Positions 1 to 64,000 of a stretch of 64,000 nt of DNA are shown one piece after another (the stretch's first letter is position 1; each line of letters opens with the position of its first letter). The DNA lies in IMG/VR virus record IMGVR_UViG_3300049846_000628, positions 124,001-188,000 of that record. The stretch is one strand, 5' to 3'. A program made the position numbers and the translations under genes. The notes below the pieces were generated by a model that had not been told where the DNA came from, made no database searches, and saw nothing but the letters and a program-made list of their open reading frames with translations.

Positions 1-1615
1 ATGTTGTTCCATCTTCTGCAGTAACAGAGTATGGTTTTACGATTGAAATGATACCAGTCTTGAGATCTGAGTTGGGAGTATCTGTGAAGAAAACGGTATC
101 TGATACTCCAAACAGATTAAATCCAGTTGATTTGATGTTATATCCAGATTCCTTTACGTGGAACTGATTACCAAAGCAAATTTCATATTGGGTTAGTCTA
201 TTAATTTGTGCCTTTAAGTCTCTTCTGATTCTAACCTTTGTGATATTAGATGTGATTGCAGAATCAGTGTTATCAATAACTTGAAGTACTTTACTATACT
301 TGAATCTACCACCAAACGCATTCAAGTTAGGTGATGCTGCATAAGTATTCAGAGAGTTGATTACTCTATTTCTGAGATCATCGACGGTTGATACTTGTGA
401 GTAGTTATAGTAGATTGAAGAATCTACTTCCACATATAGCGTCTGTAGGTCAACAATTTGAGGTTCTATACCAGCGATTGTGTACTGTCTTAACTTATTT
501 TGAATTTGCTGTTTATTAAACTCAGATACGTATGAACCATTTTTTGGTTTGATGCTGATTATAACTTTACCAAATTGAGGTGGATCTAATTCTTCTCCAC
601 CAACAACGGAAACAGATTCAGTATCTGGATATATTTTTGTCTTTATAATCGCCTCATAATCTCTTCCAGTAACAGCTCTGTACTGAGAAGAATATATTCT
701 TGGTGCAAAGTATCTAATCGAATCAATGTTCTCAATGTTAGATCCATTTTGAGATCTTTGATTTGTAGAAACTACAATAGTATTTGTTGGAATAATTGTA
801 TTTCCTGAGGAAGCTTTCAGAGTTCCTGCGAAGGAGAATGAATTGACTCCATTACCATCCTCACCATCAGTCACAATGTATGTGACTGTGATTACAGATC
901 CATTTTCTAATTTCTTACCAAACTTTCCATCACCAAATAAAATTTGATATTTTTCATCCTTGATTTCTTGAATCAGATAGATTTCAGAAGTACCGTCTAT
1001 ATCAAAAATATTATCAGCAACTGAATATTCTCTACCTAATCCAGTATCACTTAATCCTTTTACATATACAACAATTGTTGAAGTATCAATAAAAGAGTTA
1101 TCTAAGATAAATTTCTGATCTAATGATCCATCAACTACAAATTGTTTTCTTAAAAACGTTCCTTGCTTGATTCTAACGTTATTAAATGCTGCGATCCCGT
1201 TTACAACACTTGCAGAAACATTCTCTGGAGAAGAGAACACATAAGATGTATTTTCTGTGTTACCAGTGCATACTAGACCCGCCTGTAAGGTCAGTGTAGA
1301 AGTACTTACTGTAGTACTCACGTCAAATGAAACAACCGCCTCAGAGGCAATCCTGGAGCGTGGTACGTACCCAATATTTCTTGCTAGAGAAACAACATTC
1401 TCTCTCAGAGTTGCAGAATCTAAGAAAGATTCGTTTACAACTAAGTTAGAGTTAAATGCTGTAATATAAGTGTTATATGCTAGAGTGTCGATTAAAACTG
1501 AGAAGTTAGATCCTTCAAAATCAAAGTCGGTGAATGTAGAATTCGCACGTAAATAATCTTTAATTGAAGCTTTAATCTGATCAAAGTCTAGATTGGAAAA
1601 CTTAGTAAAAGGCAT
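1..1615 (-). CDS. gp6: Baseplate wedge subunit gp6 (3' end beyond window)
   Basis: Hand translation from ATG at 1615: MPFTKFSNLDFDQIKASIKDYLRANSTFTDFDFEGSNFSVLIDTLAYNTY...SATLRENVVSLARNIGYVPRS, the typical gp6 N-terminus; follows gp25. Confidence 0.93.
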   Translation of the reverse strand, partial: MPFTKFSNLDFDQIKASIKDYLRANSTFTDFDFEGSNFSVLIDTLAYNTYITAFNSNLVVNESFLDSATLRENVVSLARNIGYVPRSRIASEAVVSFDVSTTVSTSTLTLQAGLVCTGNTENTSYVFSSPENVSASVVNGIAAFNNVRIKQGTFLRKQFVVDGSLDQKFILDNSFIDTSTIVVYVKGLSDTGLGREYSVADNIFDIDGTSEIYLIQEIKDEKYQILFGDGKFGKKLENGSVITVTYIVTDGEDGNGVNSFSFAGTLKASSGNTIIPTNTIVVSTNQRSQNGSNIENIDSIRYFAPRIYSSQYRAVTGRDYEAIIKTKIYPDTESVSVVGGEELDPPQFGKVIISIKPKNGSYVSEFNKQQIQNKLRQYTIAGIEPQIVDLQTLYVEVDSSIYYNYSQVSTVDDLRNRVINSLNTYAASPNLNAFGGRFKYSKVLQVIDNTDSAITSNITKVRIRRDLKAQINRLTQYEICFGNQFHVKESGYNIKSTGFNLFGVSDTVFFTDTPNSDLKTGIISIVKPYSVTAEDGTT

Positions 1616-1616
1616 T

Positions 1617-2018
1617 TTATCTTGTTGCCTCTAGAATGAATGAATATTGCTGTGATGGAATTTCTTGTCCGATGATGTTATAGAATATTGTAACTTCAAA
1701 CGCATTTTCATCAGGATTTGGATCAACATTCACTCGAACACTATTCACTCTTGGTTCAAAATTTTGAATAGTATTGATAATTTGATCTCTTATGACGCCA
1801 GCAGTACCATAATCAACAAAATCAAATAAACTTGAACGAACTTTTGACCCAAGAACAGAGTTAAAAAACCTTTCTGTAGGAATAGTTTCTACTAAATTGC
1901 GTATTGAACGCATAATAGCACGTTCATTATTCAAAACAGGCAGATCCTTTGTAACGGGATGTGGTTCAAAGGATAAACTAATATCTTTAAATGATCTAGA
2001 TATCCTTGTAACAGCCAT
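1617..2018 (-). CDS. gp25: Baseplate wedge subunit gp25
   Basis: FKDISLSF-HPVT-D, AIMRSIRNLV-T-ERFF, FEPRV motifs of the gp25/GPW family. Confidence 0.93.
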   Translation of the reverse strand: MAVTRISRSFKDISLSFEPHPVTKDLPVLNNERAIMRSIRNLVETIPTERFFNSVLGSKVRSSLFDFVDYGTAGVIRDQIINTIQNFEPRVNSVRVNVDPNPDENAFEVTIFYNIIGQEIPSQQYSFILEATR

Positions 2019-2048
2019 CGGACATAAAATTTCTTTATTTATTTATGA

Positions 2049-2291
2049 CTATTTCCAGGGAGAACCATAGATTGCATCGGTTCCATACTCCCAATCATCA
2101 TAGTCTTCATCATTTCTAATCTTTTCGTGCAACTCAACTTGTTTATGTAAATCGTGTTTGGGTGCAGGGTCGTGCATAACCTCTTGAATGACTCTCTTTT
2201 GCTCAATTTGACCATAATCAGTGACTAATTTCTTAGTTCCCCACATTTCATACATATAATTTTTGTCTCTATCGACTGGTAAGTTGGACAT
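2049..2291 (-). CDS. Hypothetical protein
   Basis: 80-aa ORF with AGGAG RBS and upstream TAAATA late-type promoter. Confidence 0.75.
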   Translation of the reverse strand: MSNLPVDRDKNYMYEMWGTKKLVTDYGQIEQKRVIQEVMHDPAPKHDLHKQVELHEKIRNDEDYDDWEYGTDAIYGSPWK

Positions 2292-2358
2292 AGTAGCTCC
2301 TGTTTTAACGAATAAAACAGAACTTTTATAAAGGAGGTTGCTATCTCCTTACTACTAT

Positions 2359-2700
2359 TTAACGATCTATCTCACGAATCGTATATGAGTCAGAATTGAG
2401 GTATTTGAGAATCTCAAGAGCGATTAATTTTGGATTTCCTTCACCACAAGTGTACACATCAACTGCTAAGCACCCATTTTCTGGCCAAGTGTGGCAAGAA
2501 ACGTGACTTTCTGCGAGTGCAATGACGACTGTACACCCTTGTGGTATAAAACAATGCGAAAATGTGTTCAGAATCGTCATTTTCGCACGATTTATGCCTC
2601 TAATCATAGCATTTTGAAGTGATTCTACGTCATTAATCGCTTCAAAATCAACATCATACACCTCTAAGAGCAGGTGTTTGCCCATCGAATACTGCTTCAA
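2359..2700 (-). CDS. speD: S-adenosylmethionine decarboxylase family proenzyme (pyruvoyl-dependent)
   Basis: GKHLLLE, LAE-SHVSCHTWPE self-cleavage motif, AVDVYTCG. Confidence 0.93.
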   Translation of the reverse strand: MKQYSMGKHLLLEVYDVDFEAINDVESLQNAMIRGINRAKMTILNTFSHCFIPQGCTVVIALAESHVSCHTWPENGCLAVDVYTCGEGNPKLIALEILKYLNSDSYTIREIDR

Positions 2701-2723
2701 CTCAATTTTGTTAAAAAATTTAT

Positions 2724-3314
2724 TTATTCGACATAAAATCCCTTACGAAGATACTCATTATCTTCAATAAAGGTCATATTTTCTACTTTTTCATCATCCC
2801 AAACGGGTATTGCTAAAGAATTTCCATAACGAAAGTCAGGATTTCTTCTAAAATGCACCTCAATCAGGTTTCCATTGATAAATTCACAGTTGATCCACTC
2901 ATAGTTCCCTTTTAAGGACCTTAAAATTTCAAAAAATTCCATTTTTTGATCAACTTTTTCCCATTTTTTCCACTTGTAGTAAGGATCATCTGGATTACGA
3001 GTGCCCAATACAACCAATTCTGCGGTTTGGTTCTTAAAATCTACGCTTAGATGCTCTCCTTCAAAGATCTCACACCAAAACTCAGATGGATGAGCGTGTT
3101 CTATATCATTCTCAATCCATTCTTTACGAGCAAAACGCCCCATCCCAAGTAAATTAAACGATGGGCGCACAATATAAAAGTCGGGCTTGGGAACTGTGGT
3201 GCCCACTGGACCACAAGTATAACCCAAAACCCGACTTAGAAATAACTTATTATAAACCCAGAGGTCTGATGGATGTATGTGATTCCATTCATCATTACCG
3301 TCTAGGTGATACAT
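2724..3314 (-). CDS. Putative ATP-grasp-fold protein
   Basis: YIVRP..NLLGMGRFA, CEIFEGEHLSVDF and INCEF..GNLIEVHFR resemble ATP-grasp motifs in the expected order. Confidence 0.55.
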   Translation of the reverse strand: MYHLDGNDEWNHIHPSDLWVYNKLFLSRVLGYTCGPVGTTVPKPDFYIVRPSFNLLGMGRFARKEWIENDIEHAHPSEFWCEIFEGEHLSVDFKNQTAELVVLGTRNPDDPYYKWKKWEKVDQKMEFFEILRSLKGNYEWINCEFINGNLIEVHFRRNPDFRYGNSLAIPVWDDEKVENMTFIEDNEYLRKGFYVE

Positions 3315-3469
3315 TATCCTTTACCTTGTCCGCGATACTTCTTACGTGCTTTGTTACGAGACGAAGAAGCATACTTAGTTCCCATACCGTCTCCTTGACG
3401 AGACTTCTTAGGAGGTCCAGGCATATAAGAGCTGTTCTTATTCAGTCCGACTTTTGATTTTGCAGCCAT
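3314..3469 (-). CDS. Small Lys/Arg-rich protein (51 aa)
   Basis: Hand translation MAAKSKVGLNKNSSYMPGPPKKSRQGDGMGTKYASSSRNKARKKYRGQGKG; TAATG overlap with next gene. Confidence 0.75.
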   Translation of the reverse strand: MAAKSKVGLNKNSSYMPGPPKKSRQGDGMGTKYASSSRNKARKKYRGQGKG

Positions 3470-3636
3470 AGTTTATTCTCCACTAAAATTTCAGTTTCAA
3501 GATCTTCAGGTTTTGGAGAACCTGTCTGATAATATTCAATCGACAGATCCTCCATTACATTGAAATATTCTTCTTCTGAGAGAGAAGAGTAAATTCTCCT
3601 CCCTTTACAAAGAATATTATAGAGTTCGTTAGCCAT
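3442..3636 (-). CDS. Hypothetical protein
   Basis: Likely start MANELYNILC at 3636, just after the glycosyltransferase stop. Confidence 0.7.
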   Translation of the reverse strand: MANELYNILCKGRRIYSSLSEEEYFNVMEDLSIEYYQTGSPKPEDLETEILVENKLWLQNQKSD

Positions 3637-3640
3637 TCTA

Positions 3641-4405
3641 TCAGATAATTCTTGACTTTTCGTGACCAACTCTGATACGAGGGTCGCACCAGATTTCAAA
3701 GCCTGCTTCCTTAGCATCCAAACAGAACGATACGTCTTCTCCACACATATCTTGTACTTGTCCAGATTCAAAGACTTGCATCTTCGGAGCAAACCAAGGA
3801 TACTTCATCTCCGAATGCTCAAAGACACCCTTCTTAATCAGAACCCATCCAAAACCAGTGTAGTCTACAGTGAATGGCTTACGACGCTTTGAGATGCTAT
3901 CTACGGTTTCGTGATTCATTACACCACCGTTTCCACGGAAGTCATCCTCATCCAACCAATGCGCCACTGAGGTCGTGTGACCGTCTTCCGTTGCATACCA
4001 ACCAGCAGCGATATCTTTCTCCATCAGAACCAATTGCCAAAACTTTTCAGTACTGAAAACGATATCTGAATCAATCCACAACTGCCAATCATAATTCAGT
4101 TTTCCATCCCAGGGAATTTGATCAGGTCCACGCAGTACATTCGCACCCAAACATTTGCATCTTGCAAAGTTTACCATTGATGAATAATCCTGCGAGATCT
4201 GGATACTTGCTCCCGATTGCACTAAGTCAAAACAAAGTTGTACAAAGTTCTTCAGGTAAGTATAAGAAACACCTCTACCAGGAAGACAGAATACAATGGA
4301 CTTCCCCTTCACCATTTCTCTTGCCAGATCATAGTCCCATTCTGGGGCATTTGCTGCTGATGCGACTACGGGCGATTTTGCTTTTACAGTAAATCCTTTA
4401 GCCAT
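3641..4405 (-). CDS. GT-A fold glycosyltransferase-like protein
   Basis: WIDSD (DxD), TGFGWVLIK and GEDVSFC motifs. Confidence 0.75.
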   Translation of the reverse strand: MAKGFTVKAKSPVVASAANAPEWDYDLAREMVKGKSIVFCLPGRGVSYTYLKNFVQLCFDLVQSGASIQISQDYSSMVNFARCKCLGANVLRGPDQIPWDGKLNYDWQLWIDSDIVFSTEKFWQLVLMEKDIAAGWYATEDGHTTSVAHWLDEDDFRGNGGVMNHETVDSISKRRKPFTVDYTGFGWVLIKKGVFEHSEMKYPWFAPKMQVFESGQVQDMCGEDVSFCLDAKEAGFEIWCDPRIRVGHEKSRII

Positions 4406-4438
4406 AAGATAAGTTGATTACTTCAGTATCATACTCTA

Positions 4439-4636
4439 TTATGTATGTTCCGTCAAGACAACCTCATCTCCCTCTATTGTAAATCTTATTTGAGTGTCTT
4501 CGTACCAGGACAGTTCATTCATAATCCTTTCGGGAATCACCACATAATACTGCCCAGTGATTGGATCAACTTGTACGGACTCAAAAATATCTCCGGAATT
4601 TTTTTGCATTTCGGTATAATATTCAACCTTTTTCAA
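4439..4636 (-). CDS. Small AbrB/MazE-like DNA-binding protein
   Basis: GQYYVVIPERIMNELSW.EDTQIRFTIEGDEVVL swapped-hairpin pattern. Confidence 0.55.
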   Translation of the reverse strand: MKKVEYYTEMQKNSGDIFESVQVDPITGQYYVVIPERIMNELSWYEDTQIRFTIEGDEVVLTEHT

Positions 4637-4651
4637 GATTATATATTTAAA

Positions 4652-5392
4652 TCAATATTCAATAAGTAAATTCCAAATTTTTGTTTTCTTTCTTCTTGCT
4701 ACTGAAAGATTACTTGCAATTTTATTGATAGGTAATGTTTTATTTTTCATTCGACTGAAAACAAACTCATAATGATCCTTAACCCAACTTCTTAGGTTAT
4801 ATCCTTTCCATACTTGACCAGTTAAAGTATCTGTAATTGTATAAGATTTATGATTTGGTTCGGAGGCATTTTTAAATCTACTGATCCATCTCAAATTTGT
4901 ATAATGATTGTTTAATTTATTTCCATCGATATGATCAATTTCTGCATGATGCTCTGAATTTGGTATAAAAGTCTCTGCAACTAATTGATGAATAGATTTC
5001 TTAATTTGTTTGTAGTTATTGTTTTCATCTCTAATTGAAATGTTGATGCATTCATACCGATGCTCAGGATATCTTGCATGTCCTCTAAATGCTGGTTTGA
5101 GGTAAATTAGTCCATACTCATTTATTTCTCCATATTTTCCAGTTCTATCATACTTACCCGGTCTTCGGTATGCTTTACCATCCTCTGTGATGTAGTATCC
5201 AGGATATTGTGTTTCTTTCATATCCTCAGGTATTTTTACATCAGGGTAATTGTAAGTTACTTTCTGTTTTGGTTTTGCAATCGGAATATTCCATGTTTCT
5301 CTGGGTTTTTTTAAGTAAACCCATTTGCCGTCCTTTTTAATAAATTGATTTCCATGTTTATCTGTTCTGATTGTCCCCTCTGGATATCTCAT
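4652..5392 (-). CDS. HNH homing endonuclease (free-standing)
   Basis: SIHQLVAETFIPN..EIDHIDGNKLNNHYTNLRW; AT-rich. Confidence 0.88.
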   Translation of the reverse strand: MRYPEGTIRTDKHGNQFIKKDGKWVYLKKPRETWNIPIAKPKQKVTYNYPDVKIPEDMKETQYPGYYITEDGKAYRRPGKYDRTGKYGEINEYGLIYLKPAFRGHARYPEHRYECINISIRDENNNYKQIKKSIHQLVAETFIPNSEHHAEIDHIDGNKLNNHYTNLRWISRFKNASEPNHKSYTITDTLTGQVWKGYNLRSWVKDHYEFVFSRMKNKTLPINKIASNLSVARRKKTKIWNLLIEY

Positions 5393-5625
5393 AGTATTAT
5401 TAAGGTTTTTTGGATAAATTTTTTGCGAAAAAAATTTTGAATTCGTCTGTATTTTGTTTTCTATTTTAACATATAATTAGCTGCCTCTCGTAACACTTTA
5501 TAGCCTGCAGGGACCCATTGATTTTAAACACGGGGGCGGGGCACCCGACCGCACCCCCCGTAGAACTGCCGAACACGAACGCATAAGACTGCCCCCCACG
5601 AACGAACGCAGGGGGCGGGGCAGGG

Positions 5626-5802
5626 TCACCCCCACTGAATCGGTTGCACGTCGGCGGCGTGGGTCTCTGCCCACTGGGCGGCGAGCAGGGTGGCGGGGTG
5701 ACCCACGGGGTCGGTGATCCGATTGAACTTGCTGCCGTCGTTACGGTAGGCGACCCACACGGTCTGGCGGTCACGAAGGCGGGTGGCGGGGGAGAAACGC
5801 AT
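5626..5802 (-). CDS. Early small hypothetical protein (58 aa)
   Basis: Hand-translated MRFSPATRLRDRQTVW...PIQWG, own promoter at 5827-5855. Confidence 0.7.
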   Translation of the reverse strand: MRFSPATRLRDRQTVWVAYRNDGSKFNRITDPVGHPATLLAAQWAETHAADVQPIQWG

Positions 5803-5851
5803 TGGGTTCGGGTGTGAACTGAGAGAATTCTACAGGGTCAGGGGGCAGGGG

Positions 5852-6043
5852 TCAATACCCCAGCCAGACCAGAAACTCACCAGCGTCAACCCCGCCGAAG
5901 GCAGCGGTCGTTCCGTAGTCGGTGCGGAAGTCATCCCACAGACCGTGGAGTTTGGCAGCGTATGCCGCTTCGATCCAGAAGATGGTCCCGTTGTCGGGGT
6001 TGGTGATGGAGGCGATCTGACTGGGGAAGCAGGGGTCGGTCAT
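5852..6043 (-). CDS. Early small hypothetical protein
   Basis: 63-aa ORF directly behind promoter at 6066-6095. Confidence 0.75.
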   Translation of the reverse strand: MTDPCFPSQIASITNPDNGTIFWIEAAYAAKLHGLWDDFRTDYGTTAAFGGVDAGEFLVWLGY

Positions 6044-6100
6044 CGGGTGCCTTGCGGTTGAGAGAATTCTACAGGGTCAGGGGGCAGGGCGTCAACCTGC

Positions 6101-6265
6101 TCACCAGAGCAGGTCCGCGATTGACTGCAGGCGCTTGGCACGGGTTGCCAGTTCCTTAAGGATGGCCCGCTCCTCCTTGGCAGTGGGGTTGCCTTCCCAC
6201 AACCACTCCTCCAGTTGGAAGGAGGTCATGTCGTCGAAGGCGGTGGCGATGGTTCCGTCCAGCAC
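6101..6265 (-). CDS. Early small hypothetical protein (54 aa, GTG start)
   Basis: Hand-translated MLDGTIATAFDDMTSFQLEEWLW...ADLLW; GGAG RBS; own promoter. Confidence 0.65.
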   Translation of the reverse strand: MLDGTIATAFDDMTSFQLEEWLWEGNPTAKEERAILKELATRAKRLQSIADLLW

Positions 6266-6336
6266 GGTGCGCTCCGTTGGTTTGCTCTGGAATTCTACAG
6301 GGTCGGGGGCGGGAGGTCAACCCACCCCCTGGCGGA

Positions 6337-6561
6337 TCAGACCGCCACCCAGTAGGACTTGCCGTTGATCTCCTGCTGTTCTGCCATAATGTAGGAGGCA
6401 GATCCCATGCTACCGCGCCAACCCTGAACCTGGAAGTAGCACTCCTCCAGGGAGTCCTGATAGGCAAGGGTGCTGGTGATCTTACCATCCTGCACGTGCG
6501 CCACAGCGTAGGGATAGCGTTCGGGGGAGAGGATGGTCAGCAGAGGGGTGGGGGCGGTCAT
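6337..6561 (-). CDS. Early small hypothetical protein
   Basis: Start reassigned to MTAPTP at 6561 behind TGnTACAAT (6591-6599). Confidence 0.7.
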   Translation of the reverse strand: MTAPTPLLTILSPERYPYAVAHVQDGKITSTLAYQDSLEECYFQVQGWRGSMGSASYIMAEQQEINGKSYWVAV

Positions 6562-6601
6562 CGGTCGGGGGTGTCGGTTGAACTGAGAGTATTGTAGCAG
6601 G

Positions 6602-6826
6602 TCAGCGGCGCTCGGCGTTGAAGTCCTGCAGTCCCTTAAGGATGCCCTCCAGGAAGGCGGTGCCGATGCCCTCCCAGAATTTGGGGTCGCGGACCAGTTC
6701 AGCAATGGCAGCGAACCAGTCAGCAGGGGTCGCCGCGGCCAACTGTTCGCGCTCTGCAGGAGTCAGGTCTGCCATCATCTGATTCCAGTCGTTCAGCAGT
6801 TGGGTTTCCAGGTTCGGGCGGGTCAT
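6602..6826 (-). CDS. Early small hypothetical protein
   Basis: 74-aa ORF behind TGnTACAAT (6849-6857). Confidence 0.75.
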   Translation of the reverse strand: MTRPNLETQLLNDWNQMMADLTPAEREQLAAATPADWFAAIAELVRDPKFWEGIGTAFLEGILKGLQDFNAERR

Positions 6827-6872
6827 CGGGTCCGTTGCGGTTGAGAGTATTGTAGCAGATGGGGCGGACCCC

Positions 6873-7058
6873 TCAGATCATCACAGTGGTGGGCAGTGCC
6901 CGAACGATGGGGGAGTGGTGGCGGTAGCAGAACTCCCGCAGATCGTGGATGCTCTCACCAGCGAAGTCATCAGCGGTAAAGGTCCAACCGTGGAACTCAC
7001 GGTCGATCTCAGTCAGGGTGTGAGCGATCAGGGAGCGGAGGTTCTGAGCGGTAGTCAT
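6873..7058 (-). CDS. Early small hypothetical protein
   Basis: 61-aa ORF behind TATACT at 7081-7086. Confidence 0.72.
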   Translation of the reverse strand: MTTAQNLRSLIAHTLTEIDREFHGWTFTADDFAGESIHDLREFCYRHHSPIVRALPTTVMI

Positions 7059-7129
7059 CGGTTTCGTTTGAACTGAGATCAGTATAAGGGGTTGGGGTGG
7101 GGTCTCCGGAGACCCCGTGTGCCAGTGCC

Positions 7130-7318
7130 TCAGGCGTCCATCCCCATCGCATCCCGCAGGATGTTGTAGGCGTTCAGGTAGTAGTCTGCGTCAGCACCCT
7201 TACCAGCGACGCGGCAATCGACTGCCAGGCAGAGCACGGCGGTGCGGATAGTGCTCCACTGTGCCTCAGTCAGGGTGATGGAGCAGAGGTCGTTGGGGAG
7301 GACGTTGGTGCGGGTCAT
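7130..7318 (-). CDS. Early small hypothetical protein
   Basis: 62 aa; own promoter; stop inside palindrome 7118-7141. Confidence 0.75.
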   Translation of the reverse strand: MTRTNVLPNDLCSITLTEAQWSTIRTAVLCLAVDCRVAGKGADADYYLNAYNILRDAMGMDA

Positions 7319-7388
7319 CGGTCGTTTGCTTCGGTTCCCTCAGTATAGAGGCAAAAGGGAGGGGTCGTCCCCCTCCGTTGTGCCACTA

Positions 7389-7523
7389 TCAGAATTGGAT
7401 TTCTTCGGCGGTCGGCTGGGCATCGGGCATGGTATCATCCTCTGCGATCGTTTCCAGGATCTGCAGGATGCTGTCGCCGTTGCTGCCTTGGCGGAGCAGG
7501 GACATGGCAAGGTCGCGGGTCAT
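7389..7523 (-). CDS. Early small hypothetical protein (44 aa)
   Basis: Hand-translated MTRDLAMSLLRQGSNGDSILQILETIAEDD...EIQF. Confidence 0.6.
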   Translation of the reverse strand: MTRDLAMSLLRQGSNGDSILQILETIAEDDTMPDAQPTAEEIQF

Positions 7524-7581
7524 TTGAGAATCAGAGTAAAGGTTGCTGAGCAGTTTAAAGTCGTGCTCAGGACTGATAGAT

Positions 7582-7833
7582 TCAGGAGTCGAAAACGTCG
7601 CCGTTGATCTCAGCGCGGTTGATCTTAGGGTCGTCCCACTTTACACCGTCAGGGGTTTCTTTGCTGCCGCAATCATAGAATGCTTCCAGAAGTTCTTCAT
7701 AGCAGCAGATGTCATTCTCCTGAATGAAGTTGTAGATGCTTTCATCATTCTCAATCCAGAGCACCACGTTCCAGGTCTCATAATTGGTCCAACCGTTGTA
7801 GGTCTTGGTGGGAGCGGTGAGGGTGGCGGTCAT
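7582..7833 (-). CDS. Early hypothetical protein (YNGWTNYETW motif)
   Basis: YNGWTNYETWNV.LWI.NDE motif seen in many phage proteins; own promoter. Confidence 0.82.
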   Translation of the reverse strand: MTATLTAPTKTYNGWTNYETWNVVLWIENDESIYNFIQENDICCYEELLEAFYDCGSKETPDGVKWDDPKINRAEINGDVFDS

Positions 7834-7905
7834 TGGGGTTCGGTTCGGAACTTGTTTAGTATAGGGGGCGGGAGGTGCCCCCTGGTGGGTCAGTGTGCCA
7901 GTGCC

Positions 7906-8106
7906 TCAGGCGGCACAAGCGGCAGGGGTCAGGGTGACTTCTACGCTACCGTCGATCGCCAGCAGCGCCGCGTCGATGGCATCCAGGCGGGCTTCCACAA
8001 TGGAAGGCGTGAAGTGCTCAGGATGCTTCACTGCCAGACTCAGCAGCTCACCCTTCCAGGAGATCAGGGCAGTGCGGACGGTGGCGGTGGGGAGGGTCGC
8101 GGTCAT
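7906..8106 (-). CDS. Early small hypothetical protein
   Basis: 66 aa; own promoter; stop inside palindrome 7894-7917. Confidence 0.72.
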   Translation of the reverse strand: MTATLPTATVRTALISWKGELLSLAVKHPEHFTPSIVEARLDAIDAALLAIDGSVEVTLTPAACAA

Positions 8107-8139
8107 CGGGGTCGTTTGATCTGAGAGTATTCTACAGGG

Positions 8140-8310
8140 TCAGCGGGTCTGCCCGCAGTAGGAAGGGGACACTTTACAGAGTGCCTCTGCCTGCCGCTCC
8201 TGGTGCGCGTTGATGGTAGCGACTGCCTCCAGTGCCCAGGCACCTGCCACAATGCTCACCATGGCGAAGCACATAATGGCGAGAGAGTTCTGAAAGGAAC
8301 GTTCGGTCAT
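8140..8310 (-). CDS. Early small membrane protein (56 aa)
   Basis: Hand-translated MTERSFQNSLAIMCFAMVSIVAGAWALEAV..., one hydrophobic segment; own promoter. Confidence 0.6.
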   Translation of the reverse strand: MTERSFQNSLAIMCFAMVSIVAGAWALEAVATINAHQERQAEALCKVSPSYCGQTR

Positions 8311-8345
8311 CGGTTCGGTTCGGTTGATGGAATCAGTCTACAGGG

Positions 8346-8513
8346 TCAACGGGAGATGAGGTCGCCTGCAGTGTACAGTGCCTCAGCTGTCACACTGCGA
8401 ATCGGTTGCATCGGACCCCAGAACGTGTAGAGCAGGGCACCGCCGATCAGGAGTTTAATCATGGTAGCACGGTGAAACTCAGGAGAGCGGGAGCGGGTCA
8501 GGGAGCGCATCAT
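8346..8513 (-). CDS. Early small membrane protein (55 aa)
   Basis: Hand-translated MMRSLTRSRSPEFHRATMIKLLIGGALLYTFWG...; ATGA overlap with upstream ORF. Confidence 0.55.
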   Translation of the reverse strand: MMRSLTRSRSPEFHRATMIKLLIGGALLYTFWGPMQPIRSVTAEALYTAGDLISR

Positions 8514-8671
8514 CGCTGCAGTTGGGCAAGGGAGGAAGGGGCGATGTGGGAGGGGGAACCACAGGAGCGGTAGAAGTCTACCATGCGGTCTGCTTCCTCT
8601 TTAGTGGTGAACCACTGCGAGCGCCACTCACAGGCATTGTAGGGGGTCTGGTAGCGGACTTCGAAGCGCAT
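8510..8671 (-). CDS. Early small hypothetical protein (53 aa)
   Basis: Hand-translated MRFEVRYQTPYNACEWRSQWFTTKEEADRMVDFYRSCGSP...; own promoter. Confidence 0.7.
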   Translation of the reverse strand: MRFEVRYQTPYNACEWRSQWFTTKEEADRMVDFYRSCGSPSHIAPSSLAQLQR

Positions 8672-8739
8672 CGGTGTCGTTTGCTGATGGAATCAGTATA
8701 AGGGGCGGGAGGTGCCCCCAGAGAGGTTAGGTTGACGGT

Positions 8740-9495
8740 TCAGTAACTGTCACAACGGGCATTGACTGCCTCCAGAAGTTTTGCCACCTTATCTTGTTGC
8801 AGTTTGAATACAACGGAAGAGTTTTTGTTTGCTTTACTCAGTCCCAGAAATGCCTTAATTCCGTTGTTACTAGTAACGCGAATTCGCAGACCACAATCAT
8901 ACTCCTTCACGCCATCAGTGAACAACAGTCGGCGGGAACCTTTTGCGCGACCTTTGAGAAAAGGAGTGTAACCCTGTTGAATGTAACCAACTGCAGGATG
9001 TTGGTCTGCTTTGTAAGTATGAAGGTTCTTTGCTACAGTATCATTCACAGCGACCATCATTTCGCTGTTAGCATCAATCATCTGAGTTTGAATGAATGAT
9101 GCTAACTGTTCGGCAGTGAAAGAATCAAGAACACCGCTGCACAGATCATTAAAGTCTTTGCGAACTTGCTTCACAAAAGAAACAGCGGAACGCTGAGACT
9201 TGGGCAGTTGGCGGTATTCTTTGATCTGCTCAAGAAAATGGGTGAAAGTATCACCAACTACATCAGAAATCTTAGTTGTGTGAATCCAATCGAACGAACC
9301 ATTCTTTACACCTTGCTTGTGTTTGATGGTCCACTTGATGTTACGCTCAGGATCAAACGCATCCGCTTTGTTCTTCGTTCCACCTTGCAGATAAATGGAG
9401 AGAGAAGCAAGGTCAAAAAAGATTAGAAGATTCTTTGTATCTTCTTCATTCTTGACGCCTTCATAATGAACGCGCCCAGTGTTGTCAAAAGTCAT
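8740..9495 (-). CDS. Hypothetical protein, possible PD-(D/E)xK restriction-like nuclease
   Basis: 251 aa; AGGAG RBS; E...KAD...TIK spacing weakly resembles type II REase active sites. Confidence 0.45.
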   Translation of the reverse strand: MTFDNTGRVHYEGVKNEEDTKNLLIFFDLASLSIYLQGGTKNKADAFDPERNIKWTIKHKQGVKNGSFDWIHTTKISDVVGDTFTHFLEQIKEYRQLPKSQRSAVSFVKQVRKDFNDLCSGVLDSFTAEQLASFIQTQMIDANSEMMVAVNDTVAKNLHTYKADQHPAVGYIQQGYTPFLKGRAKGSRRLLFTDGVKEYDCGLRIRVTSNNGIKAFLGLSKANKNSSVVFKLQQDKVAKLLEAVNARCDSY

Positions 9496-9673
9496 TTAAT
9501 TCTCCTGTGGAATTCCACTAGATGATTTGTGCTCCGTCTTTATGGGGCGCGGAACGTTCCCCTGATGAACACAGAATAGAACGAAACAGGGGGCAGCGCA
9601 AGGGGTTGTGGACGGTTCGGGAAGTGGCACAGGATGCCCTGCTGGGGGCATCTGGGGGCTCTATACTAAGGGC

Positions 9674-9790
9674 ACAAGCGAAGGAGGGGCGGGGTAGCCC
9701 TTAAGACGAAAAAGGTCGCCACTGGGGCAGCTTTGAAATAGTAGAGTGGAAAGTATAAAAAAAGGGAGGCAATCGCCCCCCGATTCTTTA
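9674..9790 (+). ncRNA. Candidate small RNA from bidirectional palindrome promoter
   Basis: Plus-strand TATACT (9662-9667) 31 bp from palindrome 9608-9631; no credible ORF; several short stems; ends at a hairpin. Confidence 0.55.
9757..9790. terminator. Intrinsic terminator, probably bidirectional
   Basis: GGGAGGC-AATC-GCCCCCC hairpin with A7 on one side and TTCTTT on the other. Confidence 0.7.
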
Positions 9791-10135
9791 TGCGAACATA
9801 AAACCATTGCGGAACTCATACTCATTGTAGACAGGAGAAGTTCCTGCCTGTCCAACGAACTTGTGAACGAACCAATTCCAGTTCCGCTGGAATACACATT
9901 CACCACCACATCCGTGATCGTGAAGAATAGCATTCAGGCGGGACTTGGTAGTGTTAGACTGATACCCACCGTCAAAGATTTGCACGAAGTCATCACCAAC
10001 CGTGGCGATGTGATTGCCGTAAAGATACACTTTGGATTCGTTAGTTTCAGGATCGAAAGTAACTTTAGTGTTATCTTTCTGCCAGTTCTGATTGTTCAGA
10101 ATGGCGGCGTTCATTTCGCGTTCAATCTTACGCAT
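9788..10135 (-). CDS. Early hypothetical protein
   Basis: MRKIEREMNAAI...VYLYGNHIA...TTKSRLNAIL, recognisable cyanophage early-region family. Confidence 0.85.
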   Translation of the reverse strand: MRKIEREMNAAILNNQNWQKDNTKVTFDPETNESKVYLYGNHIATVGDDFVQIFDGGYQSNTTKSRLNAILHDHGCGGECVFQRNWNWFVHKFVGQAGTSPVYNEYEFRNGFMFA

Positions 10136-10209
10136 TGGGTGAATCCCTCAGGAACAAACGTAGTATGGCGTGGATTGGGGGCAATTGCAACCCCCTGTGT
10201 GCCAGTTCT

Positions 10210-11109
10210 TCAGGCGGCACACTGGAAGCGACCGCTGTTGAAGTTGTGATAGCTGAACACCTCACGATTCACCAGTTTAAACATACCAAACTCATTGGTC
10301 AGAACGTAACCCTCAGCATCAATACGATTACCGTTCACGTATGCTGCAGGACCAGAATTGCGGCACAGGAACAAACAATCATCCTTGATGCTCTTTACCA
10401 ATGCCCACAGACGAATCAGGTTAGGGTCACAATCAAACGTGTCATCCTCACTGATAGGACGACCCTCACGAATGATAGAGTTGATTTGCTGCTTAATCTT
10501 TGCCGCTTGCTTATCAGTTACGAACTCACAAGCAGTAGACATTTGACGGGCAAAGTCGCAGACTTCTTTTACATCAGCGAACGATTCTTGACCGTGCAGA
10601 ATGTAAGCTTCAGGACGAACAAACTTCACATAAGGAGTATCGGTGATAGTAAAGTTCATCGGATACGCTACAGCATCACGCAGATCATTCTCTGCAATGT
10701 AGTAAGTGTGAGGTGCAATGATGATCTCTTCAGATACTACATCACCGAACTTGTAAGTGATAGTATTGGGGGTGTATTCAGTTTCACCACCAAACCCGAT
10801 AAAATCACCTTGAATAATACCATTCACGCGAGGCAGATAATCAAAGCAAGCGTGAAGAATTTGGGCAACTTCGCCCTGATAGTGTTGATCAATCTCCTGG
10901 TGATTGTGGGCGATACGAATCTTTTTCTTGTTAAAGACTGCCTTAGTTCCTACAAAGAACTCACCGCAGGCAGGGTCGATTCCCCATACGATTGCAGGAG
11001 CTCCGTCAATCTTAACGCTGAGAGATCCAGCAGCAGTGAACCAATCAAGACACGAAAGATCACCCGTGAGGATGGTATCTTCGGGGTGCTCAAGGTGGAG
11101 GTTTTGCAT
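10210..11109 (-). CDS. DUF6267-like protein with ligase/nucleotidyltransferase motifs
   Basis: NLHLEHPED, SVKIDGAPAIVWG (KxDG), IQGDF, EGYV, KLVNR; start reassigned to MQNLHL. Confidence 0.65.
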   Translation of the reverse strand: MQNLHLEHPEDTILTGDLSCLDWFTAAGSLSVKIDGAPAIVWGIDPACGEFFVGTKAVFNKKKIRIAHNHQEIDQHYQGEVAQILHACFDYLPRVNGIIQGDFIGFGGETEYTPNTITYKFGDVVSEEIIIAPHTYYIAENDLRDAVAYPMNFTITDTPYVKFVRPEAYILHGQESFADVKEVCDFARQMSTACEFVTDKQAAKIKQQINSIIREGRPISEDDTFDCDPNLIRLWALVKSIKDDCLFLCRNSGPAAYVNGNRIDAEGYVLTNEFGMFKLVNREVFSYHNFNSGRFQCAA

Positions 11110-11178
11110 TGCGTTTGTTTTGATGCTCTTAGTATTGCACGAATCAGGGGGCAGCACAAGGGGTCTTGTGCCAGTTCT

Positions 11179-12605
11179 TCAGGTGTCCTCAGAGTGAAGA
11201 ATGTCTAGCATTTGCTGGTGATAGTTGTCAGCATCACGAACCACATTTGCTGCCTCAGATACATCTTCAATTTCATACTGTGTCATCTCCAGAGAGTGAA
11301 TCACATTGGAGAGAAGATCAGTCAGTGCCTCAATCTTTTGTGCGTCAGTCATACATTCTCATCTCCCATATCAAGAGAACAATTGCTGTAACCTTCATCG
11401 TATCCCCTGTCATAACCTTCATCATACATTGCTCGGGCAAAGTTTAAGATTTGTAGAGTATCTGCCTTCCAACAAATATCCTCCCACTTTTCAAAAGTTA
11501 GATAATTTTCAGCAAGTTGTAGGATTTGTTCTTCAGTCATCATCAAACCTCTTCACGCATTTTGAGAAGTGCTCTACGAAGTTCGCCACCTTCATAAGCA
11601 AGAAGACCTGTAGTTTCAATCATATTATACCATCCTTCATCTTGATGATACTCAATCAGGGCAATTAGAGCGTCAATTTGTGTGGTTGTCAGAGTGGTTT
11701 TTTTGTCAGTCATTTGAGTGCGTTTTGTCCGATTGTGTGCTGAACCATTCTCACTGCCATACGAAAGTTTCCAAAGTCCATAGTTTTGTCTTCTTCACAA
11801 AAATCCTCAAAAATCTTTTTGATTTGTTCGTCAGTGATTTGTGCGTTAGTCATCAGGGGTGCCTCTCAACTGAAACTAAGATAACAGGGGGTCACGGTCT
11901 CCCGCAACCCCCCGTGTGCCACTAGGTCAACTGTCACCCTCCAGCAGTTCGGGATAGTATTGATTAACCTCTTCGGTCAATTCTTCGTCCGAATACTTAT
12001 CATAACCCTCCATCAGATAATCATAACAGAGACAAGTCATAGTTTTGAGATCCATGTCATCCAGCATTTGCTGAACCATTTGATCTTGAAGGTCTTTGCG
12101 GTTCATTTCAGGAAGTGTAAAGTGCGTGATGATACTGTTGCTGAAGACGGGAAAGAATGTCAGTCCAGAACTCTACATCCTCATCGTCATTGTACTGATT
12201 GTTTTCTTCAACCAAACGAATCAGATTGTTGAGATCGTCAGCAGTGAGATAGTTCATCAGTAATCGTAGTTTGCGTTCAGGTACTCATTCACATCGAACT
12301 TCTCATCATCACGAAGTTCGGGAATGTCCATGTCAAAGATCTCACCAGGAGCATCCTGAATCTCAGACCACATCTCATCAAACATTGGTGAATCCCTCAG
12401 GAACGAATGTAATGTAGAACGGATTGGGGGGCATTGCAACCCCCCTTGTACCAGTTACTCAAGCGGCACAAGCAACGAATTCTTGAATATAATAATCCAA
12501 GGGCAATTCAAGGCGGTTAGCCTCACTTTCCCATTCTGCCCATTCTTGCTCCGAAGCATCATTAATGAAGTCTTCGAAAGTATACTCAAAAGCAGGACCG
12601 CACAT
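11179..12605 (-). other. Run of small early ORFs (e.g. 11179-11352, 11349-11546, ORF ending 11927, 12257-12385, 12459-12605)
   Basis: Tightly packed, mostly acidic ORFs with overlapping start/stop codons, punctuated by palindrome promoters. Confidence 0.7.
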
Positions 12606-12765
12606 AATCTTTTCGGGGTCAATTGCGACGACTTGAGTAACATAACCGATATCCGCCCCCAGCACAAGGGGGTATGTGCCAGTTTCAGAACTGTCCCATA
12701 TAACGACACTGTTATATCGTTTTATAATGATATAACGAGAGTCCAGTTATTCAAGTGTCACATTA

Positions 12766-12951
12766 TCAGAAGGGATCGATTTCCTTCGTGGTAGCATACA
12801 CTTCCTCATCACCTTCGAGTTCCAGTAACTCTTTCCAGTCCATATGTTCTACATCTAGATCATCATAACACATGATGTCTAGATTAACACGTACAAGGCG
12901 TTTCTGTACTAACATGGCGTCTAGATGTGTATGTGTACTAGATTGTATCAT
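12766..12951 (-). CDS. Small acidic hypothetical protein
   Basis: ORF track; ATGA overlap with 12948-13088. Confidence 0.6.
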   Translation of the reverse strand: MIQSSTHTHLDAMLVQKRLVRVNLDIMCYDDLDVEHMDWKELLELEGDEEVYATTKEIDPF

Positions 12952-13249
12952 GCATAATGACGATACGCAAGATCTTGATAATCATGCGCGTCTCGTGCAT
13001 AGTCCTCGTCGAGATCCTGTGTATAATACTCGTCGAGATCCGCGTAATCGTTTGTGTATGTATAGTCGAGATCGTAGTCGTCGTACATAGCTCGTCGAGA
13101 TTGTGTGACTAGATGATTATAGCATGAATCTAGACTAGATGCAAGAACTAGATTTGGGGTCTAGACTAGATTATGATAATATATATGAGTTCTCGACTAG
13201 ATTTGTGTTGATATGATAATATAATGCTATTGTGATATCTCGACTAGAT
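12855..13249 (+). repeat. Cluster of about 15 same-strand C[T/G]AGAT motifs; long form CT[C/A]G[T/A]C[G/T]AGAT
   Basis: Long copies at 13005, 13029, 13091, 13130, 13161, 13192, 13239; short copies at 12855, 12879, 12921, 12938, 13067, 13109, 13148. Confidence 0.85.
12948..13088 (-). CDS. Asp/Tyr-rich peptide (46 aa)
   Basis: Hand-translated MYDDYDLDYTYTNDYADLDEYYTQDLDEDYARDAHDYQDLAYRHYA; promoter TTGCAT-N17-TATAAT at 13144-13116. Confidence 0.6.
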   Translation of the reverse strand: MYDDYDLDYTYTNDYADLDEYYTQDLDEDYARDAHDYQDLAYRHYA

Positions 13250-13292
13250 TTTATGAGAATTGTGTGCGTCTTGTGACCTTCTGCGCGGGGGG

Positions 13293-13321
13293 TTGACTTT
13301 GAGAGCTTCGTGTGTTATAAT
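13293..13321 (+). promoter_or_regulatory. Near-consensus sigma70 promoter facing the tandem array
   Basis: TTGACT-N17-TATAAT with extended -10 TG; opposite to all neighbouring genes. Confidence 0.85.
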
Positions 13322-13348
13322 GCGCTCGCTAAGCTTGCATAAGGATCA

Positions 13349-13524
13349 GACATTTATAAGGTTTTAATGGGGTCTTTATAAGGTCTTTATAAGGTCTTTA
13401 TAAGGTCTTTATAAGGTCTTTATAAGGTCTTTATAAGGTCTTTATAAGGTCTTTATAAGGTCTTTATAAGGTTTTAATGGGGTTTTTATAAGGTTTTAAT
13501 GGGGTTTTAATGAGGTATTAAACA
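13349..13524. repeat. 11-bp tandem array
   Basis: Nine perfect GGTCTTTATAA (13371-13469) flanked in phase by GGTTTTAATGG-type variants. Confidence 0.98.
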
Positions 13525-13626
13525 GATAATATAAGCATATAACACTAACATTATACAACCGAATAAAAAACAATAATATATTTTTTAATATATTTTTTAA
13601 TTGATTTTAACCTTTTTTATTGATTT

Positions 13627-13797
13627 TTATGCCTTTTGGAGGTTAGAAAGTTCGTGTTCTGCTCTTCTTTCTAACTCTCCGTGTACGTGTCTACGTTGTT
13701 GACGACTCGCAATCGCATTCTGTCTAGCACGGAACATTGAGAGTGAAGTTTGTGGAGCAGAAGGAATCTGTTCCATAAATTGTTGAAACGTTTTCAT
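13627..13797 (-). CDS. Small late protein with MKTFQQF N-terminus
   Basis: Hand-translated 56 aa; ATAAATA late promoter near 13824-13830; N-terminus resembles T4-like internal head protein signals. Confidence 0.65.
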   Translation of the reverse strand: MKTFQQFMEQIPSAPQTSLSMFRARQNAIASRQQRRHVHGELERRAEHELSNLQKA

Positions 13798-13905
13798 TCT
13801 CTATATAAGGACTGTATTGATCCTATTTATTTCTACAAGACAGGGATGATCTCACTATGAACATATCCTTGTTGTTGAATATGTTTCTCCCATAGAGTAG
13901 CATCT

Positions 13906-16407
13906 TCAATCGTATAGAAAGTTGCGATTTGTTTTGATTGTTTGTTCTTCTTGTTTTTGAGATAGATTACTTGGTAATTCATACTGATAAATGATAATTG
14001 GTTTTGAATCATTCCAATGTCTGACTACACCTGCAATGATGAATCCATTGGTAATCAAATAGGAGAGAAAGATGACCGTTCGTATGATCGCAATAGTATC
14101 AGACTCTTTATCACACTTGGATGCTTTCTCTCCTAATGCTTTTGCCCACCATCTCCATACTGTCTTATTCTTCATAGATTGATTGCCTTGTTCGGATGTA
14201 CGTTAACTCTTTCCATTGATTCGCATAACACAAGACTAATAACCTTTCATTTTTATGAAGACGACAGGCTTCGTAGTTAATCTCATCTTTTGGTTTTGTT
14301 GCGACCTCGATTGTAATATACTGCTTATCAACGAAGTATATCCATCCTTCTACACCTTTAGTCCACGTTACATAATCATTTACCTTGGGAACATACATTG
14401 CTCTAATGGAGTTAGATTTGGAATCATTGCAGAATAAGGTGTTGTATCATCAATACTCACACGCTTACCCACTGTCTTACTATTGACTGGGGAGAAGTAT
14501 TCTTTTGTTTTTGAATTGTAGAATCCCCAGATACAACGAACATCCCCACCAAGATTGTAGTCAAACTTACGATGATGTAGAATCCAGATTGCAACAATAT
14601 TACGTTTGAATGACTCAGTTTCATAACTATAACCTTGAGGTGCTTTGTGGGGGAATTCAGGAATCACGGACTGCACGGAGACGATTTGGATTATAACCTA
14701 AAGCAAGATATTGTTGAAGACGTGCATCACATTGCTCTTTGGTTAATTGCTTCGCATCCTCTTCAATCAATGCCCAACCATCCGTGTAAAATTCTTCAAT
14801 GCGATAGAGTTGATTCACGTTGTAAATGCCTCCAGAAGACCAGATCCAAATTCATCTACCAGTGCGAACTTTTGTGCATTGACCACTCTTTCCATAATGC
14901 GATCAGTATACCGATCATCAAAAGACTGTTCGTTAGAAAGAATCTCAAATGCTTCAGTATCAGACTCAGCAATTAGATTAATCAGACCACCGTATTCAGA
15001 AGAAGGAAACGGCACCCAGTAATCAACAATGTACAGATATTTCATCGTTTGTGTTTTAGGACTCCTTCATTTTAGATTGTTTGTGAGCATTTGTCAAGCA
15101 GCTGAGTTGTCTCTCAATCTCATACTTAATCGGCAGTAGATGAGAAGAAAAGAATCCAGCATACTCTCCATCTTGTAGCAAACTGTAGATGTTCTCAGTT
15201 TGCATTAATGCAAAATTTAACTTCATTCTCCGATCCATCATACAAACTCCTGAATATAATACTCAACCGATACATCAAGTTTTTTGGCTTGCTTCTCATA
15301 AAAACGTTTCGTGTATTGTTTTGCTTCACCCCATTGCTGATAAGAATGAATCTCCATCTCAGAGTGCTTCATAAAATCTTCAAAAGCATTCATAAATTGT
15401 TTGATGTCTTCGTCGTTCATTAGTCTACAGGGCAATGAGGATGATCACTGGATTTAACACAAGCATCATAAGACTTCATCAGTTTAGCATCACGCTCAAT
15501 TAGAAATACATTCCAACCGATCATCAATCCAAACAGAATCAAGAAAACATAAGGGAACTTCATCAGCAGGCACCTTGCATAACGTTGTACTCTTGTACCA
15601 GATCAATGTTATCACCAGTGATCAGATAATCCAGCGCCAGACGCTCATCAATCTCACGCTGAGCATCCTTTTTGCTGATGCACTTGCGGGAGATGGTATC
15701 CACACCCTTCCAAGAAAGAACCTTGAGAGTGTAGTTGGAACAATCAGCAATCGGATAGAAACCAACCAGCATCGTGCCGTCTTTGGACTGGAGAGTGGGG
15801 AAGTCAATCATTGGGGGGCATCCCGATTACCTTTGTATTATAGGTCAGAAGGACGGCACCACGTCGTTGCGGAGGACAGTTCCGGATCTGTCCATTCGCT
15901 CAAAGACCGTGTAAAGTTTGTTATACAGTGCAGGAACACTTCCATATTCCCGTGCGATTTGATATTCATCACGAAGGTCTAAGGTCTGCAATGCAGATAG
16001 AATTACACCAATTTCGTGAACATTCAGTTGTAAAGTCGTTTCAGTCATTGTTATCAGTCCCAAGAAACATTTTCAAGAAGAACACCAGGCATTACATAAG
16101 TCCAGCCAGTTCCACCAGGTTTGTAATCCCATTTGTATTCATATTTGTTATGACTATCCCAAGTCATATATCCTTTCTCTTTATCAAACCTACCCTTAAT
16201 GGTCAGAGCAAATCTGTTAGAGAAGATATTGCGAGTACGAAGCGCACCGCTCTTTTCACGAGTTTCAATCACAACACAAGTATCCTCATAGAATTCAGTA
16301 CCAGACTCAATTCCACAGGCAGTTTCATAACGAAACGGACGATAGGCATCTTGTGCAAGTGCAGGAGACGCAAGAAGGAAAAAAGAAAGAAAAATAGATT
16401 TCATCAT
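13906..16407 (-). other. Run of small hypothetical ORFs (13906-14175, 14165-14398, 14380-14676, 14815-15045, 15056-15241, 15238-15435, 15563-15811, 15845-16063, 16054-16407)
   Basis: Co-oriented, abutting ORFs from the track. Confidence 0.75.
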
Positions 16408-16443
16408 CTGTGAATCTGCTTGTGTCGGTTAGTGACCTTCATA

Positions 16444-16920
16444 TTATACTGCCTGCGTCAAGCGGTTGGGGAAGAATTGTACCACTTCTGGAACTGGTAC
16501 ATTCAGTTCGTCAAACAAATACTCAACATATAAGGTTTCTTCCTGTTCCCGTGCTTCAATTTCGTGTGGTTGCATCCAATAGTCCATATCTTCCACACAT
16601 TCTTTACCATAACACATTTTTCCACGTCGGAGTCGCAGCGAACCGACCACCCACTGTCGCAGGTGCGTCAGTTCGTGCAAAAGAGTTTTTATATACAACT
16701 CATCATCCATATAGGTATTCAATTCAATCAGAAAGTGACGGGGACGATAGGTTTCACCTACAACGTCACAATATCCATAAACCTGCTCACGATTCAAACC
16801 ACGATGCACAATATCAACTTGAATCTTATGCCGTGGAAAGAAACGATTCAGAAACCAAGCGGTAACATCCTCACAGACCCGCTTGCGATAACCATATCCA
16901 GTGTGCGTAATGTAAGACAT
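16444..16920 (-). CDS. Zincin-like metallopeptidase
   Basis: TLLHELTHLRQW (HExxH) and downstream PHEIEA. Confidence 0.75.
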   Translation of the reverse strand: MSYITHTGYGYRKRVCEDVTAWFLNRFFPRHKIQVDIVHRGLNREQVYGYCDVVGETYRPRHFLIELNTYMDDELYIKTLLHELTHLRQWVVGSLRLRRGKMCYGKECVEDMDYWMQPHEIEAREQEETLYVEYLFDELNVPVPEVVQFFPNRLTQAV

Positions 16921-16984
16921 TGACCCCAGTGCAAAAACCAAATGAACGCAGAAACAAACAGGAGTTTTTCTTTAGCAGTCATAA

Positions 16985-17425
16985 TCAACGGGCATACAAA
17001 TATTGCCCGCTCCAATCTGCGTGTTGGAACAACCATTCACGCTGCTCAATGATGCGAAGGTCATAACGAACACCTTTCGCAGGAGCTTTGAACGATGCAG
17101 ACTTATACACTTGACCAGTCTGCTTATCCACAAAAGCGTGGACAGAGCGAGAACCATTGGCGACCATAATGATTTTGTGATACTTACGACCCGTTTCAGG
17201 GTAGAACTCATAACCACAAATACCCTCTTTCAGTTTAGCAATCTGCTTTTGATGATACTCGTGAGTATCAGCATCATCTACAAACTTTTGATGAGATTTG
17301 ATGCTATACTCAATGAAGTTCTGGCGCAGCGCCTCACAGAGGGCATAGGTGTGACCCAGAACTGCCTCTGCGATGTTCTTCCGTGCCTCTGCTTGGGCGG
17401 AGTATTCAGCGAAGGTGGTCGTCAT
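16985..17425 (-). CDS. Conserved phage hypothetical protein
   Basis: GRKYHKI..SVHAFVDKQTG.VYKSASFKAPAKGVRY motif; palindrome promoter. Confidence 0.85.
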   Translation of the reverse strand: MTTTFAEYSAQAEARKNIAEAVLGHTYALCEALRQNFIEYSIKSHQKFVDDADTHEYHQKQIAKLKEGICGYEFYPETGRKYHKIIMVANGSRSVHAFVDKQTGQVYKSASFKAPAKGVRYDLRIIEQREWLFQHADWSGQYLYAR

Positions 17426-17639
17426 TGCTTGGTTGCGTATGTGCTTATTATAGCGGCACCTAGGCACCGCTCAGGAGGTCAGTAGACCAGTTCCTCATCT
17501 GGCACCCAGTAGTCATCAGAACTCATATATCCCATCCAATCTGAAGGTTCGGACCCATAGATTTCAATTTCCCGCAGTTCATCAATCAGCTCAGATAGAT
17601 CCATTGTGAGTTCCTCAGTTACTTGAATAGTATAGCAGA

Positions 17640-18053
17640 TCAGACTGCTAAAGCACCAGAGGGAATTTCAACAACTTCAGGAAGTTTTTGTTCATAGCAA
17701 TTCATATTGTAGCAAACCCACTCACCGTTGCGGAAGACATAGTGATACTCTTCACCATTCTCAGGGAGCAGATACTCTGCAAGGTCAGCATCAAGACGCG
17801 GGGGGCAATCTTCACCACGCTCGGAATAGTATTGAGGACCATATTCCTGTGCTTTGGTCTCACTATTCCAGCGGTCTTCAGTCCAGCAGGAGGACATATC
17901 ACCACCATCAATCAGTTCTGCAACTTTATCTTTGGTGTTATAGTGAGTCTTCAGGATACGACCCAGCCAAGACTCATACGAGTCCCAATGATGATAAACC
18001 GAAAGAATAGACCCATCAGAGAGTTCAATTCCGATACGACCACGAGTAGCGAT
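17640..18053 (-). CDS. Conserved phage hypothetical protein with apparent ATC start
   Basis: Frame open 52 codons upstream of the track start: (I)ATRGRIGIELSDGSILSVYHHWDSYESWLG...; GAGG 8 nt before ATC; in-frame TGA at 18069-18071. Confidence 0.7.
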   Translation of the reverse strand: MATRGRIGIELSDGSILSVYHHWDSYESWLGRILKTHYNTKDKVAELIDGGDMSSCWTEDRWNSETKAQEYGPQYYSERGEDCPPRLDADLAEYLLPENGEEYHYVFRNGEWVCYNMNCYEQKLPEVVEIPSGALAV

Positions 18054-18080
18054 GATAGGTGCCTCAAATCAACAAATATA

Positions 18081-18680
18081 TTATAGGGTGTCCTGCTCCC
18101 GCTTGGATGGTGCTTGTGACAGTTTCTGAACTGCCACAATGTCCTTATATGTTTTCCTGTCCCCAGCAATAATTCCTCTAATTTTAGAAGGACAATAATT
18201 TCTTTCCTCACAAAATTTGGATAAATGATCAACTATAATTACTTCTCCAGATTGAAGTGTAATCTCATATGTTTTTCTTCTACTTTCCAACCATTTTTTA
18301 TTTTGACTTCGTTTTTTTATTCCTTCAAGATAATTTTCTCTATGAGAGTTCATAATATTATTTTCTTTCATTCTTTGTCTCAATATTTCTTTATTTTTTT
18401 GAGAGACAAGTAATCCACTATTACCTTCCCCACCATTACTCTTGTTCCTTAATATTCCAGTTCGCAAATCCTTCCTACCAAACACAGCAATCATATAGAT
18501 TTCGTGTCTAAATGCTTCTTGTTCGGTAAGATTACATTTAAGATATATTCTTTTAGTTTTATCTTTGGGAGGTTTTGTTGGTCTTCCAGTTGTATCGTTT
18601 ATTCTATCCCCCTTCCCCTTACCAATATAATAAGGAGTTCCATCTTCACGCAAGTAAGCGTAAGTGTAATAGTTATTCAT
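18081..18680 (-). CDS. GIY-YIG homing endonuclease
   Basis: YYTYAYLREDGTPYYIGKG..R..EAFRHEIYMI..GILRN; start reassigned to MNNYY behind TATAAATA. Confidence 0.88.
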   Translation of the reverse strand: MNNYYTYAYLREDGTPYYIGKGKGDRINDTTGRPTKPPKDKTKRIYLKCNLTEQEAFRHEIYMIAVFGRKDLRTGILRNKSNGGEGNSGLLVSQKNKEILRQRMKENNIMNSHRENYLEGIKKRSQNKKWLESRRKTYEITLQSGEVIIVDHLSKFCEERNYCPSKIRGIIAGDRKTYKDIVAVQKLSQAPSKREQDTL

Positions 18681-18775
18681 TCTTGTCTTAAAAGTCGCAA
18701 TAATATTTATATTAAAAGAGGGACATTTCTGTCCCCCCAACTTTGCTTTTAGATGCGACTCCTAAGCATCAATAT

Positions 18776-19756
18776 TTAGTATAGTGCCTCCACCAGCGCA
18801 TTCGACTGCTGCTGTGCCAGTTCATCAACTGTCTCCTGGGCAATGCTGATTGCGTCTGGATTCACATCCATCGTGATACAATTTCGCCCCAAACCAAAAG
18901 CGGAAATTGCTGTCGTTCCAGATCCACAGAAGGGGTCCAGCACCCATCCATCAGGAGGACAAGACGACTTTATGATACGTTCTAACAGTTTCAGAGGCTT
19001 TTGTGTAGGATATTTACGCTTATTCTGTTCACTTCTGCTGATAAAGTATACATCATCCCACAAATTCTGCACTGGGACACCTTTAGACTCGTGAGAATAG
19101 ATTTTTTTGTAAATATTGTTTGCTCCGTAGTGCAGACGACCCTGGGCGTCCAGTTCTTCCAGTTTTTCCCTTGTTATACGGAATCCATACTGAGGATTAT
19201 AACCTTTATACTCAAAACGGGCACAAGGACGACTCTTTTCACCAGTCACCTTTGCGAGAGCATAATATCCAACTTCATCTTTATTCTTGAAGCTGTTCTC
19301 AGCATACACTGGATCAAGAGATGTATATTCAACTTCAAAGTATGGTTTGCCTTTCTGCAGCACCATAATACTATCTACAATGTTACCCCAACCATTCTTG
19401 AGGTTGTTCTTTGGTCCACTACGTTTCCAAGAGATGTTAGTGTAGAAAGCATCCCTAACTTTAGGATCTACCTTAGAAAGGACTAAAGCATTACCAATAA
19501 AGTTATTGTGGGCATATAACCACCCATTCTTATTCAACTTAGCAAAACAGTTATTGATGACTTCTGCATACCAGTCAATATAGTCATCAAAGGAACTCCA
19601 ATTATCACTAAAACCTTTCTCTTGACCATCTTCCTCCTGCATTGTAAAATCCCGCTGCAATCCAAAGGGAGGGTCCATATAAATCAGATCAAATGTCTGG
19701 TCAATGGTATTGAGTTCTTCAACAGGCTTCTGAAGAATCTTAATCTCAGGCATCAC
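18776..19756 (-). CDS. N6-adenine/N4-cytosine DNA methyltransferase (beta class)
   Basis: LIYMDPPF, YPTQKPLKLLERII, VLDPFCGSGTT. Confidence 0.92.
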   Translation of the reverse strand: MMPEIKILQKPVEELNTIDQTFDLIYMDPPFGLQRDFTMQEEDGQEKGFSDNWSSFDDYIDWYAEVINNCFAKLNKNGWLYAHNNFIGNALVLSKVDPKVRDAFYTNISWKRSGPKNNLKNGWGNIVDSIMVLQKGKPYFEVEYTSLDPVYAENSFKNKDEVGYYALAKVTGEKSRPCARFEYKGYNPQYGFRITREKLEELDAQGRLHYGANNIYKKIYSHESKGVPVQNLWDDVYFISRSEQNKRKYPTQKPLKLLERIIKSSCPPDGWVLDPFCGSGTTAISAFGLGRNCITMDVNPDAISIAQETVDELAQQQSNALVEALY

Positions 19757-19776
19757 CGAAAAAATCTTATCCCGTC

Positions 19777-19813
19777 ATTCTACCATAAAAAAAGGAGGGG
19801 ATCAACCCTCCTT
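19777..19813 (-). terminator. Intrinsic terminator overlapping a sigma70 promoter
   Basis: AAGGAGGG-TTGATC-CCCTCCTT + T run; TTGATC-N17-TAGAAT inside it. Confidence 0.8.
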
Positions 19814-19817
19814 AAAA

Positions 19818-20030
19818 TCAATCATCGTAGACTCTACATTCTAACGCATCGGGGTTAGCATCACAATATAACTCAAATGCTGTTGGATCGTGGGAATCAT
19901 CAGGATGATTTGCCTTATAAGCCTTTAGTGCTTCTAATTCTTCTTCTGTATGTCTTCTTGATTGTGCAGAAATCGTAGGATCACTCAAAAGTTCTTCATC
20001 CTTCTGGATGTGTTGATCGATGTTTTCCAT
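19818..20030 (-). CDS. cp12: CP12 Calvin-cycle inhibitor
   Basis: C-terminal DPTAFELYCDANPDALECRVYDD CP12 motif; start MENIDQH. Confidence 0.92.
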   Translation of the reverse strand: MENIDQHIQKDEELLSDPTISAQSRRHTEEELEALKAYKANHPDDSHDPTAFELYCDANPDALECRVYDD

Positions 20031-20061
20031 TGTTTTGTAGCGTGATAATCTATTTATTTTC

Positions 20062-20932
20062 TCACTCACTCAGAGCAGATCCTCTCCAATTCTTTGGTGG
20101 GAGAGGATCACACTTGCCCTCAAGTGAACGAACCATTAGTTCAGTGAACTTTTCCATTTTTTCGGCAGAAACTGTCTGTGGAGCGTAGGTAATAGCATCT
20201 TTAAGAGCTACAAGTTCACTCCATTCTTCTTGTGTAAGGTTTTCAGATCCAGTTTTTGCTAGAGTCATAAGTCTTTTGCGATGTGTCCCAATGTTAGCAT
20301 TCTAATATATTACTATCTAGAAACTTAATGTTTTCTTCGGGATCACGTTACATTACTTAATAAAATCATCAAGTGCATCAAGATCATCTTTCAGTTCTTG
20401 GTGTATTTTTTCGTCTTGATAATAAGACCAGAGAGCATTGTGAACGTGAATTAGATGATCTACCCAGAAACCAGCAGGATAAATTCCAAGTGCATCTTGA
20501 AGACCACGATGACTAGTTCCTTCGCTCTCTGCCTTACACATAATATAGCAGATTGCTTGTACCATATCAAGTTTATCCTCTTCAGAAAGCATAAAATACT
20601 TTCCTACTGCACGTTGCTTTGCTTCTTCATTTTCTTTTTGCATTTCTTTGAAAGCATCAGAATCCCACCATTCTTTTAGTGCTTTACCAAGTTCGTTAGG
20701 TTTAGTCATCTTTTCCAAAGATAGTTCCAAAGAAACCAGAGTCTCCTGGTTTACGATTTTCAAGTTTATCCAGAATAGAATCAGTCGTTTGTAGAGTTTC
20801 AATACGACTGATCATATCAGCGATTACACTACAAACCATTGGACGTTCTTGACGTGCAGCATATGCTAATGCATTACGCAAAGATGCTTCTGCTTCCTTT
20901 AGACTTGTTTCAACAGATTCACTTAGCGCCAT
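20062..20932 (-). other. Three hypothetical ORFs (20062-20268, 20353-20709, 20702-20932)
   Basis: Co-oriented ORFs from the track. Confidence 0.75.
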
Positions 20933-21088
20933 TTAATCTATCCTCACATTTAGTATAAAAAGTTCCATTTACATAACAAGACTTACCTGGTTCATAGTAT
21001 TTTATCACAGGTATTTGTGTTCTTGGATATTCTACCACATTTTTTACGTGGCAGAATATATTATAACCACAAACAAGAGTTTCAATCA

Positions 21089-21865
21089 TCAACACTCATC
21101 CGATTTAAGTTCAGAATGTTGCCAACGACCATCGATCATTTTATATCCAGCAGCAAGCATTTCTTCTTTATAAGGATCTTTCCATACTTTTTTGAGTGTA
21201 TAAGATCCATTACCATTATCGACCCATTCAACTTGATCACCCTCTTTCAGATTTGCTGCTTCAAGAAGATCATCGGGGAAAGAAACAAAATATTCTGTTT
21301 CATCGGTATCAGTATCTTTCGCTTCTTCGACAGGAAGAACCCATTTCTTTACTTTATCTTCTTTTTGAGATGGAATCCAGAAGCCATCGGCAGTCATTTC
21401 CCAACCAGCAGCAACTGCTTCATCATATGTGAGGAAAGGATTTAGGCGATTAAAATCATTACGAGTATAATCGTAATAATGTTTAGAGTGCTTCGCGTCA
21501 AGTTCTGCTCGCTTATCATAGTATTCTGCTTCACGCAGGTTATACTCGCGGCATTGTTCTTTTTCTTGATCCGATGCTGCCTTGTCGCACATCGCATTCA
21601 GTTCTTCTTCAGTATATTGGACGCTACTTACCGTTGAACCCCTGAATTCATCATATACAGGAATGCGATGCTTACGATCATCATTCAGAAGAGCAAGTAA
21701 TTGATAACAACGATTTGCTTGCTCTTTGAAGTAAACATATTGTTCTTCTACTACACCCTTGATTACATCATAGATTTCTTGGGGAGTTGCCTCTGCACAA
21801 GACAAAGCATCGTGCATCCAGTTATCAAGTTGTTCAAGAGAATACTTCTTGTAGTCAAAGTCCAT
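21089..21865 (-). CDS. Protein with C-terminal AbrB/SpoVT-like domain
   Basis: EYFVSFPDDLLEAANLKEGDQVEWVDNGNGSYTLKK. Confidence 0.65.
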   Translation of the reverse strand: MDFDYKKYSLEQLDNWMHDALSCAEATPQEIYDVIKGVVEEQYVYFKEQANRCYQLLALLNDDRKHRIPVYDEFRGSTVSSVQYTEEELNAMCDKAASDQEKEQCREYNLREAEYYDKRAELDAKHSKHYYDYTRNDFNRLNPFLTYDEAVAAGWEMTADGFWIPSQKEDKVKKWVLPVEEAKDTDTDETEYFVSFPDDLLEAANLKEGDQVEWVDNGNGSYTLKKVWKDPYKEEMLAAGYKMIDGRWQHSELKSDEC

Positions 21866-22012
21866 CGGTAAAGTCCTTGATTGCTTGCTCTACTATAACC
21901 TGAATCTCTTTGGAAGTCAAGCCATTCAACCACTTCCAATTTGGGTCTTCTGGATCCCAGTCCATAGAAAAAGACCCATCTTCATTTTGTGTTATTTTAA
22001 GCGTATCTTCCA

Positions 22013-22843
22013 TCAATCTCTTGGTTTTGGTTTAGAACATTCATGACAATAATATGAAAATCCGTCACGAAAGTATTTCACAACTTCATAATGGTCTTTA
22101 TTAAGTGGTTTTTCTACACCACACTTATCACATATCCTTGTCTTTTTTGATGGACTTTCGGAGACGTTTGAGCTCTTTGAGTTCCATTTTAATATTTTTG
22201 TAAGCAGTTTCAGCATCAAACTTTCCTCCCATCTCCATTGCTATGATAACATCAACTCTTGTTCCAAAGTGTGCAAGTGCTTTTTCAAAATCATCTAAAT
22301 CATACATCGTAATTGATCCTACAACGCTCAGCAAGAATATCTATACGCGAATCCAGAGAATTTTCCATCCTATACAATTCGTTAATCAACTCTACGTTTT
22401 CTTCTTCAAGTCTTTCTACTTTTGCTTCCAACTCATAAAGTCTCTTGTAGACATCATCCATTGGAACATCATCAGAAAAAGACCATTTGCTAAACCAACT
22501 CATAATATACCAACAGATTTAAGATAATTTCGATAAGCCATATAACGTTGAATGGATGGTGTTACTCCAAGACTTTCACAGCACCTACAATATGAAATGA
22601 ATTCATACCAAGGTGCTGTTGGGTCTGTATCACTCACAATTTACCTCCTACTTGACCCTCATAAATTTTGGATTCAGGGAAACCTTCCTGCCGTCCTTTA
22701 AGAATGTAACGGGTTGCTGATATACATTGCTCTTCAGTGAGAGACGTGACCAGTCCCTTACCATCTTTGTCGGTTGAATCCCAGAGTCCATACTTTTTTT
22801 GTTCAATGTAAAAGCAGTCGTCAATTAGTTTCTTTTTTGTCAT
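22013..22843 (-). other. Small hypothetical ORFs (incl. CxxC...CxxC protein ending 22013, 22128-22334, 22300-22503, 22634-22843)
   Basis: Co-oriented ORFs from the track. Confidence 0.65.
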
Positions 22844-22948
22844 TTACTTCCTTTACAGTTTTATGAAGTTGTTTCAGTGCCTCAATGGTTTCTGGAGTTT
22901 CTTCCCAAAACCACGAATTACCATTCTTATCTACAAAAGTACGTTCAG

Positions 22949-23974
22949 TCATAGAGTAATCCAGCGTTCGTTTGAAAGAGTCCATTGAGTCACTTCTGCG
23001 ATACGCTCACGAACTGACTTTTGGGGGACCCATCCCAACTCTTTCATTTTATCACCAGATAGAGCATAACGCAAGTCATGTCCAGGGCGGGATGAGTGGA
23101 AATCCACAAGTTCATACTTGAGTTCTTGACCTTGTGCTTCTGCAATAATCTCAGCAAGTTCTAGGTTGTTGAGTTCTTCTGAACCAACAATGTTGAACTT
23201 AGGACACTTAGCGTTGCCCCAAGTAGGTTCAAACTTACCCTCATAGTTCAACAGAAATAGGACAGCAGATGAAACATCTTCGGCATGAATGTAATGGCGT
23301 GACCCAGGAATCGTACAGGTACTATCACTATGAATGGTTACAGTTTCACCGTCACGAATTTTACGAATACACATAGGAATAAACTTCTCTGGATGCTGAC
23401 GCTCACCAAAGACGTTCATCGTGTGGGTAATGTATACTGGAAGACCGTAGGTGTTCTCATAAGCAACAGAAAGTTCTTCACCACCTGCTTTAGATGCACT
23501 ATAAGGATTCGTGGAGTTATAACGGTCGTTCTCCTCATACTTGATTCCATCAGGAGCAGGACCGAATACTTCATCAGTGCTAAAGTAAACAAACCTTTCA
23601 AGATTAGTTTGAGTACGGGCAAACTCAAGAATGTTGCAGGTTCCTACTACATTATCAAGTACAAACTCCATAGGATATTCAATACTACGGTCAACGTGAG
23701 AACCAGCAGCAAGATGGAGAATGTAATCAACTTGACCGATTTCAGAACGGACAAGAGGATTAAGTTCAGCTTTGAGGTCATGATGAACAACACGAACACG
23801 CTTACGAACTTCAGGATCGAATGAGAGCATTAGATCGTGAAGTCGATTCAAATTTCCACTGTAATCAAGACGATCAAGAGTAATAACCTCCCAATCAGTT
23901 GTCTTCAAAATTTGACCAATCAGATGGTGTGCAATAAATCCAGCACCACCAGTAATCAATGCTCTCTTAGTCAT
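22949..23974 (-). CDS. rmlB: dTDP-glucose 4,6-dehydratase
   Basis: GGAGFIA, LDRLDYSG, AAGSHVDRSI, STDEVFG, PYSASK, RPGHDLRY. Confidence 0.92.
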   Translation of the reverse strand: MTKRALITGGAGFIAHHLIGQILKTTDWEVITLDRLDYSGNLNRLHDLMLSFDPEVRKRVRVVHHDLKAELNPLVRSEIGQVDYILHLAAGSHVDRSIEYPMEFVLDNVVGTCNILEFARTQTNLERFVYFSTDEVFGPAPDGIKYEENDRYNSTNPYSASKAGGEELSVAYENTYGLPVYITHTMNVFGERQHPEKFIPMCIRKIRDGETVTIHSDSTCTIPGSRHYIHAEDVSSAVLFLLNYEGKFEPTWGNAKCPKFNIVGSEELNNLELAEIIAEAQGQELKYELVDFHSSRPGHDLRYALSGDKMKELGWVPQKSVRERIAEVTQWTLSNERWITL

Positions 23975-23976
23975 AC

Positions 23977-26900
23977 TTGTAACTCAGTTGAATGTCTTTC
24001 TTTTTAAGATTGTATCGGTCAATGTGCTTTTGACGATTGTGTTCGCTATCAAAATAACACTTGCGGGTTTCTTTTCCTTCTTTGTAAACCAACTTCCAAG
24101 GAAACTGATCAAAGGGAAATTCTTCAGTGTAGTCCATCAGGTAGGTTGCTCAACACGTTGAGTATACACGATATCAAAGAGTCCGTCAAGTATCTCATTG
24201 CACTGCTGATACTCGTCACTATTCAGAATAGCCTTCTCAATCTGATATCGACGAACAGCAGTGTGAATGAGTTTGTAATGTTCAGGTGTAAAGTTCATTC
24301 CGTTCCTCCATAAATTCTTTGCCCATCTTCATAACCCACTTGATATGCTGCCTGCAACCACTTGATGATTGCTCCATAATCATTTGTTTTTGCTGCAAAA
24401 TCAAAGTCATCATAGAATCTTTCAGAGCGGAATGAGTACCCTTCCATTTCTTCAAACCAATCTTCAAATTTCATTAGTCGTAAAGATTCTGCTCGTGCTG
24501 CAATCTATCTAGGTAATGATAAATCGTCTGCTCTGAATACCGAAACTCTTCAAATCGTTGCGGATTTCCTTCTTTCATTTTGTTCAGCATATTAATCCAG
24601 TCATAGTGTTTGTTCACGACCCACCCATAATGTTCATCATTCATTTTTCATAATCAGTAATTTTCCCACAATCATACCATAAAAAAGTTCACTTACCTTA
24701 TCATCGGCATTTTTCATTTGATCTTTTGTAAGACGAATTAACTCACTAATCTCAACATCAGTAAGTTTCCATTCAGTAATGTTGTGCTCGGTTACTTTCA
24801 TCATTTCAAGTGCTTTGGTTTTTCAGTATCAAATTGATAGAACTTTACATCCTTCATATCAAGACACATACGCACAGTTTCGTGCTCTCTGTGTTCTCTA
24901 TCTGTTCCTTTATATATCCCTCTGCGTTGATAAGCACAACACCAGACATTATAGTAGATTTTAGATTTATCATTCATTGACCTATCCTCAACTTGCGTTC
25001 ATCTGAAATAATGATATTGTAAGGGTCATCATAAGGATAGATGTATTCCATATACCATCCCAAAGATAAACCTTCCCAGAACTCATCATATCCCCAAGTA
25101 TCACCATCATTATAACAATCCAGACAATTCCAGAAGTTATGGAAACCCTCAAGGAAGATTTCCCATTTTGTTGGATTATCAAATCTCACGGCGTTTCATC
25201 ACTCCAATAGTAACGCAGTTTATCACCATCGGCAGAAATATTCAAGTGATAGATTTTATCATCCTCAGTATACACACCAATCCAAAGTGTGCGTTCATTC
25301 ATACTTTCCAGGTGAAACATTTGAATGTCTTGGAGTACGATTTCGTCTGGGTTTTCAGTCCATTTTCGGGACATTAGAGTTTTCTCAATTTATAAAAGTA
25401 TCATATCAGAAAGGGCATCCAAAATCAACTGCCCTTATTCCAGTTCTCAAAGTGTCTTTATGATATTCTTTTTCTTTTAGAAGTATCTATATTTCTTTTT
25501 TGTTGGTATCGTGTAAGTGCCCCTGATGTAGTTATAAACCCAGTTTCAAGACACATCCATTTTTGAGAATTAGTTATTTTTGAACCTTGTTTTCCAGCAT
25601 TTTTTCTTATATTATAAAGTTCTTCTGTTGATAAAGCAAAAAATCCAACACCTTTTTCATAAGATGTTTTTCCTCCTATTTTTCCACCAGGAAGAAAAGA
25701 ATGTTTATGAACTACCATTTTTCCTTCAAGTTCAAGAAAATCAATCAGTATTCTATCACACTCATAAAATTCTTTGAGGTATTGTGATACTTTTACATAA
25801 TCTATGTGTTTATCAATCATTAGATTAAAGAAGCAATAATTACAAGAATAAAAAATCCCCAAGGAATATTCAAACTAATGACTTCTCCCTTGTCGTTTCT
25901 ATCCGCATATGGAACAAAAAACTTGATAATGTCTAAAGTGTTCATCGGAAACTCTTCAATACTTTACGAATAAACTGAATAGAACCATAAAACTCTTGAC
26001 CATCCTGTCCACCAATTACAATCCAATCAACTTCTTCCAGAGCAAGTTTAATTCTTTCATCTCTGGTGAGGTCTTCAAATGATTTCTTTGCGAGTTCTTG
26101 TCGTGCTGCTGCATCCATAACCTTTTCAAAGTCTTCTTCGGATACTTTTGCGGTGGTTGGTTGTTCGTCAGTCATTTTGTTCCTGGTGCAAAAGGACTGC
26201 TGCTATAAGTTTCCTTTGGTGCTTTTACATCACACCAAATATTGGGTTCATGGGGTGTAGTTTTCAAAGGAATTGGAGGAGTATAAGGAACTGCGATTGG
26301 TTGAGTAAGTGGTTGAGAGAATGAGTATTGTTTGGTCTCATAAATCCATCGTTCCAGAATGTTGCAATCCCATCCATCATAATGTTTCTTACCATATTCC
26401 ACACAATCCTCACGATTGGGGAAAGCAACAACAAAAGTGTCTTTGTAATAAAGTGCGTAGATTTTCATAATGCCTCATCAATCCACACAAAGCCCAAACA
26501 AGTTTTCATAAAGAACCTCACCAAACGATTAGGTTTATCAGGCATATAATACCTGAAATATCGTTGATTACCAATCGTATAATAACCTTTATGAGTATTT
26601 CCCTGTTTGATTACAAAAGAGGTTTCAGTATAAGGACTAGTATAAGCAGTCAATCCAGTTGTTGTATAAGCAAGTTTTAGTTCAGGTGGAAAATGTCCGT
26701 GCTCCTTTGCGTATTCAAATTTCTCAAAAATCCTATCAAACTTTCGGTTGTATCTCTCCTCGGCATGTTCTCTTGACCATTTAGAGCACATTTTGAACTT
26801 CTCTATCTGAGCACCAATCTTCTCATCAAACTCTTGTTGGATTTCATCCAGAGTTTTAGGAGGTTCTGGAATATCCAAGTATGGTTTAATTACATCAAAA

Positions 26901-29900
26901 TGCTCATAATCTTTGTTGAAGTAAATAAACCCAAGCAAATAAGGAAGAATACTTTGAGATGCTCCTTTGAGTTTCTCTGGATTGAGTTTATACCCCGATG
27001 TCCCTATTTTTAGTGTTCCTTGTGGTTCAATCATCGTATTCCAGTATCAAAGAGTTTTCTCAGTTCATTATACACCAATATAATGTCGTGGTCAGTAGTC
27101 ATATGACCACGATCTTTTTCTAATTTTAGAAGATCATAAAGTTGTCGTGCTTGGTCTTCTGTGAGTGTGAGTTTATACTGCTTTTCAACTTCAATCATTT
27201 TCAATCACTCCACATAATGATATAAAGGTTCTTTGTATTTTCTCAGTAGTCGTATTGCATCTTGTGCTTCTTCAAGTGTTTGGAATATAGCATCTGAATA
27301 AAGAAAATACTTTTGGTCTTTAATACTATATCTTTGAATAAAAAAATAAGGTTTCAAAGTTTTTAAATTGAGGTCTTCTACAATTCGGTAATCATATACT
27401 TTCATTATTTCCGTGCCTCCCAATACTTACCTTCTTCACTACATTTACCATAAGTTCGTCTCATCAAATCACAAAAACGACCACCTTTGACTTTTCCAGT
27501 CACCAGATTTTCACTCAATACTGGATTGAAGCATAAGTCAAATCGGTCTCCACCACCAGTAAGATGTTCAAACCAATCTTTCTTATACCACTTACAATCT
27601 TTACAGAGCTTTAGATCAGTCACTGGGATTCTCCATAATCACAATCAAAGGACAAATACTCAATCACAGGTTTCCTCAAATAGTTACAAAGGTGCCACTG
27701 TGCTTCTTCAAATGTAGAATAATCACCATCCCTATATTCGTCTACAAATAGATTATACCAAAACAATCCAAATCTTTTGTGTTGTGGATAGTATCTGGTT
27801 GAGTGTCCGTCTGTTACTTTTTTGATGCGGTAGTTTTTAGTCATTTCAAATACCTGCGTCGGCATCAATAGTGAAGTTTGGTTTGTCTATGATGACCTCT
27901 ACACTCATACTACCCATAATCCCAGCAATCACATTCCTTACATTCTCCCTTGATTTAGCAGTATAGTATCCATTCCAGTTTGATACTGTTAGAGAATGGT
28001 TGAGTGTATCAATAATAACTGCGAGTTCGTGTGCTGTAAGTTTCATTTCAATACCTCATCAACATCAACACCATCATAATCATCAATACCAAGTTTGAAC
28101 CTTACGAAATCAGTGAGGTCAGTAGCATCCCGTTCATACACACAATACCCACCATTATTATCACTTTCTGTGTAATTGGTGAAGTAATCATCAAATACTA
28201 CCATAATAGCAAGGGCACGGGATTGGTCGTGTTCTGTGATGGTCTTATGGGGATGTGCTACAATTTTAGTGATACACTCAAAGAGTTCCTCACGAGTGTA
28301 TGAGAATGCTTTTGCTTCTGGATTGAGTTGGTAAGTCATTTCAGTTCCTCTTCTCTTTGGAGTTCATAAAACATATCATTCAAAAATGCAAGTGCGTGTT
28401 TTCCAACAAACCAAGCATCTTTATCCTCAAAGAATCTATCACCAACAGTTCTCATATCATAACCTTCTTTGGTTTCATCAAAGAAAGCAACAACATAACA
28501 TAACTCTTTGTCGTTGCTGTCCTTATACCACTTTACGAGTTCATACTTTTTGTTGAATTCACTCCAACGGAACTCTACATCACGAAACCTCACTCTTCAT
28601 CCTCCTCATAAGGAAACATTTCATCATACTCTTCGTCAGTGAGAGTAAGATACTGAACATCAGCATTCTTGTGCTCTTCGGCATACACTAACTGGTAGTG
28701 TGCGAAAGAAGAAGGGTCTGAACTAGCAAATTCTAGCAGACCATCAACAAAACAAAGGTAGTTCATTTTAGTTCTCCAAGATTCACAGGAGGTTTGATGT
28801 CCATAAGTTCATCATACAGCATCTGGGCAAACCCGTAGTGGGGTCTTGTACCAGTTTCAATACTGGTACTGGTCGCCACTGCCCACATAATATCAAGTTC
28901 TCTTTTATCAGGTAGTTTCTTCATCTTCCTCATCAGTCAGGACAGTTCCCATCGGACCCTTTTTCAATCGTGCCCAGTCTTCATCACGCTGTTTCCAGTC
29001 TTGAAACTTTTTCTCCAAGTCCTCATTCACAGTCAGGTCAAATTCATCAGCAACCTTACGCATTTCTTCAGGACTTCGCATATCATTGAAGGCAAGGGCA
29101 CAGGCACCTTTCATAATACCTTGCTCACTATGACCCATTGTGCGAGCAATCGTTCCAAAGAAACGGAACAATTGAATGCTGTTAATGTCTTCGGTAGAAA
29201 TCTCAAAAGTATAATGCTCTTCTGGAAGACTTTCATCATCATAAATTCCAGACCCACCATAGGTAGGAGTCCATTCAGCGTCAAAATGCACACGAAGTTT
29301 TGCCTTGTAAGTCATTGGTTTGTTGCTTATGAGAGTATAATACCAGAAAGGGCACCTGAAATCAAGTGCCCTTGTGACGGTTCTTCAAGTGTCCTCGTCG
29401 GGTAGTTCTTCATCTAAATCCACATCAATTCCATCAGTGAGTTCTTTTATTCGTTCAAAGAAATCTTCATCTAATGGAATGAGTTTCTCTTCTCCTCTAT
29501 CAATTCTATCACACATTTCCATCAGATGTTCAAGAAACTCTTTTGGATAAGTCTCATCAAGGTTGATACTTGTCCAGAACCATTGATAACATTCTTCATA
29601 AGGGTCATCGGTTGGAAGTAGGGCATAATCTGCATAATTTCCACTGATGAGGTCTCTCCACATCTTGAAATTATTCCACATCTCACGCCACCCTGTTTGA
29701 AAGCAGTGACCAATGTAATACTCAAACCAGTTCATCTTTTTGGACATAGAACAATTCATCCCGCCAGTTTCTACCAGCAATATCAAAAGTGAAACCTACC
29801 CTACCAATAGAAAATAAGCAGGAGAACAACTTACCATATCCCATAGAGATTTGAAGATAAGGAAACTCAATCCACTTCCCATACTCACCATAATCAATTG

Positions 29901-31507
29901 CAACCTGAAGAAGTGAGTATCGTTCTGTAAGAAAAAGTGCTAGATACCACTCTTTACCATAATCTTCTCTCACACCCCATTTTGCAACTTGAAAGATTTT
30001 CATAATCAACCAAATCCTTTTTTGTCTTTTTTATCCAGAACTTCAATATGACTCACAAAGTCTGATGGAGTGTTCCACCAAGACTCCTGCACATCCTGAT
30101 AGTTATCGTAAATCACTTCTTGCCCATTACTATAGACCAACTTGTAGATATGTCGGTCATACAGTTTGTCTGATGTTTGTTTGAATGTTTCAGTCACGCT
30201 GTCTCCAATCATCTGGTTTGTCTTCTGTCCACCAGTCTATCATATCATCTACACTTTCAAAACATCTTTTACCAAATCTTTCGTGACCCATTCCACCAAG
30301 ATCTAATTGGTTGAGAAAGTCATCCATCTCATCCATATCAGGATTTTCTGCTTTTCTCCTTGCCTGACGGAGTATTGTGGCGGCAGAGCGGTTTGATTTT
30401 GCAAGTTTTTCTGCCCAAATCATATCTTCTAAACTCACCTCTTCACCTTTTACAATCTTTTCGCAGATTGCTTCAAGACGCAGGCGATATTGTGTAGAGA
30501 GCATATGTATTACCAGATATAAGATTATTTATTTTGATATTCGTCCATTAACTCTTTTGCGAGTTTCATAGACCTACGCCATATCAAATACTTTACAATT
30601 GGATTTGCAGGGTTGTGAAGTATCCACCACTTTGTTTTTTCGTATTGAACTTGTGCAAGTTGAGACAGCATATAAAATGCCCTCGCTACTGATTGATCTG
30701 TAATAATCAGGTAAGCAATACAAAAAAATATAACAAAGTAAATGTATGATACACTCATTGTCTTAGAGTTTTGAGGTATTCTAGCACATTCTCACGCACT
30801 GCCATGAGTTCATTGTAACATTTCTGATTATGAGCACAATTGCGAAGCTCAGCATCAGGTTTCAATACACTCTCTTCAAACAAGGTCAAACCACGATTCC
30901 ACTTATCTACTTGGTCTTCTTGGGTCATCTTTGGTTACTCTAACAGGGCAAGAGGGGATAACTTTACGAATCTCCCGAACAATCTCAGTTTTTTGAGATT
31001 CGGTCAATCCGACAATTTTTGTGACGCGATGAATAATATTCAATGCATCGCTGCAGGAGATAATGGTTGATGCAAGTAGAACAACCATAGGTTTTTTCCT
31101 ATTCTTCTATTATTTAACTGTGTTTATAATTTTTTAATGAATGAATGCCTCTAGGGTAGCAGTTTTCTTTTTCTTTGAGGATTTAACCTCTTTTGCAATG
31201 TAAGACCTAGCAGAATTGTAATTGTTTGCAGTATGAACCTGCTGCCCGTTGTGAAGAATCATAAACTTTTTACCAAACGGAACAGCAGCCCACATACCAT
31301 CTTTAGTCACATAACCATTTGGATTGCCTGGTTTTGCATTCAAAATACCTTCGTTTTGAACGTTCATTTCATCACAGCGTTCACAGAAATGACCTTAGCA
31401 CTTGGATTGCGGGCGAGAGCAGTTTTCCTAGCATCCTGATAGTCCCGTGCTTCCACTTCCTCATAAAAGACCTTACCAGCGACGTAGAGTTGGACTTTGC
31501 AGCGCAT
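23977..31507 (-). other. Hyperplastic block of about 30 small hypothetical ORFs
   Basis: Abutting minus-strand ORFs, e.g. 24974-25189, 25186-25374, 25942-26175, 26172-26468, 26465-27034, 27205-27405, 27405-27623, 27620-27844, 27846-28046, 28043-28339, 28336-28593, 28908-29315, 29385-29747, 29722-30009, 30190-30504, 30525-30758, 31134-31367, 31364-31507. Confidence 0.75.
25458..25820 (-). CDS. Homing-endonuclease-derived protein lacking a nuclease motif
   Basis: C-terminal KITNSQKWMCLETGFITTSGALTRYQQKRNIDTSKR module typical of cyanophage HNH endonucleases; AT-rich. Confidence 0.55.
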   Translation of the reverse strand: MIDKHIDYVKVSQYLKEFYECDRILIDFLELEGKMVVHKHSFLPGGKIGGKTSYEKGVGFFALSTEELYNIRKNAGKQGSKITNSQKWMCLETGFITTSGALTRYQQKRNIDTSKRKRIS

Positions 31508-31547
31508 TGGATTTCTCCTTGTGTGTTTGGATATTGTAGCAGAAAAC

Positions 31548-32783
31548 TCAGCGTTTTACAACACTGATGGCGGGCTGACCCTGCTCGAACACGGTGTCCA
31601 CCACCGCCTGCACCTTTTTAGCGGTGCTGATGCCCACAGAAGAGTACACAGGGATGCAGACCAGTCCAAAGGACTTGGTGTAGTCTCCAAGGGCACCAGG
31701 GGCAATCCTGCCGCTCCTGAGCGCCTCTGCGTCGTCCTTGTGCAGGCGGATCACGCGCCCGATGGTCTGAGAGATCCCGATGTAGTCCATAGAGCGCATA
31801 AACAGCACCGCTTCCAGACCAGAAACGTTGATTCCCTCAGAGAGAATGCTGTGGTGAAGCACAACGAATTTCTTGTCGTTGTCCTTACCCCAGGCACTCA
31901 GGGTATCAAAGAAAACCTCACGGTTAACCTTCTGACCATCAATCACGGCACCAGTCTTAGAAGTAATATACATCCAAGAGAAACCACGATCCTCCAGTTG
32001 CTTGCAGAAATCAGTCTGGGAAACCAGATTCTGAATCTGTTTGGTTGCCTTGGAGCAAACAAGAACCTTGCCCACTTCCTGAGCATCAATAGTCTGAATC
32101 AGGTTCTCACAGTCAACATCAGCAACGATCTGACCCTTAGAGAGCATCTCAAACTGCTGCACCACAACCTTAGGAGGAACGATGAAACCACCCTCCACCA
32201 GTTCGGGAGCGGGAACGTTGCAGATGACCTGCCCGTAGACAGCACCATCGTTCATCCCAGGTTTGGAAATAGTAGCAGAATGCTTAGGAGTAGCAGTGAA
32301 GAAATAGCAGCGGTCAGCAGTAGCAGCAAAGTGCTCGGTTGCTGGAAAAAAGTTACGCTGAACCGAATTGTGCGCTTCATCAAAGTAAATGGTGTTGACG
32401 TGAATATCTGCCTGCTGAAGACGTTGCAGGGAGTTGTAGGTGGTAAAGATTAGTTTGTTGCCGCGAGTTTGATCGACCCAGTTACGGATCTCATTCGGGC
32501 GAGTCGTGCTTTGGTGATGCGTTTCACCACTGTGGACGTGCAGCACCTGAGCATTGGTGATAAACTCAAGATACTCAGAAGACAGTTGCTCGGCAAGCAG
32601 AATGCGGGGAGCAACAACTACAATCGTCTGAGGAGTCTCTTTCAGAAACTCACGCATTGCATCACAGATGCCCACAAGGGTCTTACCACCACCAGTAGGG
32701 ATAATCACTTGACCCTTCAGGTACTTAGCAAGGGCGTCAAGGGCACGTTGCTGGTGAGGTCGGAGTTGAATCACAGGTCCCAT
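31548..32783 (-). CDS. SF2 DEAD/DEAH-box (ResIII-like) helicase
   Basis: LRPHQ, PTGGGKT, DEAH, TATP, LSEGINV, QTIGRVIR. Confidence 0.92.
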   Translation of the reverse strand: MGPVIQLRPHQQRALDALAKYLKGQVIIPTGGGKTLVGICDAMREFLKETPQTIVVVAPRILLAEQLSSEYLEFITNAQVLHVHSGETHHQSTTRPNEIRNWVDQTRGNKLIFTTYNSLQRLQQADIHVNTIYFDEAHNSVQRNFFPATEHFAATADRCYFFTATPKHSATISKPGMNDGAVYGQVICNVPAPELVEGGFIVPPKVVVQQFEMLSKGQIVADVDCENLIQTIDAQEVGKVLVCSKATKQIQNLVSQTDFCKQLEDRGFSWMYITSKTGAVIDGQKVNREVFFDTLSAWGKDNDKKFVVLHHSILSEGINVSGLEAVLFMRSMDYIGISQTIGRVIRLHKDDAEALRSGRIAPGALGDYTKSFGLVCIPVYSSVGISTAKKVQAVVDTVFEQGQPAISVVKR

Positions 32784-32923
32784 CGCGTATGAAACTATTA
32801 TAGCAGAAAACCGCCCCTGGTGCGACCCAGTGGGCGGTTCTCAAAGTGTCCTATAGAAGCTCAGACTCCCATCTTCAACCCAGACAAAGGTAGTCTAGCA
32901 GTATTATGAGTATGAGTCAAGTG

Positions 32924-34642
32924 TTACCAGAAGCTATTCCAGTTTGTACCATCATATCCCTGGTGTCTATTTAAACTTGAGTTATAAATGACTGCTCCAG
33001 CTGTAATTCCTCCTGAGGTATAAGTATCTCTTTCTGCAGTTGTCATGATTGGTGGATAGAATGCCGAAGTAGTAATAGAACTTAAATCAAGTGCATCTGT
33101 AAGAGATAACGTTGATGAAGCTATTGATACTGCAGTAACACCAGCTACATTTACAGCTCCAGATCCATTTCCAAAATTATTCGCAGTAATTGTTGAACTG
33201 ACGCTAACGTTTGTTGCCGAAACTGTAGTTGCTGAAACCGTTGTTGCTGAAACTGTAGCAGCAGTAACAATACCACTTACTCTTAGATTTCCTAAGGAAC
33301 TAATACCAACACCATTTGATCCAGAATCTGGATTAGCACCAACCTGAAGATTATAAGTTGTTGGTAAACTGCTGGTAGATACTCCTAAAGTTCCAACTAG
33401 TTGAGAATTAAGTGAAAATGCTCCAGTAACTGAGAGTGTTCCACCAATATTCAAATTACCTGAGATTGTTGAAGAACCACCAACAAATGAATTTCCAGTT
33501 ACGGTAGATGTTCCAACAACGTGAAGTGTATTAGTTGGATTTGCCTGATTGATTCCTAATTTACCATCATAAGTCAGAGTCATTAATGATGTATTTGGAT
33601 TCTGCCCATAAATCCAATTGAAGTTTCCTGTACCTACACCAGCACTTCCATATTGTAGATAAGAGTTAATATTACCATCATCATAGTTTATGATATCAAG
33701 AGATTGATCTGTACTGTAATTGTAAGATAGGTTAGCATTTCCAAATCTTATTTTACCTAATCCCTTACCAGAACTATCAGATCTAGCTACGGAAACACTT
33801 GCTTCATTACTTGTACTTCTAATATGAATTGAAGATATTCCAGACTGTCTGATTTCTACTTGAGTAACTGGATTATCTGTTCCTAATCCAATTTTTCCAT
33901 TTACATTTATATTGTTCGTAACTGTTGCAACTCCAATGGAAGCACCAGATACAGAAATAAATGCAGTCGTTGTAATTCCACTCGCAGTGGAAGCAGTTCC
34001 AGTTAGATTACCAACAAATGATCCTGCAGTAACGATACCAGATACAACAATATTTGATGGGAGTCTTGCAGTATCTAATGTTCCTGTAATGATATTGCTA
34101 GCATTTAAAGCAGTGATGTTTCCACCATCACCAACAAAAGCATTTGCTGTAACAATACCAGTAATTTTAGCGTCACCAGTTGAATTAAATCCAACACCAG
34201 AAGCAGCGTCTGGATTTCCACCAATTTGGAAATAGTAGTAAGGATAGTTTGTTGCTACTCCAACAGCACCTGCGGCATAAATGCTTGTTATTCCTATTCC
34301 AGTATTAACATCAACCCATTGTGATGTTGGAATATTAATAAGACCAGATCCATCACCATAGAAAGTCGCTACACCAACTGATGATGTAATAATACCTGAA
34401 CTAATTCTAACTGTTCCATCAGTCAGAGAGACAAATGTTCCAATTCCAGTTACAAGTAAATTAGAGATTGTAGCACTTGATGCAGTAATAAGACCAACAA
34501 CCTTTGCCGTTCCTCTAATATCTAATAGTTCAGTTGGTGAGGAAGTTCCAACACCAACCAAACCATTTGAATTTACAATAAAATTATCATCATCAACCTG
34601 AACACCATTCCTAAGATTAAATGACTTTCTATAATTTGCCAT
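32924..34642 (-). CDS. Tail fibre-like virion protein
   Basis: Gly/Thr/Ser-rich beta repeats (VGVGTSSP, LGINQANP, SGIVTA), C-terminal GAVIYNSS..QGYDGTNW. Confidence 0.75.
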   Translation of the reverse strand: MANYRKSFNLRNGVQVDDDNFIVNSNGLVGVGTSSPTELLDIRGTAKVVGLITASSATISNLLVTGIGTFVSLTDGTVRISSGIITSSVGVATFYGDGSGLINIPTSQWVDVNTGIGITSIYAAGAVGVATNYPYYYFQIGGNPDAASGVGFNSTGDAKITGIVTANAFVGDGGNITALNASNIITGTLDTARLPSNIVVSGIVTAGSFVGNLTGTASTASGITTTAFISVSGASIGVATVTNNINVNGKIGLGTDNPVTQVEIRQSGISSIHIRSTSNEASVSVARSDSSGKGLGKIRFGNANLSYNYSTDQSLDIINYDDGNINSYLQYGSAGVGTGNFNWIYGQNPNTSLMTLTYDGKLGINQANPTNTLHVVGTSTVTGNSFVGGSSTISGNLNIGGTLSVTGAFSLNSQLVGTLGVSTSSLPTTYNLQVGANPDSGSNGVGISSLGNLRVSGIVTAATVSATTVSATTVSATNVSVSSTITANNFGNGSGAVNVAGVTAVSIASSTLSLTDALDLSSITTSAFYPPIMTTAERDTYTSGGITAGAVIYNSSLNRHQGYDGTNWNSFW

Positions 34643-34678
34643 TTGTAGCTGCTTTATTTGAAGTATTTATTTTTAAAA

Positions 34679-37600
34679 TCACGCATAACGAATAATGTAT
34701 CCAAGAGCAATATATGGAGGTAGGTTTGCATCAGTTCCAGAAACTCCCTTATCGGCGGTTGTGAAGGTATGTGTATGGTTTTGACTCTCTCCACCAGTTC
34801 CTCCACCGTGAGAGTGGGATCCTGCGTCATTACTTCTACCAGCATCTGGTCCATTTCCTGTACCTTTAAGGGCATATCTATAATCATTATTGTTATTGAG
34901 TATCGCAGTTCTTAATAAGAATGGAACCCCACCATTATCAACTAAATTAGTAAATCTATTTGTATCAGATCTTTCACCACTGTTAACAACAAGGTGGTTA
35001 TGGTTTCCATCTCCACTGATTCCGTGGTTATGTCCTCTATTATTACCATCAGTTGTTCCTGTATGGTTGTGAGAGACAACTACAGCATCCTTTGTACCAC
35101 CCGTTCTAGTTACAGCTCCTGTAACAGTTGTTCCACCGTTTGCACTTGATCCAATAATGAATCTATCAGTTAGATTTGGAAGGTTGAAGGTTGTTGATCC
35201 GTTTCCAGCACCAAAAGTTGTTCCGGTGATTGCAAATAGAGCACTAAATGTAGTTCTAGAAACAGCAGATCCATTACATAGTAACCATCCAGTTGGAACA
35301 CTGGTCACATTTCCAGCCCACATTACAACAGATCCAATTGGTGCAATGCTCTGAGAGAAAATTTGACCAATTGTAGCAATTCCAGAAATTGAAGCATTAT
35401 TTGAAACACTTAGATCTGTTGTAGTAGTAACACCAGTAACAATAGCACCAGTTGATGTTGTTTCAATTTTCTTAGAATTATTATGATAGAGTTCAGAAGA
35501 TCCATCTACACTAAACTTACTTAGTATTTCTCCACCTATTGATTCTAGAGTAATAGAACCACTGGTTGTTCTCAGGGAAAGGTTTCCAACAGCGTTATCA
35601 ACAAAGCTACCAGTACCATTAGTGTAGATTGATAGATTAACACTATCACCAAAGATTATCTTATTAGTTCCTTTGATGTTTACATTATTAAAGGCATTTG
35701 TTCCACCAAAAATATTGATAGAATCTGATGCTGTGTTAGTAAATCTTACTTTTCCACTAAAAGTAGATTGTGCTTTAATTCTAAGATCTTTGTTGAAGGT
35801 TACAGGACCATCAAACTGAGAAAGAACTTGTCCAGAATCACCACCCTCAACAAGAAGTCTTTCCTTAATTGTAACCTCATCATATACTACACTGAGTCTT
35901 GAAGGATCTTCACCAGTGATGGTTGGATTTGGAATATCGTAGGAAACAGTTTCTCCACTTGCTGCAGAAGTTTTTGTATTTCCATTGAATACATCACCAT
36001 CACTATTCATAGCAGTGTAGACAACAACACCACCAGAACGTTCCTGAGATTGTGCTAGGAAGTCCTCTCTTTCGGTGAGAGTCTTGACTTGAATCTGTGG
36101 TAAACCAGTTGAATAGTTACCAGGACCATATCCAAGATATTCAAATGTGTGTCCAGAAGCACGAAGAATAGATGGTCTACGGAATTCAATAGCGACTGGA
36201 TCAATCTTACGAATTAGTGATCCACCATCGTGATTTTCTTGACGTGTACCGAGAGCACCACGAATAACGCTAATCTGAGCAGCATTATCACTGGTCGTCA
36301 CTCTCATAATCTCATTATCAATTTGGATATAAGATCCAAGAGGCAATCTGTTTGATGTAGCACCTACACCAGCAATTGCGAATGTTGACTCAGTTGTAAT
36401 TGAAGCAGAGAGTGTAAATGTTTCACTAGCATAGAATGGAACAGATCTTGTCCCGATATTCTCTCCATTTGCATCAGAAATGCCCTGGTTTGCTGATAAA
36501 CCGTGCTTCAGGATATAACCGTTTGTTGCCGAAATTGATTGGTTGGTTATCGCACTGAATGTGTTTACGCCAACTCTTTCATAGACTAAGTAATCTCCAA
36601 GATTATTATTGCTAGAATCAATGACTCTAAACTGGTTACCAGCAACCAATCCGTGAGCATCTGATGTAGTAAATGTGGAAATTCCTGTTGCTGAACCGTA
36701 AGAAGTTCCAGTAATTAAAACTGAAGGTCCGACTAAGAATCCATACTGACTGCTGAGAATCGTTGGATCTCCAGAAGTCTTAGCAACTGAAATAGTTGTT
36801 GCAGATCCAACTGAAGTGATTCTGTAATATCCGTCAGCGGTTGTTCCAGCACCAGTAAATTGAATTACATCACCAATATTTGTAGAAATACCTGCATTGT
36901 TAATTGCAATAGATGCATCTGCAGTTCCACCAATCTTAGCAGTATCAAAGTACAGAGTCTCTCCGCTTACATATCCAGAACCACCTGCTTGAATATCAAC
37001 ACCAACAACAGATCCACCAGAAACTACAACCTTAGCAGTAGCACCATCCCAGTTTACAAGTCCTGCTTCATTATAAAGTTTAACATTGTAGAACGTTCCA
37101 TTTGTATGTCCAGTTCCACCAGTCAGTGAACTATATGTTGCGATTCCTGCAAGACCGTGATTTCTTCCAAAGGTGATCGTTGCAATTCCACTGTTAGATA
37201 CAACTGAAGATATTGTAAGACCAATACCAATATTCTTCAGCATCAAGTCGGATGCTTCTCTTGTAATACTCTTCTTCAGATCGTTTGTTATAACATCACC
37301 AATTGGAGAACGCTTCGCAAAGGACTTCGCAGCTCTTGGGTTTGCGTCTACATTATCTCTATCCAGCTGAGGATAAAGATCTACAGGTGACTGACTGAAC
37401 TTAAGATTTGTAAATTCTGATGGTATTGCATTGTTTGCATCAAGAACATATAGGTGGTAAATACCATCCTGAACATTATAAACATATGGAGAAATAATCT
37501 CATTTCTATAAACATACAGGTTACCCTGCATATCATTTCTTTCAAATCTTGGTAGATCAATGTCTCTAACATTTACATCACTAGTGAATGTTCCTGGAGT

Positions 37601-40366
37601 ATGTGCAACTCCAAAAACGTCAGTTGTAGAATACTTAAATGTTACATCATCAGAAACAGAAACCTGGAATACACCATTATATCCAAGATTATTCTCACCA
37701 GTTGTATTGGTTGTACTCTTAACACTCTTAATCGCTACAAGATCTCCAGTTTGAAGATTATGTGGGAGTTCAGAAATAACGGTTACTGTATTTGAAGCTA
37801 CAGAGCAAGTGCTAATGAATCTTGGATTCTTATTGTATCCATAATCAGTGGTCGCAATGCTTACTCTTGTGAAATCAGCATTATTTCTAGCACCAGTTGA
37901 ACTTGAAGTTTGAATAATAAATCCAGTCTCAGGATCTTTTGCGTTTACAAGTTCTTTTGGAATTACAACTCTCATCTTGTAGAGTTTTTCATCCAAACTT
38001 CTTTCGTCAGAAATTCTCTTTACATAGATAAGATCTGTTGTAGTTCCATAAGTTTCTGTTCCACCAGACGCAAATGCATTATAAATTTGGTTATTTGCAT
38101 TAGTGTGAATAAACCAGTTTGATCTAACTGGATCATATTGTACTGGTGATCCAATGTCTCCAGATTCTTTATCAGATACTCTGCTTAAAATGCTAAGGCT
38201 GGTTCCACCATAGACTGTAAGAGTCTGATTGGAGATTGAGTTAGTATATGAAGTAGCAAGTTTGATTTCAGTCGCACTAGTACGAACAGCATAATAGATA
38301 CGATGTGGTTCAATATTCTCTGGATAATCTCCATCATCACTTATGAGAATAACTCTTTCTCCAGTCTGAATCTTGTGATTTCCAAGAGTAAAGACACTAG
38401 ATGTTAATGAAGATACTGTGTATGACTTAATAGCACTAATTGTTCCAATCGCTGTTGTAAATCCACTGCTTGCGATAATATTATCGCACATATAGATATC
38501 AGCTGAGAATGTGCTTCCTGCACCAACAAAATATAGTTTATCATTTAATCTAGCACCAATTCTATATCCCTGTGTTTGAGAAGAAGGAGCACTATCTGAT
38601 GCTGTAAATCCAGCTATGTATAAATGACTTGAAATACCGACAGAAGTAGTAAGACCTACATCTAAAGATAACCATTCAATATTATCTTCATTAGTAGTAT
38701 TAACTGCTCTTGGAGGAATAACAGCAGTAATGAAGGCATTATTGTCCTTATCAAATGCCGCCTTTCTAAATCCTACAGAGTTTAGAGATATCTGACCAAA
38801 GTTGGAGTTGGAGTTGGTAATAGAAGCATCTCCACCACTTTCTGCATCAAAGTGTTTTGTAAATCCAATTGCAAACACCGAAACAATCTGAATGAATGCA
38901 TCATTACTGATCTTAATATGACTTGTTTCCCATCCAGATCTATAAACTGCATCTGGATCTAAGTGATAGACTTGATTTGAGTCTGTCTGTGAAGCACCTT
39001 CCGTAAGAGTGGATCCATAAACAGGAGTGATTGGGTTTACACCCTGATAAGTTCTAGATGTCTTGTTATATTTTACAAACGCACGGTCGTCTTTTTGTAG
39101 TGAAACAGCAGTAAACTGTGCAACAACGGTACTTCTAAATCCAGATGCTTTACTACCATCGGCGTGAAGACCGTTCATACCCCAAACGGAGCGCATAGAA
39201 ATATTGAAAATGTATGGCGATGCGCCAGACACTGTATCAGTTTCAATTGTTACTGTCGCAGATGCAGCACTTGGGCTTGGATTGATATTTGGATAAGATG
39301 CTAATCCAGGCAGCAAGTAGGTAAATGATGTATCGCTAAGTACATTCTGAACCTTTGTTGAAATATTATATGGTGCTGTTACACCAGATCCACTAACTCC
39401 TCTGATCTTAATTGGAGTTCCTGCATTTAATCCGTGATTTGCTGAAGTTGTTACCGTTACAACTGCACTTGCAGTGCTTCCATTTCCAGAAATGATGGAA
39501 GAAATTGTAATAGGATCTGGAGCAAAAGCACCAACAATTTCCCATTCTGAACGTTGCTTTGCAAATCCTTCCCCATCAACAGGGAACTTCTGGTCTATAT
39601 CACGAATCGCATTATATGCGTTAGAGACCTTGCTATAGTACATATCAAGATCAGTAATTCCATAATTACCAATCTTGTTTACACCATCACAGAATTCAAA
39701 ACAAGTGAGTTTGTGGTGTGAGAATGATGGAATTGATTGATATGTAGTTCCGAAGTTATCAGGGTTTGTATAAACAAGACCATTATCATCACCATCAAAA
39801 ATTGAGAACTGCCAGAAATAGCAAGCACCAGTAATTCTGAAGATAGCAGACTTGCTAACAGAAGAATCTGTTGGATTTGGTACGTACTTTGGTCTGATTT
39901 TTGTCTTACGAAGGTCAAGACCAACAATAGAAGTTCCTCTTGGAACTACAACACCACCATAATAACTGTTAAACTTATAAAGAATATTGTCTTCTTGTGT
40001 TAGGTCAAAAACAGAATCAAGACCTAACGATAATACTGAGGATGCTAAAACACCAGCGCCGCCTGCTCTGGAAACTGCATAAGCAGATCCACCATTATCA
40101 TAGATCGCAAATCCAGGTCTATTATCAACTAAGTGCTCTCCAGGGAATAACAGAATTGTAGTTTTTTCTACTAAATCGTTATTATCACCCTTAACGTAAG
40201 AGAACCTCGCTGCTTCTATAAGAGCTCTCTGAATCGTTTTGAACGGACGGGCAAGGGAATTTCCCTGATTTGTAATTGAGTCGGTAGCATCTAGATCATT
40301 GGGATTTACATATAGAATGCGACCCTCAGTGTTCTTAATAAAATTATCTAATTTGTTTAATGGCAA
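34679..40366 (-). CDS. Large virion structural/fibre protein with tail-collar domain (TTG start)
   Basis: 1895 aa; PIGSVVMWAG..PTGWLLCNG..FNLPNL collar motif, HxH repeats, NLPPYIALGYIIR end. Confidence 0.85.
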   Translation of the reverse strand: MPLNKLDNFIKNTEGRILYVNPNDLDATDSITNQGNSLARPFKTIQRALIEAARFSYVKGDNNDLVEKTTILLFPGEHLVDNRPGFAIYDNGGSAYAVSRAGGAGVLASSVLSLGLDSVFDLTQEDNILYKFNSYYGGVVVPRGTSIVGLDLRKTKIRPKYVPNPTDSSVSKSAIFRITGACYFWQFSIFDGDDNGLVYTNPDNFGTTYQSIPSFSHHKLTCFEFCDGVNKIGNYGITDLDMYYSKVSNAYNAIRDIDQKFPVDGEGFAKQRSEWEIVGAFAPDPITISSIISGNGSTASAVVTVTTSANHGLNAGTPIKIRGVSGSGVTAPYNISTKVQNVLSDTSFTYLLPGLASYPNINPSPSAASATVTIETDTVSGASPYIFNISMRSVWGMNGLHADGSKASGFRSTVVAQFTAVSLQKDDRAFVKYNKTSRTYQGVNPITPVYGSTLTEGASQTDSNQVYHLDPDAVYRSGWETSHIKISNDAFIQIVSVFAIGFTKHFDAESGGDASITNSNSNFGQISLNSVGFRKAAFDKDNNAFITAVIPPRAVNTTNEDNIEWLSLDVGLTTSVGISSHLYIAGFTASDSAPSSQTQGYRIGARLNDKLYFVGAGSTFSADIYMCDNIIASSGFTTAIGTISAIKSYTVSSLTSSVFTLGNHKIQTGERVILISDDGDYPENIEPHRIYYAVRTSATEIKLATSYTNSISNQTLTVYGGTSLSILSRVSDKESGDIGSPVQYDPVRSNWFIHTNANNQIYNAFASGGTETYGTTTDLIYVKRISDERSLDEKLYKMRVVIPKELVNAKDPETGFIIQTSSSTGARNNADFTRVSIATTDYGYNKNPRFISTCSVASNTVTVISELPHNLQTGDLVAIKSVKSTTNTTGENNLGYNGVFQVSVSDDVTFKYSTTDVFGVAHTPGTFTSDVNVRDIDLPRFERNDMQGNLYVYRNEIISPYVYNVQDGIYHLYVLDANNAIPSEFTNLKFSQSPVDLYPQLDRDNVDANPRAAKSFAKRSPIGDVITNDLKKSITREASDLMLKNIGIGLTISSVVSNSGIATITFGRNHGLAGIATYSSLTGGTGHTNGTFYNVKLYNEAGLVNWDGATAKVVVSGGSVVGVDIQAGGSGYVSGETLYFDTAKIGGTADASIAINNAGISTNIGDVIQFTGAGTTADGYYRITSVGSATTISVAKTSGDPTILSSQYGFLVGPSVLITGTSYGSATGISTFTTSDAHGLVAGNQFRVIDSSNNNLGDYLVYERVGVNTFSAITNQSISATNGYILKHGLSANQGISDANGENIGTRSVPFYASETFTLSASITTESTFAIAGVGATSNRLPLGSYIQIDNEIMRVTTSDNAAQISVIRGALGTRQENHDGGSLIRKIDPVAIEFRRPSILRASGHTFEYLGYGPGNYSTGLPQIQVKTLTEREDFLAQSQERSGGVVVYTAMNSDGDVFNGNTKTSAASGETVSYDIPNPTITGEDPSRLSVVYDEVTIKERLLVEGGDSGQVLSQFDGPVTFNKDLRIKAQSTFSGKVRFTNTASDSINIFGGTNAFNNVNIKGTNKIIFGDSVNLSIYTNGTGSFVDNAVGNLSLRTTSGSITLESIGGEILSKFSVDGSSELYHNNSKKIETTSTGAIVTGVTTTTDLSVSNNASISGIATIGQIFSQSIAPIGSVVMWAGNVTSVPTGWLLCNGSAVSRTTFSALFAITGTTFGAGNGSTTFNLPNLTDRFIIGSSANGGTTVTGAVTRTGGTKDAVVVSHNHTGTTDGNNRGHNHGISGDGNHNHLVVNSGERSDTNRFTNLVDNGGVPFLLRTAILNNNNDYRYALKGTGNGPDAGRSNDAGSHSHGGGTGGESQNHTHTFTTADKGVSGTDANLPPYIALGYIIRYA

Positions 40367-40388
40367 TTTTCCGCACCAATTACTACTT

Positions 40389-40928
40389 CTATGCTTTATT
40401 TATTATTCTTCCCAATTTATAATCTTTACCCGGACACTCTTTTGAAAACTTACATTCTACTCCATTATTCCACCATTTTTTGCCCCAAGAAGGATTCTTT
40501 TCCTTTGACATAATACCCACCATAACAGCACTCACACTCTCCCTCCATTTATCACTTGCCTTTCTTTTCTTTGCTGCTTTACTCAATGCTTTTCTATGTG
40601 CCTCACTTTTCTTTCTGCCTTTATGTGCCTCACTTAACTTCCTTTTAGTTTCCTCACTCAAAACCCTACCGGCACATCCTTCACCACCATCAGTCATATT
40701 TCTCAAAATACCTGTACCTAAATCTTTTCTACCAAGCACGGCAATCATATAAACCTCGTGCTTTCGTGCTTCTTCGTCTGTAAGGTTTTGCTTTAAGAAT
40801 ATTCTTCTATCTTCTTCTGGGGGCAGATGTATTGCGTGCAGTTTATTGTTAATTCTACCTGCCTTTCCCTTACCAATGTAGTATGGAGTTCCATCTTCAC
40901 GCAAGTAAGCGTAAGTATAATAATTCAT
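40389..40928 (-). CDS. GIY-YIG homing endonuclease with NUMOD3-like repeats
   Basis: YYTYAYLREDGTPYYIGKG; SEETKRKLSEAHKG repeats. Confidence 0.9.
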   Translation of the reverse strand: MNYYTYAYLREDGTPYYIGKGKAGRINNKLHAIHLPPEEDRRIFLKQNLTDEEARKHEVYMIAVLGRKDLGTGILRNMTDGGEGCAGRVLSEETKRKLSEAHKGRKKSEAHRKALSKAAKKRKASDKWRESVSAVMVGIMSKEKNPSWGKKWWNNGVECKFSKECPGKDYKLGRIINKA

Positions 40929-41021
40929 TCTGCTTTAATCGTGGTTATGAATATTTATATGAGAAAAGGAGCATTTCTGCTCCTACTCTTTGCTTAAACA
41001 ACCACGATTAAGCACTAATAT

Positions 41022-41324
41022 TTATGAAGTCAAATCTTCCCCATATTCAAGTTCAAAGTCATCTGGAAGATCCTCTGGATTTTCCAGTTCTATTGGAAAC
41101 AACATTGGATGTGCTTCTTCATCTATAAGGTAAAACGAAGATTTATATAAGTCTTCTGGATCAAATGTACGGTTTTTATCTGCTTCTCTACACAAATCTT
41201 GGTCATATAAATGTCCCTCTGGTAATTCATCAAATGTAAAAGGAACGTGATTGATGAAATACATTTTCACAATCATACTGCCGTCATTGTACCAACAATA
41301 TGCGTGATCGATACGATAAGACAT
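41022..41324 (-). CDS. Hypothetical protein
   Basis: Start reassigned to MSYRIDHAY behind ATAAATA; the longer start overlaps tRNA-Leu. Confidence 0.8.
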   Translation of the reverse strand: MSYRIDHAYCWYNDGSMIVKMYFINHVPFTFDELPEGHLYDQDLCREADKNRTFDPEDLYKSSFYLIDEEAHPMLFPIELENPEDLPDDFELEYGEDLTS

Positions 41325-41357
41325 AGGGATTTTCCCATATCTCTTATTTATTTTAAG

Positions 41358-41439
41358 TAGGGCGAGCGGGACTTGAACCCGCAAGGCTTGCGCCACCGGT
41401 TTTTAAGACCGGAATGTTTACCGATTTCATCACCGCCCC
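41358..41439 (-). tRNA. tRNA-Leu(TAA)
   Basis: GGGGCGG/TCGCCCT acceptor, CCGGT-CTTAAAA-ACCGG anticodon arm, long V arm, GCGGG-TTCAAGT-CCCGC. Confidence 0.95.
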
Positions 41440-41452
41440 GTGATGTGAGACC

Positions 41453-41481
41453 ATTATAACTCTTTGAGTCTGAATGGTCAA
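41453..41481 (-). promoter_or_regulatory. Sigma70 promoter for tRNA-Leu
   Basis: TTGACC-N17-TATAAT. Confidence 0.8.
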
Positions 41482-41482
41482 G

Positions 41483-41555
41483 TGCTCCTTGCGTGGATCG
41501 AACACGCCTCAGGCGAATTATGAGTTCGCTGCATTCACCAGATTGCTAAAGGAGC
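41483..41555 (-). tRNA. tRNA with CAT anticodon (elongator Met or Ile2)
   Basis: GCTCCTT/AAGGAGC acceptor, GCGAA-CTCATAA-TTCGC, GCGTG-TTCGATC-CACGC. Confidence 0.93.
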
Positions 41556-41559
41556 AAGG

Positions 41560-41647
41560 TACGAGTGCCTGGATTCGAACCAGGTCAAAGCCGCTAATCT
41601 GGCGGAAAGAGTTTATAAGACTCCTCTGACTACCAAGTCTCACTCGC
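41560..41647 (-). tRNA. Non-canonical tRNA-Ile(TAT) with long variable arm
   Basis: GCGAGTG/CACTCGT acceptor, GGAGT-CTTATAA-ACTCT, CCGC/GCGG V arm, CCTGG-TTCGAAT-CCAGG. Confidence 0.85.
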
Positions 41648-41663
41648 ATAAAAACCCTAAGTA

Positions 41664-41837
41664 TCAGGGTGCTTCGTTATTTAACTCAGTGTGTATTCGT
41701 ATGAGGTCATCATCTGCGGGCATCATAACTGCTGCCTGCCCGTCTTCGTTGATGATTCCTAAACGCTCTCCATTTTCAACTCGTTCCATCAGTTCATCAA
41801 ACCTCTCTTGAAACTCTTCCACTGTGAAAATTTCCAT
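41664..41837 (-). CDS. Phd/YefM antitoxin-like small protein (57 aa)
   Basis: Hand-translated MEIFTVEEFQERFDELMERVENGERLGIINEDGQAAVMMPADD. Confidence 0.6.
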   Translation of the reverse strand: MEIFTVEEFQERFDELMERVENGERLGIINEDGQAAVMMPADDDLIRIHTELNNEAP

Positions 41838-41859
41838 TTTCGATATTTATATTATAGCA

Positions 41860-42060
41860 TCACTGCCCATAAATTGCAAGATCTGCATACTCAATCTGCT
41901 CAGGTTGAAGATTTGCAGTAACAACTTCCAGAACGTTCATAAATTCGTCTACAGTATCACACTCTACCAGACGTTCACTACCTCGATCACTCAAAAGCAG
42001 GAAGGTACGGGTGCATACGTCAATCACAATACCTTGTACGGTTTCTTGTGCAGTGCTCAT
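41860..42060 (-). CDS. Hypothetical protein
   Basis: 66 aa behind a TTGACG...TATAAT promoter. Confidence 0.8.
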   Translation of the reverse strand: MSTAQETVQGIVIDVCTRTFLLLSDRGSERLVECDTVDEFMNVLEVVTANLQPEQIEYADLAIYGQ

Positions 42061-42120
42061 TCGGTGTTCCGTTGATTACCCCCATATTATAGGGTAGATG
42101 GGTCCTGGCGTCAAGGGGTC

Positions 42121-42798
42121 TTAAGGATAATTTTTGACCACCTCAATGGACCCAATGATTCTTGTATTTTCTTCTTGAAGTTCTTTAATTGTAAAATTCT
42201 GCCCATATCTTTCAAACTCATATTCTCTTCTTTCAGTTTTAATCTGATTTGATCCAGTAACTAAACTTGTTAATTGACTTCTCAAAGATACAATTTGTGC
42301 TTGCTTTGATGTAATGGACGATGCGTGTGAAACACAAACTGAAGATGTGCAGGGTATTCCATAACAAGTAGACAAGTCACCATATAAACTTCCTATTCCG
42401 GTCTGTGTAGAATCATTTTGCGTATAAACTAGCCACGTACCTATTCCAACATTTGCTGAAATCAAAAGTGTATTAGAACTATCAAAAGGATCTTCACCAT
42501 TATAAGTTGGAGAGGACATATTTTCACTATAAACTCTCACAACATCAGGGAAAACAGTTGCAACTCCAACGGTTGTTCCACATCCAACAGCATAAGCATT
42601 CTGCGAAAGAGATACTATTTCTGTTTGAAGAGCGATAATTGATGCCGCAATAGAAACTATCTTTCTATCAACATTTATGGAAGGAGATGAAAATAGATCA
42701 ATATTTTCTTGAGACTCACTTTTACTCTCATTAAGAAAAGAGATTGCATCATTGTTTGAAACTAATTTTTCATTTAATACTTCAGTTAGAAATTTCAT
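42121..42798 (-). CDS. Putative virion structural protein
   Basis: Last gene of the baseplate hub operon. Confidence 0.6.
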   Translation of the reverse strand: MKFLTEVLNEKLVSNNDAISFLNESKSESQENIDLFSSPSINVDRKIVSIAASIIALQTEIVSLSQNAYAVGCGTTVGVATVFPDVVRVYSENMSSPTYNGEDPFDSSNTLLISANVGIGTWLVYTQNDSTQTGIGSLYGDLSTCYGIPCTSSVCVSHASSITSKQAQIVSLRSQLTSLVTGSNQIKTERREYEFERYGQNFTIKELQEENTRIIGSIEVVKNYP

Positions 42799-43453
42799 TT
42801 ATCTTCTCCTTCAGTTCTTCAATCTGTTTTTGTTGTTCTTTAATTGCTTCAATTAAGAGACCAACAATGTTTCCATATTGGACGCCCTTGTATCCATCAG
42901 GGTTTTCTCCGACAACTTCTGGTATAATTTTTTCAACTTCTTGTGCAATAACTCCAATTTGTGGTTGTTTGTTTTCTTTAAAGTCAAAAGATACTCCACG
43001 AAGAGCAGAAACTTTATCTAATGCATTTTCAATCGTATGAATATTTTCTTTGAGTCTTTCGTCAGATGATGGAAGTCTCTTCGCTAATGCAATTTCTGCT
43101 TCTAAATCTTTATTATTAATTCTAACCTTTCCAAAAAAATTAGTTCTACCAATAACAGTTAATCTTCCAGATATGTAACTTGTTCCAAATAGATAAACTC
43201 CAGAAAAATTAAGAATTTTTCCTCTGGTTCCTATGATATTAGGTGGTGTTTTTGGATTAAATGGATTCTTAAGCATCCATAAATTTCCACAAATACCTTT
43301 TTCACCAAGAGTTAAGGAATTGCTTTGTGCTACTAACTCTCCAGTGACTTTTACATTCTGATTAAAAGTACTATTGTCATGATAAAACGTTTCCTTACCC
43401 TTTACAGGAAGAGTTGGGAAACCAATAAGACTGAATAGTGATTGTATAGACAT
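42782..43453 (-). CDS. Tail protein with intramolecular chaperone (peptidase S74) domain
   Basis: SDERLKENI, IGVIAQEVE..PE.V, LIEAIKEQQ coiled coil. Confidence 0.88.
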   Translation of the reverse strand: MSIQSLFSLIGFPTLPVKGKETFYHDNSTFNQNVKVTGELVAQSNSLTLGEKGICGNLWMLKNPFNPKTPPNIIGTRGKILNFSGVYLFGTSYISGRLTVIGRTNFFGKVRINNKDLEAEIALAKRLPSSDERLKENIHTIENALDKVSALRGVSFDFKENKQPQIGVIAQEVEKIIPEVVGENPDGYKGVQYGNIVGLLIEAIKEQQKQIEELKEKINEISN

Positions 43454-44019
43454 TAAGCTACTCCTACAATACTACTAATTGCACCAAAGACATTAAACCC
43501 ACCAAGAAATACATCATCAATGTATTCATTTCCAACAGGTGAAAGTGCAAATGCTCTCTTACCAAATGTATTAAGAATTGCATTACCAGTAAGAGCAACC
43601 TGATCTATTTTATTTGCTTTCATAATGATTCTACCAGATCCAGATATTGCATTGATATTTCTACCTGCTTTAAGATCTAGATCTTCTAAAGCTTCAATCA
43701 TAATTGTTTTTCCTTTGATCTTCACTGTTCCATTAGATGTAGCAGTAATACAAATGTCTCCGCCTTTTCCGGTAATACATATATCTACATCACCTTCAGA
43801 TCCATTTTGACCTGCAACAATTTCAATACCTTTACTATTAATTATTTTGTAGGCACCAGATTCATTAAAAGTTTGTAGATGAATATCATTATCATTTGTA
43901 TAAGCATACATGTTATATACTGATGATCCATCCGCTCCAATCATAGGATCGTTTGTGGTAATTCTAAATTTTGGACCAACACTGATGTAATCTCTTGCTT
44001 CGTAATTTCTGTGAGTCAT
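43453..44019 (-). CDS. gp5 C-terminal-like spike protein
   Basis: Beta-helix-like repeats (GTVKIKGKTIMIEA.EDLDLKAGRNI); follows gp5. Confidence 0.55.
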   Translation of the reverse strand: MTHRNYEARDYISVGPKFRITTNDPMIGADGSSVYNMYAYTNDNDIHLQTFNESGAYKIINSKGIEIVAGQNGSEGDVDICITGKGGDICITATSNGTVKIKGKTIMIEALEDLDLKAGRNINAISGSGRIIMKANKIDQVALTGNAILNTFGKRAFALSPVGNEYIDDVFLGGFNVFGAISSIVGVA

Positions 44020-44020
44020 C

Positions 44021-46069
44021 TTATATAATACAATCTACTTGACGTTGTTCTTTTCCAGTTTGTGTAATCGGTCCAAGAATTGGTTTTAGGACTGCACCAA
44101 ATCCAGTGTTTGAATTAATTGTAATTACTGGTATACCAGTCGCTTCTACAGTATTTAGAGGTTTTGCAGAAAGTATCAGTCCATTATCAACTGTTAGTTG
44201 ATATGAATTTCCCAAGTTGTCCACAGCAATATCACCATTTGAATACTCCAATCCTGGAGTTTGAACTACAACATCAACAACTCCATATGAACCTTGTTGT
44301 TCTGGTAAGTATGGATATCCTTCTCCAGGAGAAGTTATATAAATTGAACTAATCTCACCTTTATCATTAATTGTTGCTCTTGCTCTAGCACCATATCCTA
44401 ATCCACAATCATCAACAATTTCAACAAATGGTGGAAAACGATAACCAGATCCAGCGTTAGTAACAACTGCTCCTATAATACTAGCAGTTTCAGTTACGTT
44501 ATTATAAATTGAAGTGCTCTGGACTGCTGCTCCAAGAATAGGAACTGCTGCTCCACCAATTCCTCCACCACCAAAGATGTTTAGTTTAGGTGGACCACAA
44601 GAGGTTGGAGTTCCAGTAAAACATGCCCCTGCAGCATCCAGGGCGCTTTGTAAGGACTCATTTAAAGAATCTCCACTGAAAACATTAACTACTCCCGTAG
44701 CACTATTTTGTATTTGTTGCAACTGAGATGGAACTGATTTTGCATTTTCAACAAGAGCGTTAATATTAGAGGCAATAGTTTGAATATTTTTAAAAGCACT
44801 ATCAACGTCTAAATCTTGTTTAGGTCCAATTCCAACTTTCCATTCTTTAACTCCATCACATTTTGTATTGGTTTGATTACAGTCAAACAATCCACCTAAA
44901 CCTTGAATTGCATCGATGGTGCTTGTTACAAATTCAACAACATCAAAAACTCCACCGATTAATCCAGATACACCATCTAAAGCTGAAGATAGTCCATCAG
45001 CAACACTATCTACGATAGTGCTAAGAAGAGCACCAATAAATTGTTCAGCGGCACAGGTTGTAAAATTTTTAACATTTTGTAGAAGAGATTCTAACAACTC
45101 TACAATTAAATCTTTTAATCCTTCTACAATTTTATTCGCAACACACGAGATTGCTTCCTCTAAAATTTTAATTGGAATCACAAAGACTTCATTTGATTTA
45201 TATCCTGCAGTATGGGCAGCTGCTGGATTTCGTGTTGCTGCAAAAGTTGCTCCATAAACACTAACATATAATGCACTTAAAGCTCTTGGAATAATGCCTG
45301 GTTTTTCTTCAGTTCCAACTAAAAAATTATAAATTGCATCAATTATCTGACCAACTAACCAGTTTAAAGCAGTTTTAATAACTTCAGCAGTATCTTTAAT
45401 TTTTTGTTTGTATTGATCTATCTTTCCTTGAGCATCTTTTAAAAATTTTAATAAATTATTAACTTCTGCCTTGATTGTTTTAACAGTTGTATTTTCGCAA
45501 GTATCGGCAAAAACAACCTCATCACCAATTCCAGGAATACCAATTTCCCCTAATCGCCTAGCAACTTCAGGAGGAACTTGTCTTGGATTTTGTTGAGCAG
45601 TAGGTGTTGCTTCGTTTGTTTGATTTGGATAATTTCTACCACTAGAACTTGGATTAACAATATTATCAGTATAACCTGTAAATGGAACAAATGGATTAGT
45701 ATATCCCGCAGTGGAATATTGACTTGTTCTTCCAAGTGCTCCCATAACAATGGGTATTTGTGCATTATCACCATCTAAAAAGAATCCAATAACAGTATCA
45801 CCTTGCTGTAACTTATGATTAATAGCATAATTAGCAGCTCCAGTTCCAGCAATTGGATCTAATAATACTTGGGCCCAAGGTAAATCTTGATTTGGTAATA
45901 ACTTATCATCTAATGGATGATATCCAAGAATTCTAACCTTAACTCTATTTCCCCACCCTTCTTTATTTGCTTGATCTGCCCAATCTTTTTTAGGAGCAAT
46001 CTGTCCGATCCACCAACGGAAACCATCCCTTCCTATAAAATGACTCTGTAGTAATGATTGATCTAACAT
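44021..46069 (-). CDS. gp5: Baseplate hub protein gp5
   Basis: F.WWIGQI, RVKVRILGYH, LPWA, GD.VIGFFLDG..AQIPIVMG OB-fold. Confidence 0.88.
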   Translation of the reverse strand: MLDQSLLQSHFIGRDGFRWWIGQIAPKKDWADQANKEGWGNRVKVRILGYHPLDDKLLPNQDLPWAQVLLDPIAGTGAANYAINHKLQQGDTVIGFFLDGDNAQIPIVMGALGRTSQYSTAGYTNPFVPFTGYTDNIVNPSSSGRNYPNQTNEATPTAQQNPRQVPPEVARRLGEIGIPGIGDEVVFADTCENTTVKTIKAEVNNLLKFLKDAQGKIDQYKQKIKDTAEVIKTALNWLVGQIIDAIYNFLVGTEEKPGIIPRALSALYVSVYGATFAATRNPAAAHTAGYKSNEVFVIPIKILEEAISCVANKIVEGLKDLIVELLESLLQNVKNFTTCAAEQFIGALLSTIVDSVADGLSSALDGVSGLIGGVFDVVEFVTSTIDAIQGLGGLFDCNQTNTKCDGVKEWKVGIGPKQDLDVDSAFKNIQTIASNINALVENAKSVPSQLQQIQNSATGVVNVFSGDSLNESLQSALDAAGACFTGTPTSCGPPKLNIFGGGGIGGAAVPILGAAVQSTSIYNNVTETASIIGAVVTNAGSGYRFPPFVEIVDDCGLGYGARARATINDKGEISSIYITSPGEGYPYLPEQQGSYGVVDVVVQTPGLEYSNGDIAVDNLGNSYQLTVDNGLILSAKPLNTVEATGIPVITINSNTGFGAVLKPILGPITQTGKEQRQVDCII

Positions 46070-47428
46070 TTATTTCTTAATACCAAATGTATCTCTAACT
46101 AGTTTTAAAGAAGTATATGAATTTTTAGCGTCAAAATGATGACACAACTCTTTAATCATATATAGACCACTTTGATCAATGTCATATTCTCTAGCAGGAT
46201 CTCGTGTAATTTTAGGGAATAAACACTCTATAACATCACCTGCTCTCAAATTTGTATTTGATGGAATCATTACATTGAGGGTTTGAACAAATAGATTATT
46301 ATATCTCATTAGTGCTTGAGATTGGTACTCTAATGGATTTGCATTCTTTGCGGTTGAAATTCCTTTATCCATTGTCCCAACATCAAGAATTCCAGTCATA
46401 ATTCTAGAAGGAAGATCGCCAAGAGTTTGATCAGAATTTTGAGAAACTCTTGGTAATCTAATTTGTTCTTGTCCTAGGGTTTTTGTCTTATCTATGTAAT
46501 TTTCTAGTCTGAAATGGGCTTTATCTGGTGGGGTAATAGTACCATCAAGTGGATTGAAGAATATTCTATAGTTAGAATAAGTTCCTAATCTTAATTTTTC
46601 AAGTAAATTTTGGTTTCTCTCAATATTATAGTTCAGAATTTTAAAGTTATTGTTAATTCTTGCGCCATCAGTAGTATAAGACTGTGTTGCTTCACTATAG
46701 ATATATGTTGCTTTTGGTGCCTGTTGATTTAACAAGTCAATAGATCTGAATTGAAATCCATCCACAGTTTGGTAGAAGAAGAATCCTGCAGTTCCTTCTT
46801 GTGAATTTACAGATGTGGAACCATCACTTGAAACTATAGGAACACTCTTAGATGCTAACCAAGTCAAAACTGTAAATGGTTTTCTCAGGTTACCAATAAA
46901 TCCATATTTGTTTGATGTTTTATCAATTGTCGTAGGTTTGTCTGTCTTTAGAACATTAGTAAGAATCCGACTTACAGATTCATTAATAGGCAATGAGGGA
47001 TCAAATTTTGTTGCAACTCTTGTGGTTTCATTTGAGATAGCATCTCTAGAAACAAGATTTAATGTAAAGCTTTCTTTATTGTTCTCCGCAATTACATCAC
47101 TAATGCTAGAAACATACAAATAATTTTTAGGATCAGTTGAAAAATCTAATCCAGGGTTTTTATCTGTGTTACCTGCAATTTTGATCGCAATTCTTTCTCC
47201 ACCCCTCAAAGGTAAACCATTATATATTGATTGGAGTTTACCATCCTTACTGTCTGGAGAAGCAACAGTATTTCCTGTGTTTACAACTCTTATTTTAGCA
47301 GTAATTGTTGGAGAAAATACATCTTCATAATAATCAATCATAATTGAACCAGAAGTAATGTCTACTGCTCTACTTCCGTCGTTTGATTCTATAACTATCT
47401 GTTGAAATATAGACCTTTGAATAGACAT
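46070..47428 (-). CDS. Baseplate hub/tail protein (gp27-like)
   Basis: YYEDVFSPTITA, FFFYQTVDGFQFRSID, LRAGDVI, SGLYMIKELCHHF. Confidence 0.7.
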   Translation of the reverse strand: MSIQRSIFQQIVIESNDGSRAVDITSGSIMIDYYEDVFSPTITAKIRVVNTGNTVASPDSKDGKLQSIYNGLPLRGGERIAIKIAGNTDKNPGLDFSTDPKNYLYVSSISDVIAENNKESFTLNLVSRDAISNETTRVATKFDPSLPINESVSRILTNVLKTDKPTTIDKTSNKYGFIGNLRKPFTVLTWLASKSVPIVSSDGSTSVNSQEGTAGFFFYQTVDGFQFRSIDLLNQQAPKATYIYSEATQSYTTDGARINNNFKILNYNIERNQNLLEKLRLGTYSNYRIFFNPLDGTITPPDKAHFRLENYIDKTKTLGQEQIRLPRVSQNSDQTLGDLPSRIMTGILDVGTMDKGISTAKNANPLEYQSQALMRYNNLFVQTLNVMIPSNTNLRAGDVIECLFPKITRDPAREYDIDQSGLYMIKELCHHFDAKNSYTSLKLVRDTFGIKK

Positions 47429-49416
47429 TAGACGTAACTTAAATCGGAGAGTAATTTGTTTTTCATAAAGTTATTTACCAAGAAAGATTCGTCAGTTGAA
47501 AGGTCAAGATCAAGAGATCCACCAGATGCTGCTACAACTTGCTGAGTCGCTGGTTGTCTATCATCAATCACAATAACTTTTCTACCAGTTCTCTCTTGCT
47601 TTACGCCTTCAAGAACACCAGCTAAGTAAGATTGTCCCTCCATATCTACCTCAGCAGCAGTCTGTGTAGCAATACTTGCACCTGCTGGTCTCATTGAGAC
47701 TAATGGTTGAGAGGGTTGTGCGAATCCTTTACCAATTGGTTTATTTGTGAGGAATAGAAGGCGAACGTATTGATCCAACTTAGCAGCATAATTAGGATCA
47801 TCATTGATAGCACCACCACCACGACTACCCTTTTTAGTATCATACTCTAAGTGAATATGTGGTCCAGTAACTCTTCCAGACTTTCCTACTCTTGCAAAAG
47901 AAGTTCCTGCTGGTATTTTTCCAGATTTGATGATTACCGAACTCAAGTGAGCCATTCTTAATTGAATGCCCAAACTTGGAACCCAAACATCTATCAATAA
48001 ACCATAATCACCGTATGTTCCTTGTGCTACAACCTCACAATCAACTCTCAAGGAAATATAAGTTCCAGTAGGTGCTGCAATATCAATTCCTCCGTGACCT
48101 CTACCATCTCCAACAAGACTCGATACCTCAATATAATCAACACCTCTACCTAGAGACTTTGTAAAGACATCACCCTCCCTCAATCTTCTTTGTCCTGCTG
48201 CTCCACCGGTGAGTAATGCAAGTAGTGCTGCTGCAGGCGATCCAAATTGAGATAAAACTTGAGCGGGGGATGGTGTTTGAGATGTTGGTGTAGCAGTTGA
48301 CTTTCCTAGAGGAGTATCCTTCGCCCTATACATTATTTCTATCTCTTTTCTAGAATATTTTGAATATTTCGTCCAAGCACTAGGACCTTGAGTTTTTAAT
48401 ATTCCAATCGCCAATAGATCTTGATTATTTTGATCAAACATATCAGTATCTTTTAATCCAGCAGCAGATTGTGCTGAAGGTAAAGTACCTGGTACAATCT
48501 GATATCTTCCAGCAGCCCATAAAGTTTTTTTAACATTTTGATAATTTTTAACTTCACCAATGGTCATATCAGTAAGATTTTTTCCAAGCCATTTTTTTGA
48601 TCCTCCTGGTCTATCACCAGACTGTCCATTATTGATTGCATTATAATCTCCTCCACTTTCTGGTCCAGAAATAATATCAAGAGCCTGTTTATGAATTGGT
48701 TTTAACTTACTACCAGATACTGAAGGTTGTGCAGATGGTGGAGTTCCAGGAATCCCAGGTATTGTTGATGGTAATTGACCAAAAGCATCAGGAATCTTTT
48801 CTAACTCTTTAAATGGTTGTATGAGAACAGCAAAAGCATCACTAATTCCTCCACCAAGCTCATCAATTGATAGTTTTAAATCATTCAGAGAACTTCTTAC
48901 AAGATATGAACTATCAGAAAAATCAAACTTGGAAATATTAACCAATCCTGCACTAAAAACATTTCCAATGCTAGATATAACTTCAACCAGTTCATCTCCA
49001 TATCCACTTAGAATACTTCCAGCCGCTACAATTCTTTGTGAAAATTGTTCTCCCAAGGAAATCCAAGTTGGTAGATTACTTAATATCCATCCAGCAGAAA
49101 GATAACCAACAAATCCAAGTAATCTATCAGTAATACTTGTACTTCTATCAGATGCTGCTAATAGTCTTGGACCTTTTGGTTTAACAGCAATGAGTGGAGC
49201 TGCTAAACGATCTCTTAAAACATTTCTATTTTCTCTTTCAATTCTTTTTTGTTTTATACTTCTAATATTAGATGATAGATTTCTTTTAGTGGATATATTC
49301 TTATTCAGTAACTTTGATAGATTAATAGCTGTATTTTTAGTTTCCTTCGTCTGCCTTTTTGTGGAAGACACTGAATCAGAAATTTTTTTAAATGAGATAG
49401 AGGGAGATATAGCCAT
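47428..49416 (-). CDS. Tail-associated protein with lysozyme-like and M23 peptidase domains
   Basis: PESGGDYNA..AAGRYQIVPGTL..QD; HGGIDIAA..HLS..GPHIHLE. Confidence 0.82.
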   Translation of the reverse strand: MAISPSISFKKISDSVSSTKRQTKETKNTAINLSKLLNKNISTKRNLSSNIRSIKQKRIERENRNVLRDRLAAPLIAVKPKGPRLLAASDRSTSITDRLLGFVGYLSAGWILSNLPTWISLGEQFSQRIVAAGSILSGYGDELVEVISSIGNVFSAGLVNISKFDFSDSSYLVRSSLNDLKLSIDELGGGISDAFAVLIQPFKELEKIPDAFGQLPSTIPGIPGTPPSAQPSVSGSKLKPIHKQALDIISGPESGGDYNAINNGQSGDRPGGSKKWLGKNLTDMTIGEVKNYQNVKKTLWAAGRYQIVPGTLPSAQSAAGLKDTDMFDQNNQDLLAIGILKTQGPSAWTKYSKYSRKEIEIMYRAKDTPLGKSTATPTSQTPSPAQVLSQFGSPAAALLALLTGGAAGQRRLREGDVFTKSLGRGVDYIEVSSLVGDGRGHGGIDIAAPTGTYISLRVDCEVVAQGTYGDYGLLIDVWVPSLGIQLRMAHLSSVIIKSGKIPAGTSFARVGKSGRVTGPHIHLEYDTKKGSRGGGAINDDPNYAAKLDQYVRLLFLTNKPIGKGFAQPSQPLVSMRPAGASIATQTAAEVDMEGQSYLAGVLEGVKQERTGRKVIVIDDRQPATQQVVAASGGSLDLDLSTDESFLVNNFMKNKLLSDLSYV

Positions 49417-49417
49417 C

Positions 49418-50644
49418 TTATACTACATTATAGTTGAGTTGGGAATATAATGTATAAAAATTATCAGTATTTTTTGAAGAAATCAAAGGAACATCAGTTA
49501 GTGTTTGTGGAGTAGAAACAGATGCTACCGATTGCTGCCCTTTTTGCCCAGATTGTAAATAAATTAAGTCTGGTGCTGCCTCCGGAACAGGTCCAATGTT
49601 TGGTGTTTGTAATTTTGGAGTCTGCACTTGAGAAACAAAAGCATCCATCTTGGTAGTCTTTGTTTCCTCCACCTTTGCAACAAATGTTCTCTCTGCGGGA
49701 ACATCAAGATTTGCAGCACCCATAATGTTATCCTTCATTGAAGAGAAATCAAAGTTCGGAAGTTTAAAACTTTCTGGTAGTGAAATATTCCCTGACTTTA
49801 TTCCACCACCAGTCATCATTTCATATCCAACACTTCCAATTGCTGCTGGAATTTGTAATGGTGATGGAATTGTGGCGGCACCACTCAATATCGCTCCAGG
49901 AATATCTCCCTCTTGAATATTTTGTGCTGTTGCTACTGCACCCAATGCAGTACCCCCAACTCTTAAAGCTGTTCCACCAACACCACGCAACAACCCAGAT
50001 AAACCTTCCATAGCATCATCTGCTGCAGAAGATACTGCAGATGATGCTGCTTGTGCAGAAGGTTTACCACCCTTGAATAAATTCTTAAATATTTCAGATA
50101 TTGCTTTAAATGGAGACTTTGTAAGTTCAACAGCACTTTTAGAAACTCTTTGAGTTACATTAGTAACTGAAGTAATAATAGATCCAATACCACTTCTTAA
50201 ATTCGAAAATGCCCCTGTAATAAATCCTAATGAATTTCTGACTACAGTTCCAATATTGGAAAGTGCTTGTCCAGTTTTGAGGGCACTAAATTTTATTGAT
50301 CTTAGGAGTTGAAATCCTAAAACAGATGTAAATAAGTATTTTAAAGAACTTGTAATTCCTTCAAAAGTTGAAGTTAATTTATTCTCTAAATTTTTAACAG
50401 GTCGAATTAGAGAAGAGGAAATTCTTTGCTGTAATTGTTCTTCCTGCCCAATTCTAATTTCTCTTTCAGCAAGTATTCTTTCTTGCTCTCTTTCTTCACG
50501 AAGTCTTTGTTGATCTAGAAAAGAATCTGTTTGAATTAAACCCGCAATATTTTGAAGTCCAGAGTTAACCGTAAAAACTTCTGAACGAATTGTATTTAAT
50601 TGTTCTTGGAGACCTACAAGAGCTGTAGCATTCTCTTTATCCAT
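49418..50644 (-). CDS. Tape-measure-like virion protein
   Basis: Coiled-coil N-terminus, Gly/Ala-rich helical middle; follows gp51. Confidence 0.55.
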   Translation of the reverse strand: MDKENATALVGLQEQLNTIRSEVFTVNSGLQNIAGLIQTDSFLDQQRLREEREQERILAEREIRIGQEEQLQQRISSSLIRPVKNLENKLTSTFEGITSSLKYLFTSVLGFQLLRSIKFSALKTGQALSNIGTVVRNSLGFITGAFSNLRSGIGSIITSVTNVTQRVSKSAVELTKSPFKAISEIFKNLFKGGKPSAQAASSAVSSAADDAMEGLSGLLRGVGGTALRVGGTALGAVATAQNIQEGDIPGAILSGAATIPSPLQIPAAIGSVGYEMMTGGGIKSGNISLPESFKLPNFDFSSMKDNIMGAANLDVPAERTFVAKVEETKTTKMDAFVSQVQTPKLQTPNIGPVPEAAPDLIYLQSGQKGQQSVASVSTPQTLTDVPLISSKNTDNFYTLYSQLNYNVV

Positions 50645-50810
50645 TAGATGAATTCCTTTGGTTTTCCTCTTCAATATATTGCTGTAGGAGACCTATGTAA
50701 ATTTCTCTCTCCCACGGGATCATATTTTCTAGTTCAGTCAAAGAATATTTATGATGCTGAACGAGGGCAAAATTAGTCTTATAGTATGACGCAAGATCAA
50801 CGTGCGCCAT
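50637..50810 (-). CDS. gp51: Baseplate hub assembly catalyst gp51
   Basis: Hand-translated YYKTNFALVQHHKYSLTELENMIPWEREIY; follows gp26. Confidence 0.88.
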   Translation of the reverse strand: MAHVDLASYYKTNFALVQHHKYSLTELENMIPWEREIYIGLLQQYIEEENQRNSSNG

Positions 50811-50812
50811 CC

Positions 50813-51532
50813 CTAGACGAAAAAAGACGCTAATCCCTCCAAAACAACTTCACTTTCAACACCAGTATTTGGATTCGTAACATTGATTGTATGAGAAAGT
50901 TTAGGCATAGTTTGGAAAAACTTCTCAATCTGTTTAAATTGTTTTGAACTCAATTGCTCTAAGAATTCATTAAGTTCTTTCTTAGTTACATCTGATGCAG
51001 TCCAAGATTCTTCCTGATTATAAATTTGCTCTATGCAAGAAGAAACCATTCCAAATGTATCATCAACACTCATATCATTTTGACTTGAAAAGTTATTCTT
51101 CACAAACTCTTGCATTGATGGATACTTCATTCTTAATGTAAGATCAGCATCCAACTGAATATCTCTAGAATGCTCTGGACTTACAACGACTTGGATATCA
51201 TCTAAATTAATACTTACAGGAACCTGAGTGACTCCATCATCAGGACAAGTAATCAGAACATCAACATCTTCCCCAACAGATTTTCCACGAATATTAAGGA
51301 ACAAATATTCAATATCAAACGTTGATAGTTCGTCAATCTTAACTCCTCTAGTAAGAATACAATTTCCGATAACTGTTTTAATTGCTTCCGAAATTTGTTT
51401 AGGATCCTCACTCTCCATCGCAATGATGAGGATCTTTTCTTCTTTAACTAGAAAGGGGCGATACTTAACTGTTTTCTTTAATGAAGGAATTTCCAACTCA
51501 TAAGTTGGCGTAGCAATTTTTGGTAAAGGCAT
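50813..51532 (-). CDS. gp26: Baseplate hub subunit gp26
   Basis: YRPFLVKEEK, FDIEYLFLNIRGKSVGE. Confidence 0.92.
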   Translation of the reverse strand: MPLPKIATPTYELEIPSLKKTVKYRPFLVKEEKILIIAMESEDPKQISEAIKTVIGNCILTRGVKIDELSTFDIEYLFLNIRGKSVGEDVDVLITCPDDGVTQVPVSINLDDIQVVVSPEHSRDIQLDADLTLRMKYPSMQEFVKNNFSSQNDMSVDDTFGMVSSCIEQIYNQEESWTASDVTKKELNEFLEQLSSKQFKQIEKFFQTMPKLSHTINVTNPNTGVESEVVLEGLASFFV

Positions 51533-51572
51533 ATCAAGATAATGATAGTCAGATAAAAATATTTAGTGGGTA

Positions 51573-52367
51573 TTATTCAATGATGGTTGGGATTACAGAT
51601 CCAGCAGGAGTATAAGTTCTTCTTACACCAGGCTCATTTCCAAGAGATTGTCCCGTTCTGGGAATAAGACGATCTTGATTTTCATTTGGAAGTTGCGGAA
51701 TTGTTGGATCAAGATTAAATCCATCACCATTGAAGATGTTTATACTCATTGCTCTACCAGCAATATAACGATCATATCGGAAAGATATTGAAACTTTTAG
51801 AACATCAGATTGAACATACGAAATTTGTGGAGAACTCATCGCTACTGGCCAAAGACCAATAAAACGATATTCAATCTCAGCATTATAATCCCTATCAAAC
51901 TTAATAATTCTAGTATAGTTTGACTTATAGTATTCTGGATATTGCATCCTCGCAAAATATCCATAGTTAGCCTGACTAACCGATCCTGCTACACCATCAA
52001 TTGGATTATAAGATCCACTAGCAATAAACTCCATCCAAGACTCTATGAATTTCAAAGTTTTATAATTACTATCAACATAAAACTGTAAATCTATCTCATT
52101 GTAAAGTCTAGCAACAGCAAAGTTCTCTTGGACTCCAGTAAAGTTTCCATCAACTTGTTTTGAACTAAATGTAGATGTTGGTAAAGATGCATTAAAACAC
52201 AATAGTCCAGCATCCTCACCAATAAAGAGTGGAGAAATACCCTTGCGACTCACATAATTTCTCAATTCAACAGGCAATCCACCAAACAATACTTGATAGT
52301 GTGATGTTTGGGCTAGATTTGTAAATAGGGGTTTAATATCCGATATTTTACGGGGTTTTGCAGGCAC
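51573..52367 (-). CDS. Tail tube-like baseplate initiator (gp54-like)
   Basis: ASLP..ARLYNEIDLQFYVD..YPEYYK..GLWP; gp19/gp54 pattern and synteny. Confidence 0.65.
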   Translation of the reverse strand: MPAKPRKISDIKPLFTNLAQTSHYQVLFGGLPVELRNYVSRKGISPLFIGEDAGLLCFNASLPTSTFSSKQVDGNFTGVQENFAVARLYNEIDLQFYVDSNYKTLKFIESWMEFIASGSYNPIDGVAGSVSQANYGYFARMQYPEYYKSNYTRIIKFDRDYNAEIEYRFIGLWPVAMSSPQISYVQSDVLKVSISFRYDRYIAGRAMSINIFNGDGFNLDPTIPQLPNENQDRLIPRTGQSLGNEPGVRRTYTPAGSVIPTIIE

Positions 52368-52407
52368 TCTAAATACCCTATATGACTTTTATAGTATAAG
52401 TATTTAG

Positions 52408-52842
52408 ATGGCTTCTTACAAAGGAAAATATAAACCATCTTACCCACAAAAATATAAAGGAGATCCAACAAACATTGTATACAGATCTTTGTGGGAAAGA
52501 AAATTTATGGTTTATTGTGATACGAATCAAAAAATATTAGAATGGGGTAGTGAAGAGATGTATGTCTGGTATAAATCCCCCATTGATGGAAAACCTCATC
52601 GTTATTTTCCAGATTTCTACATTAAAGTCCAAGAAGGAAATGGAAGTATAAAAAAATATTTAATTGAAATCAAACCTCAGAAGCAAACTGTCCCCCCACC
52701 CAAACCACAAAGACAAACTAAAAGATACATTAGTGAAGTCTATGAGTATGCTAAAAACCAATCAAAATGGGAAGCTGCAAGAGAATGGTGTGCTGATCGT
52801 GGATATGAATTTAAAGTAATTACTGAGAATGAATTATTTTAA
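52408..52842 (+). CDS. gp4: Head completion nuclease gp4
   Basis: KYKGDPTNIVYRSLWERKFM, HRYFPDF, IEIKP, NQSKWEAA. Confidence 0.93.
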   Translation: MASYKGKYKPSYPQKYKGDPTNIVYRSLWERKFMVYCDTNQKILEWGSEEMYVWYKSPIDGKPHRYFPDFYIKVQEGNGSIKKYLIEIKPQKQTVPPPKPQRQTKRYISEVYEYAKNQSKWEAAREWCADRGYEFKVITENELF

Positions 52843-52876
52843 TTATAAATAATAGTATATTATTAAAATATAAAAA

Positions 52877-53536
52877 ATGAGTGAATATTATACATATGCC
52901 TATTTGCAAAATAATGGGTTTCCATATTATATTGGAAAAGGCAAAGGAAATAGATTATATGATCATAGAGGTAAAAATTGCAATCCACCAAAAGATAAAA
53001 GTAGAATAATAAAATTAAAACAAAATATAACTGAAGAAGAAGCGTTTAAGCACGAAATTTATATGATTGCTTTATTTGGAAAAAAATGTGATAATACAGG
53101 CATTTTAATGAATATTGCAGATGGTGGAAATGCTCCTCCAACATACTATGGAGAAGATAGTCCAACAAAAAGGTCTGAAGTTAGAGCAAAAATTGGTGCT
53201 GCAAATAAAGTAAGTTTGAAGGGAAGAAAAATTCCAGAAGAGGTAAGAAAAAAGCAATCAAATACTTGGAAAGAGAAATTAAAAAATAATCCAAGACCAA
53301 TATCATATTATACTGAAAATTTAAAAAAAATGGCAGAAAGAAATCGTAATGATAAAAAAAAGCATAGAAAACATAGTGAAATGATGAAAGGCAGACCAAG
53401 TGCCAATAGAAAACCTGTCATTTATGATAGAAAAATATATGCATCTATGACTGAAGCCATAGAAAAGACAAAACTATCTCGTTATCTTATCTTAAAAAAT
53501 GGTGGAATGTTCCTTAATAAAGAAGATATCAAATAA
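52877..53536 (+). CDS. GIY-YIG homing endonuclease
   Basis: YYTYAYLQNNGFPYYIGKG..EAFKHEIYMI..GILMN. Confidence 0.88.
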   Translation: MSEYYTYAYLQNNGFPYYIGKGKGNRLYDHRGKNCNPPKDKSRIIKLKQNITEEEAFKHEIYMIALFGKKCDNTGILMNIADGGNAPPTYYGEDSPTKRSEVRAKIGAANKVSLKGRKIPEEVRKKQSNTWKEKLKNNPRPISYYTENLKKMAERNRNDKKKHRKHSEMMKGRPSANRKPVIYDRKIYASMTEAIEKTKLSRYLILKNGGMFLNKEDIK

Positions 53537-53913
53537 TGCCTAGAAAGACACTTCAACAAAGAAAAATAAATCGCGTTGCTCCTCTTGTTAAAAAACTGAT
53601 TGGAACAGAGAATCCTGATGATTTAATGCTTCAACTGTTAAGTGTACTAACAGAAACAAGCGAACCACCTAGAGTTGGTAGATTTTATATTTTTGTTTAT
53701 AATGCTAAGACTACCAGTATAAGATATGATCAGAATCCATTTGTTGTCGTAACTGCAGTTTATGGATGGGGATTTAGAGGAATTAACTATCACTGGGGTG
53801 AAGAAAGGCAATATACTTGGGATGAGATTGCTGGGGGAATGTATGAAGTGTATAAGGAAGAAGTGGGTGATCTAAGAAGGATACCATTTGGAAATATCCG
53901 TCTAAATAGTTAG
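53536..53913 (+). CDS. gp2-like DNA end protector
   Basis: GRFYIFVYNAKT..YDQNPFV..GFRGINYH; synteny with gp4. Confidence 0.6.
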   Translation: MPRKTLQQRKINRVAPLVKKLIGTENPDDLMLQLLSVLTETSEPPRVGRFYIFVYNAKTTSIRYDQNPFVVVTAVYGWGFRGINYHWGEERQYTWDEIAGGMYEVYKEEVGDLRRIPFGNIRLNS

Positions 53914-53922
53914 AAAACATAA

Positions 53923-54963
53923 ATGGCGGACTCATATACAACTGGACAAAGTATTAGTTCATACGGTTCATTTGGAACCACTTCGCCTACTTCTAATTCT
54001 ACTACTATTACTTCTGGACAAAGTATTAGTGAGTTTGGATCTTTTCAATCTCCTGGAAATACAAAAACGAGTTATTTTAATTATAGATATCCACTCACAA
54101 AACTTACATCAGCAGACGATTATTTAAAGATTGATATATTTGAATATATTCCTCCAGGATTTGAATCTGCAGAAGGAAATTTTGCATTGCCATCTTCAGA
54201 TACTGTGGGATATAATAATCCTATAGGAACGATTATGCTTCCAGTTCCAGAAAGTATCGGAGATAATAATTATACTAATTGGGGAACAAGTGAATTTAAT
54301 CCACTTCAAGCAGCAGCTGCTAGAGTTGCTGGTGGTGTAATTGACGCGAAAACAGCGCAAGATGCACTCAATACAATGACTGGAGAAGTTGATAGAGTTT
54401 TTAAAGCAGCAAAATCTGGAACAACTCAAAAATATTTACAAGCACTTGGAATTAGTTTTGCTTCAAACATTGTTCTTGGTCGTGGAAGTGTAGGGAACAT
54501 AAATGAAGTAGCATCCCGTTATGCTGGTGTAGTCGTTAACTCTAACGTTGAACTAGTCTTTACTGGCGTTAAACTGAGAGATGGATTTGTTTTTACTTTT
54601 GATATCGTTCCTCGTTCCAAGAAAGAATCAGACGAAGTTAAAAAAATTATCAAAACTTTCAAACAAGCAAGTGCTGCTAAAAAAGGAGTTACGGGAGCAG
54701 GAGCTGCTGGATTGTTCTTAAAAGCACCAAATGTATTTAAGATTCAATATATGAGTGGAGGTAGACCACACCCATACTTAAATAAATTTAAAATATGCGC
54801 TCTTCAAGGAGTTGGTGTTGACTATACAGGATCTGGAACTTATGCTACTTACTCAGATTCTACGCCAGTTAATATGAAATTAACTTTAGCATTCCAAGAA
54901 CTCACACCAATTTATGCTGAAGATTATGATACTGCAGAGGGTCAACAAGGAGTTGGTTACTAA
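53923..54963 (+). CDS. gp48: Baseplate tail tube cap gp48
   Basis: I.LPVP.SI.D, N.ELVFTGV.LR.F.F.F...P.S..E, PNVFKIQY, F.ELTPI. Confidence 0.85.
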   Translation: MADSYTTGQSISSYGSFGTTSPTSNSTTITSGQSISEFGSFQSPGNTKTSYFNYRYPLTKLTSADDYLKIDIFEYIPPGFESAEGNFALPSSDTVGYNNPIGTIMLPVPESIGDNNYTNWGTSEFNPLQAAAARVAGGVIDAKTAQDALNTMTGEVDRVFKAAKSGTTQKYLQALGISFASNIVLGRGSVGNINEVASRYAGVVVNSNVELVFTGVKLRDGFVFTFDIVPRSKKESDEVKKIIKTFKQASAAKKGVTGAGAAGLFLKAPNVFKIQYMSGGRPHPYLNKFKICALQGVGVDYTGSGTYATYSDSTPVNMKLTLAFQELTPIYAEDYDTAEGQQGVGY

Positions 54964-55613
54964 TGTCTTACTTCAGAGAACTTCCAAACTTACAATACCA
55001 ATCATTTCTTCCAGATAGTCAATCGTCAGATGATTACATTCTGATTAAAAATCTATTTCGTCGCGTAAAACTTCGTGATGATCTTCAGAATGTCTTTACC
55101 GTGTTTGATAAGTATGAAATTGTTGATGGTGCTCGCCCAGACACAGTTGCAGAAGAAGTTTATGGTAGTTCCCAATATGATTGGGTTGTTATCATTGGTG
55201 CTGGTATTACACGAGTCAGAGATGAATGGCCTCTAAGTGATAAAGAACTTTATGATTATGCTGTCGAATTATATGGTGATGATTTAAATAGCATTCATCA
55301 TTATGAAACAACAGAAGTAAAAGATTCGAAAGGAAGACTCATCCTACCTGCTGGGAAAGTAGTTGATCCAACTTTTACAATTTCTGATCCTGCAGTTCCA
55401 ACAACGACATTAAACCCTGTGGTTGGAATAAGTAACTATGAATATGAAGTTCTAAGAAATAATAAAAAAAGATCTATCTATATTCTAAAACCACAATACT
55501 TACAGCAAGTTCTTTTAGATACAAGAAGAGAGATGACTTACGACCAGTCATCTCAATATGTAAGTAATAACGTAATTAAGACTGAAAATACTAAATCATC
55601 AAACCCATTTTAG
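54963..55613 (+). CDS. gp53: Baseplate wedge subunit gp53
   Basis: YFRELP, KNLFRR, RPDTVAEEVYG..YDWVV, WPLS, IHHYET. Confidence 0.92.
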   Translation: MSYFRELPNLQYQSFLPDSQSSDDYILIKNLFRRVKLRDDLQNVFTVFDKYEIVDGARPDTVAEEVYGSSQYDWVVIIGAGITRVRDEWPLSDKELYDYAVELYGDDLNSIHHYETTEVKDSKGRLILPAGKVVDPTFTISDPAVPTTTLNPVVGISNYEYEVLRNNKKRSIYILKPQYLQQVLLDTRREMTYDQSSQYVSNNVIKTENTKSSNPF

Positions 55614-56189
55614 ATTTAAGTTCTTATCAAAGATCATTACATATCGGTGCTTGCGGGAGCGTTCTTTCCACTCTCCTTCAGCACCTTTTACTTTTCCGCG
55701 AGAGTGTTTAGTTCCGTCTGCAAAGTAGAAATCTTTTTTTGGATCTGTGAGACCTGCATACTTAAAGTTACAAGCCCGATAGATTGTACCACTATGCAAA
55801 CTGCTATCAGCATAAGATATAATTGCTGATACTTTTGTGTCCTTCCGAAACTGTTTAATCGCTTTTGCAACGAACCAAGAAGTAATGTTGTACTCTTGTG
55901 ACTGGACATCTGGATGGATACAAAGTCTGGAGAGTTCAAAGAGTCCTTGTTGTTCATTTCTTTCTAACCCAAACGCTCCTTGTGCTATTTCTGGAACAGG
56001 GAGTCCAGTAAAAATACAAACTCCCTGGATACCACCTATATTTAACGGACAGAACTCATTTTTCTTGAAAAGACCGTAGTTATATCCTGATTTAAAATCT
56101 TTTGAAATATCTTTGAGATAATGAAACCGCAGAAGTAACTCTGCGGCTTCGGATTTACTTACACGGTCAATGTAGTAATCGGATTTCAC
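55599..56189 (-). CDS. Mom-like GNAT DNA modification protein
   Basis: HYL, FELSRLC, ISYADS..H.GTIYRACNFKY.G. Confidence 0.8.
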   Translation of the reverse strand: MKSDYYIDRVSKSEAAELLLRFHYLKDISKDFKSGYNYGLFKKNEFCPLNIGGIQGVCIFTGLPVPEIAQGAFGLERNEQQGLFELSRLCIHPDVQSQEYNITSWFVAKAIKQFRKDTKVSAIISYADSSLHSGTIYRACNFKYAGLTDPKKDFYFADGTKHSRGKVKGAEGEWKERSRKHRYVMIFDKNLNLKWV

Positions 56190-57109
56190 TCCTCAGCAAG
56201 ACGTGCGAAATAACTGAGTGCATCATCATCTTCATCCTCTTCTACTGCCGCAGCACGGCGGGTAGGTTGAAGATTGTTGAGTTCAGTGCGAAGATCTTCA
56301 TCAAGATCTTTCACAGGACCACGGGTGTTATCCTCATCAAACTCTTCAGGATCCTGATAACGGGGAGTACCTTTATTACCCAGCACATAGTCCAGACGCT
56401 TTTTCAGTTCATCATAAGATTTGAACTGATCAGCAGCAATATGCTCAGCAAGAGAATATTGCTTACGCCATACTGCTTCCAGAGCCTCATCATCGTCTAG
56501 AAGAGGAGAAGGATTAGCAAACTCACTGGAATCATAGTTACGATAACCAGCAACGTTCTTCGCCTTCAGTTTGAAGTTAGCACCCTTCCAGAAGTCAAAG
56601 GGATCAATTGCTTCCTCATCTTCAAACTCAGGTTGCATTGCAGCAGTGAGTTTATCAAAGATCTTCTTACCATACTTGAACAGGAAGACCTTACCTTCGT
56701 TTGCAGGATTAGCAGGATCCTTCACCACATAGATGTTGGACACATAGGTGAGTTTACGCTTCTGCTTACGGGCAAGTTCTTTACCAGCATCAGTACCGTT
56801 GTTCCACAGTTCGGAGTTCAGTTCCGACACGGGATCCTTCTGACCCAGAGTAGTCAGAGAATTCTCAATATACCAACCACCAGGACCTTGGAATGCGTGA
56901 CTGTAGAGTTTCACGAAGGGCAGGTCTTCACCTTCGGGAGCGGGAAGGAAACGGATAACGGCATAACCATTGCCGCTTTTATCTACATCCAGTTTCCACA
57001 GACGGTCATCACTAGAACCGCTGTTAGTATTCATTTTTTCAACTTCCTTGACCAGTTTGGCGGTCAGGGAACCAAGTTTAGACTGTTTCTTAAGATCGGC
57101 AAAGCCCAT
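56186..57109 (-). CDS. gp32: Single-stranded DNA-binding protein gp32
   Basis: DDRLWK..DKSGNGYAVIRFLP, GWYIENSLTT, GANFKLK, acidic tail. Confidence 0.96.
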   Translation of the reverse strand: MGFADLKKQSKLGSLTAKLVKEVEKMNTNSGSSDDRLWKLDVDKSGNGYAVIRFLPAPEGEDLPFVKLYSHAFQGPGGWYIENSLTTLGQKDPVSELNSELWNNGTDAGKELARKQKRKLTYVSNIYVVKDPANPANEGKVFLFKYGKKIFDKLTAAMQPEFEDEEAIDPFDFWKGANFKLKAKNVAGYRNYDSSEFANPSPLLDDDEALEAVWRKQYSLAEHIAADQFKSYDELKKRLDYVLGNKGTPRYQDPEEFDEDNTRGPVKDLDEDLRTELNNLQPTRRAAAVEEDEDDDALSYFARLAEE

Positions 57110-57151
57110 TTAGATACCTCGGATAGTTTGGATTCGGGGGATTACTCGGAT

Positions 57152-57180
57152 AGTATAACAGGGTTTCTCTCAGCGGTCAA
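57152..57180 (-). promoter_or_regulatory. Sigma70 promoter of gp32
   Basis: TTGACC-N17-TATACT with extended -10 TG. Confidence 0.8.
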
Positions 57181-57502
57181 TGTATTGCTTGAGAGATTCA
57201 ATCGTCTTGTTCATACTACTGAATAAAACTTGCATATCAGTCTCTGGTGGGAAACCCATCAGGGCAACTGACTTGCGTAGGTTCTCTTTCATTTCAACCG
57301 CTTGAGGGTCGTCTGAAAGGGATAACCTAGTATACATCACTCTCTGCTTTTCTAGCAAGAGCTCAAGTTTCTCAATGTGTTTCAATTTGGTCTCACGGGG
57401 CATTCCACCGAAAGTTAAAATACTTCCGTAGATTTCTTCTTGTAACTTATTAATTTCTTTCAGTTCTTCCTGAATGATATCTGAGTCAAAAAAGTTACTC
57501 AT
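57170..57502 (-). CDS. DUF1825-like conserved protein
   Basis: FFDSDIIQEEL..LLEKQRVMYTRLSLSDDP.A. Confidence 0.75.
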   Translation of the reverse strand: MSNFFDSDIIQEELKEINKLQEEIYGSILTFGGMPRETKLKHIEKLELLLEKQRVMYTRLSLSDDPQAVEMKENLRKSVALMGFPPETDMQVLFSSMNKTIESLKQYIDR

Positions 57503-57554
57503 CTATGATTTCCCGTAAAATTTTCTTATAATTGAACACATCAATATTTAGAAA
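57495..57554 (-). pseudogene. Orphaned original 3' end of gp59
   Basis: Encodes FLNIDVFNYKKILREIIDE*, matching the current gp59 end FIQVDISSYKKILKEIIL* at 10 of 18 positions. Confidence 0.8.
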
Positions 57555-57853
57555 CTGTTTTTTATCCTTTGTTTTCTTTCTCTTGCCCGTTTTTTACGGG
57601 TTTCCCTATCTTTATTATTTTCCCAATACCTCTTTTTTTCTCTAGCCCGTCTAGCTAAAACTTGTTCTTCAGTTAATCCCTTTGCCCACCTTTTCTTTTC
57701 ATAATCTGGATTTTTTTCTCTCCATTTTTGACGAGATTGTTCTCTTTGAACTTCTCTAGATGGAAATTTTTCAGAATCTGTAATTGATATGTCTTCTATA
57801 AAGTCAGGACCATCAATATTAAGGGCACGGTTAATACCTGATACATTTAACAT
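57548..57853 (-). CDS. Basic protein carried by an inserted element
   Basis: 101 aa, Arg/Lys-rich, no nuclease motif, own TATAAATA promoter. Confidence 0.7.
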   Translation of the reverse strand: MLNVSGINRALNIDGPDFIEDISITDSEKFPSREVQREQSRQKWREKNPDYEKKRWAKGLTEEQVLARRAREKKRYWENNKDRETRKKRARERKQRIKNSF

Positions 57854-57941
57854 ATTCTTTTAGTAGGGGTAATACTATTTATATTGTAAAGGCGGGACTT
57901 ACACAAGTCAAATACCCCTACCCGACTTTGCTGCCCGCCAA

Positions 57942-58538
57942 TTATAAAATTATTTCTTTGAGTATTTTTTTATAACTAGAAATATCTACTTGAATGAAAG
58001 GAGAATACTTCTTAATCTTTAAGGAAACACACTCCCACACTGGGTCCAAAAGTTTCTTATCAAAATCTACGGAGAAACGGAATATTTTTTCGTAGATTGT
58101 TAAAGTTTCTAGCGATAACTGCCCGCTTAGAAACTTTTTGAGGACTATTGGATGCCCCTTTGAACAATTCAAAGCATCCTCTAATTTTGTCCCCAAGAAC
58201 AATTCGCTGCTTTGTTCTTTGAATAAGTAACTCAAACTCTGTTGTCTTCGCATCCACTCTGAGTATGTTCTTTCTCCAGAATTGATAATTTCTCCAATCC
58301 ATAAGTTCTGTGGGTTATCTGCTGATACAAAGTTTGATACTAGAAAATCTATAATTTCTTTATCTGAAAATTTGCGACTTGTGCGTTCGAAAAAATATTT
58401 ATCTTTGCGTCGATTAAACGAAGTCATACTCGCACGAGTCTTCGCACCATACTTAAAGAAGTCGTATTTGGGGTTTGTGAAATGATTTTTTAAAGACAAA
58501 TAATGTTGATAGGTTTCAAAGGGTGTCACTTTCAGCAT
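57942..58538 (-). CDS. gp59: Helicase loader gp59
   Basis: YLSLKNHF..YDFFKYG, SF..RKDKYFFE, HPIVLK..SLETL. Confidence 0.9.
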   Translation of the reverse strand: MLKVTPFETYQHYLSLKNHFTNPKYDFFKYGAKTRASMTSFNRRKDKYFFERTSRKFSDKEIIDFLVSNFVSADNPQNLWIGEIINSGERTYSEWMRRQQSLSYLFKEQSSELFLGTKLEDALNCSKGHPIVLKKFLSGQLSLETLTIYEKIFRFSVDFDKKLLDPVWECVSLKIKKYSPFIQVDISSYKKILKEIIL

Positions 58539-58725
58539 CTACAAATCCAGCAAATTCAATATCTTCAATACAATCAACTGTGACTTGGTGTTCACCAATA
58601 CGATACCAGTGTTGATTGAGACCCAAAGTATCTGGATAATAACCAAGATATTCTAAGTCATTCGATTTATTTTCACGCAACCAAGCTTGAAGGCGATGGT
58701 GCATTAGTTCATCACGAGAAATCAT
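58516..58725 (-). CDS. Hypothetical protein
   Basis: 69 aa between gp33 and gp59. Confidence 0.7.
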   Translation of the reverse strand: MISRDELMHHRLQAWLRENKSNDLEYLGYYPDTLGLNQHWYRIGEHQVTVDCIEDIEFAGFVDAESDTL

Positions 58726-58982
58726 AGGGGCAACTTCGCACGCGATGTTTTCTTCATAAAGTTAAGACGAATAGCGTCCCACTTTAACCGTTCCTTTAAA
58801 GGTTTTGAAATGAGTTTTGTTACTGATTCTACTTCAAGATTATTGATTTCGCAATAATGAACAATCGCATCAATATAATTGAGGTTTTCTTCAACAACAA
58901 TCTTTTCAATCTCAAGAGCAAACTTGGAAGGAGTTAGAAACTTGTTCTCAATAACTTGTTCTAGTTCTTTATTCGTTTCCAT
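58722..58982 (-). CDS. gp33: Late transcription coactivator gp33
   Basis: FALEIEKIV..NYIDAIVHYCE..LISKPLKERLK..A..LNFM; start METNK. Confidence 0.9.
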   Translation of the reverse strand: METNKELEQVIENKFLTPSKFALEIEKIVVEENLNYIDAIVHYCEINNLEVESVTKLISKPLKERLKWDAIRLNFMKKTSRAKLPL

Positions 58983-59652
58983 AGAGTTCCAGTTTATCTC
59001 TAACAAACTTTCTAATGTATTCTGTGAGAAGTTTGATGTATTTTGATTTGTTTCGTTCTTCATAGACGACGCATTCTCCATTTTCACAAGCCATAATGAT
59101 TACAAGTTTTTTGACTGAAATACCAGTCAGTTCGTATAGCATACATCCGTAAGCCATACATTGAACAAAATAATGTTCGATCCACTCTCGTGGTTTTGGT
59201 TTTTTAGAAGTCTTAAAGTCGATTATTGCTAGTTCACCATCGTATTCGGCAATGCAGTCAACAGTTCCAGCAATGCCTAGTTGTTTACTATATAAAGACC
59301 CTTCAAGGGCGTAAATATTATTTATACGATTTAAATCTGTCTTTGCAATCTTAAACAGAAAGTCAGATATTGGTTGAACGGGGGGCAGATTTTTATTGTA
59401 AAGATAATTCTCTACAAGAGTATGCATATCAGTTCCACGACTTGTTGCCGCTTTTGTGATACGCTCTGCCTCTTCATTCCCAACTTTCTTTCTCCAATTA
59501 ACAAAAATTTCTTTATTAAAATGACTGGTCACCGAAGTGATGGAGACCAGTCGGAGAAGTTCTTCTTCTGTGGGAACTTTGTAATACCTTACACCATCAA
59601 TAGTCTCCCTTTCAAGGTCGGGGAGGTCAATATCAATATGTTTGAACATCAA
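58969..59652 (-). CDS. PD-(D/E)xK exonuclease
   Basis: SITSV, RGT.MH, AGTVDCIAEYDG...IIDFKTS, Q..AY. Confidence 0.88.
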   Translation of the reverse strand: MMFKHIDIDLPDLERETIDGVRYYKVPTEEELLRLVSITSVTSHFNKEIFVNWRKKVGNEEAERITKAATSRGTDMHTLVENYLYNKNLPPVQPISDFLFKIAKTDLNRINNIYALEGSLYSKQLGIAGTVDCIAEYDGELAIIDFKTSKKPKPREWIEHYFVQCMAYGCMLYELTGISVKKLVIIMACENGECVVYEERNKSKYIKLLTEYIRKFVRDKLELYGNE

Positions 59653-60404
59653 AAACCAGCTTCCATTTTTGCAAGGATGTATTCTTTAACAAGTCCAGAG
59701 CGGACAATATCATCTACACCAAATTCAATTATATCAAAGGAAGGCATTTTACGCAATACCGTCATAAAGTCTACAATACCATTGCGTTCATTTGTTTTCT
59801 GCAAGTCAGACTGAGAAGCATCACCACAGAAACAAATTTTAGTATTTTCACCAACACGAGTGATGATTGAATCTAATTCGTGGAAATTGAGGTTTTGGAA
59901 TTCATCTACAATGATAATGGAATTATCCAAAGTTGTTCCACGAAGGAATGAAGTTGACCAGAACTTAATCGTTTCTTGTGCTTTAAGATTTCCATAAAGC
60001 ATTTCAAACTCGCTGTCGCTAGGCATTTGGAACATATACTTCACCATATTCTTATAGGGAATCTGGTAGATGTCTGCCTTATCATCGTGAGAACCAGGAA
60101 GAAATCCAATTTCACGAGTAGCAACTAAAGAACGAACAATGTAGACTTTTTCGTAAGGACTTCTTTCGTTCAATACATCTTGAATAGCATTATAGAGTGT
60201 GATAAAAGTCTTACCAGTTCCAGCGCACCCATAAGCGACGATATGCTTTTGGTCTTTATAAGAATCAAATAATCTTTTTTGATTATCTGTGAGTGGTTCA
60301 ATATCTACAAGATATTCAGAACTTAATGGTTTTCTACGCTTCATTTGACGGGTTGTTAAACCAACCCCTATTGGTTGGTCGTTCGTCCTTTTTCTTCTAG
60401 CCAT
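59649..60404 (-). CDS. phoH: PhoH-family ATPase
   Basis: GCAGTGKT, EIGFLPG, FLRGTT, IIVDEFQN, GD..QSDL, DIVRSGLV. Confidence 0.96.
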   Translation of the reverse strand: MARRKRTNDQPIGVGLTTRQMKRRKPLSSEYLVDIEPLTDNQKRLFDSYKDQKHIVAYGCAGTGKTFITLYNAIQDVLNERSPYEKVYIVRSLVATREIGFLPGSHDDKADIYQIPYKNMVKYMFQMPSDSEFEMLYGNLKAQETIKFWSTSFLRGTTLDNSIIIVDEFQNLNFHELDSIITRVGENTKICFCGDASQSDLQKTNERNGIVDFMTVLRKMPSFDIIEFGVDDIVRSGLVKEYILAKMEAGF

Positions 60405-60405
60405 A

Positions 60406-61005
60406 TTAGAGTTTTTGATGATTTGCTATTTTTAAAATATGGTTCATAAATGAAGAAACATTCATATCACTTTTCATATAGTTACATTTAGTACAACAGG
60501 GGACACAATTTTCTTTTTCATATCCTCTCATACTATCTATTCGGTCAATTCCATTGTAAGGAACAGGAACACCTACATATTTCCCCCTACCTCTGTGAGG
60601 TTGCTTTAACTCTGGTTCTGAACCACAATAATAACAATTTCGTTTAATAATTTCAAGATATTCTTCTTTTGATAAATCAAAATTTATATTTCTAGTTTTT
60701 GCTCCAGATTGATATTGTTCGTAAATGTATCTATAGACACTTTCTGGTTTTCTTCTTTTTTGAGCATTAAAGTTGTTTCTGTAAGTATGTTTGCAACCAC
60801 AACTTTTTGCTCTGTCTAGTTCATTTTTACACACAAAACTATCATATCTAAAAACTTTTTCTGTTCCACAAACACATCTACACAAAAGTTTTTTTCTTTT
60901 TCTGCCATTTGAATAAGTTTCATAAAAAGGATTAGATATAACTTCAAGATGATAAAATTTATCGCCCACCTTTATCTCAGGGTGTTTTTTATATTCTCTA
61001 GTCAT
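60406..61005 (-). CDS. HNH-type homing endonuclease
   Basis: C.CVCG, KSCGC, CYYCG, NGIDRIDS..GY..NCVPCCTKCNYMK. Confidence 0.85.
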   Translation of the reverse strand: MTREYKKHPEIKVGDKFYHLEVISNPFYETYSNGRKRKKLLCRCVCGTEKVFRYDSFVCKNELDRAKSCGCKHTYRNNFNAQKRRKPESVYRYIYEQYQSGAKTRNINFDLSKEEYLEIIKRNCYYCGSEPELKQPHRGRGKYVGVPVPYNGIDRIDSMRGYEKENCVPCCTKCNYMKSDMNVSSFMNHILKIANHQKL

Positions 61006-61053
61006 ATTATAAACCAGGTTGGAATGTTTAAATTATTTATATTATAACCTGGT

Positions 61054-61293
61054 TTATAATTTTTTTACTGTTGATCCTGGAGCTCTGCTGGCTTTTTCAA
61101 GGACAGTGTTCCAGGAAGGATGTTTGGAGGTGAGTTTATTCCTCCAATCACCCACTTCACCAACATTCATTTGTGTTGGAATAAGTGGTTTAAGGTGAGG
61201 ATTTTCTTTAAGATATGGTTCCTTTTCTGCCATAAGCATCCATTTTTCAAAGATTTCACCAGTTTCTGTATTTTCAAATCTATAGGTCGGCAT
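61054..61293 (-). CDS. FmdB-like conserved protein
   Basis: MPTYRFENTETGE N-terminus; usual position between thyX and phoH. Confidence 0.65.
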   Translation of the reverse strand: MPTYRFENTETGEIFEKWMLMAEKEPYLKENPHLKPLIPTQMNVGEVGDWRNKLTSKHPSWNTVLEKASRAPGSTVKKL

Positions 61294-61319
61294 AAAGTTA
61301 CGAATTCAAGATAATTTAT

Positions 61320-61955
61320 TTAGATCCACTCTAGAGCTTCAGACACTGAGGGGAATTGCTCCTTAAAAACTTCTTTGCAAGCAAGTGCAATATCCATATG
61401 CTCTTTCTGAGTACCGTTTGCAGAACGCAGATTGATATAATGTATCCACGAACGGCAAGAACCGGTCATATAGATGCGTGTGGGCGTCGCCAAGGGCAAT
61501 ACAAACCTTGAACACTCCTTTGCTACTCCGTGAGCAAGAAGTTCCTTGTAGAGGCGCATAGACTGTGCAAAATGCTCTTGAATTTTACTCTGCAAAGTCA
61601 GTTTCTCATACTCAGGAATATCATCAATTGAGTTCTGACGATTCTTAGTATCCTGACGACGAAGTTCTGGTACAGGAATGTATTCGGAAATCAGAGAAGT
61701 ATCAGCATACCGTTGCGAAAATTCTTGATATGTAAATGAACGGTGACGAAGGATTTGAGCTGCGATTCCACGATTTGTTTCAATCTCAAGAGTCATAGAA
61801 GACTGTTCAAAAACAGACCAATGATTGTGATTAATACAATAAGCAAGCAACTTGGCATAGTTTTCGTTGTCTTGATTCGCAGGATTAGAAACTCGCGCAA
61901 TATACGCCATTGTTTTTTCTGCATCGGGAGTCACCGAAATAAGTTTTACAGTCAT
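61320..61955 (-). CDS. thyX: FAD-dependent thymidylate synthase
   Basis: HWSVFE, QILRHRSFTYQEFSQRY, Q.EH. Confidence 0.96.
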   Translation of the reverse strand: MTVKLISVTPDAEKTMAYIARVSNPANQDNENYAKLLAYCINHNHWSVFEQSSMTLEIETNRGIAAQILRHRSFTYQEFSQRYADTSLISEYIPVPELRRQDTKNRQNSIDDIPEYEKLTLQSKIQEHFAQSMRLYKELLAHGVAKECSRFVLPLATPTRIYMTGSCRSWIHYINLRSANGTQKEHMDIALACKEVFKEQFPSVSEALEWI

Positions 61956-62285
61956 TTCTTTCCAAATCCTTTTGATGTTTTTGCTTCGAGTTCTGCGAGT
62001 TCTTCTTTTAGTGCTCGCAGTTGTTGTTTCATTTCTAAAATTTTTTCATCTGTATAAAGATGCTCTTGCTTCACAAGGCGTTCAAGCAACTTTATAAGTT
62101 TCCGTGCTCTACTAGTCATCTAAATCAGAGTCCTCAAAAATTTCGTCGTAATCTAAAATCGGTCTTTTTCTCACATCTGGTTCTGTGTATTTGTATGCAG
62201 ATGTATCAGAATAAACTTCTGCTTTCAGAGAATCAACCAATAATTCAAGATTACGGACAATCAGTTTTAGTTTGTCCTTGTCCAT
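61952..62285 (-). other. Two small hypothetical ORFs (61952-62119, 62112-62285)
   Basis: Hand-translated MTSRARKLIKLL...KGFGKK and MDKDKLKLIVRNLELL...DSDLDD. Confidence 0.7.
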
Positions 62286-62434
62286 AAGATACCATTCTCT
62301 CTCAGGATTTTAGCATAAAAAAAGGAGGGGATCAACCCTATAATTATATAAGTTTTTTTGTAATATTTGTTACAATTTTATAAAATCTTAAGGGACAAAA
62401 AAATTGCCGGGAATTTTTCCCAGCATTTGGTAAA

Positions 62435-63794
62435 TCACTTTCGCTTTTTCTTTTCGGGTGACTTGTAACCCCACAGTTTTGGATTGACTCGCCCATATCC
62501 AAAGTCAATACTCTTCAGATTCCCACGAAACTTGTCCCAGTACATATCAAACAAACGAACTCTTGTTCCTCTTGTAAGATCAAAACAAATTTTATCATCC
62601 ACAGAATACTTGATGATATAAGCATCGTTGGGTGCATCTTTCGTACAGACTTCAGCATAAGAACTGTTTTCAATTAGAATATCACATCCGTAGCGTGACT
62701 TACAGGTTTCTTTTTCTGCTGATGTCCAGTGGTCCATATGCTTTTCTATATTTTGTGGTGTTTGAGTTACATCACGAACTTGACTCACGAACGACCTCCC
62801 CAATGAATATCTGGATAAGCTTCAGCAACGATCTCTTTTGTGATCTTATACTTATCACCAAGTTTTTTATCCTTTACAAGGCAAACAATTTCTGCTTCAA
62901 GAGGATGAAGCCCTTCAAGGATTGAAATGAACATTGATTCTCTACGAATATTATTCAGTCCATCATTACCACCTTTTACAAAGTGATAGAAGTTCTTGAA
63001 CTCTTTACGGATTGTTGTACGTCCCTGATTATCACTAGATCCAAGAGAGAAGGATCCAGTCTCGTGCATCTTACGGACTTCCTCAGTGATTTTAGTGCTT
63101 AAGGTTCCATTGTAGGAAGTTTGATCCGAGTATCCTGAGTAAGGAACTGGTCCTTCAGGAAGCATTGAAATTACAGTCTCATCAAAGTTCCAAATGAGAA
63201 CTGCTTTCAACGATGGATGCTCATACTTTTTAAGGATCTCCACCTTTTTAGCATTTGACCTTTGCCTTGATACAAGATCAAAAATCTCAAATGTAAAAGG
63301 ATTTGATGGGAGATTATCTACAACTGCTGGAGTTGTGGGTTTTTTTGTCTGAACTACCTTTGCTTTAGGCGTCGTCGTCTTCTTCTGTGTCGTAGTCATA
63401 ATAGTTTTCAAAATTAAATGCAATTACTTCGTCAGGTATAAGATTACCTTGTTGGTCGAACATCTCAGGATGAGGTCTAGGAATTTCCCGATAGTTCATC
63501 ATATATTCTCTTGCTACCCAACCAGTTACAAGTCCCACTATAAGAAACAAAACGGTTAAAAATGAACCGAAAACTAGGCTAACTGCGAGCATTTTTCTTT
63601 CTCCGGGAAACTACTGTTTTTTTCTTTACATCTAAAGAAAATTCAAAATAGATGGTTACTTCCCGATGGAGAAAGCAAACCAATTTCTGAAAAATAATGT
63701 GGAAGTATTTGGGTTGCTTTCTTTTCCCTCCATTTAGAAAAATTTCAACACCACGATTCCTGTGGTTAAACTTATTTATGTTCGTATCAGACAA
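62435..63794 (-). other. Four hypothetical ORFs (62435-62803, 62785-63399, 63365-63592 with TM helix, 63579-63794)
   Basis: Overlapping co-oriented ORFs; 62785-63399 has a RRESMFI.ILEGLHP.EA motif common in T4-like phages. Confidence 0.75.
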
Positions 63795-64000
63795 TTTGTT
63801 TTTCTTTCAGGAATTTTACAGTGTCCGTACACCCACCCAATTTTTGATTATCACAGATAACTTGAGGGAATGTAGTTCCTTCACCAAACTCAGCATAAAA
63901 TTCATCTTTGGTGAAGTGCTCATCAAGATTATACACTACAAAGTTGCTTCCCGTCAACTCTAATACTTGTTTGACCTTGTAACAATAAGGACAATTATCT
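63787..64000 (-). CDS. Glutaredoxin (5' end beyond window)
   Basis: Hand-translated DNCPYCYKVK...TTFPQV...LGGCTD. Confidence 0.92.
   Translation of the reverse strand, partial: DNCPYCYKVKQVLELTGSNFVVYNLDEHFTKDEFYAEFGEGTTFPQVICDNQKLGGCTDTVKFLKEKQIV

What the first reader, a model, noticed from the sequence alone, without database searches (positions are those of the whole stretch)
13293..13626. Promoter, 11-bp tandem array and AT-rich tract: origin or repeat RNA
Seen: a near-consensus plus-strand promoter fires into about 16 in-phase 11-mers (nine perfect GGTCTTTATAA) and then about 100 bp of very AT-rich DNA, with no ORF. The period is close to one helical turn, and the minus strand reads TATAAAGA, one mismatch from the late promoter TATAAATA. 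Known: T4 oriF/oriG are a promoter plus unwinding element forming an R-loop, and oriE has iterons. Inference: a transcription-primed origin, or a repetitive RNA/DNA decoy.
Basis: partly seen in the sequence, partly recalled or inferred. Interest (0 to 1): 0.75.

Follow-up and report, generated by a model that had tools for sequence, protein, structure and literature searches.

The report
Origin-like control region of a cyanophage
The promoter, 11-base repeat array and AT-rich tract are real and belong to a conserved, undescribed non-coding region of freshwater T4-like cyanophages that looks most like a replication origin, although no experiment shows this yet.

Summary
A TTGACT-17-TATAAT promoter with a TG extension (13293-13321) faces 16 in-phase 11-mers (13349-13524). 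Nine of them are perfect GGTCTTTATAA. An 85% AT tract follows, and there is no ORF.

The window is part of a 211-kb T4-like cyanomyovirus; its nearest cultured relative is S-SRM01. The element occurs once in the genome. It is one member of a family of about 70 distinct elements at the same syntenic spot in related phages. They share four parts:
- a conserved orphan early promoter;
- tandem arrays that vary greatly in unit and copy number but keep a TTTATAAG core and a roughly 10.5-bp (helical) period;
- one of three types of "box" segment;
- an AT-rich block.

In 22 of 69 relatives the boxes are clusters of the cyanobacterial DnaA box TTTTCCACA, spaced 11-12 or 20-22 bp apart. The window's copy has no such boxes.

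There is no conserved RNA structure, no Rfam match and no late-promoter match. Metatranscriptome contigs are ambiguous: array words are abundant, but the leader is absent.

The best reading is a transcription-activated, iteron-type phage origin similar to T4 oriE/oriF (confidence about 0.45). A repeat RNA, a non-origin protein-binding array and neutral repeat expansion remain possible.

The parts
12766..12951 (-). w61: the first conserved small acidic gene of the leftward early unit (phrog_12516). It is the syntenic anchor of the family.
   Evidence: AlphaFold model pLDDT 81, with no helix-rich DNA-binding fold and no PDB match.
12948..13088 (-). w46: a very acidic 46-aa ORF. Its DLDE codons are copies of the leftward iteron.
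13005..13250 (-). Second iteron set (ATCTAGTCGAGA / ATCTAGTCTAGA / ATCTCGACGAG, about 7 copies), mixed with -10-like hexamers of the leftward early promoters. It occurs only at this locus in the genome.
   Evidence: An RNA contig of the leftward unit ends at 13158.
13283..13321 (+). Orphan early promoter: G-run, TTGACT, 17 nt, TG, TATAAT.
   Evidence: In the family, TTGACA is found in 57 of 69 elements and the TG extension in 64 of 69.
13328..13348 (+). Predicted transcript start and conserved leader (CTTGCATAAGGATC).
   Evidence: The start site is inferred from the -10 position and was not mapped.
13349..13524 (+). Array of 16 in-phase 11-mers. The perfect core of 9 x GGTCTTTATAA lies at 13371-13469.
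   Evidence: The same 11-mer occurs in 1, 3 or more, and 4 copies in another lineage.
13536..13559 (+). Class C segment (CATATAACACTAACATTATACAAC). It sits where relatives carry the TTCTCA boxes or the DnaA boxes.
13575..13628 (+). Conserved AT-rich block with T-runs about every 12 nt. It is the candidate unwinding element, or alternatively a termination zone.
   Evidence: It was found only in relatives without a homing endonuclease: 16 of 32, against 0 of 27 with one.
13638..13680 (.). 13/14-nt inverted repeat at the boundary with the converging leftward unit.
   Evidence: RNA contigs end at 13685 and start at 13686.

Best explanation
The finding is the window's copy of a conserved non-coding control region of freshwater T4-like cyanophages. 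It most likely serves as an origin for the early, origin-dependent round of phage DNA replication.

Proposed mechanism (inferred):
1. Host RNA polymerase fires early from the strong orphan promoter.
2. Transcription runs through a helically phased array of TTTATAAG-type direct repeats. The array either bends the DNA or seats a still unknown protein on one face of the helix.
3. Transcription then enters the AT-rich block, where opening or a primer RNA lets the phage replisome start.

In many relatives a cluster of host DnaA boxes sits between the array and the AT block, so host DnaA probably helps there. The window's lineage has lost the boxes and expanded one 11-mer to 16 copies by slippage.

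Shown: the anatomy, the conservation, the phasing, the DnaA-box clusters in relatives, and the copy-number variability. Inferred: promoter activity, protein binding, unwinding and replication.
For: 1. Conserved synteny. About 70 distinct elements lie next to the w61/w46 genes and face away from them. They were retrieved both by a DNA pattern and, without sequence bias, through the flanking protein.

2. The promoter is conserved although no gene follows it in the variants without a homing endonuclease. TG before the -10 occurs in 64 of 69 elements and TTGACA in 57 of 69. The same type of promoter, some copies with the G-run, serves this genome's early genes on the other strand.

3. Helical phasing. 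Array periods are 10-11, 20-23, 31-34, 41-45 and 54-55. The mean autocorrelation over 46 elements peaks at lags 10-11, 20-21 and 30-34, and dips at 5, 15-16 and 26-28. Spacings of the core motif, of the DnaA boxes (11-12 or 20-22) and of the TTCTCA boxes (23-24) agree with this.

4. DnaA boxes. Perfect TTTTCCACA occurs 26 times in 15.3 kb of element sequence, always in one orientation, against 9 times in 162 kb of flanks. Members carry 3-5 boxes each. The cultured phage DSL-LC03 has 7 in 460 bp of the homologous gap. TTTTCCACA is the cyanobacterial DnaA box (PMC4674748).

5. The inverted TTCTCA/TGAGAA boxes are conserved as sequence, with no compensatory changes. This points to DNA recognition and not to an RNA stem.

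6. RNA folds of 16 relatives show no conserved structure; z-scores run from -4.3 to +1.8.

7. The AT block is 85% AT in the window, and the 80 nt after the last box average 76% AT across the family.

8. The architecture matches described origins: T4 oriE (early promoter plus evenly spaced 12-nt repeats) and oriF/oriG (promoter plus AT-rich unwinding element).
Against: - There are no replication data of any kind.
- The window's own element, and its whole genome, lack a DnaA-box cluster.
- GC skew is set by gene direction and marks no origin. The genes on both sides run the same way.
- The array zone is not G-rich on the RNA-like strand across the family: mean skew is -0.04, positive in 29 of 69 elements. 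The AT block is T-rich on that strand, which would make a weak RNA-DNA hybrid.
- Relatives with a homing endonuclease lack the AT block (0 of 27), so that block is dispensable or replaceable.
- No initiator gene was recognised next to the element. w61 gave no DNA-binding fold.
- In metatranscriptome X10 the leader is not assembled, although early genes 170 nt away have depth 66.
Confidence: 0.45

Rival explanations
1. A repeat RNA gene. The promoter makes a short non-coding RNA whose tandem UAUAAG(G) units bind, and so soak up, a host or phage RNA-binding protein. Alternatively, in this lineage the RNA folds into a long double-stranded hairpin. Copy number would tune the capacity.
For: - The promoter is conserved and no ORF follows it.
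- The repeat motif keeps one orientation relative to the promoter: 76 forward against 5 reverse.
- The window's array RNA folds into stacked 10-bp helices, -57 kcal/mol, z = -6.6, whereas the DNA fold is weak.
- In metatranscriptome X10 a collapsed array unitig has depth 409, about 59 per copy. The intergenic sequence beside it is absent or at depth 2.3 or less, and the flanking gene contigs stop exactly at 13158 and 13686. DNA carry-over would not give this pattern.
Against: - The leader that should join the promoter to the array is missing from the same run. The array words could also come from other phage lineages that carry the same 11-mer.
- No RNA structure is conserved in 16 relatives.
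- There is no Rfam match.
- DnaA boxes, and box pairs without compensatory changes, are DNA signals lying inside the supposed RNA.
- A 10.5-nt period has no obvious meaning for RNA.
- No terminator was found by the scan.
Confidence: 0.2
2. A DNA protein-binding array that is not an origin. Two versions are possible: an operator or roadblock array that lets an unknown repeat-binding protein (and DnaA in relatives) control the strong promoter and any downstream homing endonuclease, or a sink that titrates host DNA-binding proteins as the phage genome multiplies.
For: - The direct repeats and boxes are in helical phase.
- DnaA boxes are also used by bacteria as regulatory and titration sites (established knowledge).
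- 27 of 59 relatives have a GIY-YIG endonuclease gene directly downstream that this promoter would drive.
- An array of 11-bp direct repeats beside a promoter is the layout of plasmid R1 parC, which is bound by ParR (PMC2241845).
Against: - No repeat-binding protein is encoded next to it.
- A sink needs no promoter, yet the promoter is the most conserved part.
- The variants without an endonuclease have nothing to regulate downstream.
- A lytic T4-like phage has no known need for a partition site.
Confidence: 0.17
3. A neutral slippage product. The promoter and motif are functional, for whatever purpose, but the 16-copy array itself is only a recent, selectively neutral expansion of a slippage-prone 11-mer in a decaying copy that has already lost its boxes.
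For: - Nine identical copies indicate a recent expansion.
- The same 11-mer varies from 1 to 4 copies among otherwise near-identical phages of another lineage.
- Units and copy numbers differ between almost all relatives.
- The window belongs to the rare class without boxes, which looks derived from class A.
Against: - Arrays are present in most family members and keep both the core motif and the helical period. This argues for selection on having an array.
- The promoter and the AT block are intact in the window.
Confidence: 0.15
4. An assembly artefact: the array, or its length, was created by the assembler.
For: Short-word contigs break in the perfect array, and the stored stretch of a near-identical phage ends at its edge.
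Against: - The same array end and flanks occur in an independent sample (L005) and in several public runs.
- Related arrays occur in dozens of independent assemblies.
- The periodic stretch is only 102 nt, which is short enough for long assembly words or single reads to span.
Confidence: 0.03

Closest known systems
Bacteriophage T4 oriE
   Same: A host-type early promoter that needs no phage factor, together with a cluster of evenly spaced short direct repeats (12 nt in T4, 11 nt here). Similar repeats are kept at syntenic places in related phages (PMC3016281).
   Different: - The genome position is different; T4 oriE lies by repEA/repEB.
- No repE homologues were looked for.
- Even in T4 the role of the repeats is unproven.
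- Here the repeat unit and copy number change between close relatives, and host DnaA boxes occur in many members.
Bacteriophage T4 oriF and oriG
   Same: A promoter followed by an AT-rich downstream unwinding element. The transcript forms an R-loop that primes the leading strand, and the unwinding element is not sequence-specific.
   Different: - The T4 origins use MotA-dependent middle promoters and fit within about 100 bp.
- Here the promoter is a full -35/-10 early type.
- The AT block lies about 250 nt downstream, behind an array.
- It is T-rich on the RNA-like strand.
Iteron-type theta origins of plasmids and phages (R6K gamma, RK2 oriV, pSC101, P1 oriR, lambda ori)
   Same: Direct repeats spaced by whole helical turns, DnaA boxes and an AT-rich region side by side. 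Transcription through or near the origin activates it (established knowledge; cites R6K for comparison).
   Different: - Those origins have a dedicated Rep/O initiator gene next to the iterons; none was recognised here.
- The window's copy has no DnaA boxes.
- T4-like phages are not known to use DnaA.
Plasmid R1 parC centromere bound by ParR
   Same: Arrays of 11-bp direct repeats (two sets of five) at a promoter, which wrap a small repeat-binding protein (PMC2241845).
   Different: - There is no ParR-like or ParM-like gene.
- The promoter lies upstream of one array, not between two.
- The phage is lytic.
ToxI antitoxin RNA and the expandable pseudo-ToxI repeats of phage PhiTE (own knowledge, not checked here)
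   Same: A promoter firing into tandem repeats with no ORF, where repeat number changes by slippage and matters for function.
   Different: - ToxI units are about 36 nt, fold into a defined structure, and precede a terminator and a toxin gene.
- Here the units are 10-55 nt, no structure is conserved and no toxin gene follows.

Membership tests
T4 oriF/oriG-type origin | Promoter active before late transcription | tested here: inconclusive
   The sequence is a near-consensus extended -10 promoter of the kind this genome uses for early genes. No transcript start could be shown.
T4 oriF/oriG-type origin | AT-rich unwinding element directly downstream, within a unit of about 100 bp | tested here: inconclusive
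   An 85% AT block exists, but it starts about 250 nt after the promoter. It is absent from relatives that carry a homing endonuclease.
T4 oriF/oriG-type origin | Persistent R-loop, and replication of a plasmid carrying the element during infection | not testable with these tools
   This needs infected cells.
T4 oriE-type origin | Evenly spaced short direct repeats beside an early-mode promoter | tested here: met
   16 in-phase 11-mers lie 28 nt after the -10.
T4 oriE-type origin | Nascent DNA starts at the locus | not testable with these tools
   No marker-frequency data. GC skew is uninformative.
Iteron-type theta origin | Direct repeats in helical phase | tested here: met
   Period 11 in the window. 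The family autocorrelation peaks at 10-11, 20-21 and 30-34.
Iteron-type theta origin | DnaA boxes | tested here: not met
   There is no cluster in the window or in its genome. The feature is met in 22 of 69 relatives and in DSL-LC03.
Iteron-type theta origin | Adjacent initiator (Rep) gene | tested here: not met
   The neighbours w46 and w61 are small acidic proteins with no Pfam match above threshold and, for w61, no fold match either. PHROGs gives w61 only an unknown-function family and w46 nothing.
ParR/parC-type centromere | Repeat-binding ribbon-helix-helix protein and motor gene in the same operon | tested here: not met
   No such genes flank the element. The w61 model has almost no helix.
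T4-type late promoter (decoy) | Exact TATAAATA | tested here: not met
   The window units read TATAAAGA. Family-wide, only 3 of about 100 copies are exact.
OmpR-family repeat sites (HLR1 of RpaB, cyanobacterial Pho box) | KTTACAWW at a 10-bp period, or YTTAAYYW at an 11-bp period | tested here: not met
   2 and 6 matches respectively in 7.5 kb of array zones, against 76 for TTTATAAG.
Described RNA families (Rfam 15) | Score at or above the family's gathering threshold | tested here: not met
   Only tRNAs pass in the window. In the element there are only weak hairpin-type hits far below threshold.
Type III toxin-antitoxin antitoxin RNA | Repeats of about 34-48 nt, then a terminator and a toxin gene | tested here: not met
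   The unit is 11 nt, no terminator was found and no plus-strand gene follows.

The most novel reading that the evidence does not exclude
The array is transcribed and survives as a processed, stable repeat RNA, either protein-bound or as a long G.U-containing hairpin. It would act as a phage-made sponge whose capacity is tuned by slippage in copy number. The DNA of the same locus would serve independently as a DnaA-assisted origin in relatives. The one piece of expression evidence fits this reading: array words at depth 409 with no leader or trailer in a metatranscriptome.
Probability: 0.12. Interest if true: 0.85.

Novelty: new variant of a known kind. Interest (0 to 1): 0.6.

Why it matters
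- **Open question.** In the literature searched here, the only origin statement found for a T4-like cyanophage is a GC-skew prediction for Syn9 (PMC2984593). In T4 itself the role of the oriE repeats is still undefined.
- **A concrete candidate.** This region is conserved and easy to recognise. It has an orphan early promoter, phased repeats and, in many members, the host's own DnaA boxes.
- **Testable systems.** Two cultured phages carry it: S-SRM01 and DSL-LC03.
- **If DnaA is used.** That would be an unexpected dependence of a T4-type replisome on the host initiator. It would tie phage replication to the host's replication state.
- **Practical points.** The repeat array is hypervariable and breaks assemblies. 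Homing endonucleases of two kinds repeatedly occupy the same spot.

Tried and rejected
- **Rfam.** Searches at gathering and at permissive thresholds gave nothing beyond tRNAs and chance hairpin hits.
- **Near-identity BLAST.** No match in cultured phages. Distant BLAST led to S-SRM01 only.
- **Whole-genome GC skew.** It follows gene direction and has no origin-like turning point.
- **Late-promoter decoy.** Rejected on motif counts.
- **HLR1 (RpaB) and Pho-box readings of the repeat.** Rejected on motif counts.
- **G-rich R-loop signature.** Present in the window (skew +0.21) but not across the family.
- **Conserved RNA structure.** Rejected. The window's long hairpin is specific to its lineage, and the box pair shows no compensatory change.
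- **Intrinsic terminator after the array.** None found.
- **w61 as a ribbon-helix-helix repeat binder.** The sequence looked suggestive, but Pfam, the protein atlas, the AlphaFold model and Foldseek gave no support.
- I rebuilt the alignment without it.
- **DSL-LC03 and S-SKS1 homologues of w61.** They are not next to a comparable gap. The DSL-LC03 element lies elsewhere in that genome.
- **Metagenome scan for copy-number variants.** It returned only two contigs.
- **Literature searches.** Searches for cyanophage DnaA boxes or iterons found nothing relevant.

Full report
**What is there.** The window is bases 124001-188000 of a 211,201-bp virus record. It is a T4-like cyanomyovirus. TATAAATA late promoters stand before genes on the minus strand, 26 against 2 on the plus strand. 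The nearest named relative is the freshwater Synechococcus phage S-SRM01 of the Kyanoviridae.

At 13293-13321 there is a TTGACT-17-TATAAT promoter with a TG extension and a G-run before it. Twenty-eight bases after the -10, sixteen 11-mers follow in one register (13349-13524), nine of them perfect GGTCTTTATAA. Then come a 24-nt segment, an 85% AT block with T-runs about every 12 nt (13575-13628), and an inverted repeat at 13638-13680. No ORF covers any of this. The element occurs once in the genome.

**Setting.** Genes on both sides run leftward. To the left, a string of small early genes starts with two acidic ORFs, here called w46 and w61. It is served by promoters embedded in a second set of about seven iterons of the ATCTAGTCGAGA type, which are also unique to this locus. 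To the right, another leftward unit ends near 13690. The plus-strand promoter is thus an orphan that fires against the grain. Of the 24 near-consensus promoters in the genome, 21 are on the minus strand, several with the same G-run.

**A family, not a one-off.** A pattern taken from the window and S-SRM01 found 15 more viral contigs. An unbiased search through the flanking protein w61 gave 80 loci. After removing near-duplicates, about 70 distinct elements share the same plan:
- an AT-rich stretch and a G-run upstream;
- TTGACA in 57 of 69 elements, and TG before the -10 in 64 of 69;
- a short leader of the CACAAGA or CATAAGA type;
- tandem arrays;
- a "box" segment;
- an AT-rich block.

Synteny with w46/w61 on one side, and often with the same conserved genes on the other, is kept.

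**The arrays.** Units and copy numbers differ between almost all relatives: 2 to more than 25 copies, and units of 10, 11, 20-23, 31-34, 41-45 or 54-55 nt. What persists is a core of TTTATAAG, 76 times forward against 5 reverse, and a period close to one helical turn. Averaged over 46 distinct elements, self-similarity peaks at lags 10-11, 20-21 and 30-34 and is lowest at 5, 15-16 and 26-28.

The window's own 11-mer is a variable-number repeat. In a separate lineage with otherwise near-identical flanks it occurs in one copy (L007, L009), at least three (L004) and four (L214). The nine identical copies in the window are therefore a recent expansion.

**The boxes.** The segment after the array comes in three kinds:
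- **Class A (33 of 69):** two direct copies and one inverted copy of TTCTCA, 23-24 bp apart. The hexamers are invariant in 33 distinct members, while changes beside them are never compensated. This is sequence conservation, not an RNA stem.
- **Class B (22 of 69):** three to five copies of TTTTCCACA, spaced 11-12 or 20-22 bp. This 9-mer is the DnaA box of cyanobacteria, including Synechococcus PCC 7942 (PMC4674748). Perfect boxes are about 30 times denser in the elements than in their flanks, and all point the same way. The cultured phage DSL-LC03 has seven within 460 bp of the homologous gap.
- **Class C (5 of 69, including the window):** no boxes, only a segment that looks like a class A remnant.

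The window's genome has no DnaA-box cluster anywhere.

**The AT block and the endonucleases.** Of the 59 distinct relatives with enough downstream sequence, 27 carry a GIY-YIG homing endonuclease gene of one of two kinds on the plus strand right after the element. None of these 27 has the T-run block, which is found in 16 of the 32 without an endonuclease. The endonucleases therefore insert into or replace this block, and they would be expressed from the orphan promoter. The state without an endonuclease, as in the window, has no gene for the promoter to serve.

**RNA or DNA?** The window's array RNA could fold into a long stack of 10-bp helices, because CUUUAUAAGG pairs with itself through G.U pairs (-57 kcal/mol, z = -6.6). 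As DNA the fold is weak. This is peculiar to the lineage: sixteen relatives give z-scores from -4.3 to +1.8, with only three below -2. Rfam has nothing.

Public metatranscriptomes contain the phage. In run X10 the contigs of the two gene units stop exactly at 13158 and start exactly at 13686, so the signal is RNA and not DNA carry-over. Between these points only a 41-nt collapsed array unitig is present, at depth 409, which is about 59 per copy. The leader is not assembled. That could mean a processed, stable array RNA, or reads from other lineages with the same 11-mer.

**Most likely function.** The parts that are conserved, or that recur in relatives, are an orphan early promoter, direct repeats and boxes all set in helical phase, host DnaA boxes in a third of members, and an AT-rich block. 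Together these are the parts list of a replication origin. T4 supplies close precedents. oriE has an early promoter and evenly spaced 12-nt repeats of still unknown role. oriF and oriG are a promoter plus a non-specific AT-rich unwinding element, where the transcript forms the priming R-loop (PMC3016281). Iteron plasmids combine phased repeats, DnaA boxes and an AT-rich region.

I therefore read the finding as the window's copy of a transcription-activated, iteron-type origin, with confidence about 0.45. The weak points are:
- there are no replication data;
- the window has no boxes;
- no initiator gene was found; w61 has no recognisable DNA-binding fold;
- there is no family-wide G-richness that would favour R-loops;
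- the AT block is lost in endonuclease carriers.

**Rivals.**
- A repeat RNA (0.2) explains the promoter and the X10 depth, but not the DnaA boxes, the uncompensated box pairs or the helical period.
- A non-origin binding array that regulates the promoter or titrates host proteins (0.17) explains the phasing, but not why the promoter is the best-conserved part where nothing lies downstream.
- Neutral expansion of the 11-mer in a decaying, box-less copy (0.15) is compatible with any of these and concerns only the array's length.
- An assembly artefact is very unlikely, given independent samples and dozens of related arrays.

**Novelty.** In the searchable literature I found nothing on DnaA boxes or iterons in cyanophages. 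The S-SRM01 paper does not mention the region. A 2010 review knows only a GC-skew prediction of one origin in Syn9. The kind of element, a phage origin with promoter, repeats and unwinding element, is known. This family, its host DnaA boxes, its three interchangeable box types and its hypervariable phased arrays are not. I rate it a new variant of a known kind, with interest 0.6.

Noticed in passing
window 5400-8700: A 3.3-kb island of about 60% GC in a 38% GC genome, with positive GC skew and no ORF longer than 193 aa. It holds 5-8 scattered copies of a 48-58-nt cassette. On the minus strand the cassette reads like an extended -10 (TGTAGAAT) followed by an ATG. This looks like a string of tiny genes that each carry the same promoter cassette. 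Only about 200 nt match other cyanophages.
   Followed up: partly
window 13005-13250, minus strand: A second iteron set (ATCTAGTCGAGA / ATCTAGTCTAGA / ATCTCGACGAG, about 7 copies), unique in the genome and conserved in relatives. Three copies lie inside the 46-aa acidic ORF 12948-13088, where they encode DLDE. The others sit at the -35 position of weak leftward promoters and may be an activator or repressor site.
   Followed up: partly
L218 (Synechococcus phage DSL-LC03, OR003938.1 80113-80717): A 600-bp gap in a cultured freshwater cyanophage. It holds the family promoter, class A boxes and seven perfect DnaA boxes, four of them direct plus an inverted one in a second, divergent unit.
   Followed up: partly
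L091/L114 and L004: Some relatives carry a further DnaA-box cluster or inverted DnaA-box pairs on the far side of the w46-w61 gene pair, so these two small genes are bracketed by boxes.
   Followed up: no
L219 (S-RIM2, KX349232.1 about 48125-48156): A marine cyanomyovirus has an inverted pair of perfect DnaA boxes 23 bp apart at the end of a small gene. It was not examined further.
   Followed up: no
window 13089-13324: One low-depth contig (depth 3.4) of DNA run X4 joins 13089 to 13324, skipping the leftward iteron region and the plus-strand promoter. It may be a strain variant or a mis-join; only 25 nt support one side.
   Followed up: no
L215 (JACLAC010003546.1, about 780-1030): A GC-rich contig from an unrelated source carries a degenerate array of the same GGTCTTTATAAGG-type unit.
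   Followed up: no
window 13360-13520: The degenerate units GGTTTTAATGG create three- to four-codon mini-ORFs (ATG GGG TCT TTA TAA and similar) a few bases after an AAGG. They are not conserved in relatives.
   Followed up: partly
window 41357-41647, 4652-5392 and 18776-19756: A cluster of three tRNA genes (Leu-TAA, Met-CAT and one called Ile with anticodon TAT), an HNH endonuclease gene and an N6/N4 DNA methylase gene lie in the same accessory region.
   Followed up: no

What the first reader, a model, noticed from the sequence alone, without database searches (positions are those of the whole stretch)
18681..41024. Covarying lock-and-key RNA module upstream of two GIY-YIG endonucleases
Seen: 18681-18778 and 40929-41024 share one layout on the sense strand: TAAATATT, a GCUUA...AAGC hairpin, AAAG, a GAAA-loop terminator-like hairpin (GGGACA/UGUCCC vs AGGAGCA/UGCUCCU), TATAAATA, a short leader, AGAAUG. 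The first hairpin carries an element-specific sequence complementary to the leader: CUUAGGAGUCGCA with UGCGACUUUUAAG (two G-U pairs, valid only on the sense RNA) and UUAAUCGUGGUU with AACCACGAUUAA. Sequences differ but pairing is kept. Known: T4 I-TevI-type genes use a simple RBS-sequestering hairpin around a late promoter. Inference: a more elaborate system, either a two-state attenuator or a separately terminated about 55-nt antisense RNA giving each toxic nuclease its own orthogonal repressor.
Basis: partly seen in the sequence, partly recalled or inferred. Interest (0 to 1): 0.85.

Follow-up and report, generated by a model that had tools for sequence, protein, structure and literature searches.

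The report
Lock-and-key RNA insulator of phage nuclease genes
Two mobile nuclease genes in this T4-like cyanophage each carry a conserved upstream RNA module (small hairpin, terminator, own late promoter, complementary leader) that most likely keeps the nuclease untranslated on any transcript entering from upstream, an elaborated form of the known phage T4 I-TevI/mobE control that turns out to be widespread in cyanophages.

Summary
It is far beyond chance: fold z-scores are -4.4 and -4.8, and 0-1 of 3000 shuffled leaders pair as well.

The same module precedes more than 100 distinct nuclease genes of several families in cyanophage contigs and cultured phages. The layout is: N[A/C]TAAATA box, 5 nt, small hairpin, intrinsic terminator, TATAAATA, then a leader complementary to the hairpin's 5' side and loop, ending 0-6 nt before AUG. 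Keys differ widely, yet pairing is kept (98.5% paired against 71% shuffled; cognate -22.4 against non-cognate -11.8 kcal/mol).

Best reading: a cis insulator of the T4 I-TevI/segB/mobE type. Incoming transcripts terminate or, on read-through, lock the start site. Transcripts from the internal late promoter lack the lock.

New elements are the embedded terminator, the conserved 5' hairpin and the invariant upstream late-promoter-type box.

A 52-54 nt terminated RNA is plausible, and pairing in trans is favourable (about -13 kcal/mol). However, co-resident modules are no more orthogonal than random pairs, and simpler variants lack the upstream box. A transcription attenuator is not supported.

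Verdict: a new variant of a known kind.

The parts
18773..18780 (-). Element A, box P1 (ACTAAATA). Its TAA is the stop codon of the upstream DNA methylase gene (18776-19756). Late-promoter-type motif at the left border of the cassette.
   Evidence: TAAATA is invariant in 48/48 aligned modules. The same N[A/C]TAAATA form lies 14-42 nt (mostly 20-27) before the ATG of this phage's own genes. The HEG-less relative L206 reads TATACTAA then unrelated sequence, so the ATA came with the cassette.
18745..18767 (-). Element A, 5' hairpin carrying the lock. Its 5' side and loop (with U 18768 and A 18753) pair with the leader.
18714..18738 (-). Element A, intrinsic-terminator-like hairpin (9 pairs, GAAA loop) plus U tract.
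   Evidence: The stem covaries across modules.
18704..18711 (-). Element A, P2: perfect T4-type late promoter TATAAATA.
   Evidence: Invariant in the aligned modules.
18681..18703 (-). Element A leader. The key at 18684-18699 pairs with the lock. The leader is unstructured when the 5' arm is absent.
   Evidence: (0 kcal/mol alone).
18081..18680 (-). HEG-A, a 199-aa divergent GIY-YIG-type homing endonuclease. The true start is ATG 18680. The TTG at 18740 in the ORF list is a mechanical artefact that runs through the terminator.
41019..41026 (-). Element B, box P1 (CATAAATA). It overlaps the stop codon of the upstream phrog_4134 gene and is identical to the native late promoter of HEG-less relatives.
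40992..41013 (-). Element B, 5' hairpin carrying the lock.
40960..40984 (-). Element B, terminator-like hairpin (7 pairs, GAAA loop) plus U-rich tract.
40952..40959 (-). Element B, P2: TATAAATA late promoter.
40929..40951 (-). Element B leader. The key lies at about 40930-40949.
40389..40928 (-). HEG-B, a 179-aa GIY-YIG-type homing endonuclease with a NUMOD3 motif.
40397..40404 (-). Third late-promoter box (AATAAATA), inside the 3' end of HEG-B. With the native leader that follows, it restores expression of the 1895-aa structural gene (34679-40366).
   Evidence: Across cassettes, [AC]TAAATA lies within 60 nt of the nuclease stop (mostly -12 to +13) in 22%, against 1.3% background.
61003..61060 (-). 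Simple (I-TevI-like) version of the same lock. A 15-pair helix encloses TATAAATA (61034-61041) and ends 1 nt before the AUG of an HNH/endonuclease VII-like gene (60406-61005) downstream of thyX. There is no terminator.
   Evidence: z -4.28.
57851..57939 (-). Class-2 version. The lock (GGGUAGGGGUA) sits in the apical loop of a long terminator-type stem. It is followed by TATAAATA (57876-57883) and the key UACCCCUAC, before the 101-aa ORF 57548-57853.
   Evidence: The same design precedes GIY-YIG-type genes in L035, L038, L045 and phage S-SRM01.

Best explanation
Each element is the 5' control region of a mobile, free-standing homing-endonuclease cassette in a T4-like cyanophage. It most likely acts in cis as a transcription and translation insulator.

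How it works:
1. RNA polymerase arrives from the upstream gene, from the native promoter the cassette landed behind, or from box P1.
2. It first transcribes the lock, pre-folded as a small hairpin, and then meets an intrinsic terminator.
3. Transcripts that read through also contain the leader. The leader pairs with the lock over 13-20 bp (about -22 kcal/mol) and buries the whole translation initiation region up to 0-6 nt before the AUG. No nuclease is made from these transcripts.
4. Transcripts that start at the cassette's own late promoter (TATAAATA, inside the loop of the long helix) lack the lock. Their leader is unstructured, and they are the only translatable mRNA.

The nuclease is therefore made only late and only from its own promoter. 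The cassette's 3' end carries a promoter copy for the displaced downstream gene.

Shown: the anatomy, its conservation and covariation, and the empty-site comparison. Inferred: promoter activity, termination, and the block of translation.
For: Structure:
- The long-range helix encloses the terminator and P2, while late-type leaders alone are unfolded.
- In 48 distinct modules the helix has 13-20 pairs and -22.4 +/- 1.5 kcal/mol. It starts 3-5 nt after TATAAATA and ends 0-6 nt before AUG, or covers it.

Covariation:
- 11 of 13 consensus pairs show compensatory changes.
- On 66 further distinct sequences, 98.5% of cells are paired against 71% shuffled. There are 219 double-change cells against 62, with 0 of 500 shuffles reaching either. 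Slid registers pair at 49% or less.
- Non-cognate pairing (-11.8) equals shuffled pairing (-11.0).

Simpler versions of the same lock:
- Some lack a terminator: window 61003-61060, L042, L055.
- Others carry the lock in the terminator loop: window 57851-57939, S-SRM01.
- The cis helix around the late promoter is the common core.

Spread: the module precedes several unrelated nuclease families, namely Pfam GIY-YIG, NUMOD3 and HNH-like.

Empty sites: a native promoter fires straight into the cassette at both window sites.

Literature:
- I-TevI/II/III, segB and Aeh1 mobE use an RBS-sequestering hairpin with an internal late promoter (PMC2988022).
- Marine metagenomic endonuclease genes have TATAAATA-containing hairpins built from two complementary motifs (PMC2677866).
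- The cyanophage late-promoter consensus is NATAAATA (PMC2984593).
Against: - There is no RNA or expression data. Promoter use, termination efficiency and translational block are all inferred.
- If the terminators are efficient, little read-through RNA exists to be locked.
- A pure cis model does not obviously need the 5' hairpin, which is conserved in 96 of 96 segments.
- It also does not obviously need the invariant upstream TAAATA box at a fixed 5-nt distance.
- If P1 is itself a late promoter, timing alone cannot be the purpose.
- The leaders have only weak Shine-Dalgarno-like sequences, so 'RBS sequestration' here means burying an A/U-rich leader.
Confidence: 0.7

Rival explanations
1. 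Trans-acting small RNA, possibly in addition to the cis lock. Box P1, or the native promoter at the border, drives a 52-54 nt RNA made of the lock hairpin plus the terminator hairpin. Its loop nucleates pairing with the 5' end of the cognate late mRNA, and pairing spreads down one side of the stem. This limits nuclease translation, in an IS10 RNA-OUT/RNA-IN-like topology but encoded on the same strand.
For: - P1 is invariant in 48/48 modules, and in all but one of 66 further rows, while almost everything else varies.
- It has the same N[A/C]TAAATA form as this phage's own candidate late promoters and as P2 of phages S-B68 and B23.
- Its TAA is the upstream stop codon in only 23 of 49 modules.
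- The P1 spacer does not covary with the AUG context, so its conservation is not explained by RNA pairing.
- The spacing puts a T4-type start at the base of the hairpin.
- The two-hairpin fold is present in 96 of 96 segments (z -2.3) with the key core in the loop.
- Cofolding gives -13.4 and -12.9 kcal/mol for cognate pairs against -3.5 and -2.8 for A x B.
Against: - No RNA has been observed.
- Co-resident modules are not more orthogonal than random pairs: mean -12.3 against -12.4 kcal/mol, and 12.5% against 11% at or below -17.
- Class-2 and simple modules have no conserved upstream box.
- No stand-alone copies of the small-RNA unit were found. All 31 units detected by a strict filter are followed by a second box, and 97% by a matching leader.
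- P1 may instead be a recombination joint or a native promoter relic.
- An RNA made from a strong promoter at the same time as its target could silence the nuclease altogether.
Confidence: 0.25
2. Two-state transcription attenuator. The local hairpin and the long helix would be alternative structures that decide whether the terminator forms.
For: The local hairpin and the long helix are mutually exclusive, because they share the 5' strand.
Against: - The terminator hairpin is nested inside the long helix and is intact in both conformations.
- No segment is complementary to a terminator strand.
- The 3' arm is transcribed only after the terminator has been passed, so it cannot influence termination.
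Confidence: 0.03
3. The long helix is mainly a processing or decay signal, for example an RNase III-type double-strand cut. The cut would separate the upstream mRNA from the nuclease mRNA and destroy the leader of read-through transcripts.
For: The helix is uniform at 13-20 bp and about -22 kcal/mol. T-even endonuclease transcripts are known to be processed by RNase E (PMC2988022).
Against: The helices are short for RNase III, and nothing in the sequence points to a cleavage site. This reading is compatible with, and not distinguishable from, the cis lock using these tools.
Confidence: 0.1
4. Non-functional by-product. The complementarity would be a relic of how the cassette was built, such as an inverted duplication, with no present role.
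For: None beyond parsimony.
Against: Dozens of different keys occur with compensatory changes, including single-position A-U, C-G and U-A swaps among close relatives. Helix energy is tightly conserved.
Confidence: 0.02

Closest known systems
T4-type translational control of homing endonucleases (I-TevI, I-TevII, I-TevIII, segB; Aeh1 mobE) and of T4 late genes e and soc
   Same: A late promoter TATAAATA sits inside an RNA helix whose 3' strand covers the translation initiation region. Transcripts from upstream are silent, and late transcripts lack the 5' strand. Layered control is also described for mobE: a terminator (internal to the T4 mobE coding region) and an RBS-sequestering hairpin (Aeh1 mobE) (PMC2988022).
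   Different: - The helix is long-range, with arms about 60 nt apart, and encloses a complete intrinsic terminator.
- The 5' strand is pre-folded in its own conserved hairpin.
- A second late-promoter-type box is fixed 5 nt upstream of that hairpin.
- The whole unit is portable and shared by several nuclease families in more than 100 covarying versions.
Hairpins upstream of endonuclease genes in 'fractured gene' loci of marine metagenomes (Dassa et al. 2009, PMC2677866)
   Same: They are probably the same or a sister element. The hairpins lie upstream of free-standing GIY-YIG and Vsr-like endonuclease ORFs, many contain TATAAATA, and two conserved motifs complement each other.
   Different: That paper describes a hairpin and two motifs in 15 loci. 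It does not mention a terminator (0 occurrences of the word), an upstream box, an alternative 5' hairpin, key diversity or covariation statistics.
IS10 RNA-OUT/RNA-IN and phage P1/P7 c4-ant antisense control (own knowledge; c4 reference listed in PMC12197685)
   Same: This applies to the trans reading only. The loop of a short stable hairpin RNA pairs with the 5' end and start region of a mobile-element mRNA. In P1/P7 the regulator is encoded on the same strand as its target, and specificity differs by matched changes on both partners.
   Different: - No small RNA has been shown here.
- There is no selection for orthogonality.
- IS10 RNA-OUT is encoded on the opposite strand.
- c4 is processed from a longer transcript rather than terminated.
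PeSL promoter-early stem-loop cassettes of T4-type phages (PMC2839356, PMC4122927)
   Same: Both are composite terminator-plus-promoter units that flank variable genes and are proposed to mediate modular shuffling. Here promoter boxes lie at both cassette borders.
   Different: PeSLs pair a stem-loop with an early sigma-70-type promoter and have no leader complementarity. This module uses late promoters and adds a translational lock.

Membership tests
T4-type late-promoter-in-hairpin control of homing endonucleases | The regulated gene is a free-standing or intron-borne homing endonuclease of a T4-like phage. | tested here: met
   PHROG 314 and NUMOD3 matches. hhalign gives 96.7% to a Pfam GIY-YIG-positive family. 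Presence/absence polymorphism at site B: 5 sequences with the nuclease gene against 45 without. The context is T4-like: gp59-type helicase loader, ThyX, and the only nucleotide hit is to the Kyanoviridae phage S-SRM01.
T4-type late-promoter-in-hairpin control of homing endonucleases | A T4-type late promoter (TATAAATA) lies immediately upstream of the ORF and between the two strands of the helix. | tested here: met
   Promoter activity itself was not tested.
T4-type late-promoter-in-hairpin control of homing endonucleases | An RNA helix sequesters the translation initiation region, and late transcripts lack its 5' strand. | tested here: met
   Folding, duplex energies and covariation. This is computational only.
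T4-type late-promoter-in-hairpin control of homing endonucleases | Translation is restricted to late transcripts in infected cells. | not testable with these tools
   Needs infection time courses or reporters.
Antisense small-RNA regulators of mobile-element genes (IS10 RNA-OUT, P1/P7 c4, hok/sok type) | The regulator RNA has its own promoter. | tested here: inconclusive
   P1 matches the late-promoter consensus, is invariant, and at site B is the native late promoter. No transcription data are available.
Antisense small-RNA regulators of mobile-element genes (IS10 RNA-OUT, P1/P7 c4, hok/sok type) | A discrete stable small RNA is made. | not testable with these tools
   Only a predicted terminator and a two-hairpin fold are available.
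Antisense small-RNA regulators of mobile-element genes (IS10 RNA-OUT, P1/P7 c4, hok/sok type) | The regulator is complementary to the target start region and pairing in trans is favourable. | tested here: met
   Cofolding gives -13.4 and -12.9 kcal/mol for cognate pairs and -3.5 and -2.8 for cross pairs.
Antisense small-RNA regulators of mobile-element genes (IS10 RNA-OUT, P1/P7 c4, hok/sok type) | Specificity matters: co-resident systems avoid cross-talk. | tested here: not met
   The 72 cross-energies from 36 co-resident pairs equal those of random pairs.
Transcription attenuator (terminator/antiterminator switch) | An alternative structure competes with the terminator hairpin. | tested here: not met
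   The terminator is intact with and without the long helix.
GIY-YIG homing endonucleases (protein family of the two ORFs) | The protein matches the GIY-YIG catalytic domain. | tested here: inconclusive
   - Pfam PF01541 is not reached by the window proteins.
- A profile-profile match to a PF01541-positive family gives 96.7% probability and E 4e-10, but over the Glu/Asn half and the C-terminal part.
- The top eight Foldseek hits are GIY-YIG domains, with E 0.3-1.5 and a model pLDDT of 77.
- The motifs YxY...YIGKG...R...HE...N are invariant in the family.
Rfam families | The sequence matches a curated covariance model. | tested here: not met
   No family matched at either element, at gathering thresholds or at E up to 10.

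The most novel reading that the evidence does not exclude
The module encodes a same-strand, promoter-proximal small RNA of about 52-54 nt, running from box P1 to the terminator. Its hairpin loop captures the 5' end of the cognate nuclease's late mRNA and throttles its translation in trans. This would be a built-in dosage limiter carried by selfish nuclease cassettes, present in hundreds of versions across cyanophages. It would also be a natural library of matched RNA lock/key pairs of nearly constant strength.
Probability: 0.25. Interest if true: 0.8.

Novelty: new variant of a known kind. Interest (0 to 1): 0.5.

Why it matters
1. It gives a general, sequence-recognisable rule for how selfish nuclease genes are insulated when they land behind a promoter in cyanophage genomes. 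The rule is: terminate, lock, restart from an own late promoter, and hand a promoter copy to the displaced gene. This helps annotate cassette borders, true start codons and late promoters in a very abundant virus group.

2. With more than 100 independent key variants and tight conservation of helix energy, it is one of the best natural covariation data sets for a phage regulatory RNA, and it is absent from Rfam.

3. The conserved 5' hairpin and upstream box are not needed by the textbook model. They make a concrete, cheap experiment possible in cultured phages (S-B68, B23/B3, S-SRM01): does a lytic cyanophage make a dedicated small RNA against its own homing endonuclease?

4. The matched pairs, about -22 kcal/mol cognate against about -12 non-cognate, could serve as parts for RNA-based gene control.

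Tried and rejected
- **Selected orthogonality.** Cross-pairing among modules on one contig was compared with random pairs. There was no difference, so 'own orthogonal repressor' is not supported as a selected trait. A and B in this window are nonetheless orthogonal in fact (-9 against -21/-22 kcal/mol).
- **P1 conserved by RNA pairing.** I tested whether P1 and its spacer pair with the AUG context. Only 7 of 47 paired, against 11 expected. Rejected.
- **P1 conserved only as a stop codon.** Its TAA is the upstream stop in only 23 of 49 modules. Rejected as the sole reason.
- **Stand-alone small-RNA units.** None was found, but the filter was strict, with only 31 units detected.
- **Attenuator.** Rejected, because the terminator is unaffected by either conformation.
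- **Rfam.** Nothing matched.
- **Column-wise covariation of the 5' hairpin.** On MAFFT alignments the 3' half of the stem is out of register, and RNAalifold saw only the terminator. It was replaced by a per-sequence analysis, which is weaker than a column test.
- **Other strong upstream/leader duplexes in the window** (ORF starts 7278+, 29759-, 6488-, 9495-). Inspection showed GC-rich or unrelated folds without a late promoter.
- **Third GIY-YIG-type gene (52877-53536).** It has TATAAATA but no terminator, and only a weak A/U helix with z -0.9.
- **Gibb & Edgell 2007 (PMC1913452).** Not held in the library, so the review was used instead.
- **Megablast of the A region against cultured phages.** No match.
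Full report
**What is there**

Both genes are on the minus strand. Read 5' to 3' on that strand, the two elements have the same layout:
- the stop codon of the upstream gene, inside a box N[A/C]TAAATA (A: ACTAAATA 18780-18773; B: CATAAATA 41026-41019);
- a 5-nt spacer;
- a small hairpin (A 18767-18745; B 41013-40992);
- a G+C-rich hairpin with a GAAA loop and a U tract (A 18738-18714; B 40984-40960);
- a perfect T4-type late promoter TATAAATA (A 18711-18704; B 40959-40952);
- a 23-nt leader, then the AUG (18680; 40928).

A simple terminator scan finds both G+C hairpins on the minus strand.

RNAfold of the read-through RNA pairs the 5' side and loop of the small hairpin with nearly the whole leader. 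This gives 15 pairs in A and 16-17 in B, enclosing the terminator and the late promoter. The z-scores are -4.43 and -4.76. The leader alone is unfolded (0 and -0.6 kcal/mol). Shuffled leaders pair as well in 1 of 3000 (A) and 0 of 3000 (B) trials.

**The genes**

The ORFs 18081-18680 and 40389-40928 are paralogues with 54% identity over 131 aligned residues. A third paralogue lies at 52877-53536.

Evidence on their family:
- They match PHROG 314 'homing endonuclease', and B has a NUMOD3 motif.
- Pfam GIY-YIG is not reached.
- A profile of 27 relatives aligns with 96.7% probability to a family that does pass Pfam GIY-YIG.
- An AlphaFold model (pLDDT 77) has UvrC GIY-YIG domains as its best but weak structural matches.

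I accept them as divergent GIY-YIG-type homing endonucleases. The window is a T4-like cyanophage. Its only nucleotide hit among cultured phages is Synechococcus phage S-SRM01, a member of the Kyanoviridae. Identical protein matches (100%) lie on a 211-kb viral contig.

**It is a family, not a pair**

Relatives of the nuclease in viral contigs carry the same module in about 50 of 80 loci. In an alignment of 48 distinct modules, the only invariant blocks are TAAATA of the upstream box and TATAAATA. The keys differ widely (aaccacga, tgcgac, accacaaac, tgcggttag, gtcagtcaac, tgccgtc and others), and the 5' arm follows them, often through G-U pairs.

Covariation and pairing energies:
- RNAalifold finds compensatory changes in 11 of 13 consensus pairs.
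- A covariance model built from this alignment finds only these two copies in the window, at 89 and 80 bits, plus a weak class-2 hit.
- The model finds 70 more copies in 100 loci that were fetched by an unrelated 16-nt pattern.
- On those, 98.5% of cells are paired against 71% in shuffles, and 219 cells changed on both sides against 62. No shuffle of 500 reached either value. Slid registers pair at 49% or less.
- Cognate arm/leader duplexes are -22.4 +/- 1.5 kcal/mol with 13-20 pairs. They start 3-5 nt after TATAAATA and end 0-6 nt before the AUG, or cover it.
- Non-cognate duplexes (-11.8) equal shuffled ones (-11.0).

The same module precedes unrelated nuclease families: Pfam GIY-YIG, NUMOD3-containing and HNH-like. 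It also occurs in cultured phages. S-B68 has it between the DNA polymerase and uvsX genes, with GCTAAATA as the second promoter. B23 has it with the same key as element B.

**Variants**

Two simpler designs coexist with this one:
- A plain I-TevI-like hairpin around TATAAATA, seen in the window at 61003-61060 before an HNH/endonuclease VII-like gene, and in L042 and L055.
- A 'class 2' design in which the lock sits in the apical loop of a long terminator stem, seen in the window at 57851-57939, in L035, L038, L045 and in S-SRM01.

What all three share is a helix between a sequence upstream of the late promoter and the leader.

**Empty sites**

At site B, 45 distinct relatives without the nuclease read 'stop-TAAATAAA..ATAG..ATG'. 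This is a native late promoter that overlaps the stop of the upstream gene and drives the large structural gene. In copies with the nuclease, the cassette follows TAAATA directly. A second copy of the promoter and native leader lies inside the 3' end of the nuclease gene, at window 40404-40366.

At site A, a relative without the nuclease (L206) has a sigma-70-type -10 box (TATACT) ending in the methylase stop codon, directly before the downstream gene. In the window the cassette starts right after that TAA, and a second copy of the promoter region lies in the 3' end of HEG-A.

So in both sites a native promoter fires straight into the lock. Over all cassettes, [AC]TAAATA lies within 60 nt of the nuclease stop codon (mostly between -12 and +13) in 22%, against 1.3% background.

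**Mechanism**

The best-supported reading is the cis mechanism known from T4 I-TevI/II/III, segB and Aeh1 mobE. In it, upstream-initiated transcripts are translationally silent because a helix covers the start region, and a late promoter inside the structure yields an open mRNA (PMC2988022). Dassa et al. saw TATAAATA-containing hairpins with two complementary motifs upstream of endonuclease genes in marine metagenomes (PMC2677866), probably the same element.

This module adds three things:
- a complete terminator inside the loop;
- a conserved local hairpin that presents the key core in its loop, present in the minimum-energy fold of 96 of 96 distinct segments (-6.4 +/- 1.3 kcal/mol, z -2.3);
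- an invariant upstream late-promoter-type box at a fixed 5-nt distance.

**Cis only, or also trans?**

For a small RNA:
- The upstream box has the same form as the candidate late promoters of this phage's own genes and as the cyanophage consensus NATAAATA (PMC2984593).
- Its TAA is the upstream stop in only 23 of 49 modules.
- Its spacer does not covary with the AUG context.
- A T4-type start would fall at the base of the hairpin, giving a 54-nt (A) or 52-nt (B) two-hairpin RNA.
- Cofolding with the late mRNA gains 13.4 and 12.9 kcal/mol, against 3.5 and 2.8 for the A x B crosses.

Against a trans role:
- No RNA data exist.
- Modules on the same contig cross-pair as much as random pairs.
- Class-2 and simple variants lack the box.
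- No stand-alone units were found.
- The box could be a recombination joint or a retained native promoter.

I put the existence of the short RNA at about 0.6 and a regulatory trans role at about 0.25. A terminator/antiterminator switch is not supported, because the terminator is intact in both conformations.

**Comparison and novelty**

The module works like, and passes the testable membership features of, the T4 late-promoter-in-hairpin control. It is not in Rfam, and a 2025 review of phage small RNAs does not list it (PMC12197685). The composite architecture, its portability across nuclease families and its scale are new. The principle is not. Verdict: a new variant of a known kind, of moderate interest. 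A clear experiment in cultured cyanophages would decide the more novel reading.

Noticed in passing
window 6001-10000: A GC-rich island: 59% and 51% GC in the two 2-kb bins, against about 37% elsewhere. ORF calls there are dense on both strands.
   Followed up: no
window 17640-18068 (-): The gene downstream of HEG-A (phrog_1987 family) has ATC where more than 40 relatives have the ATG start (..IIATRGR against ..MATRSR). The same ATC or ATA occurs in L166, L198 and L208, at least two of which (L198, L208) show a nuclease-like 3' end upstream. This may be a non-canonical start or reliance on coupling.
   Followed up: partly
window 18776-18815 and 18081-18140 (-); L163-L240: A conserved near-palindromic box (GTGGCAGTT..GAAACTGGCACA) lies about 34 nt upstream of a TATAAT-like -10. 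It precedes the phrog_1987 gene in many relatives and is present at both flanks of HEG-A. It is probably an early-type promoter or operator.
   Followed up: partly
window 41358-41439 and 41483-41555 (-): Two tRNA genes lie just upstream of the phrog_4134 gene. The mechanical ORF 41022-41396 overlaps the first, so the real start is probably ATG 41321, 20 nt after an AATAAATA box.
   Followed up: partly
window 41664-41837 (-): A 57-aa Phd/YefM antitoxin-like ORF (just under the Pfam cutoff) with TATAAATA only 6 nt before its ATG. No toxin partner was looked for.
   Followed up: no
window 52408-53536 (+): A TnsA-like endonuclease N-terminal domain ORF (52408-52842) lies directly upstream of the third GIY-YIG-type gene (52877-53536). 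That gene has TATAAATA (52844) but no terminator and no convincing lock.
   Followed up: partly
window 57548-57853 (-); L164, L208, L237, L312, L356: The 101-aa ORF behind the class-2 module begins like a small family (MNKLxVQxLNEC.., 128-161 aa) that also sits behind class-1 modules in other phages. It has no Pfam or PHROG match and may be another cassette cargo.
   Followed up: partly
L253 (IMGVR_UViG_3300007735_000887): Seven class-1 modules lie within 14 kb, in front of different nuclease families.
   Followed up: partly
L367 (Ralstonia phage RSP15): A nuclease homologue in a non-cyanophage (Ackermannviridae) has a terminator enclosed by a possible 9-bp helix (GAGATATCTC / GGAGATGTCT) that covers its Shine-Dalgarno sequence. 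This could be the same logic outside cyanophages, or chance.
   Followed up: no

What the first reader, a model, noticed from the sequence alone, without database searches (positions are those of the whole stretch)
57854..57941. Third lock-and-key leader with a different scaffold
Seen (minus strand): GGCGGG...CCCGCC-UUU outer stem enclosing GCAAAG and an AAGUC/GACUU hairpin whose loop GUAGGGGUA is complementary to UACCCCUAC in the leader after TATAAATA. GCAAAG is shared with the two GIY-YIG modules although the ORF is unrelated. Inference: the RNA module is a portable family and GCAAAG may be a protein or processing site.
Basis: partly seen in the sequence, partly recalled or inferred. Interest (0 to 1): 0.62.

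Follow-up and report, generated by a model that had tools for sequence, protein, structure and literature searches.

The report
Portable lock-and-key leader of cyanophage homing genes
The 88-base gap between two genes of this T4-like cyanophage holds a conserved, portable control cassette (a hairpin, two overlapping promoters and a short leader complementary to the hairpin's loop). It most likely lets a homing-endonuclease-type gene be translated only from its own transcripts, which is a variant of a trick already known from phage T4.

Summary
On the minus strand, between gp59 and a 101-aa ORF, there is a two-tier hairpin: an outer GGCGGG/CCCGCC stem and an inner stem that contains GCAAAG. Its loop carries GUAGGGGUA, which is perfectly complementary to UACCCCUAC just after a TATAAATA late promoter.

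The window comes from a 211-kb T4-like cyanomyovirus. In that genome, 7 of 28 TATAAATA sites are flanked by complements of 9 nt or more (3% at random positions), and six of the seven, plus a 7-nt homologue, precede homing-endonuclease-type genes.

The same cassette occurs in over 55 metagenomic viral contigs, in front of at least six unrelated ORF families and behind at least six different upstream genes.

- **Stems:** both stems covary.
- **Lock and key:** these never vary within this type. A second type with the same topology has different, compensating lock and key sequences.
- **GCAAAG:** this is only the 5' strand of the inner stem. It changes with compensating changes opposite, and sharing it with the GIY-YIG modules is within chance (13-27%).
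- **The ORF:** it is derived from a homing endonuclease, not unrelated.

The best reading is the known T4 principle (I-TevI, segB, mobE, e, soc): read-through transcripts are translationally locked and own-promoter transcripts are open. What is new is a loop-displayed lock and overlapping sigma70-like and late promoters. The function is inferred, not shown.

The parts
57934..57939 (-). Outer stem, 5' strand (GGCGGG); begins 2 nt after the gp59 stop codon (57944-57942)
   Evidence: Sequence. 4 of its 6 pairs show changes on both sides across 32 distinct homologues.
57924..57931 (-).
   Evidence: 100% of cells are paired. 2 pairs change on both sides and 3 on one side. Variants are GUAAAGUU and UCAAUC, each with compensating partners.
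57910..57923 (-). Apical loop, 14 nt; the lock GUAGGGGUA is 57921-57913
   Evidence: Invariant in all 32 distinct sequences. A loop-agnostic pattern found no other loop in IMG/VR. It is complementary to the key.
57902..57909 (-). Inner stem, 3' strand (GACUUGUG); as DNA it overlaps the sigma70-like -35 hexamer TTGACT (57911-57906)
57891..57896 (-). Outer stem, 3' strand (CCCGCC), followed by UUU (57890-57888)
   Evidence: The U-run is missing in the commonest IMG/VR variant (13 loci), and the tool scored no terminator here.
57883..57911 (-). Sigma70-like promoter TTGACT-N17-TACAAT (10 of 12 consensus positions)
   Evidence: The homologues L070, L071, L082, L083 and L090 have TTGACT-N17-TATAAT (read).
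57876..57883 (-). T4-type late promoter TATAAATA; overlaps the -10 hexamer by one base
   Evidence: It is CATAAATA or CCTAAATA in homologues. The cyanophage late consensus is NATAAATA (PMC2984593).
57863..57871 (-). Key UACCCCUAC; starts 5 nt after the late promoter (about the expected late start site) and ends 9 nt before the AUG
   Evidence: Of 33 distinct upstream sequences found through the key alone, 28 carry the lock.
57854..57862 (-). A-rich spacer UAAAAGAAU before the start codon; no clear Shine-Dalgarno sequence
   Evidence: Conserved with the key in all homologues.
57548..57853 (-). ORF101: a nuclease-less, homing-endonuclease-derived small basic protein
   Evidence: No Pfam or PHROG hit. 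It has 8 metagenomic homologues, all between gp59 and DUF1825. Its C-terminus equals that of the GIY-YIG-like P0009. Its N-terminus matches small NUMOD3 proteins.
57942..58538 (-). Upstream gene gp59 (helicase loader), the source of read-through transcripts
   Evidence: Pfam T4_Gp59_N and phrog_269.

Best explanation
The interval is a self-contained, portable expression cassette for homing-endonuclease-type genes of T4-like cyanophages. It has three parts: (1) a two-tier hairpin that starts right after the upstream gene's stop codon and displays a 9-nt 'lock' in its apical loop; (2) two overlapping promoters, one sigma70-like (its -35 lies in the hairpin's 3' strand) and one T4-type late TATAAATA; (3) a leader of about 25 nt whose first 9 nt, the 'key', are complementary to the lock.

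Transcripts that start at the cassette's own promoters lack the lock and have an unstructured leader, so the ORF is translated. Transcripts that read through from gp59 carry both lock and key. The two pair, either as a loop-to-leader pseudoknot or as a plain helix when the outer stem is opened, for example by a ribosome terminating 2 nt upstream. This buries the leader just 5' of the start codon and keeps the ORF silent while downstream genes (DUF1825, gp32) can still be expressed.

Shown: the sequence anatomy, covariation of both stems, conservation and portability, and enrichment of such complements at late promoters. Inferred: the transcription start sites, that lock and key pair in vivo, and that pairing lowers translation.
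For: - **Anatomy.** All elements are present.
- **Genome-wide enrichment.** 7 of 28 TATAAATA sites have flanking complements of 9 nt or more, against 3.2% at random positions. The key usually starts 4-5 nt after the promoter. Six of these seven genes, and that of the homologous 7-nt module B, are homing-endonuclease-type: ORFs A, B and 52877 match phrog_314, 60409-61005 is HNH/EndoVII-like, g35515 is homologous to P0009, and the other own-genome ORFs carry GIY-YIG motifs. The seventh is ORF101.
- **Stems.** On 32 distinct homologues, 98% of cells pair, 6 pairs change on both sides, and 0 of 500 shuffles reach the observed covariation.
- **Lock and key in homologues.** They are retained in all homologues. 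A second type with the same topology has GGUCUGUGGUUA/UAACCACAGACC (L010) and GGUUUGUGGUUAU/AUAACCACAAACC (L011), a compensatory C-G to U-A change.
- **Other modules.** Type-2 modules in this genome and its relatives have entirely different lock/key pairs in the same layout.
- **Energetics.** Own-promoter transcripts are nearly unstructured (-2.1 and -2.4 kcal/mol). With the first 19 nt blocked, as by a ribosome at the gp59 stop, the minimum-energy fold becomes a 10-bp lock:key helix (-21.1 kcal/mol, against -9.7 if that pairing is forbidden).
- **Precedent.** The same logic is shown or proposed for T4 I-TevI, I-TevII, I-TevIII and segB, Aeh1 mobE, and T4 e, soc and others (PMC2988022; PMC3014915). 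Hairpins containing TATAAATA were noted before endonuclease genes in marine metagenomes (PMC2677866).
Against: - The lock:key helix is not in the unconstrained minimum-energy fold. The hairpin state is -25.8 kcal/mol and the nested lock:key state -22.9.
- As a pseudoknot it is only about isoenergetic by my rough estimate: opening +6.5 and duplex -14.4, plus a generic pseudoknot penalty recalled from the literature.
- The key ends 9 nt before the AUG and covers neither a Shine-Dalgarno sequence nor the start codon, so occlusion would be indirect.
- Within this module type the lock:key pairs never vary, so there is no direct covariation for that helix.
- In 'solo' copies (L114, L116, L124) the key lies 27 nt (its end) before the next start codon, yet lock and key are kept.
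- No transcript data could be obtained.
Confidence: 0.6

Rival explanations
1. The hairpin is only a terminator or 3'-end stabiliser for gp59 mRNA, followed by a promoter. On this view the loop-leader complementarity has no RNA function of its own; it is either a chance match or a DNA-level inverted repeat.
For: The stem is followed by UUU in the window. The hairpin dominates the unconstrained fold. L010 and L011 have long stems followed by a good U-run.
Against: - The tool scored no terminator here.
- The commonest variant, in 13 loci, has lost the U-run but keeps hairpin, lock and key.
- Complements flanking late promoters are about 8-fold enriched genome-wide.
- Lock and key change together between L010 and L011.
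- The loop is more conserved than the stems (P about 0.007).
Confidence: 0.1
2. The lock:key pairing builds a processing site, for RNase E in the AU-rich promoter segment held between helices or for RNase III on stacked helices. The cut would separate gp59 mRNA from the downstream message or set mRNA half-life, rather than gate translation.
For: In T4 the region upstream of gene 32 is processed (a paper on it is cited in PMC2988022), and an RNase E site in gene 32 mRNA is discussed in PMC3014915. L010 and L011 have stems of 17-20 bp. The key ends 9 nt from the AUG, which is poor geometry for direct occlusion.
Against: There is no sequence signature of a cleavage site. The module sits in at least six contexts unrelated to gene 32. 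The 9-10 bp helix is short for RNase III. Nothing here tests cleavage.
Confidence: 0.15
3. The invariant loop (with or without GCAAAG) is a binding site for a phage protein, such as a translational repressor, gp32, or the endonuclease acting as an autorepressor. The complementarity to the leader would be secondary.
For: The 14-nt loop and the UAAG internal loop are invariant, including bases outside the lock. I-TevI autorepresses at an operator that overlaps its late promoter (PMC2988022).
Against: - The same loop precedes at least six unrelated ORF families, so it cannot be specific to one endonuclease.
- GCAAAG varies with compensation.
- Other module types have unrelated loops but keep the complementarity.
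- No protein evidence exists.
Confidence: 0.1

Closest known systems
T4-family 'late promoter inside a hairpin' translational control (I-TevI, I-TevII, I-TevIII, segB, Aeh1 mobE; also T4 e, soc, 49)
   Same: A late promoter lies between two complementary segments. Promoter-proximal transcripts lack the 5' segment. The regulated genes are homing endonucleases or late genes carried on longer early or middle transcripts (PMC2988022; PMC3014915).
   Different: - The 5' segment is displayed in the apical loop of a separate two-tier hairpin, so pairing is a pseudoknot or an alternative fold, not a simple stem.
- The 3' segment stops 9 nt short of the AUG and covers no Shine-Dalgarno sequence.
- A sigma70-like promoter overlaps the late one.
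- The cassette is nearly identical in sequence in front of many unrelated genes.
seg43(25) hairpin of Aeromonas phage 25
   Same: [quoted passage not shown]
   Different: That one is a plain hairpin and its regulatory effect is untested. No loop-leader complementarity is described for it.
Hairpins with TATAAATA before endonuclease genes in 'fractured gene' loci of marine metagenomes (Dassa et al. 2009)
   Same: These are environmental, phage-like endonuclease genes. In 15 of 16 cases the 5' UTR held a hairpin, and 10 of the hairpins included TATAAATA, with two conserved motifs that complement each other (PMC2677866).
   Different: They are described as simple hairpins. I could not compare sequences because no supplement is held. 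Neither a loop-displayed lock nor a sigma70-like promoter is described.
T4/T2 gene 32 leader pseudoknot
   Same: A pseudoknot followed by an unstructured A/U-rich leader in the gene 59-32 region of a T4-like phage (PMC3014915).
   Different: That pseudoknot lies at the 5' end of gene 32 mRNA and is bound by gp32. Here the pseudoknot could form only on read-through RNA, two genes upstream of gp32, and the module also occurs in contexts unrelated to gene 32.

Membership tests
T4-type promoter-in-hairpin translational gate | A late promoter (TATAAATA) lies between the two complementary RNA segments | tested here: met
   Lock 57921-57913, promoter 57883-57876, key 57871-57863.
T4-type promoter-in-hairpin translational gate | The 3' segment sequesters the Shine-Dalgarno sequence and/or the start codon | tested here: not met
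   The key ends 9 nt before the AUG, and the spacer UAAAAGAAU has no clear SD. In L010 and L011 the key ends 4 nt before the AUG. In the simple-hairpin modules of the same genome it abuts the AUG.
T4-type promoter-in-hairpin translational gate | Promoter-proximal transcripts lack the 5' segment and are unstructured | tested here: inconclusive
   The geometry and folds fit (-2.1 and -2.4 kcal/mol). The start sites are inferred from promoter consensus only, because RNA data were unobtainable.
T4-type promoter-in-hairpin translational gate | The regulated gene is a homing endonuclease or late gene lying on longer upstream transcripts | tested here: met
   ORF101 is endonuclease-derived. The same cassette precedes NUMOD3, GIY-YIG-like and HNH genes. 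It is co-oriented with gp59 and starts 2 nt after gp59's stop codon. Read-through itself was not measured.
T4-type promoter-in-hairpin translational gate | Translation is repressed on long transcripts and relieved on short ones | not testable with these tools
   This needs reporter, toeprint or ribosome-profiling experiments.
Intrinsic (Rho-independent) terminator | A compact G+C-rich stem-loop followed directly by a run of U | tested here: not met
   There were 0 terminator-like sites in 57500-58300. The loop region is 36 nt and only UUU follows. The U-run is absent in the 13-locus variant.
Any curated Rfam family | A covariance-model match at or near the gathering score | tested here: not met
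   No relevant hit at E up to 5 in 57400-58400. Only tRNAs were found in the whole window at gathering threshold.
H-type pseudoknot | Hairpin-loop bases pair with a segment outside the hairpin, and the pairing is energetically and sterically feasible | tested here: inconclusive
   The 9-bp complementarity is present and conserved. Duplex energy is -14.4 against an opening cost of +6.5 kcal/mol. No pseudoknot-capable folding program was available. The 12-13 bp helices of L010 and L011 from a 16-18 nt loop look sterically strained.
Same RNA family as the two GIY-YIG modules A and B of the window | Alignable sequence and structure | tested here: inconclusive
   A covariance model of the C type scores 120 bits on itself. 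Modules B and A are the next best hits but weak (24.6 bits, E 0.037; 21.6 bits, E 0.16). Only the outer stem, U-run, promoter and leader align, and the whole inner stem-loop is deleted. The layout is shared but the lock is placed differently.

The most novel reading that the evidence does not exclude
The cassette is a ribosome-sensitive RNA switch, and all these cyanophage endonuclease leaders share one design rule: the anti-leader 'lock' is always displayed in a hairpin loop. The closing stems come in four unrelated sequence classes, and 7 of 11 credible type-2 modules have a closing stem of 6 bp or more against 10% in controls.

On read-through mRNA, a ribosome terminating on the upstream gene opens the outer stem. 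The pre-organised loop then captures the nascent leader faster than a 30S subunit can. Translation of the upstream gene is thereby coupled to silencing of the endonuclease gene.

The whole unit (insulating hairpin, early and late promoters, leader) would move as a plug-in regulatory cassette and be swapped among unrelated mobile genes.
Probability: 0.25. Interest if true: 0.65.

Novelty: new variant of a known kind. Interest (0 to 1): 0.5.

Why it matters
Free-standing homing endonuclease genes must fit into tightly packed phage operons without disturbing their neighbours. T4 taught that they do this with hairpins that hide the ribosome site on long transcripts. This locus shows that freshwater and estuarine T4-like cyanophages use a standardised, nearly sequence-invariant cassette for the same purpose, reused in front of many unrelated mobile genes and at many genomic sites. 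The cassette has a different RNA topology (a lock shown in a loop) and combined early and late promoters.

If the mechanism holds, three things follow:
- It gives a compact, portable 'express only from my own promoter' part.
- It gives a marker for finding mobile genes and their remnants in cyanophage genomes.
- It offers a case for studying how regulatory cassettes and coding modules recombine.

It does not overturn any current view.

Tried and rejected
- **GenBank phages.** ORF101 by tblastn found no match. The 151-nt leader by blastn found only chance hits of 24-41 nt. The cassette is therefore absent from 50,697 deposited phage records; the window's own genome may be hidden from that search.
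- **Known families.** Rfam has no family for it. Profiles of ORF101 and of the small NUMOD3 family found nothing among PDB sequences. Pfam and PHROGs found nothing for ORF101.
- **Metagenome scan.** It added almost nothing new.
- **Literature.** A search for the lock and key strings returned only unrelated primers. The supplement of Dassa et al. is not held.
- **Loop-agnostic pattern.** A pattern search meant to find other locks on the same stems found none, so lock:key covariation within the type could not be obtained.
- **GCAAAG as a site.** Rejected.
- **gp32-type autoregulatory pseudoknot.** Considered and set aside, because the module sits in many contexts unrelated to gene 32 and its promoters lie downstream of the lock.
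- The analysis was redone from references.
- **Not attempted.** No structure or complex prediction was run, because neither would bear on the RNA claim.

Full report
**Setting.** The window is bases 124001-188000 of a single 211,201-bp contig with 37.7% G+C. Its closest deposited relative is Synechococcus phage S-SRM01, a T4-like cyanomyovirus, at about 79% nucleotide identity over conserved genes. The finding lies on the minus strand in the 88-nt gap between gp59, the helicase loader (57942-58538; Pfam T4_Gp59_N, phrog_269), and a 101-aa ORF (57548-57853). DUF1825 (57170-57502) and gp32 (56186-57109) follow. In S-SRM01, gp59 and DUF1825 overlap, so the cassette plus ORF101 is an extra segment here.

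**Observation.** The sequence is exactly as described; coordinates are given under 'parts'. The lock GUAGGGGUA and the key UACCCCUAC are perfect 9-nt complements and each occurs once in the genome. Such a complement across a promoter-sized gap is found at 3.2% of random positions. It is found at 7 of the genome's 28 TATAAATA sites (P about 2e-5), and an eighth homologous module has 7 nt. In most of these modules the key begins 4-5 nt after the promoter. That is about where T4-type late transcripts start, since the TATA box sits about one helical turn upstream of the start (PMC2988020). The genes behind six of the seven sites, and behind the homologous module B, are homing-endonuclease-type; the seventh is ORF101. 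ORFs A, B and the plus-strand ORF at 52877 match phrog_314 'homing endonuclease', and 60409-61005 is HNH/endonuclease VII-like. The ORFs outside the window begin with GIY-YIG-type motifs.

**What the hairpin is.** ORF101 has eight metagenomic homologues at 66-92% identity, all lying between gp59 and DUF1825. Pattern searches of IMG/VR with the lock side, with the key side, and with a loop-agnostic stem pattern recovered over 55 loci carrying the same core. I aligned 32 distinct sequences (A2) and counted pairs:

| Helix | Result |
|---|---|
| Outer stem | 4 of 6 pairs change on both sides (GGCGGG/CCCGCC, AUGGGG/CCCCAU, UGGGGG/CCCCCA, UGCGGG/CCCGCA and others) |
| Inner stem | 100% of cells paired; 2 pairs change on both sides, 3 on one side |
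| Whole structure | 98.1% of cells paired; covariation 0.107 against 0.065 in shuffles (0 of 500 reach it); 0.004-0.013 when partners are slid |

The two-tier hairpin is therefore real.

**GCAAAG.** It is the 5' strand of the inner stem. In L119 and L123 it reads GUAAAG with a compensating G>A opposite. In L112 the whole inner stem is UCAAUC/GAUUGA. In the GIY-YIG modules A and B, GCAAAG lies after the lock: its GC closes a small GCUUA/UAAGC stem around the lock, and AAAG is a linker. Homologous modules in the same genome (genome positions 8679 and 35515) have CAGGUG there instead. Sharing a 6-mer of this kind happens in 13% of shuffles and 27% of random genomic 62-mers. GCAAAG is therefore not a site in its own right.

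**Lock and key.** Within this module type, 8 of the 9 lock:key pairs never vary, so that helix has no internal covariation. Part of this invariance follows from how the loci were found. However, the loop-agnostic search found no alternative loop, and the 14-nt loop is more conserved than the stems (P about 0.007).

Support for the pairing comes from elsewhere. More distant ORF101 homologues (L010, L011/L012) and an unrelated ORF (L053, L060) sit behind a second cassette with the same topology: an outer stem, an inner stem, a 16-18 nt loop, a promoter and a leader. Its lock and key are unrelated in sequence to those here (GGUCUGUGGUUA/UAACCACAGACC), and they differ between L010 and L011 by a compensatory C-G to U-A change. 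Ten or so type-2 modules have their own lock/key pairs.

**Promoters.** Besides TATAAATA, the tool finds TTGACT-N17-TACAAT (10 of 12). Its -35 hexamer is the 3' strand of the inner stem. Several homologues have TTGACT-N17-TATAAT fused to ATAAATA. L010 and L011 have TTGACC-N17-TATACT and TTGACC-N17-TATAAT in that place and no TATAAATA, plus a further TTGACT-N17-TATCCT upstream of the hairpin (read). Overlapping early and late promoters have been proposed for cyanomyoviruses and RB49 (PMC2984593; PMC5931967). The constant feature is thus 'own promoter between lock and key', not lateness.

**Portability.** The same cassette precedes many different genes:
- ORF101-like genes;
- small proteins with the ORF101-type N-terminus plus NUMOD3;
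- MYYTYAYLRED-type, MTLCIYTYK-type and MNNYTYYSYEEYGRGY-type GIY-YIG-like genes;
- HNH_3+NUMOD4 genes;
- in L114, L116 and L124, DUF1825 directly.

It follows at least six different upstream genes. The junction with the ORF is exact at the AUG. The 'solo' copies join the leader to the short segment that follows ORF101's stop codon in the window.

A covariance model of the cassette (R1) scores 120 bits on the locus. Its next-best hits, both weak, are modules B and A. In those alignments the outer stem is matched to their tetraloop terminator hairpin and the inner stem-loop is deleted. In type-2 modules the lock also sits in the loop of a small hairpin. The closing stems fall into unrelated sequence classes (ACCUG/CAGGU with wobble variants, UGCUUA/UAAGCA, CUCUAA/UUAGAG). 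Seven of 11 credible modules have a closing stem of 6 bp or more, against 10% of controls, although these modules are related by descent.

**The ORF.** Residues about 30-101 of ORF101 align at 62-66% identity with the C-terminus of P0009 (177 aa), which sits at the same locus in relatives. P0009's N-terminal domain is homologous to this genome's own GIY-YIG-like endonuclease at genome position 35515 (E 1.6e-40). The first 24 residues of ORF101 match the N-terminus of small NUMOD3 proteins that also sit behind this cassette. ORF101 thus looks like a nuclease-less derivative of a homing endonuclease. Its own function is unknown, with no Pfam, PHROG or PDB match.

**Mechanism.** The arrangement matches the established T4 principle. 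Early and middle read-through transcripts fold so that the initiation region is hidden. Transcripts from a promoter placed inside the structure lack its 5' half and are translated. This is shown for I-TevI and gene e and proposed for I-TevII, I-TevIII, segB and mobE (PMC2988022; PMC3014915).

Folding gives a mixed picture:

| RNA | Result |
|---|---|
| Free read-through RNA | Hairpin state -25.8 kcal/mol; nested lock:key state -22.9 |
| Loop-to-leader pseudoknot | Duplex -14.4; cost of opening the G·U-rich top of the inner stem +6.5 |
| L010 | Hairpin so stable (-44.2 against -34.3 for the nested state) that only a loop-leader interaction is possible; 12-13 bp from a 16-18 nt loop looks strained |
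| Window RNA with the first 19 nt blocked, as by a ribosome terminating at the gp59 stop 2 nt before the stem | Best fold becomes a 10-bp lock:key helix: -21.1, against -9.7 if that pairing is forbidden |
| Own-promoter transcripts | Essentially unstructured: -2.1 and -2.4 |

With a generic pseudoknot penalty recalled from the literature, the pseudoknot state comes out about neutral, so the energetics permit it but do not demand it.

The key stops 9 nt before the AUG and there is no clear Shine-Dalgarno sequence. Any block would act on the upstream part of the ribosome's landing site, as may also be the case for the seg43(25) hairpin. I therefore hold the gating model at about 0.6. The main alternatives are processing-site formation, protein binding to the invariant loop, and terminator-only function.

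**Verdict.** The GCAAAG site idea and the 'unrelated ORF' statement are not supported. The kind of control is known from T4. The new points are:
- the loop-displayed lock (pseudoknot or switch topology);
- the fused sigma70-like and late promoters;
- the near-invariant cassette reused across many mobile genes and sites in uncultured cyanophages;
- its absence from deposited phage records and from Rfam.

Function remains untested, and no RNA data could be obtained.

Noticed in passing
window 61006-61060 (minus strand): A classical simple-hairpin module. 15-nt perfect arms flank TATAAATA (61041-61034), and the 3' arm abuts the AUG of an HNH/endonuclease VII-like ORF (60406-61005).
   Followed up: partly
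window 40935-41011 and 18693-18760 (minus strand): The two GIY-YIG modules, A and B. The lock sits in the loop of a small GCUUA/UAAGC hairpin, then comes a GAAA-tetraloop terminator, TATAAATA and the key. Terminator stems and lock/key differ between A and B in a compensating way.
   Followed up: partly
window 52408-53536 (plus strand): A plus-strand islet in a minus-strand genome. It holds a TnsA-like endonuclease N-terminal domain ORF (52408-52842, E 4e-24), then TATAAATA with 9-nt AT-rich arms and a homing endonuclease ORF (52877-53536). GC and AT skew flip at 52-54 kb.
   Followed up: no
window about 6000-8700: G+C is 0.51-0.59, against about 0.37 elsewhere. There are only short ORFs (122 aa or less on the coding strand), no Pfam hits for two tested, and only patchy similarity to hypothetical genes of other Synechococcus phages.
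   Followed up: partly
window 41357-41647 (minus strand): A tRNA cluster (Leu-UAA, Met-CAU, Ile-UAU) beside module A. The 90-nt Ile-UAU call by ARAGORN is not confirmed by Rfam at gathering score.
   Followed up: no
L114:3897-3992, L116:1235-1330, L124:6169-6264: 'Solo' cassettes. Hairpin, promoter and key are intact but joined directly to the segment before DUF1825, with no ORF101. This marks exact insertion or deletion of the ORF at the AUG.
   Followed up: partly
L010:1558-1697, L011:52-194, L053 (around 5013-5140): A second loop-lock cassette type. It has a 17-20 bp stem, a 16-18 nt loop, and two sigma70-like promoters: one upstream of the hairpin, so that its transcript would start at the hairpin, and one between lock and key. 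It has no TATAAATA and precedes two different ORFs.
   Followed up: partly
L001 (S-SRM01, NC_070963) just upstream of gp030, locus about 3610-3700, minus strand: The published S-SRM01 genome carries an unannotated type-2 module before its 'HNH endonuclease/NUMOD3' gene. The lock is CGGGUGAC in an ACCUG/CAGGU-closed loop, followed by a terminator, TATAAATA and the key.
   Followed up: no
L002-L009 (e.g. L002:2465-2562): One ORF101 lineage has an extra C in the key (five C instead of four). This leaves 7 contiguous pairs or a bulged helix, a natural partial 'unlock' variant.
   Followed up: no
window 34679-40366 (minus strand): A 1895-aa ORF lies immediately downstream of the module-A endonuclease gene. 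It was not examined.
   Followed up: no
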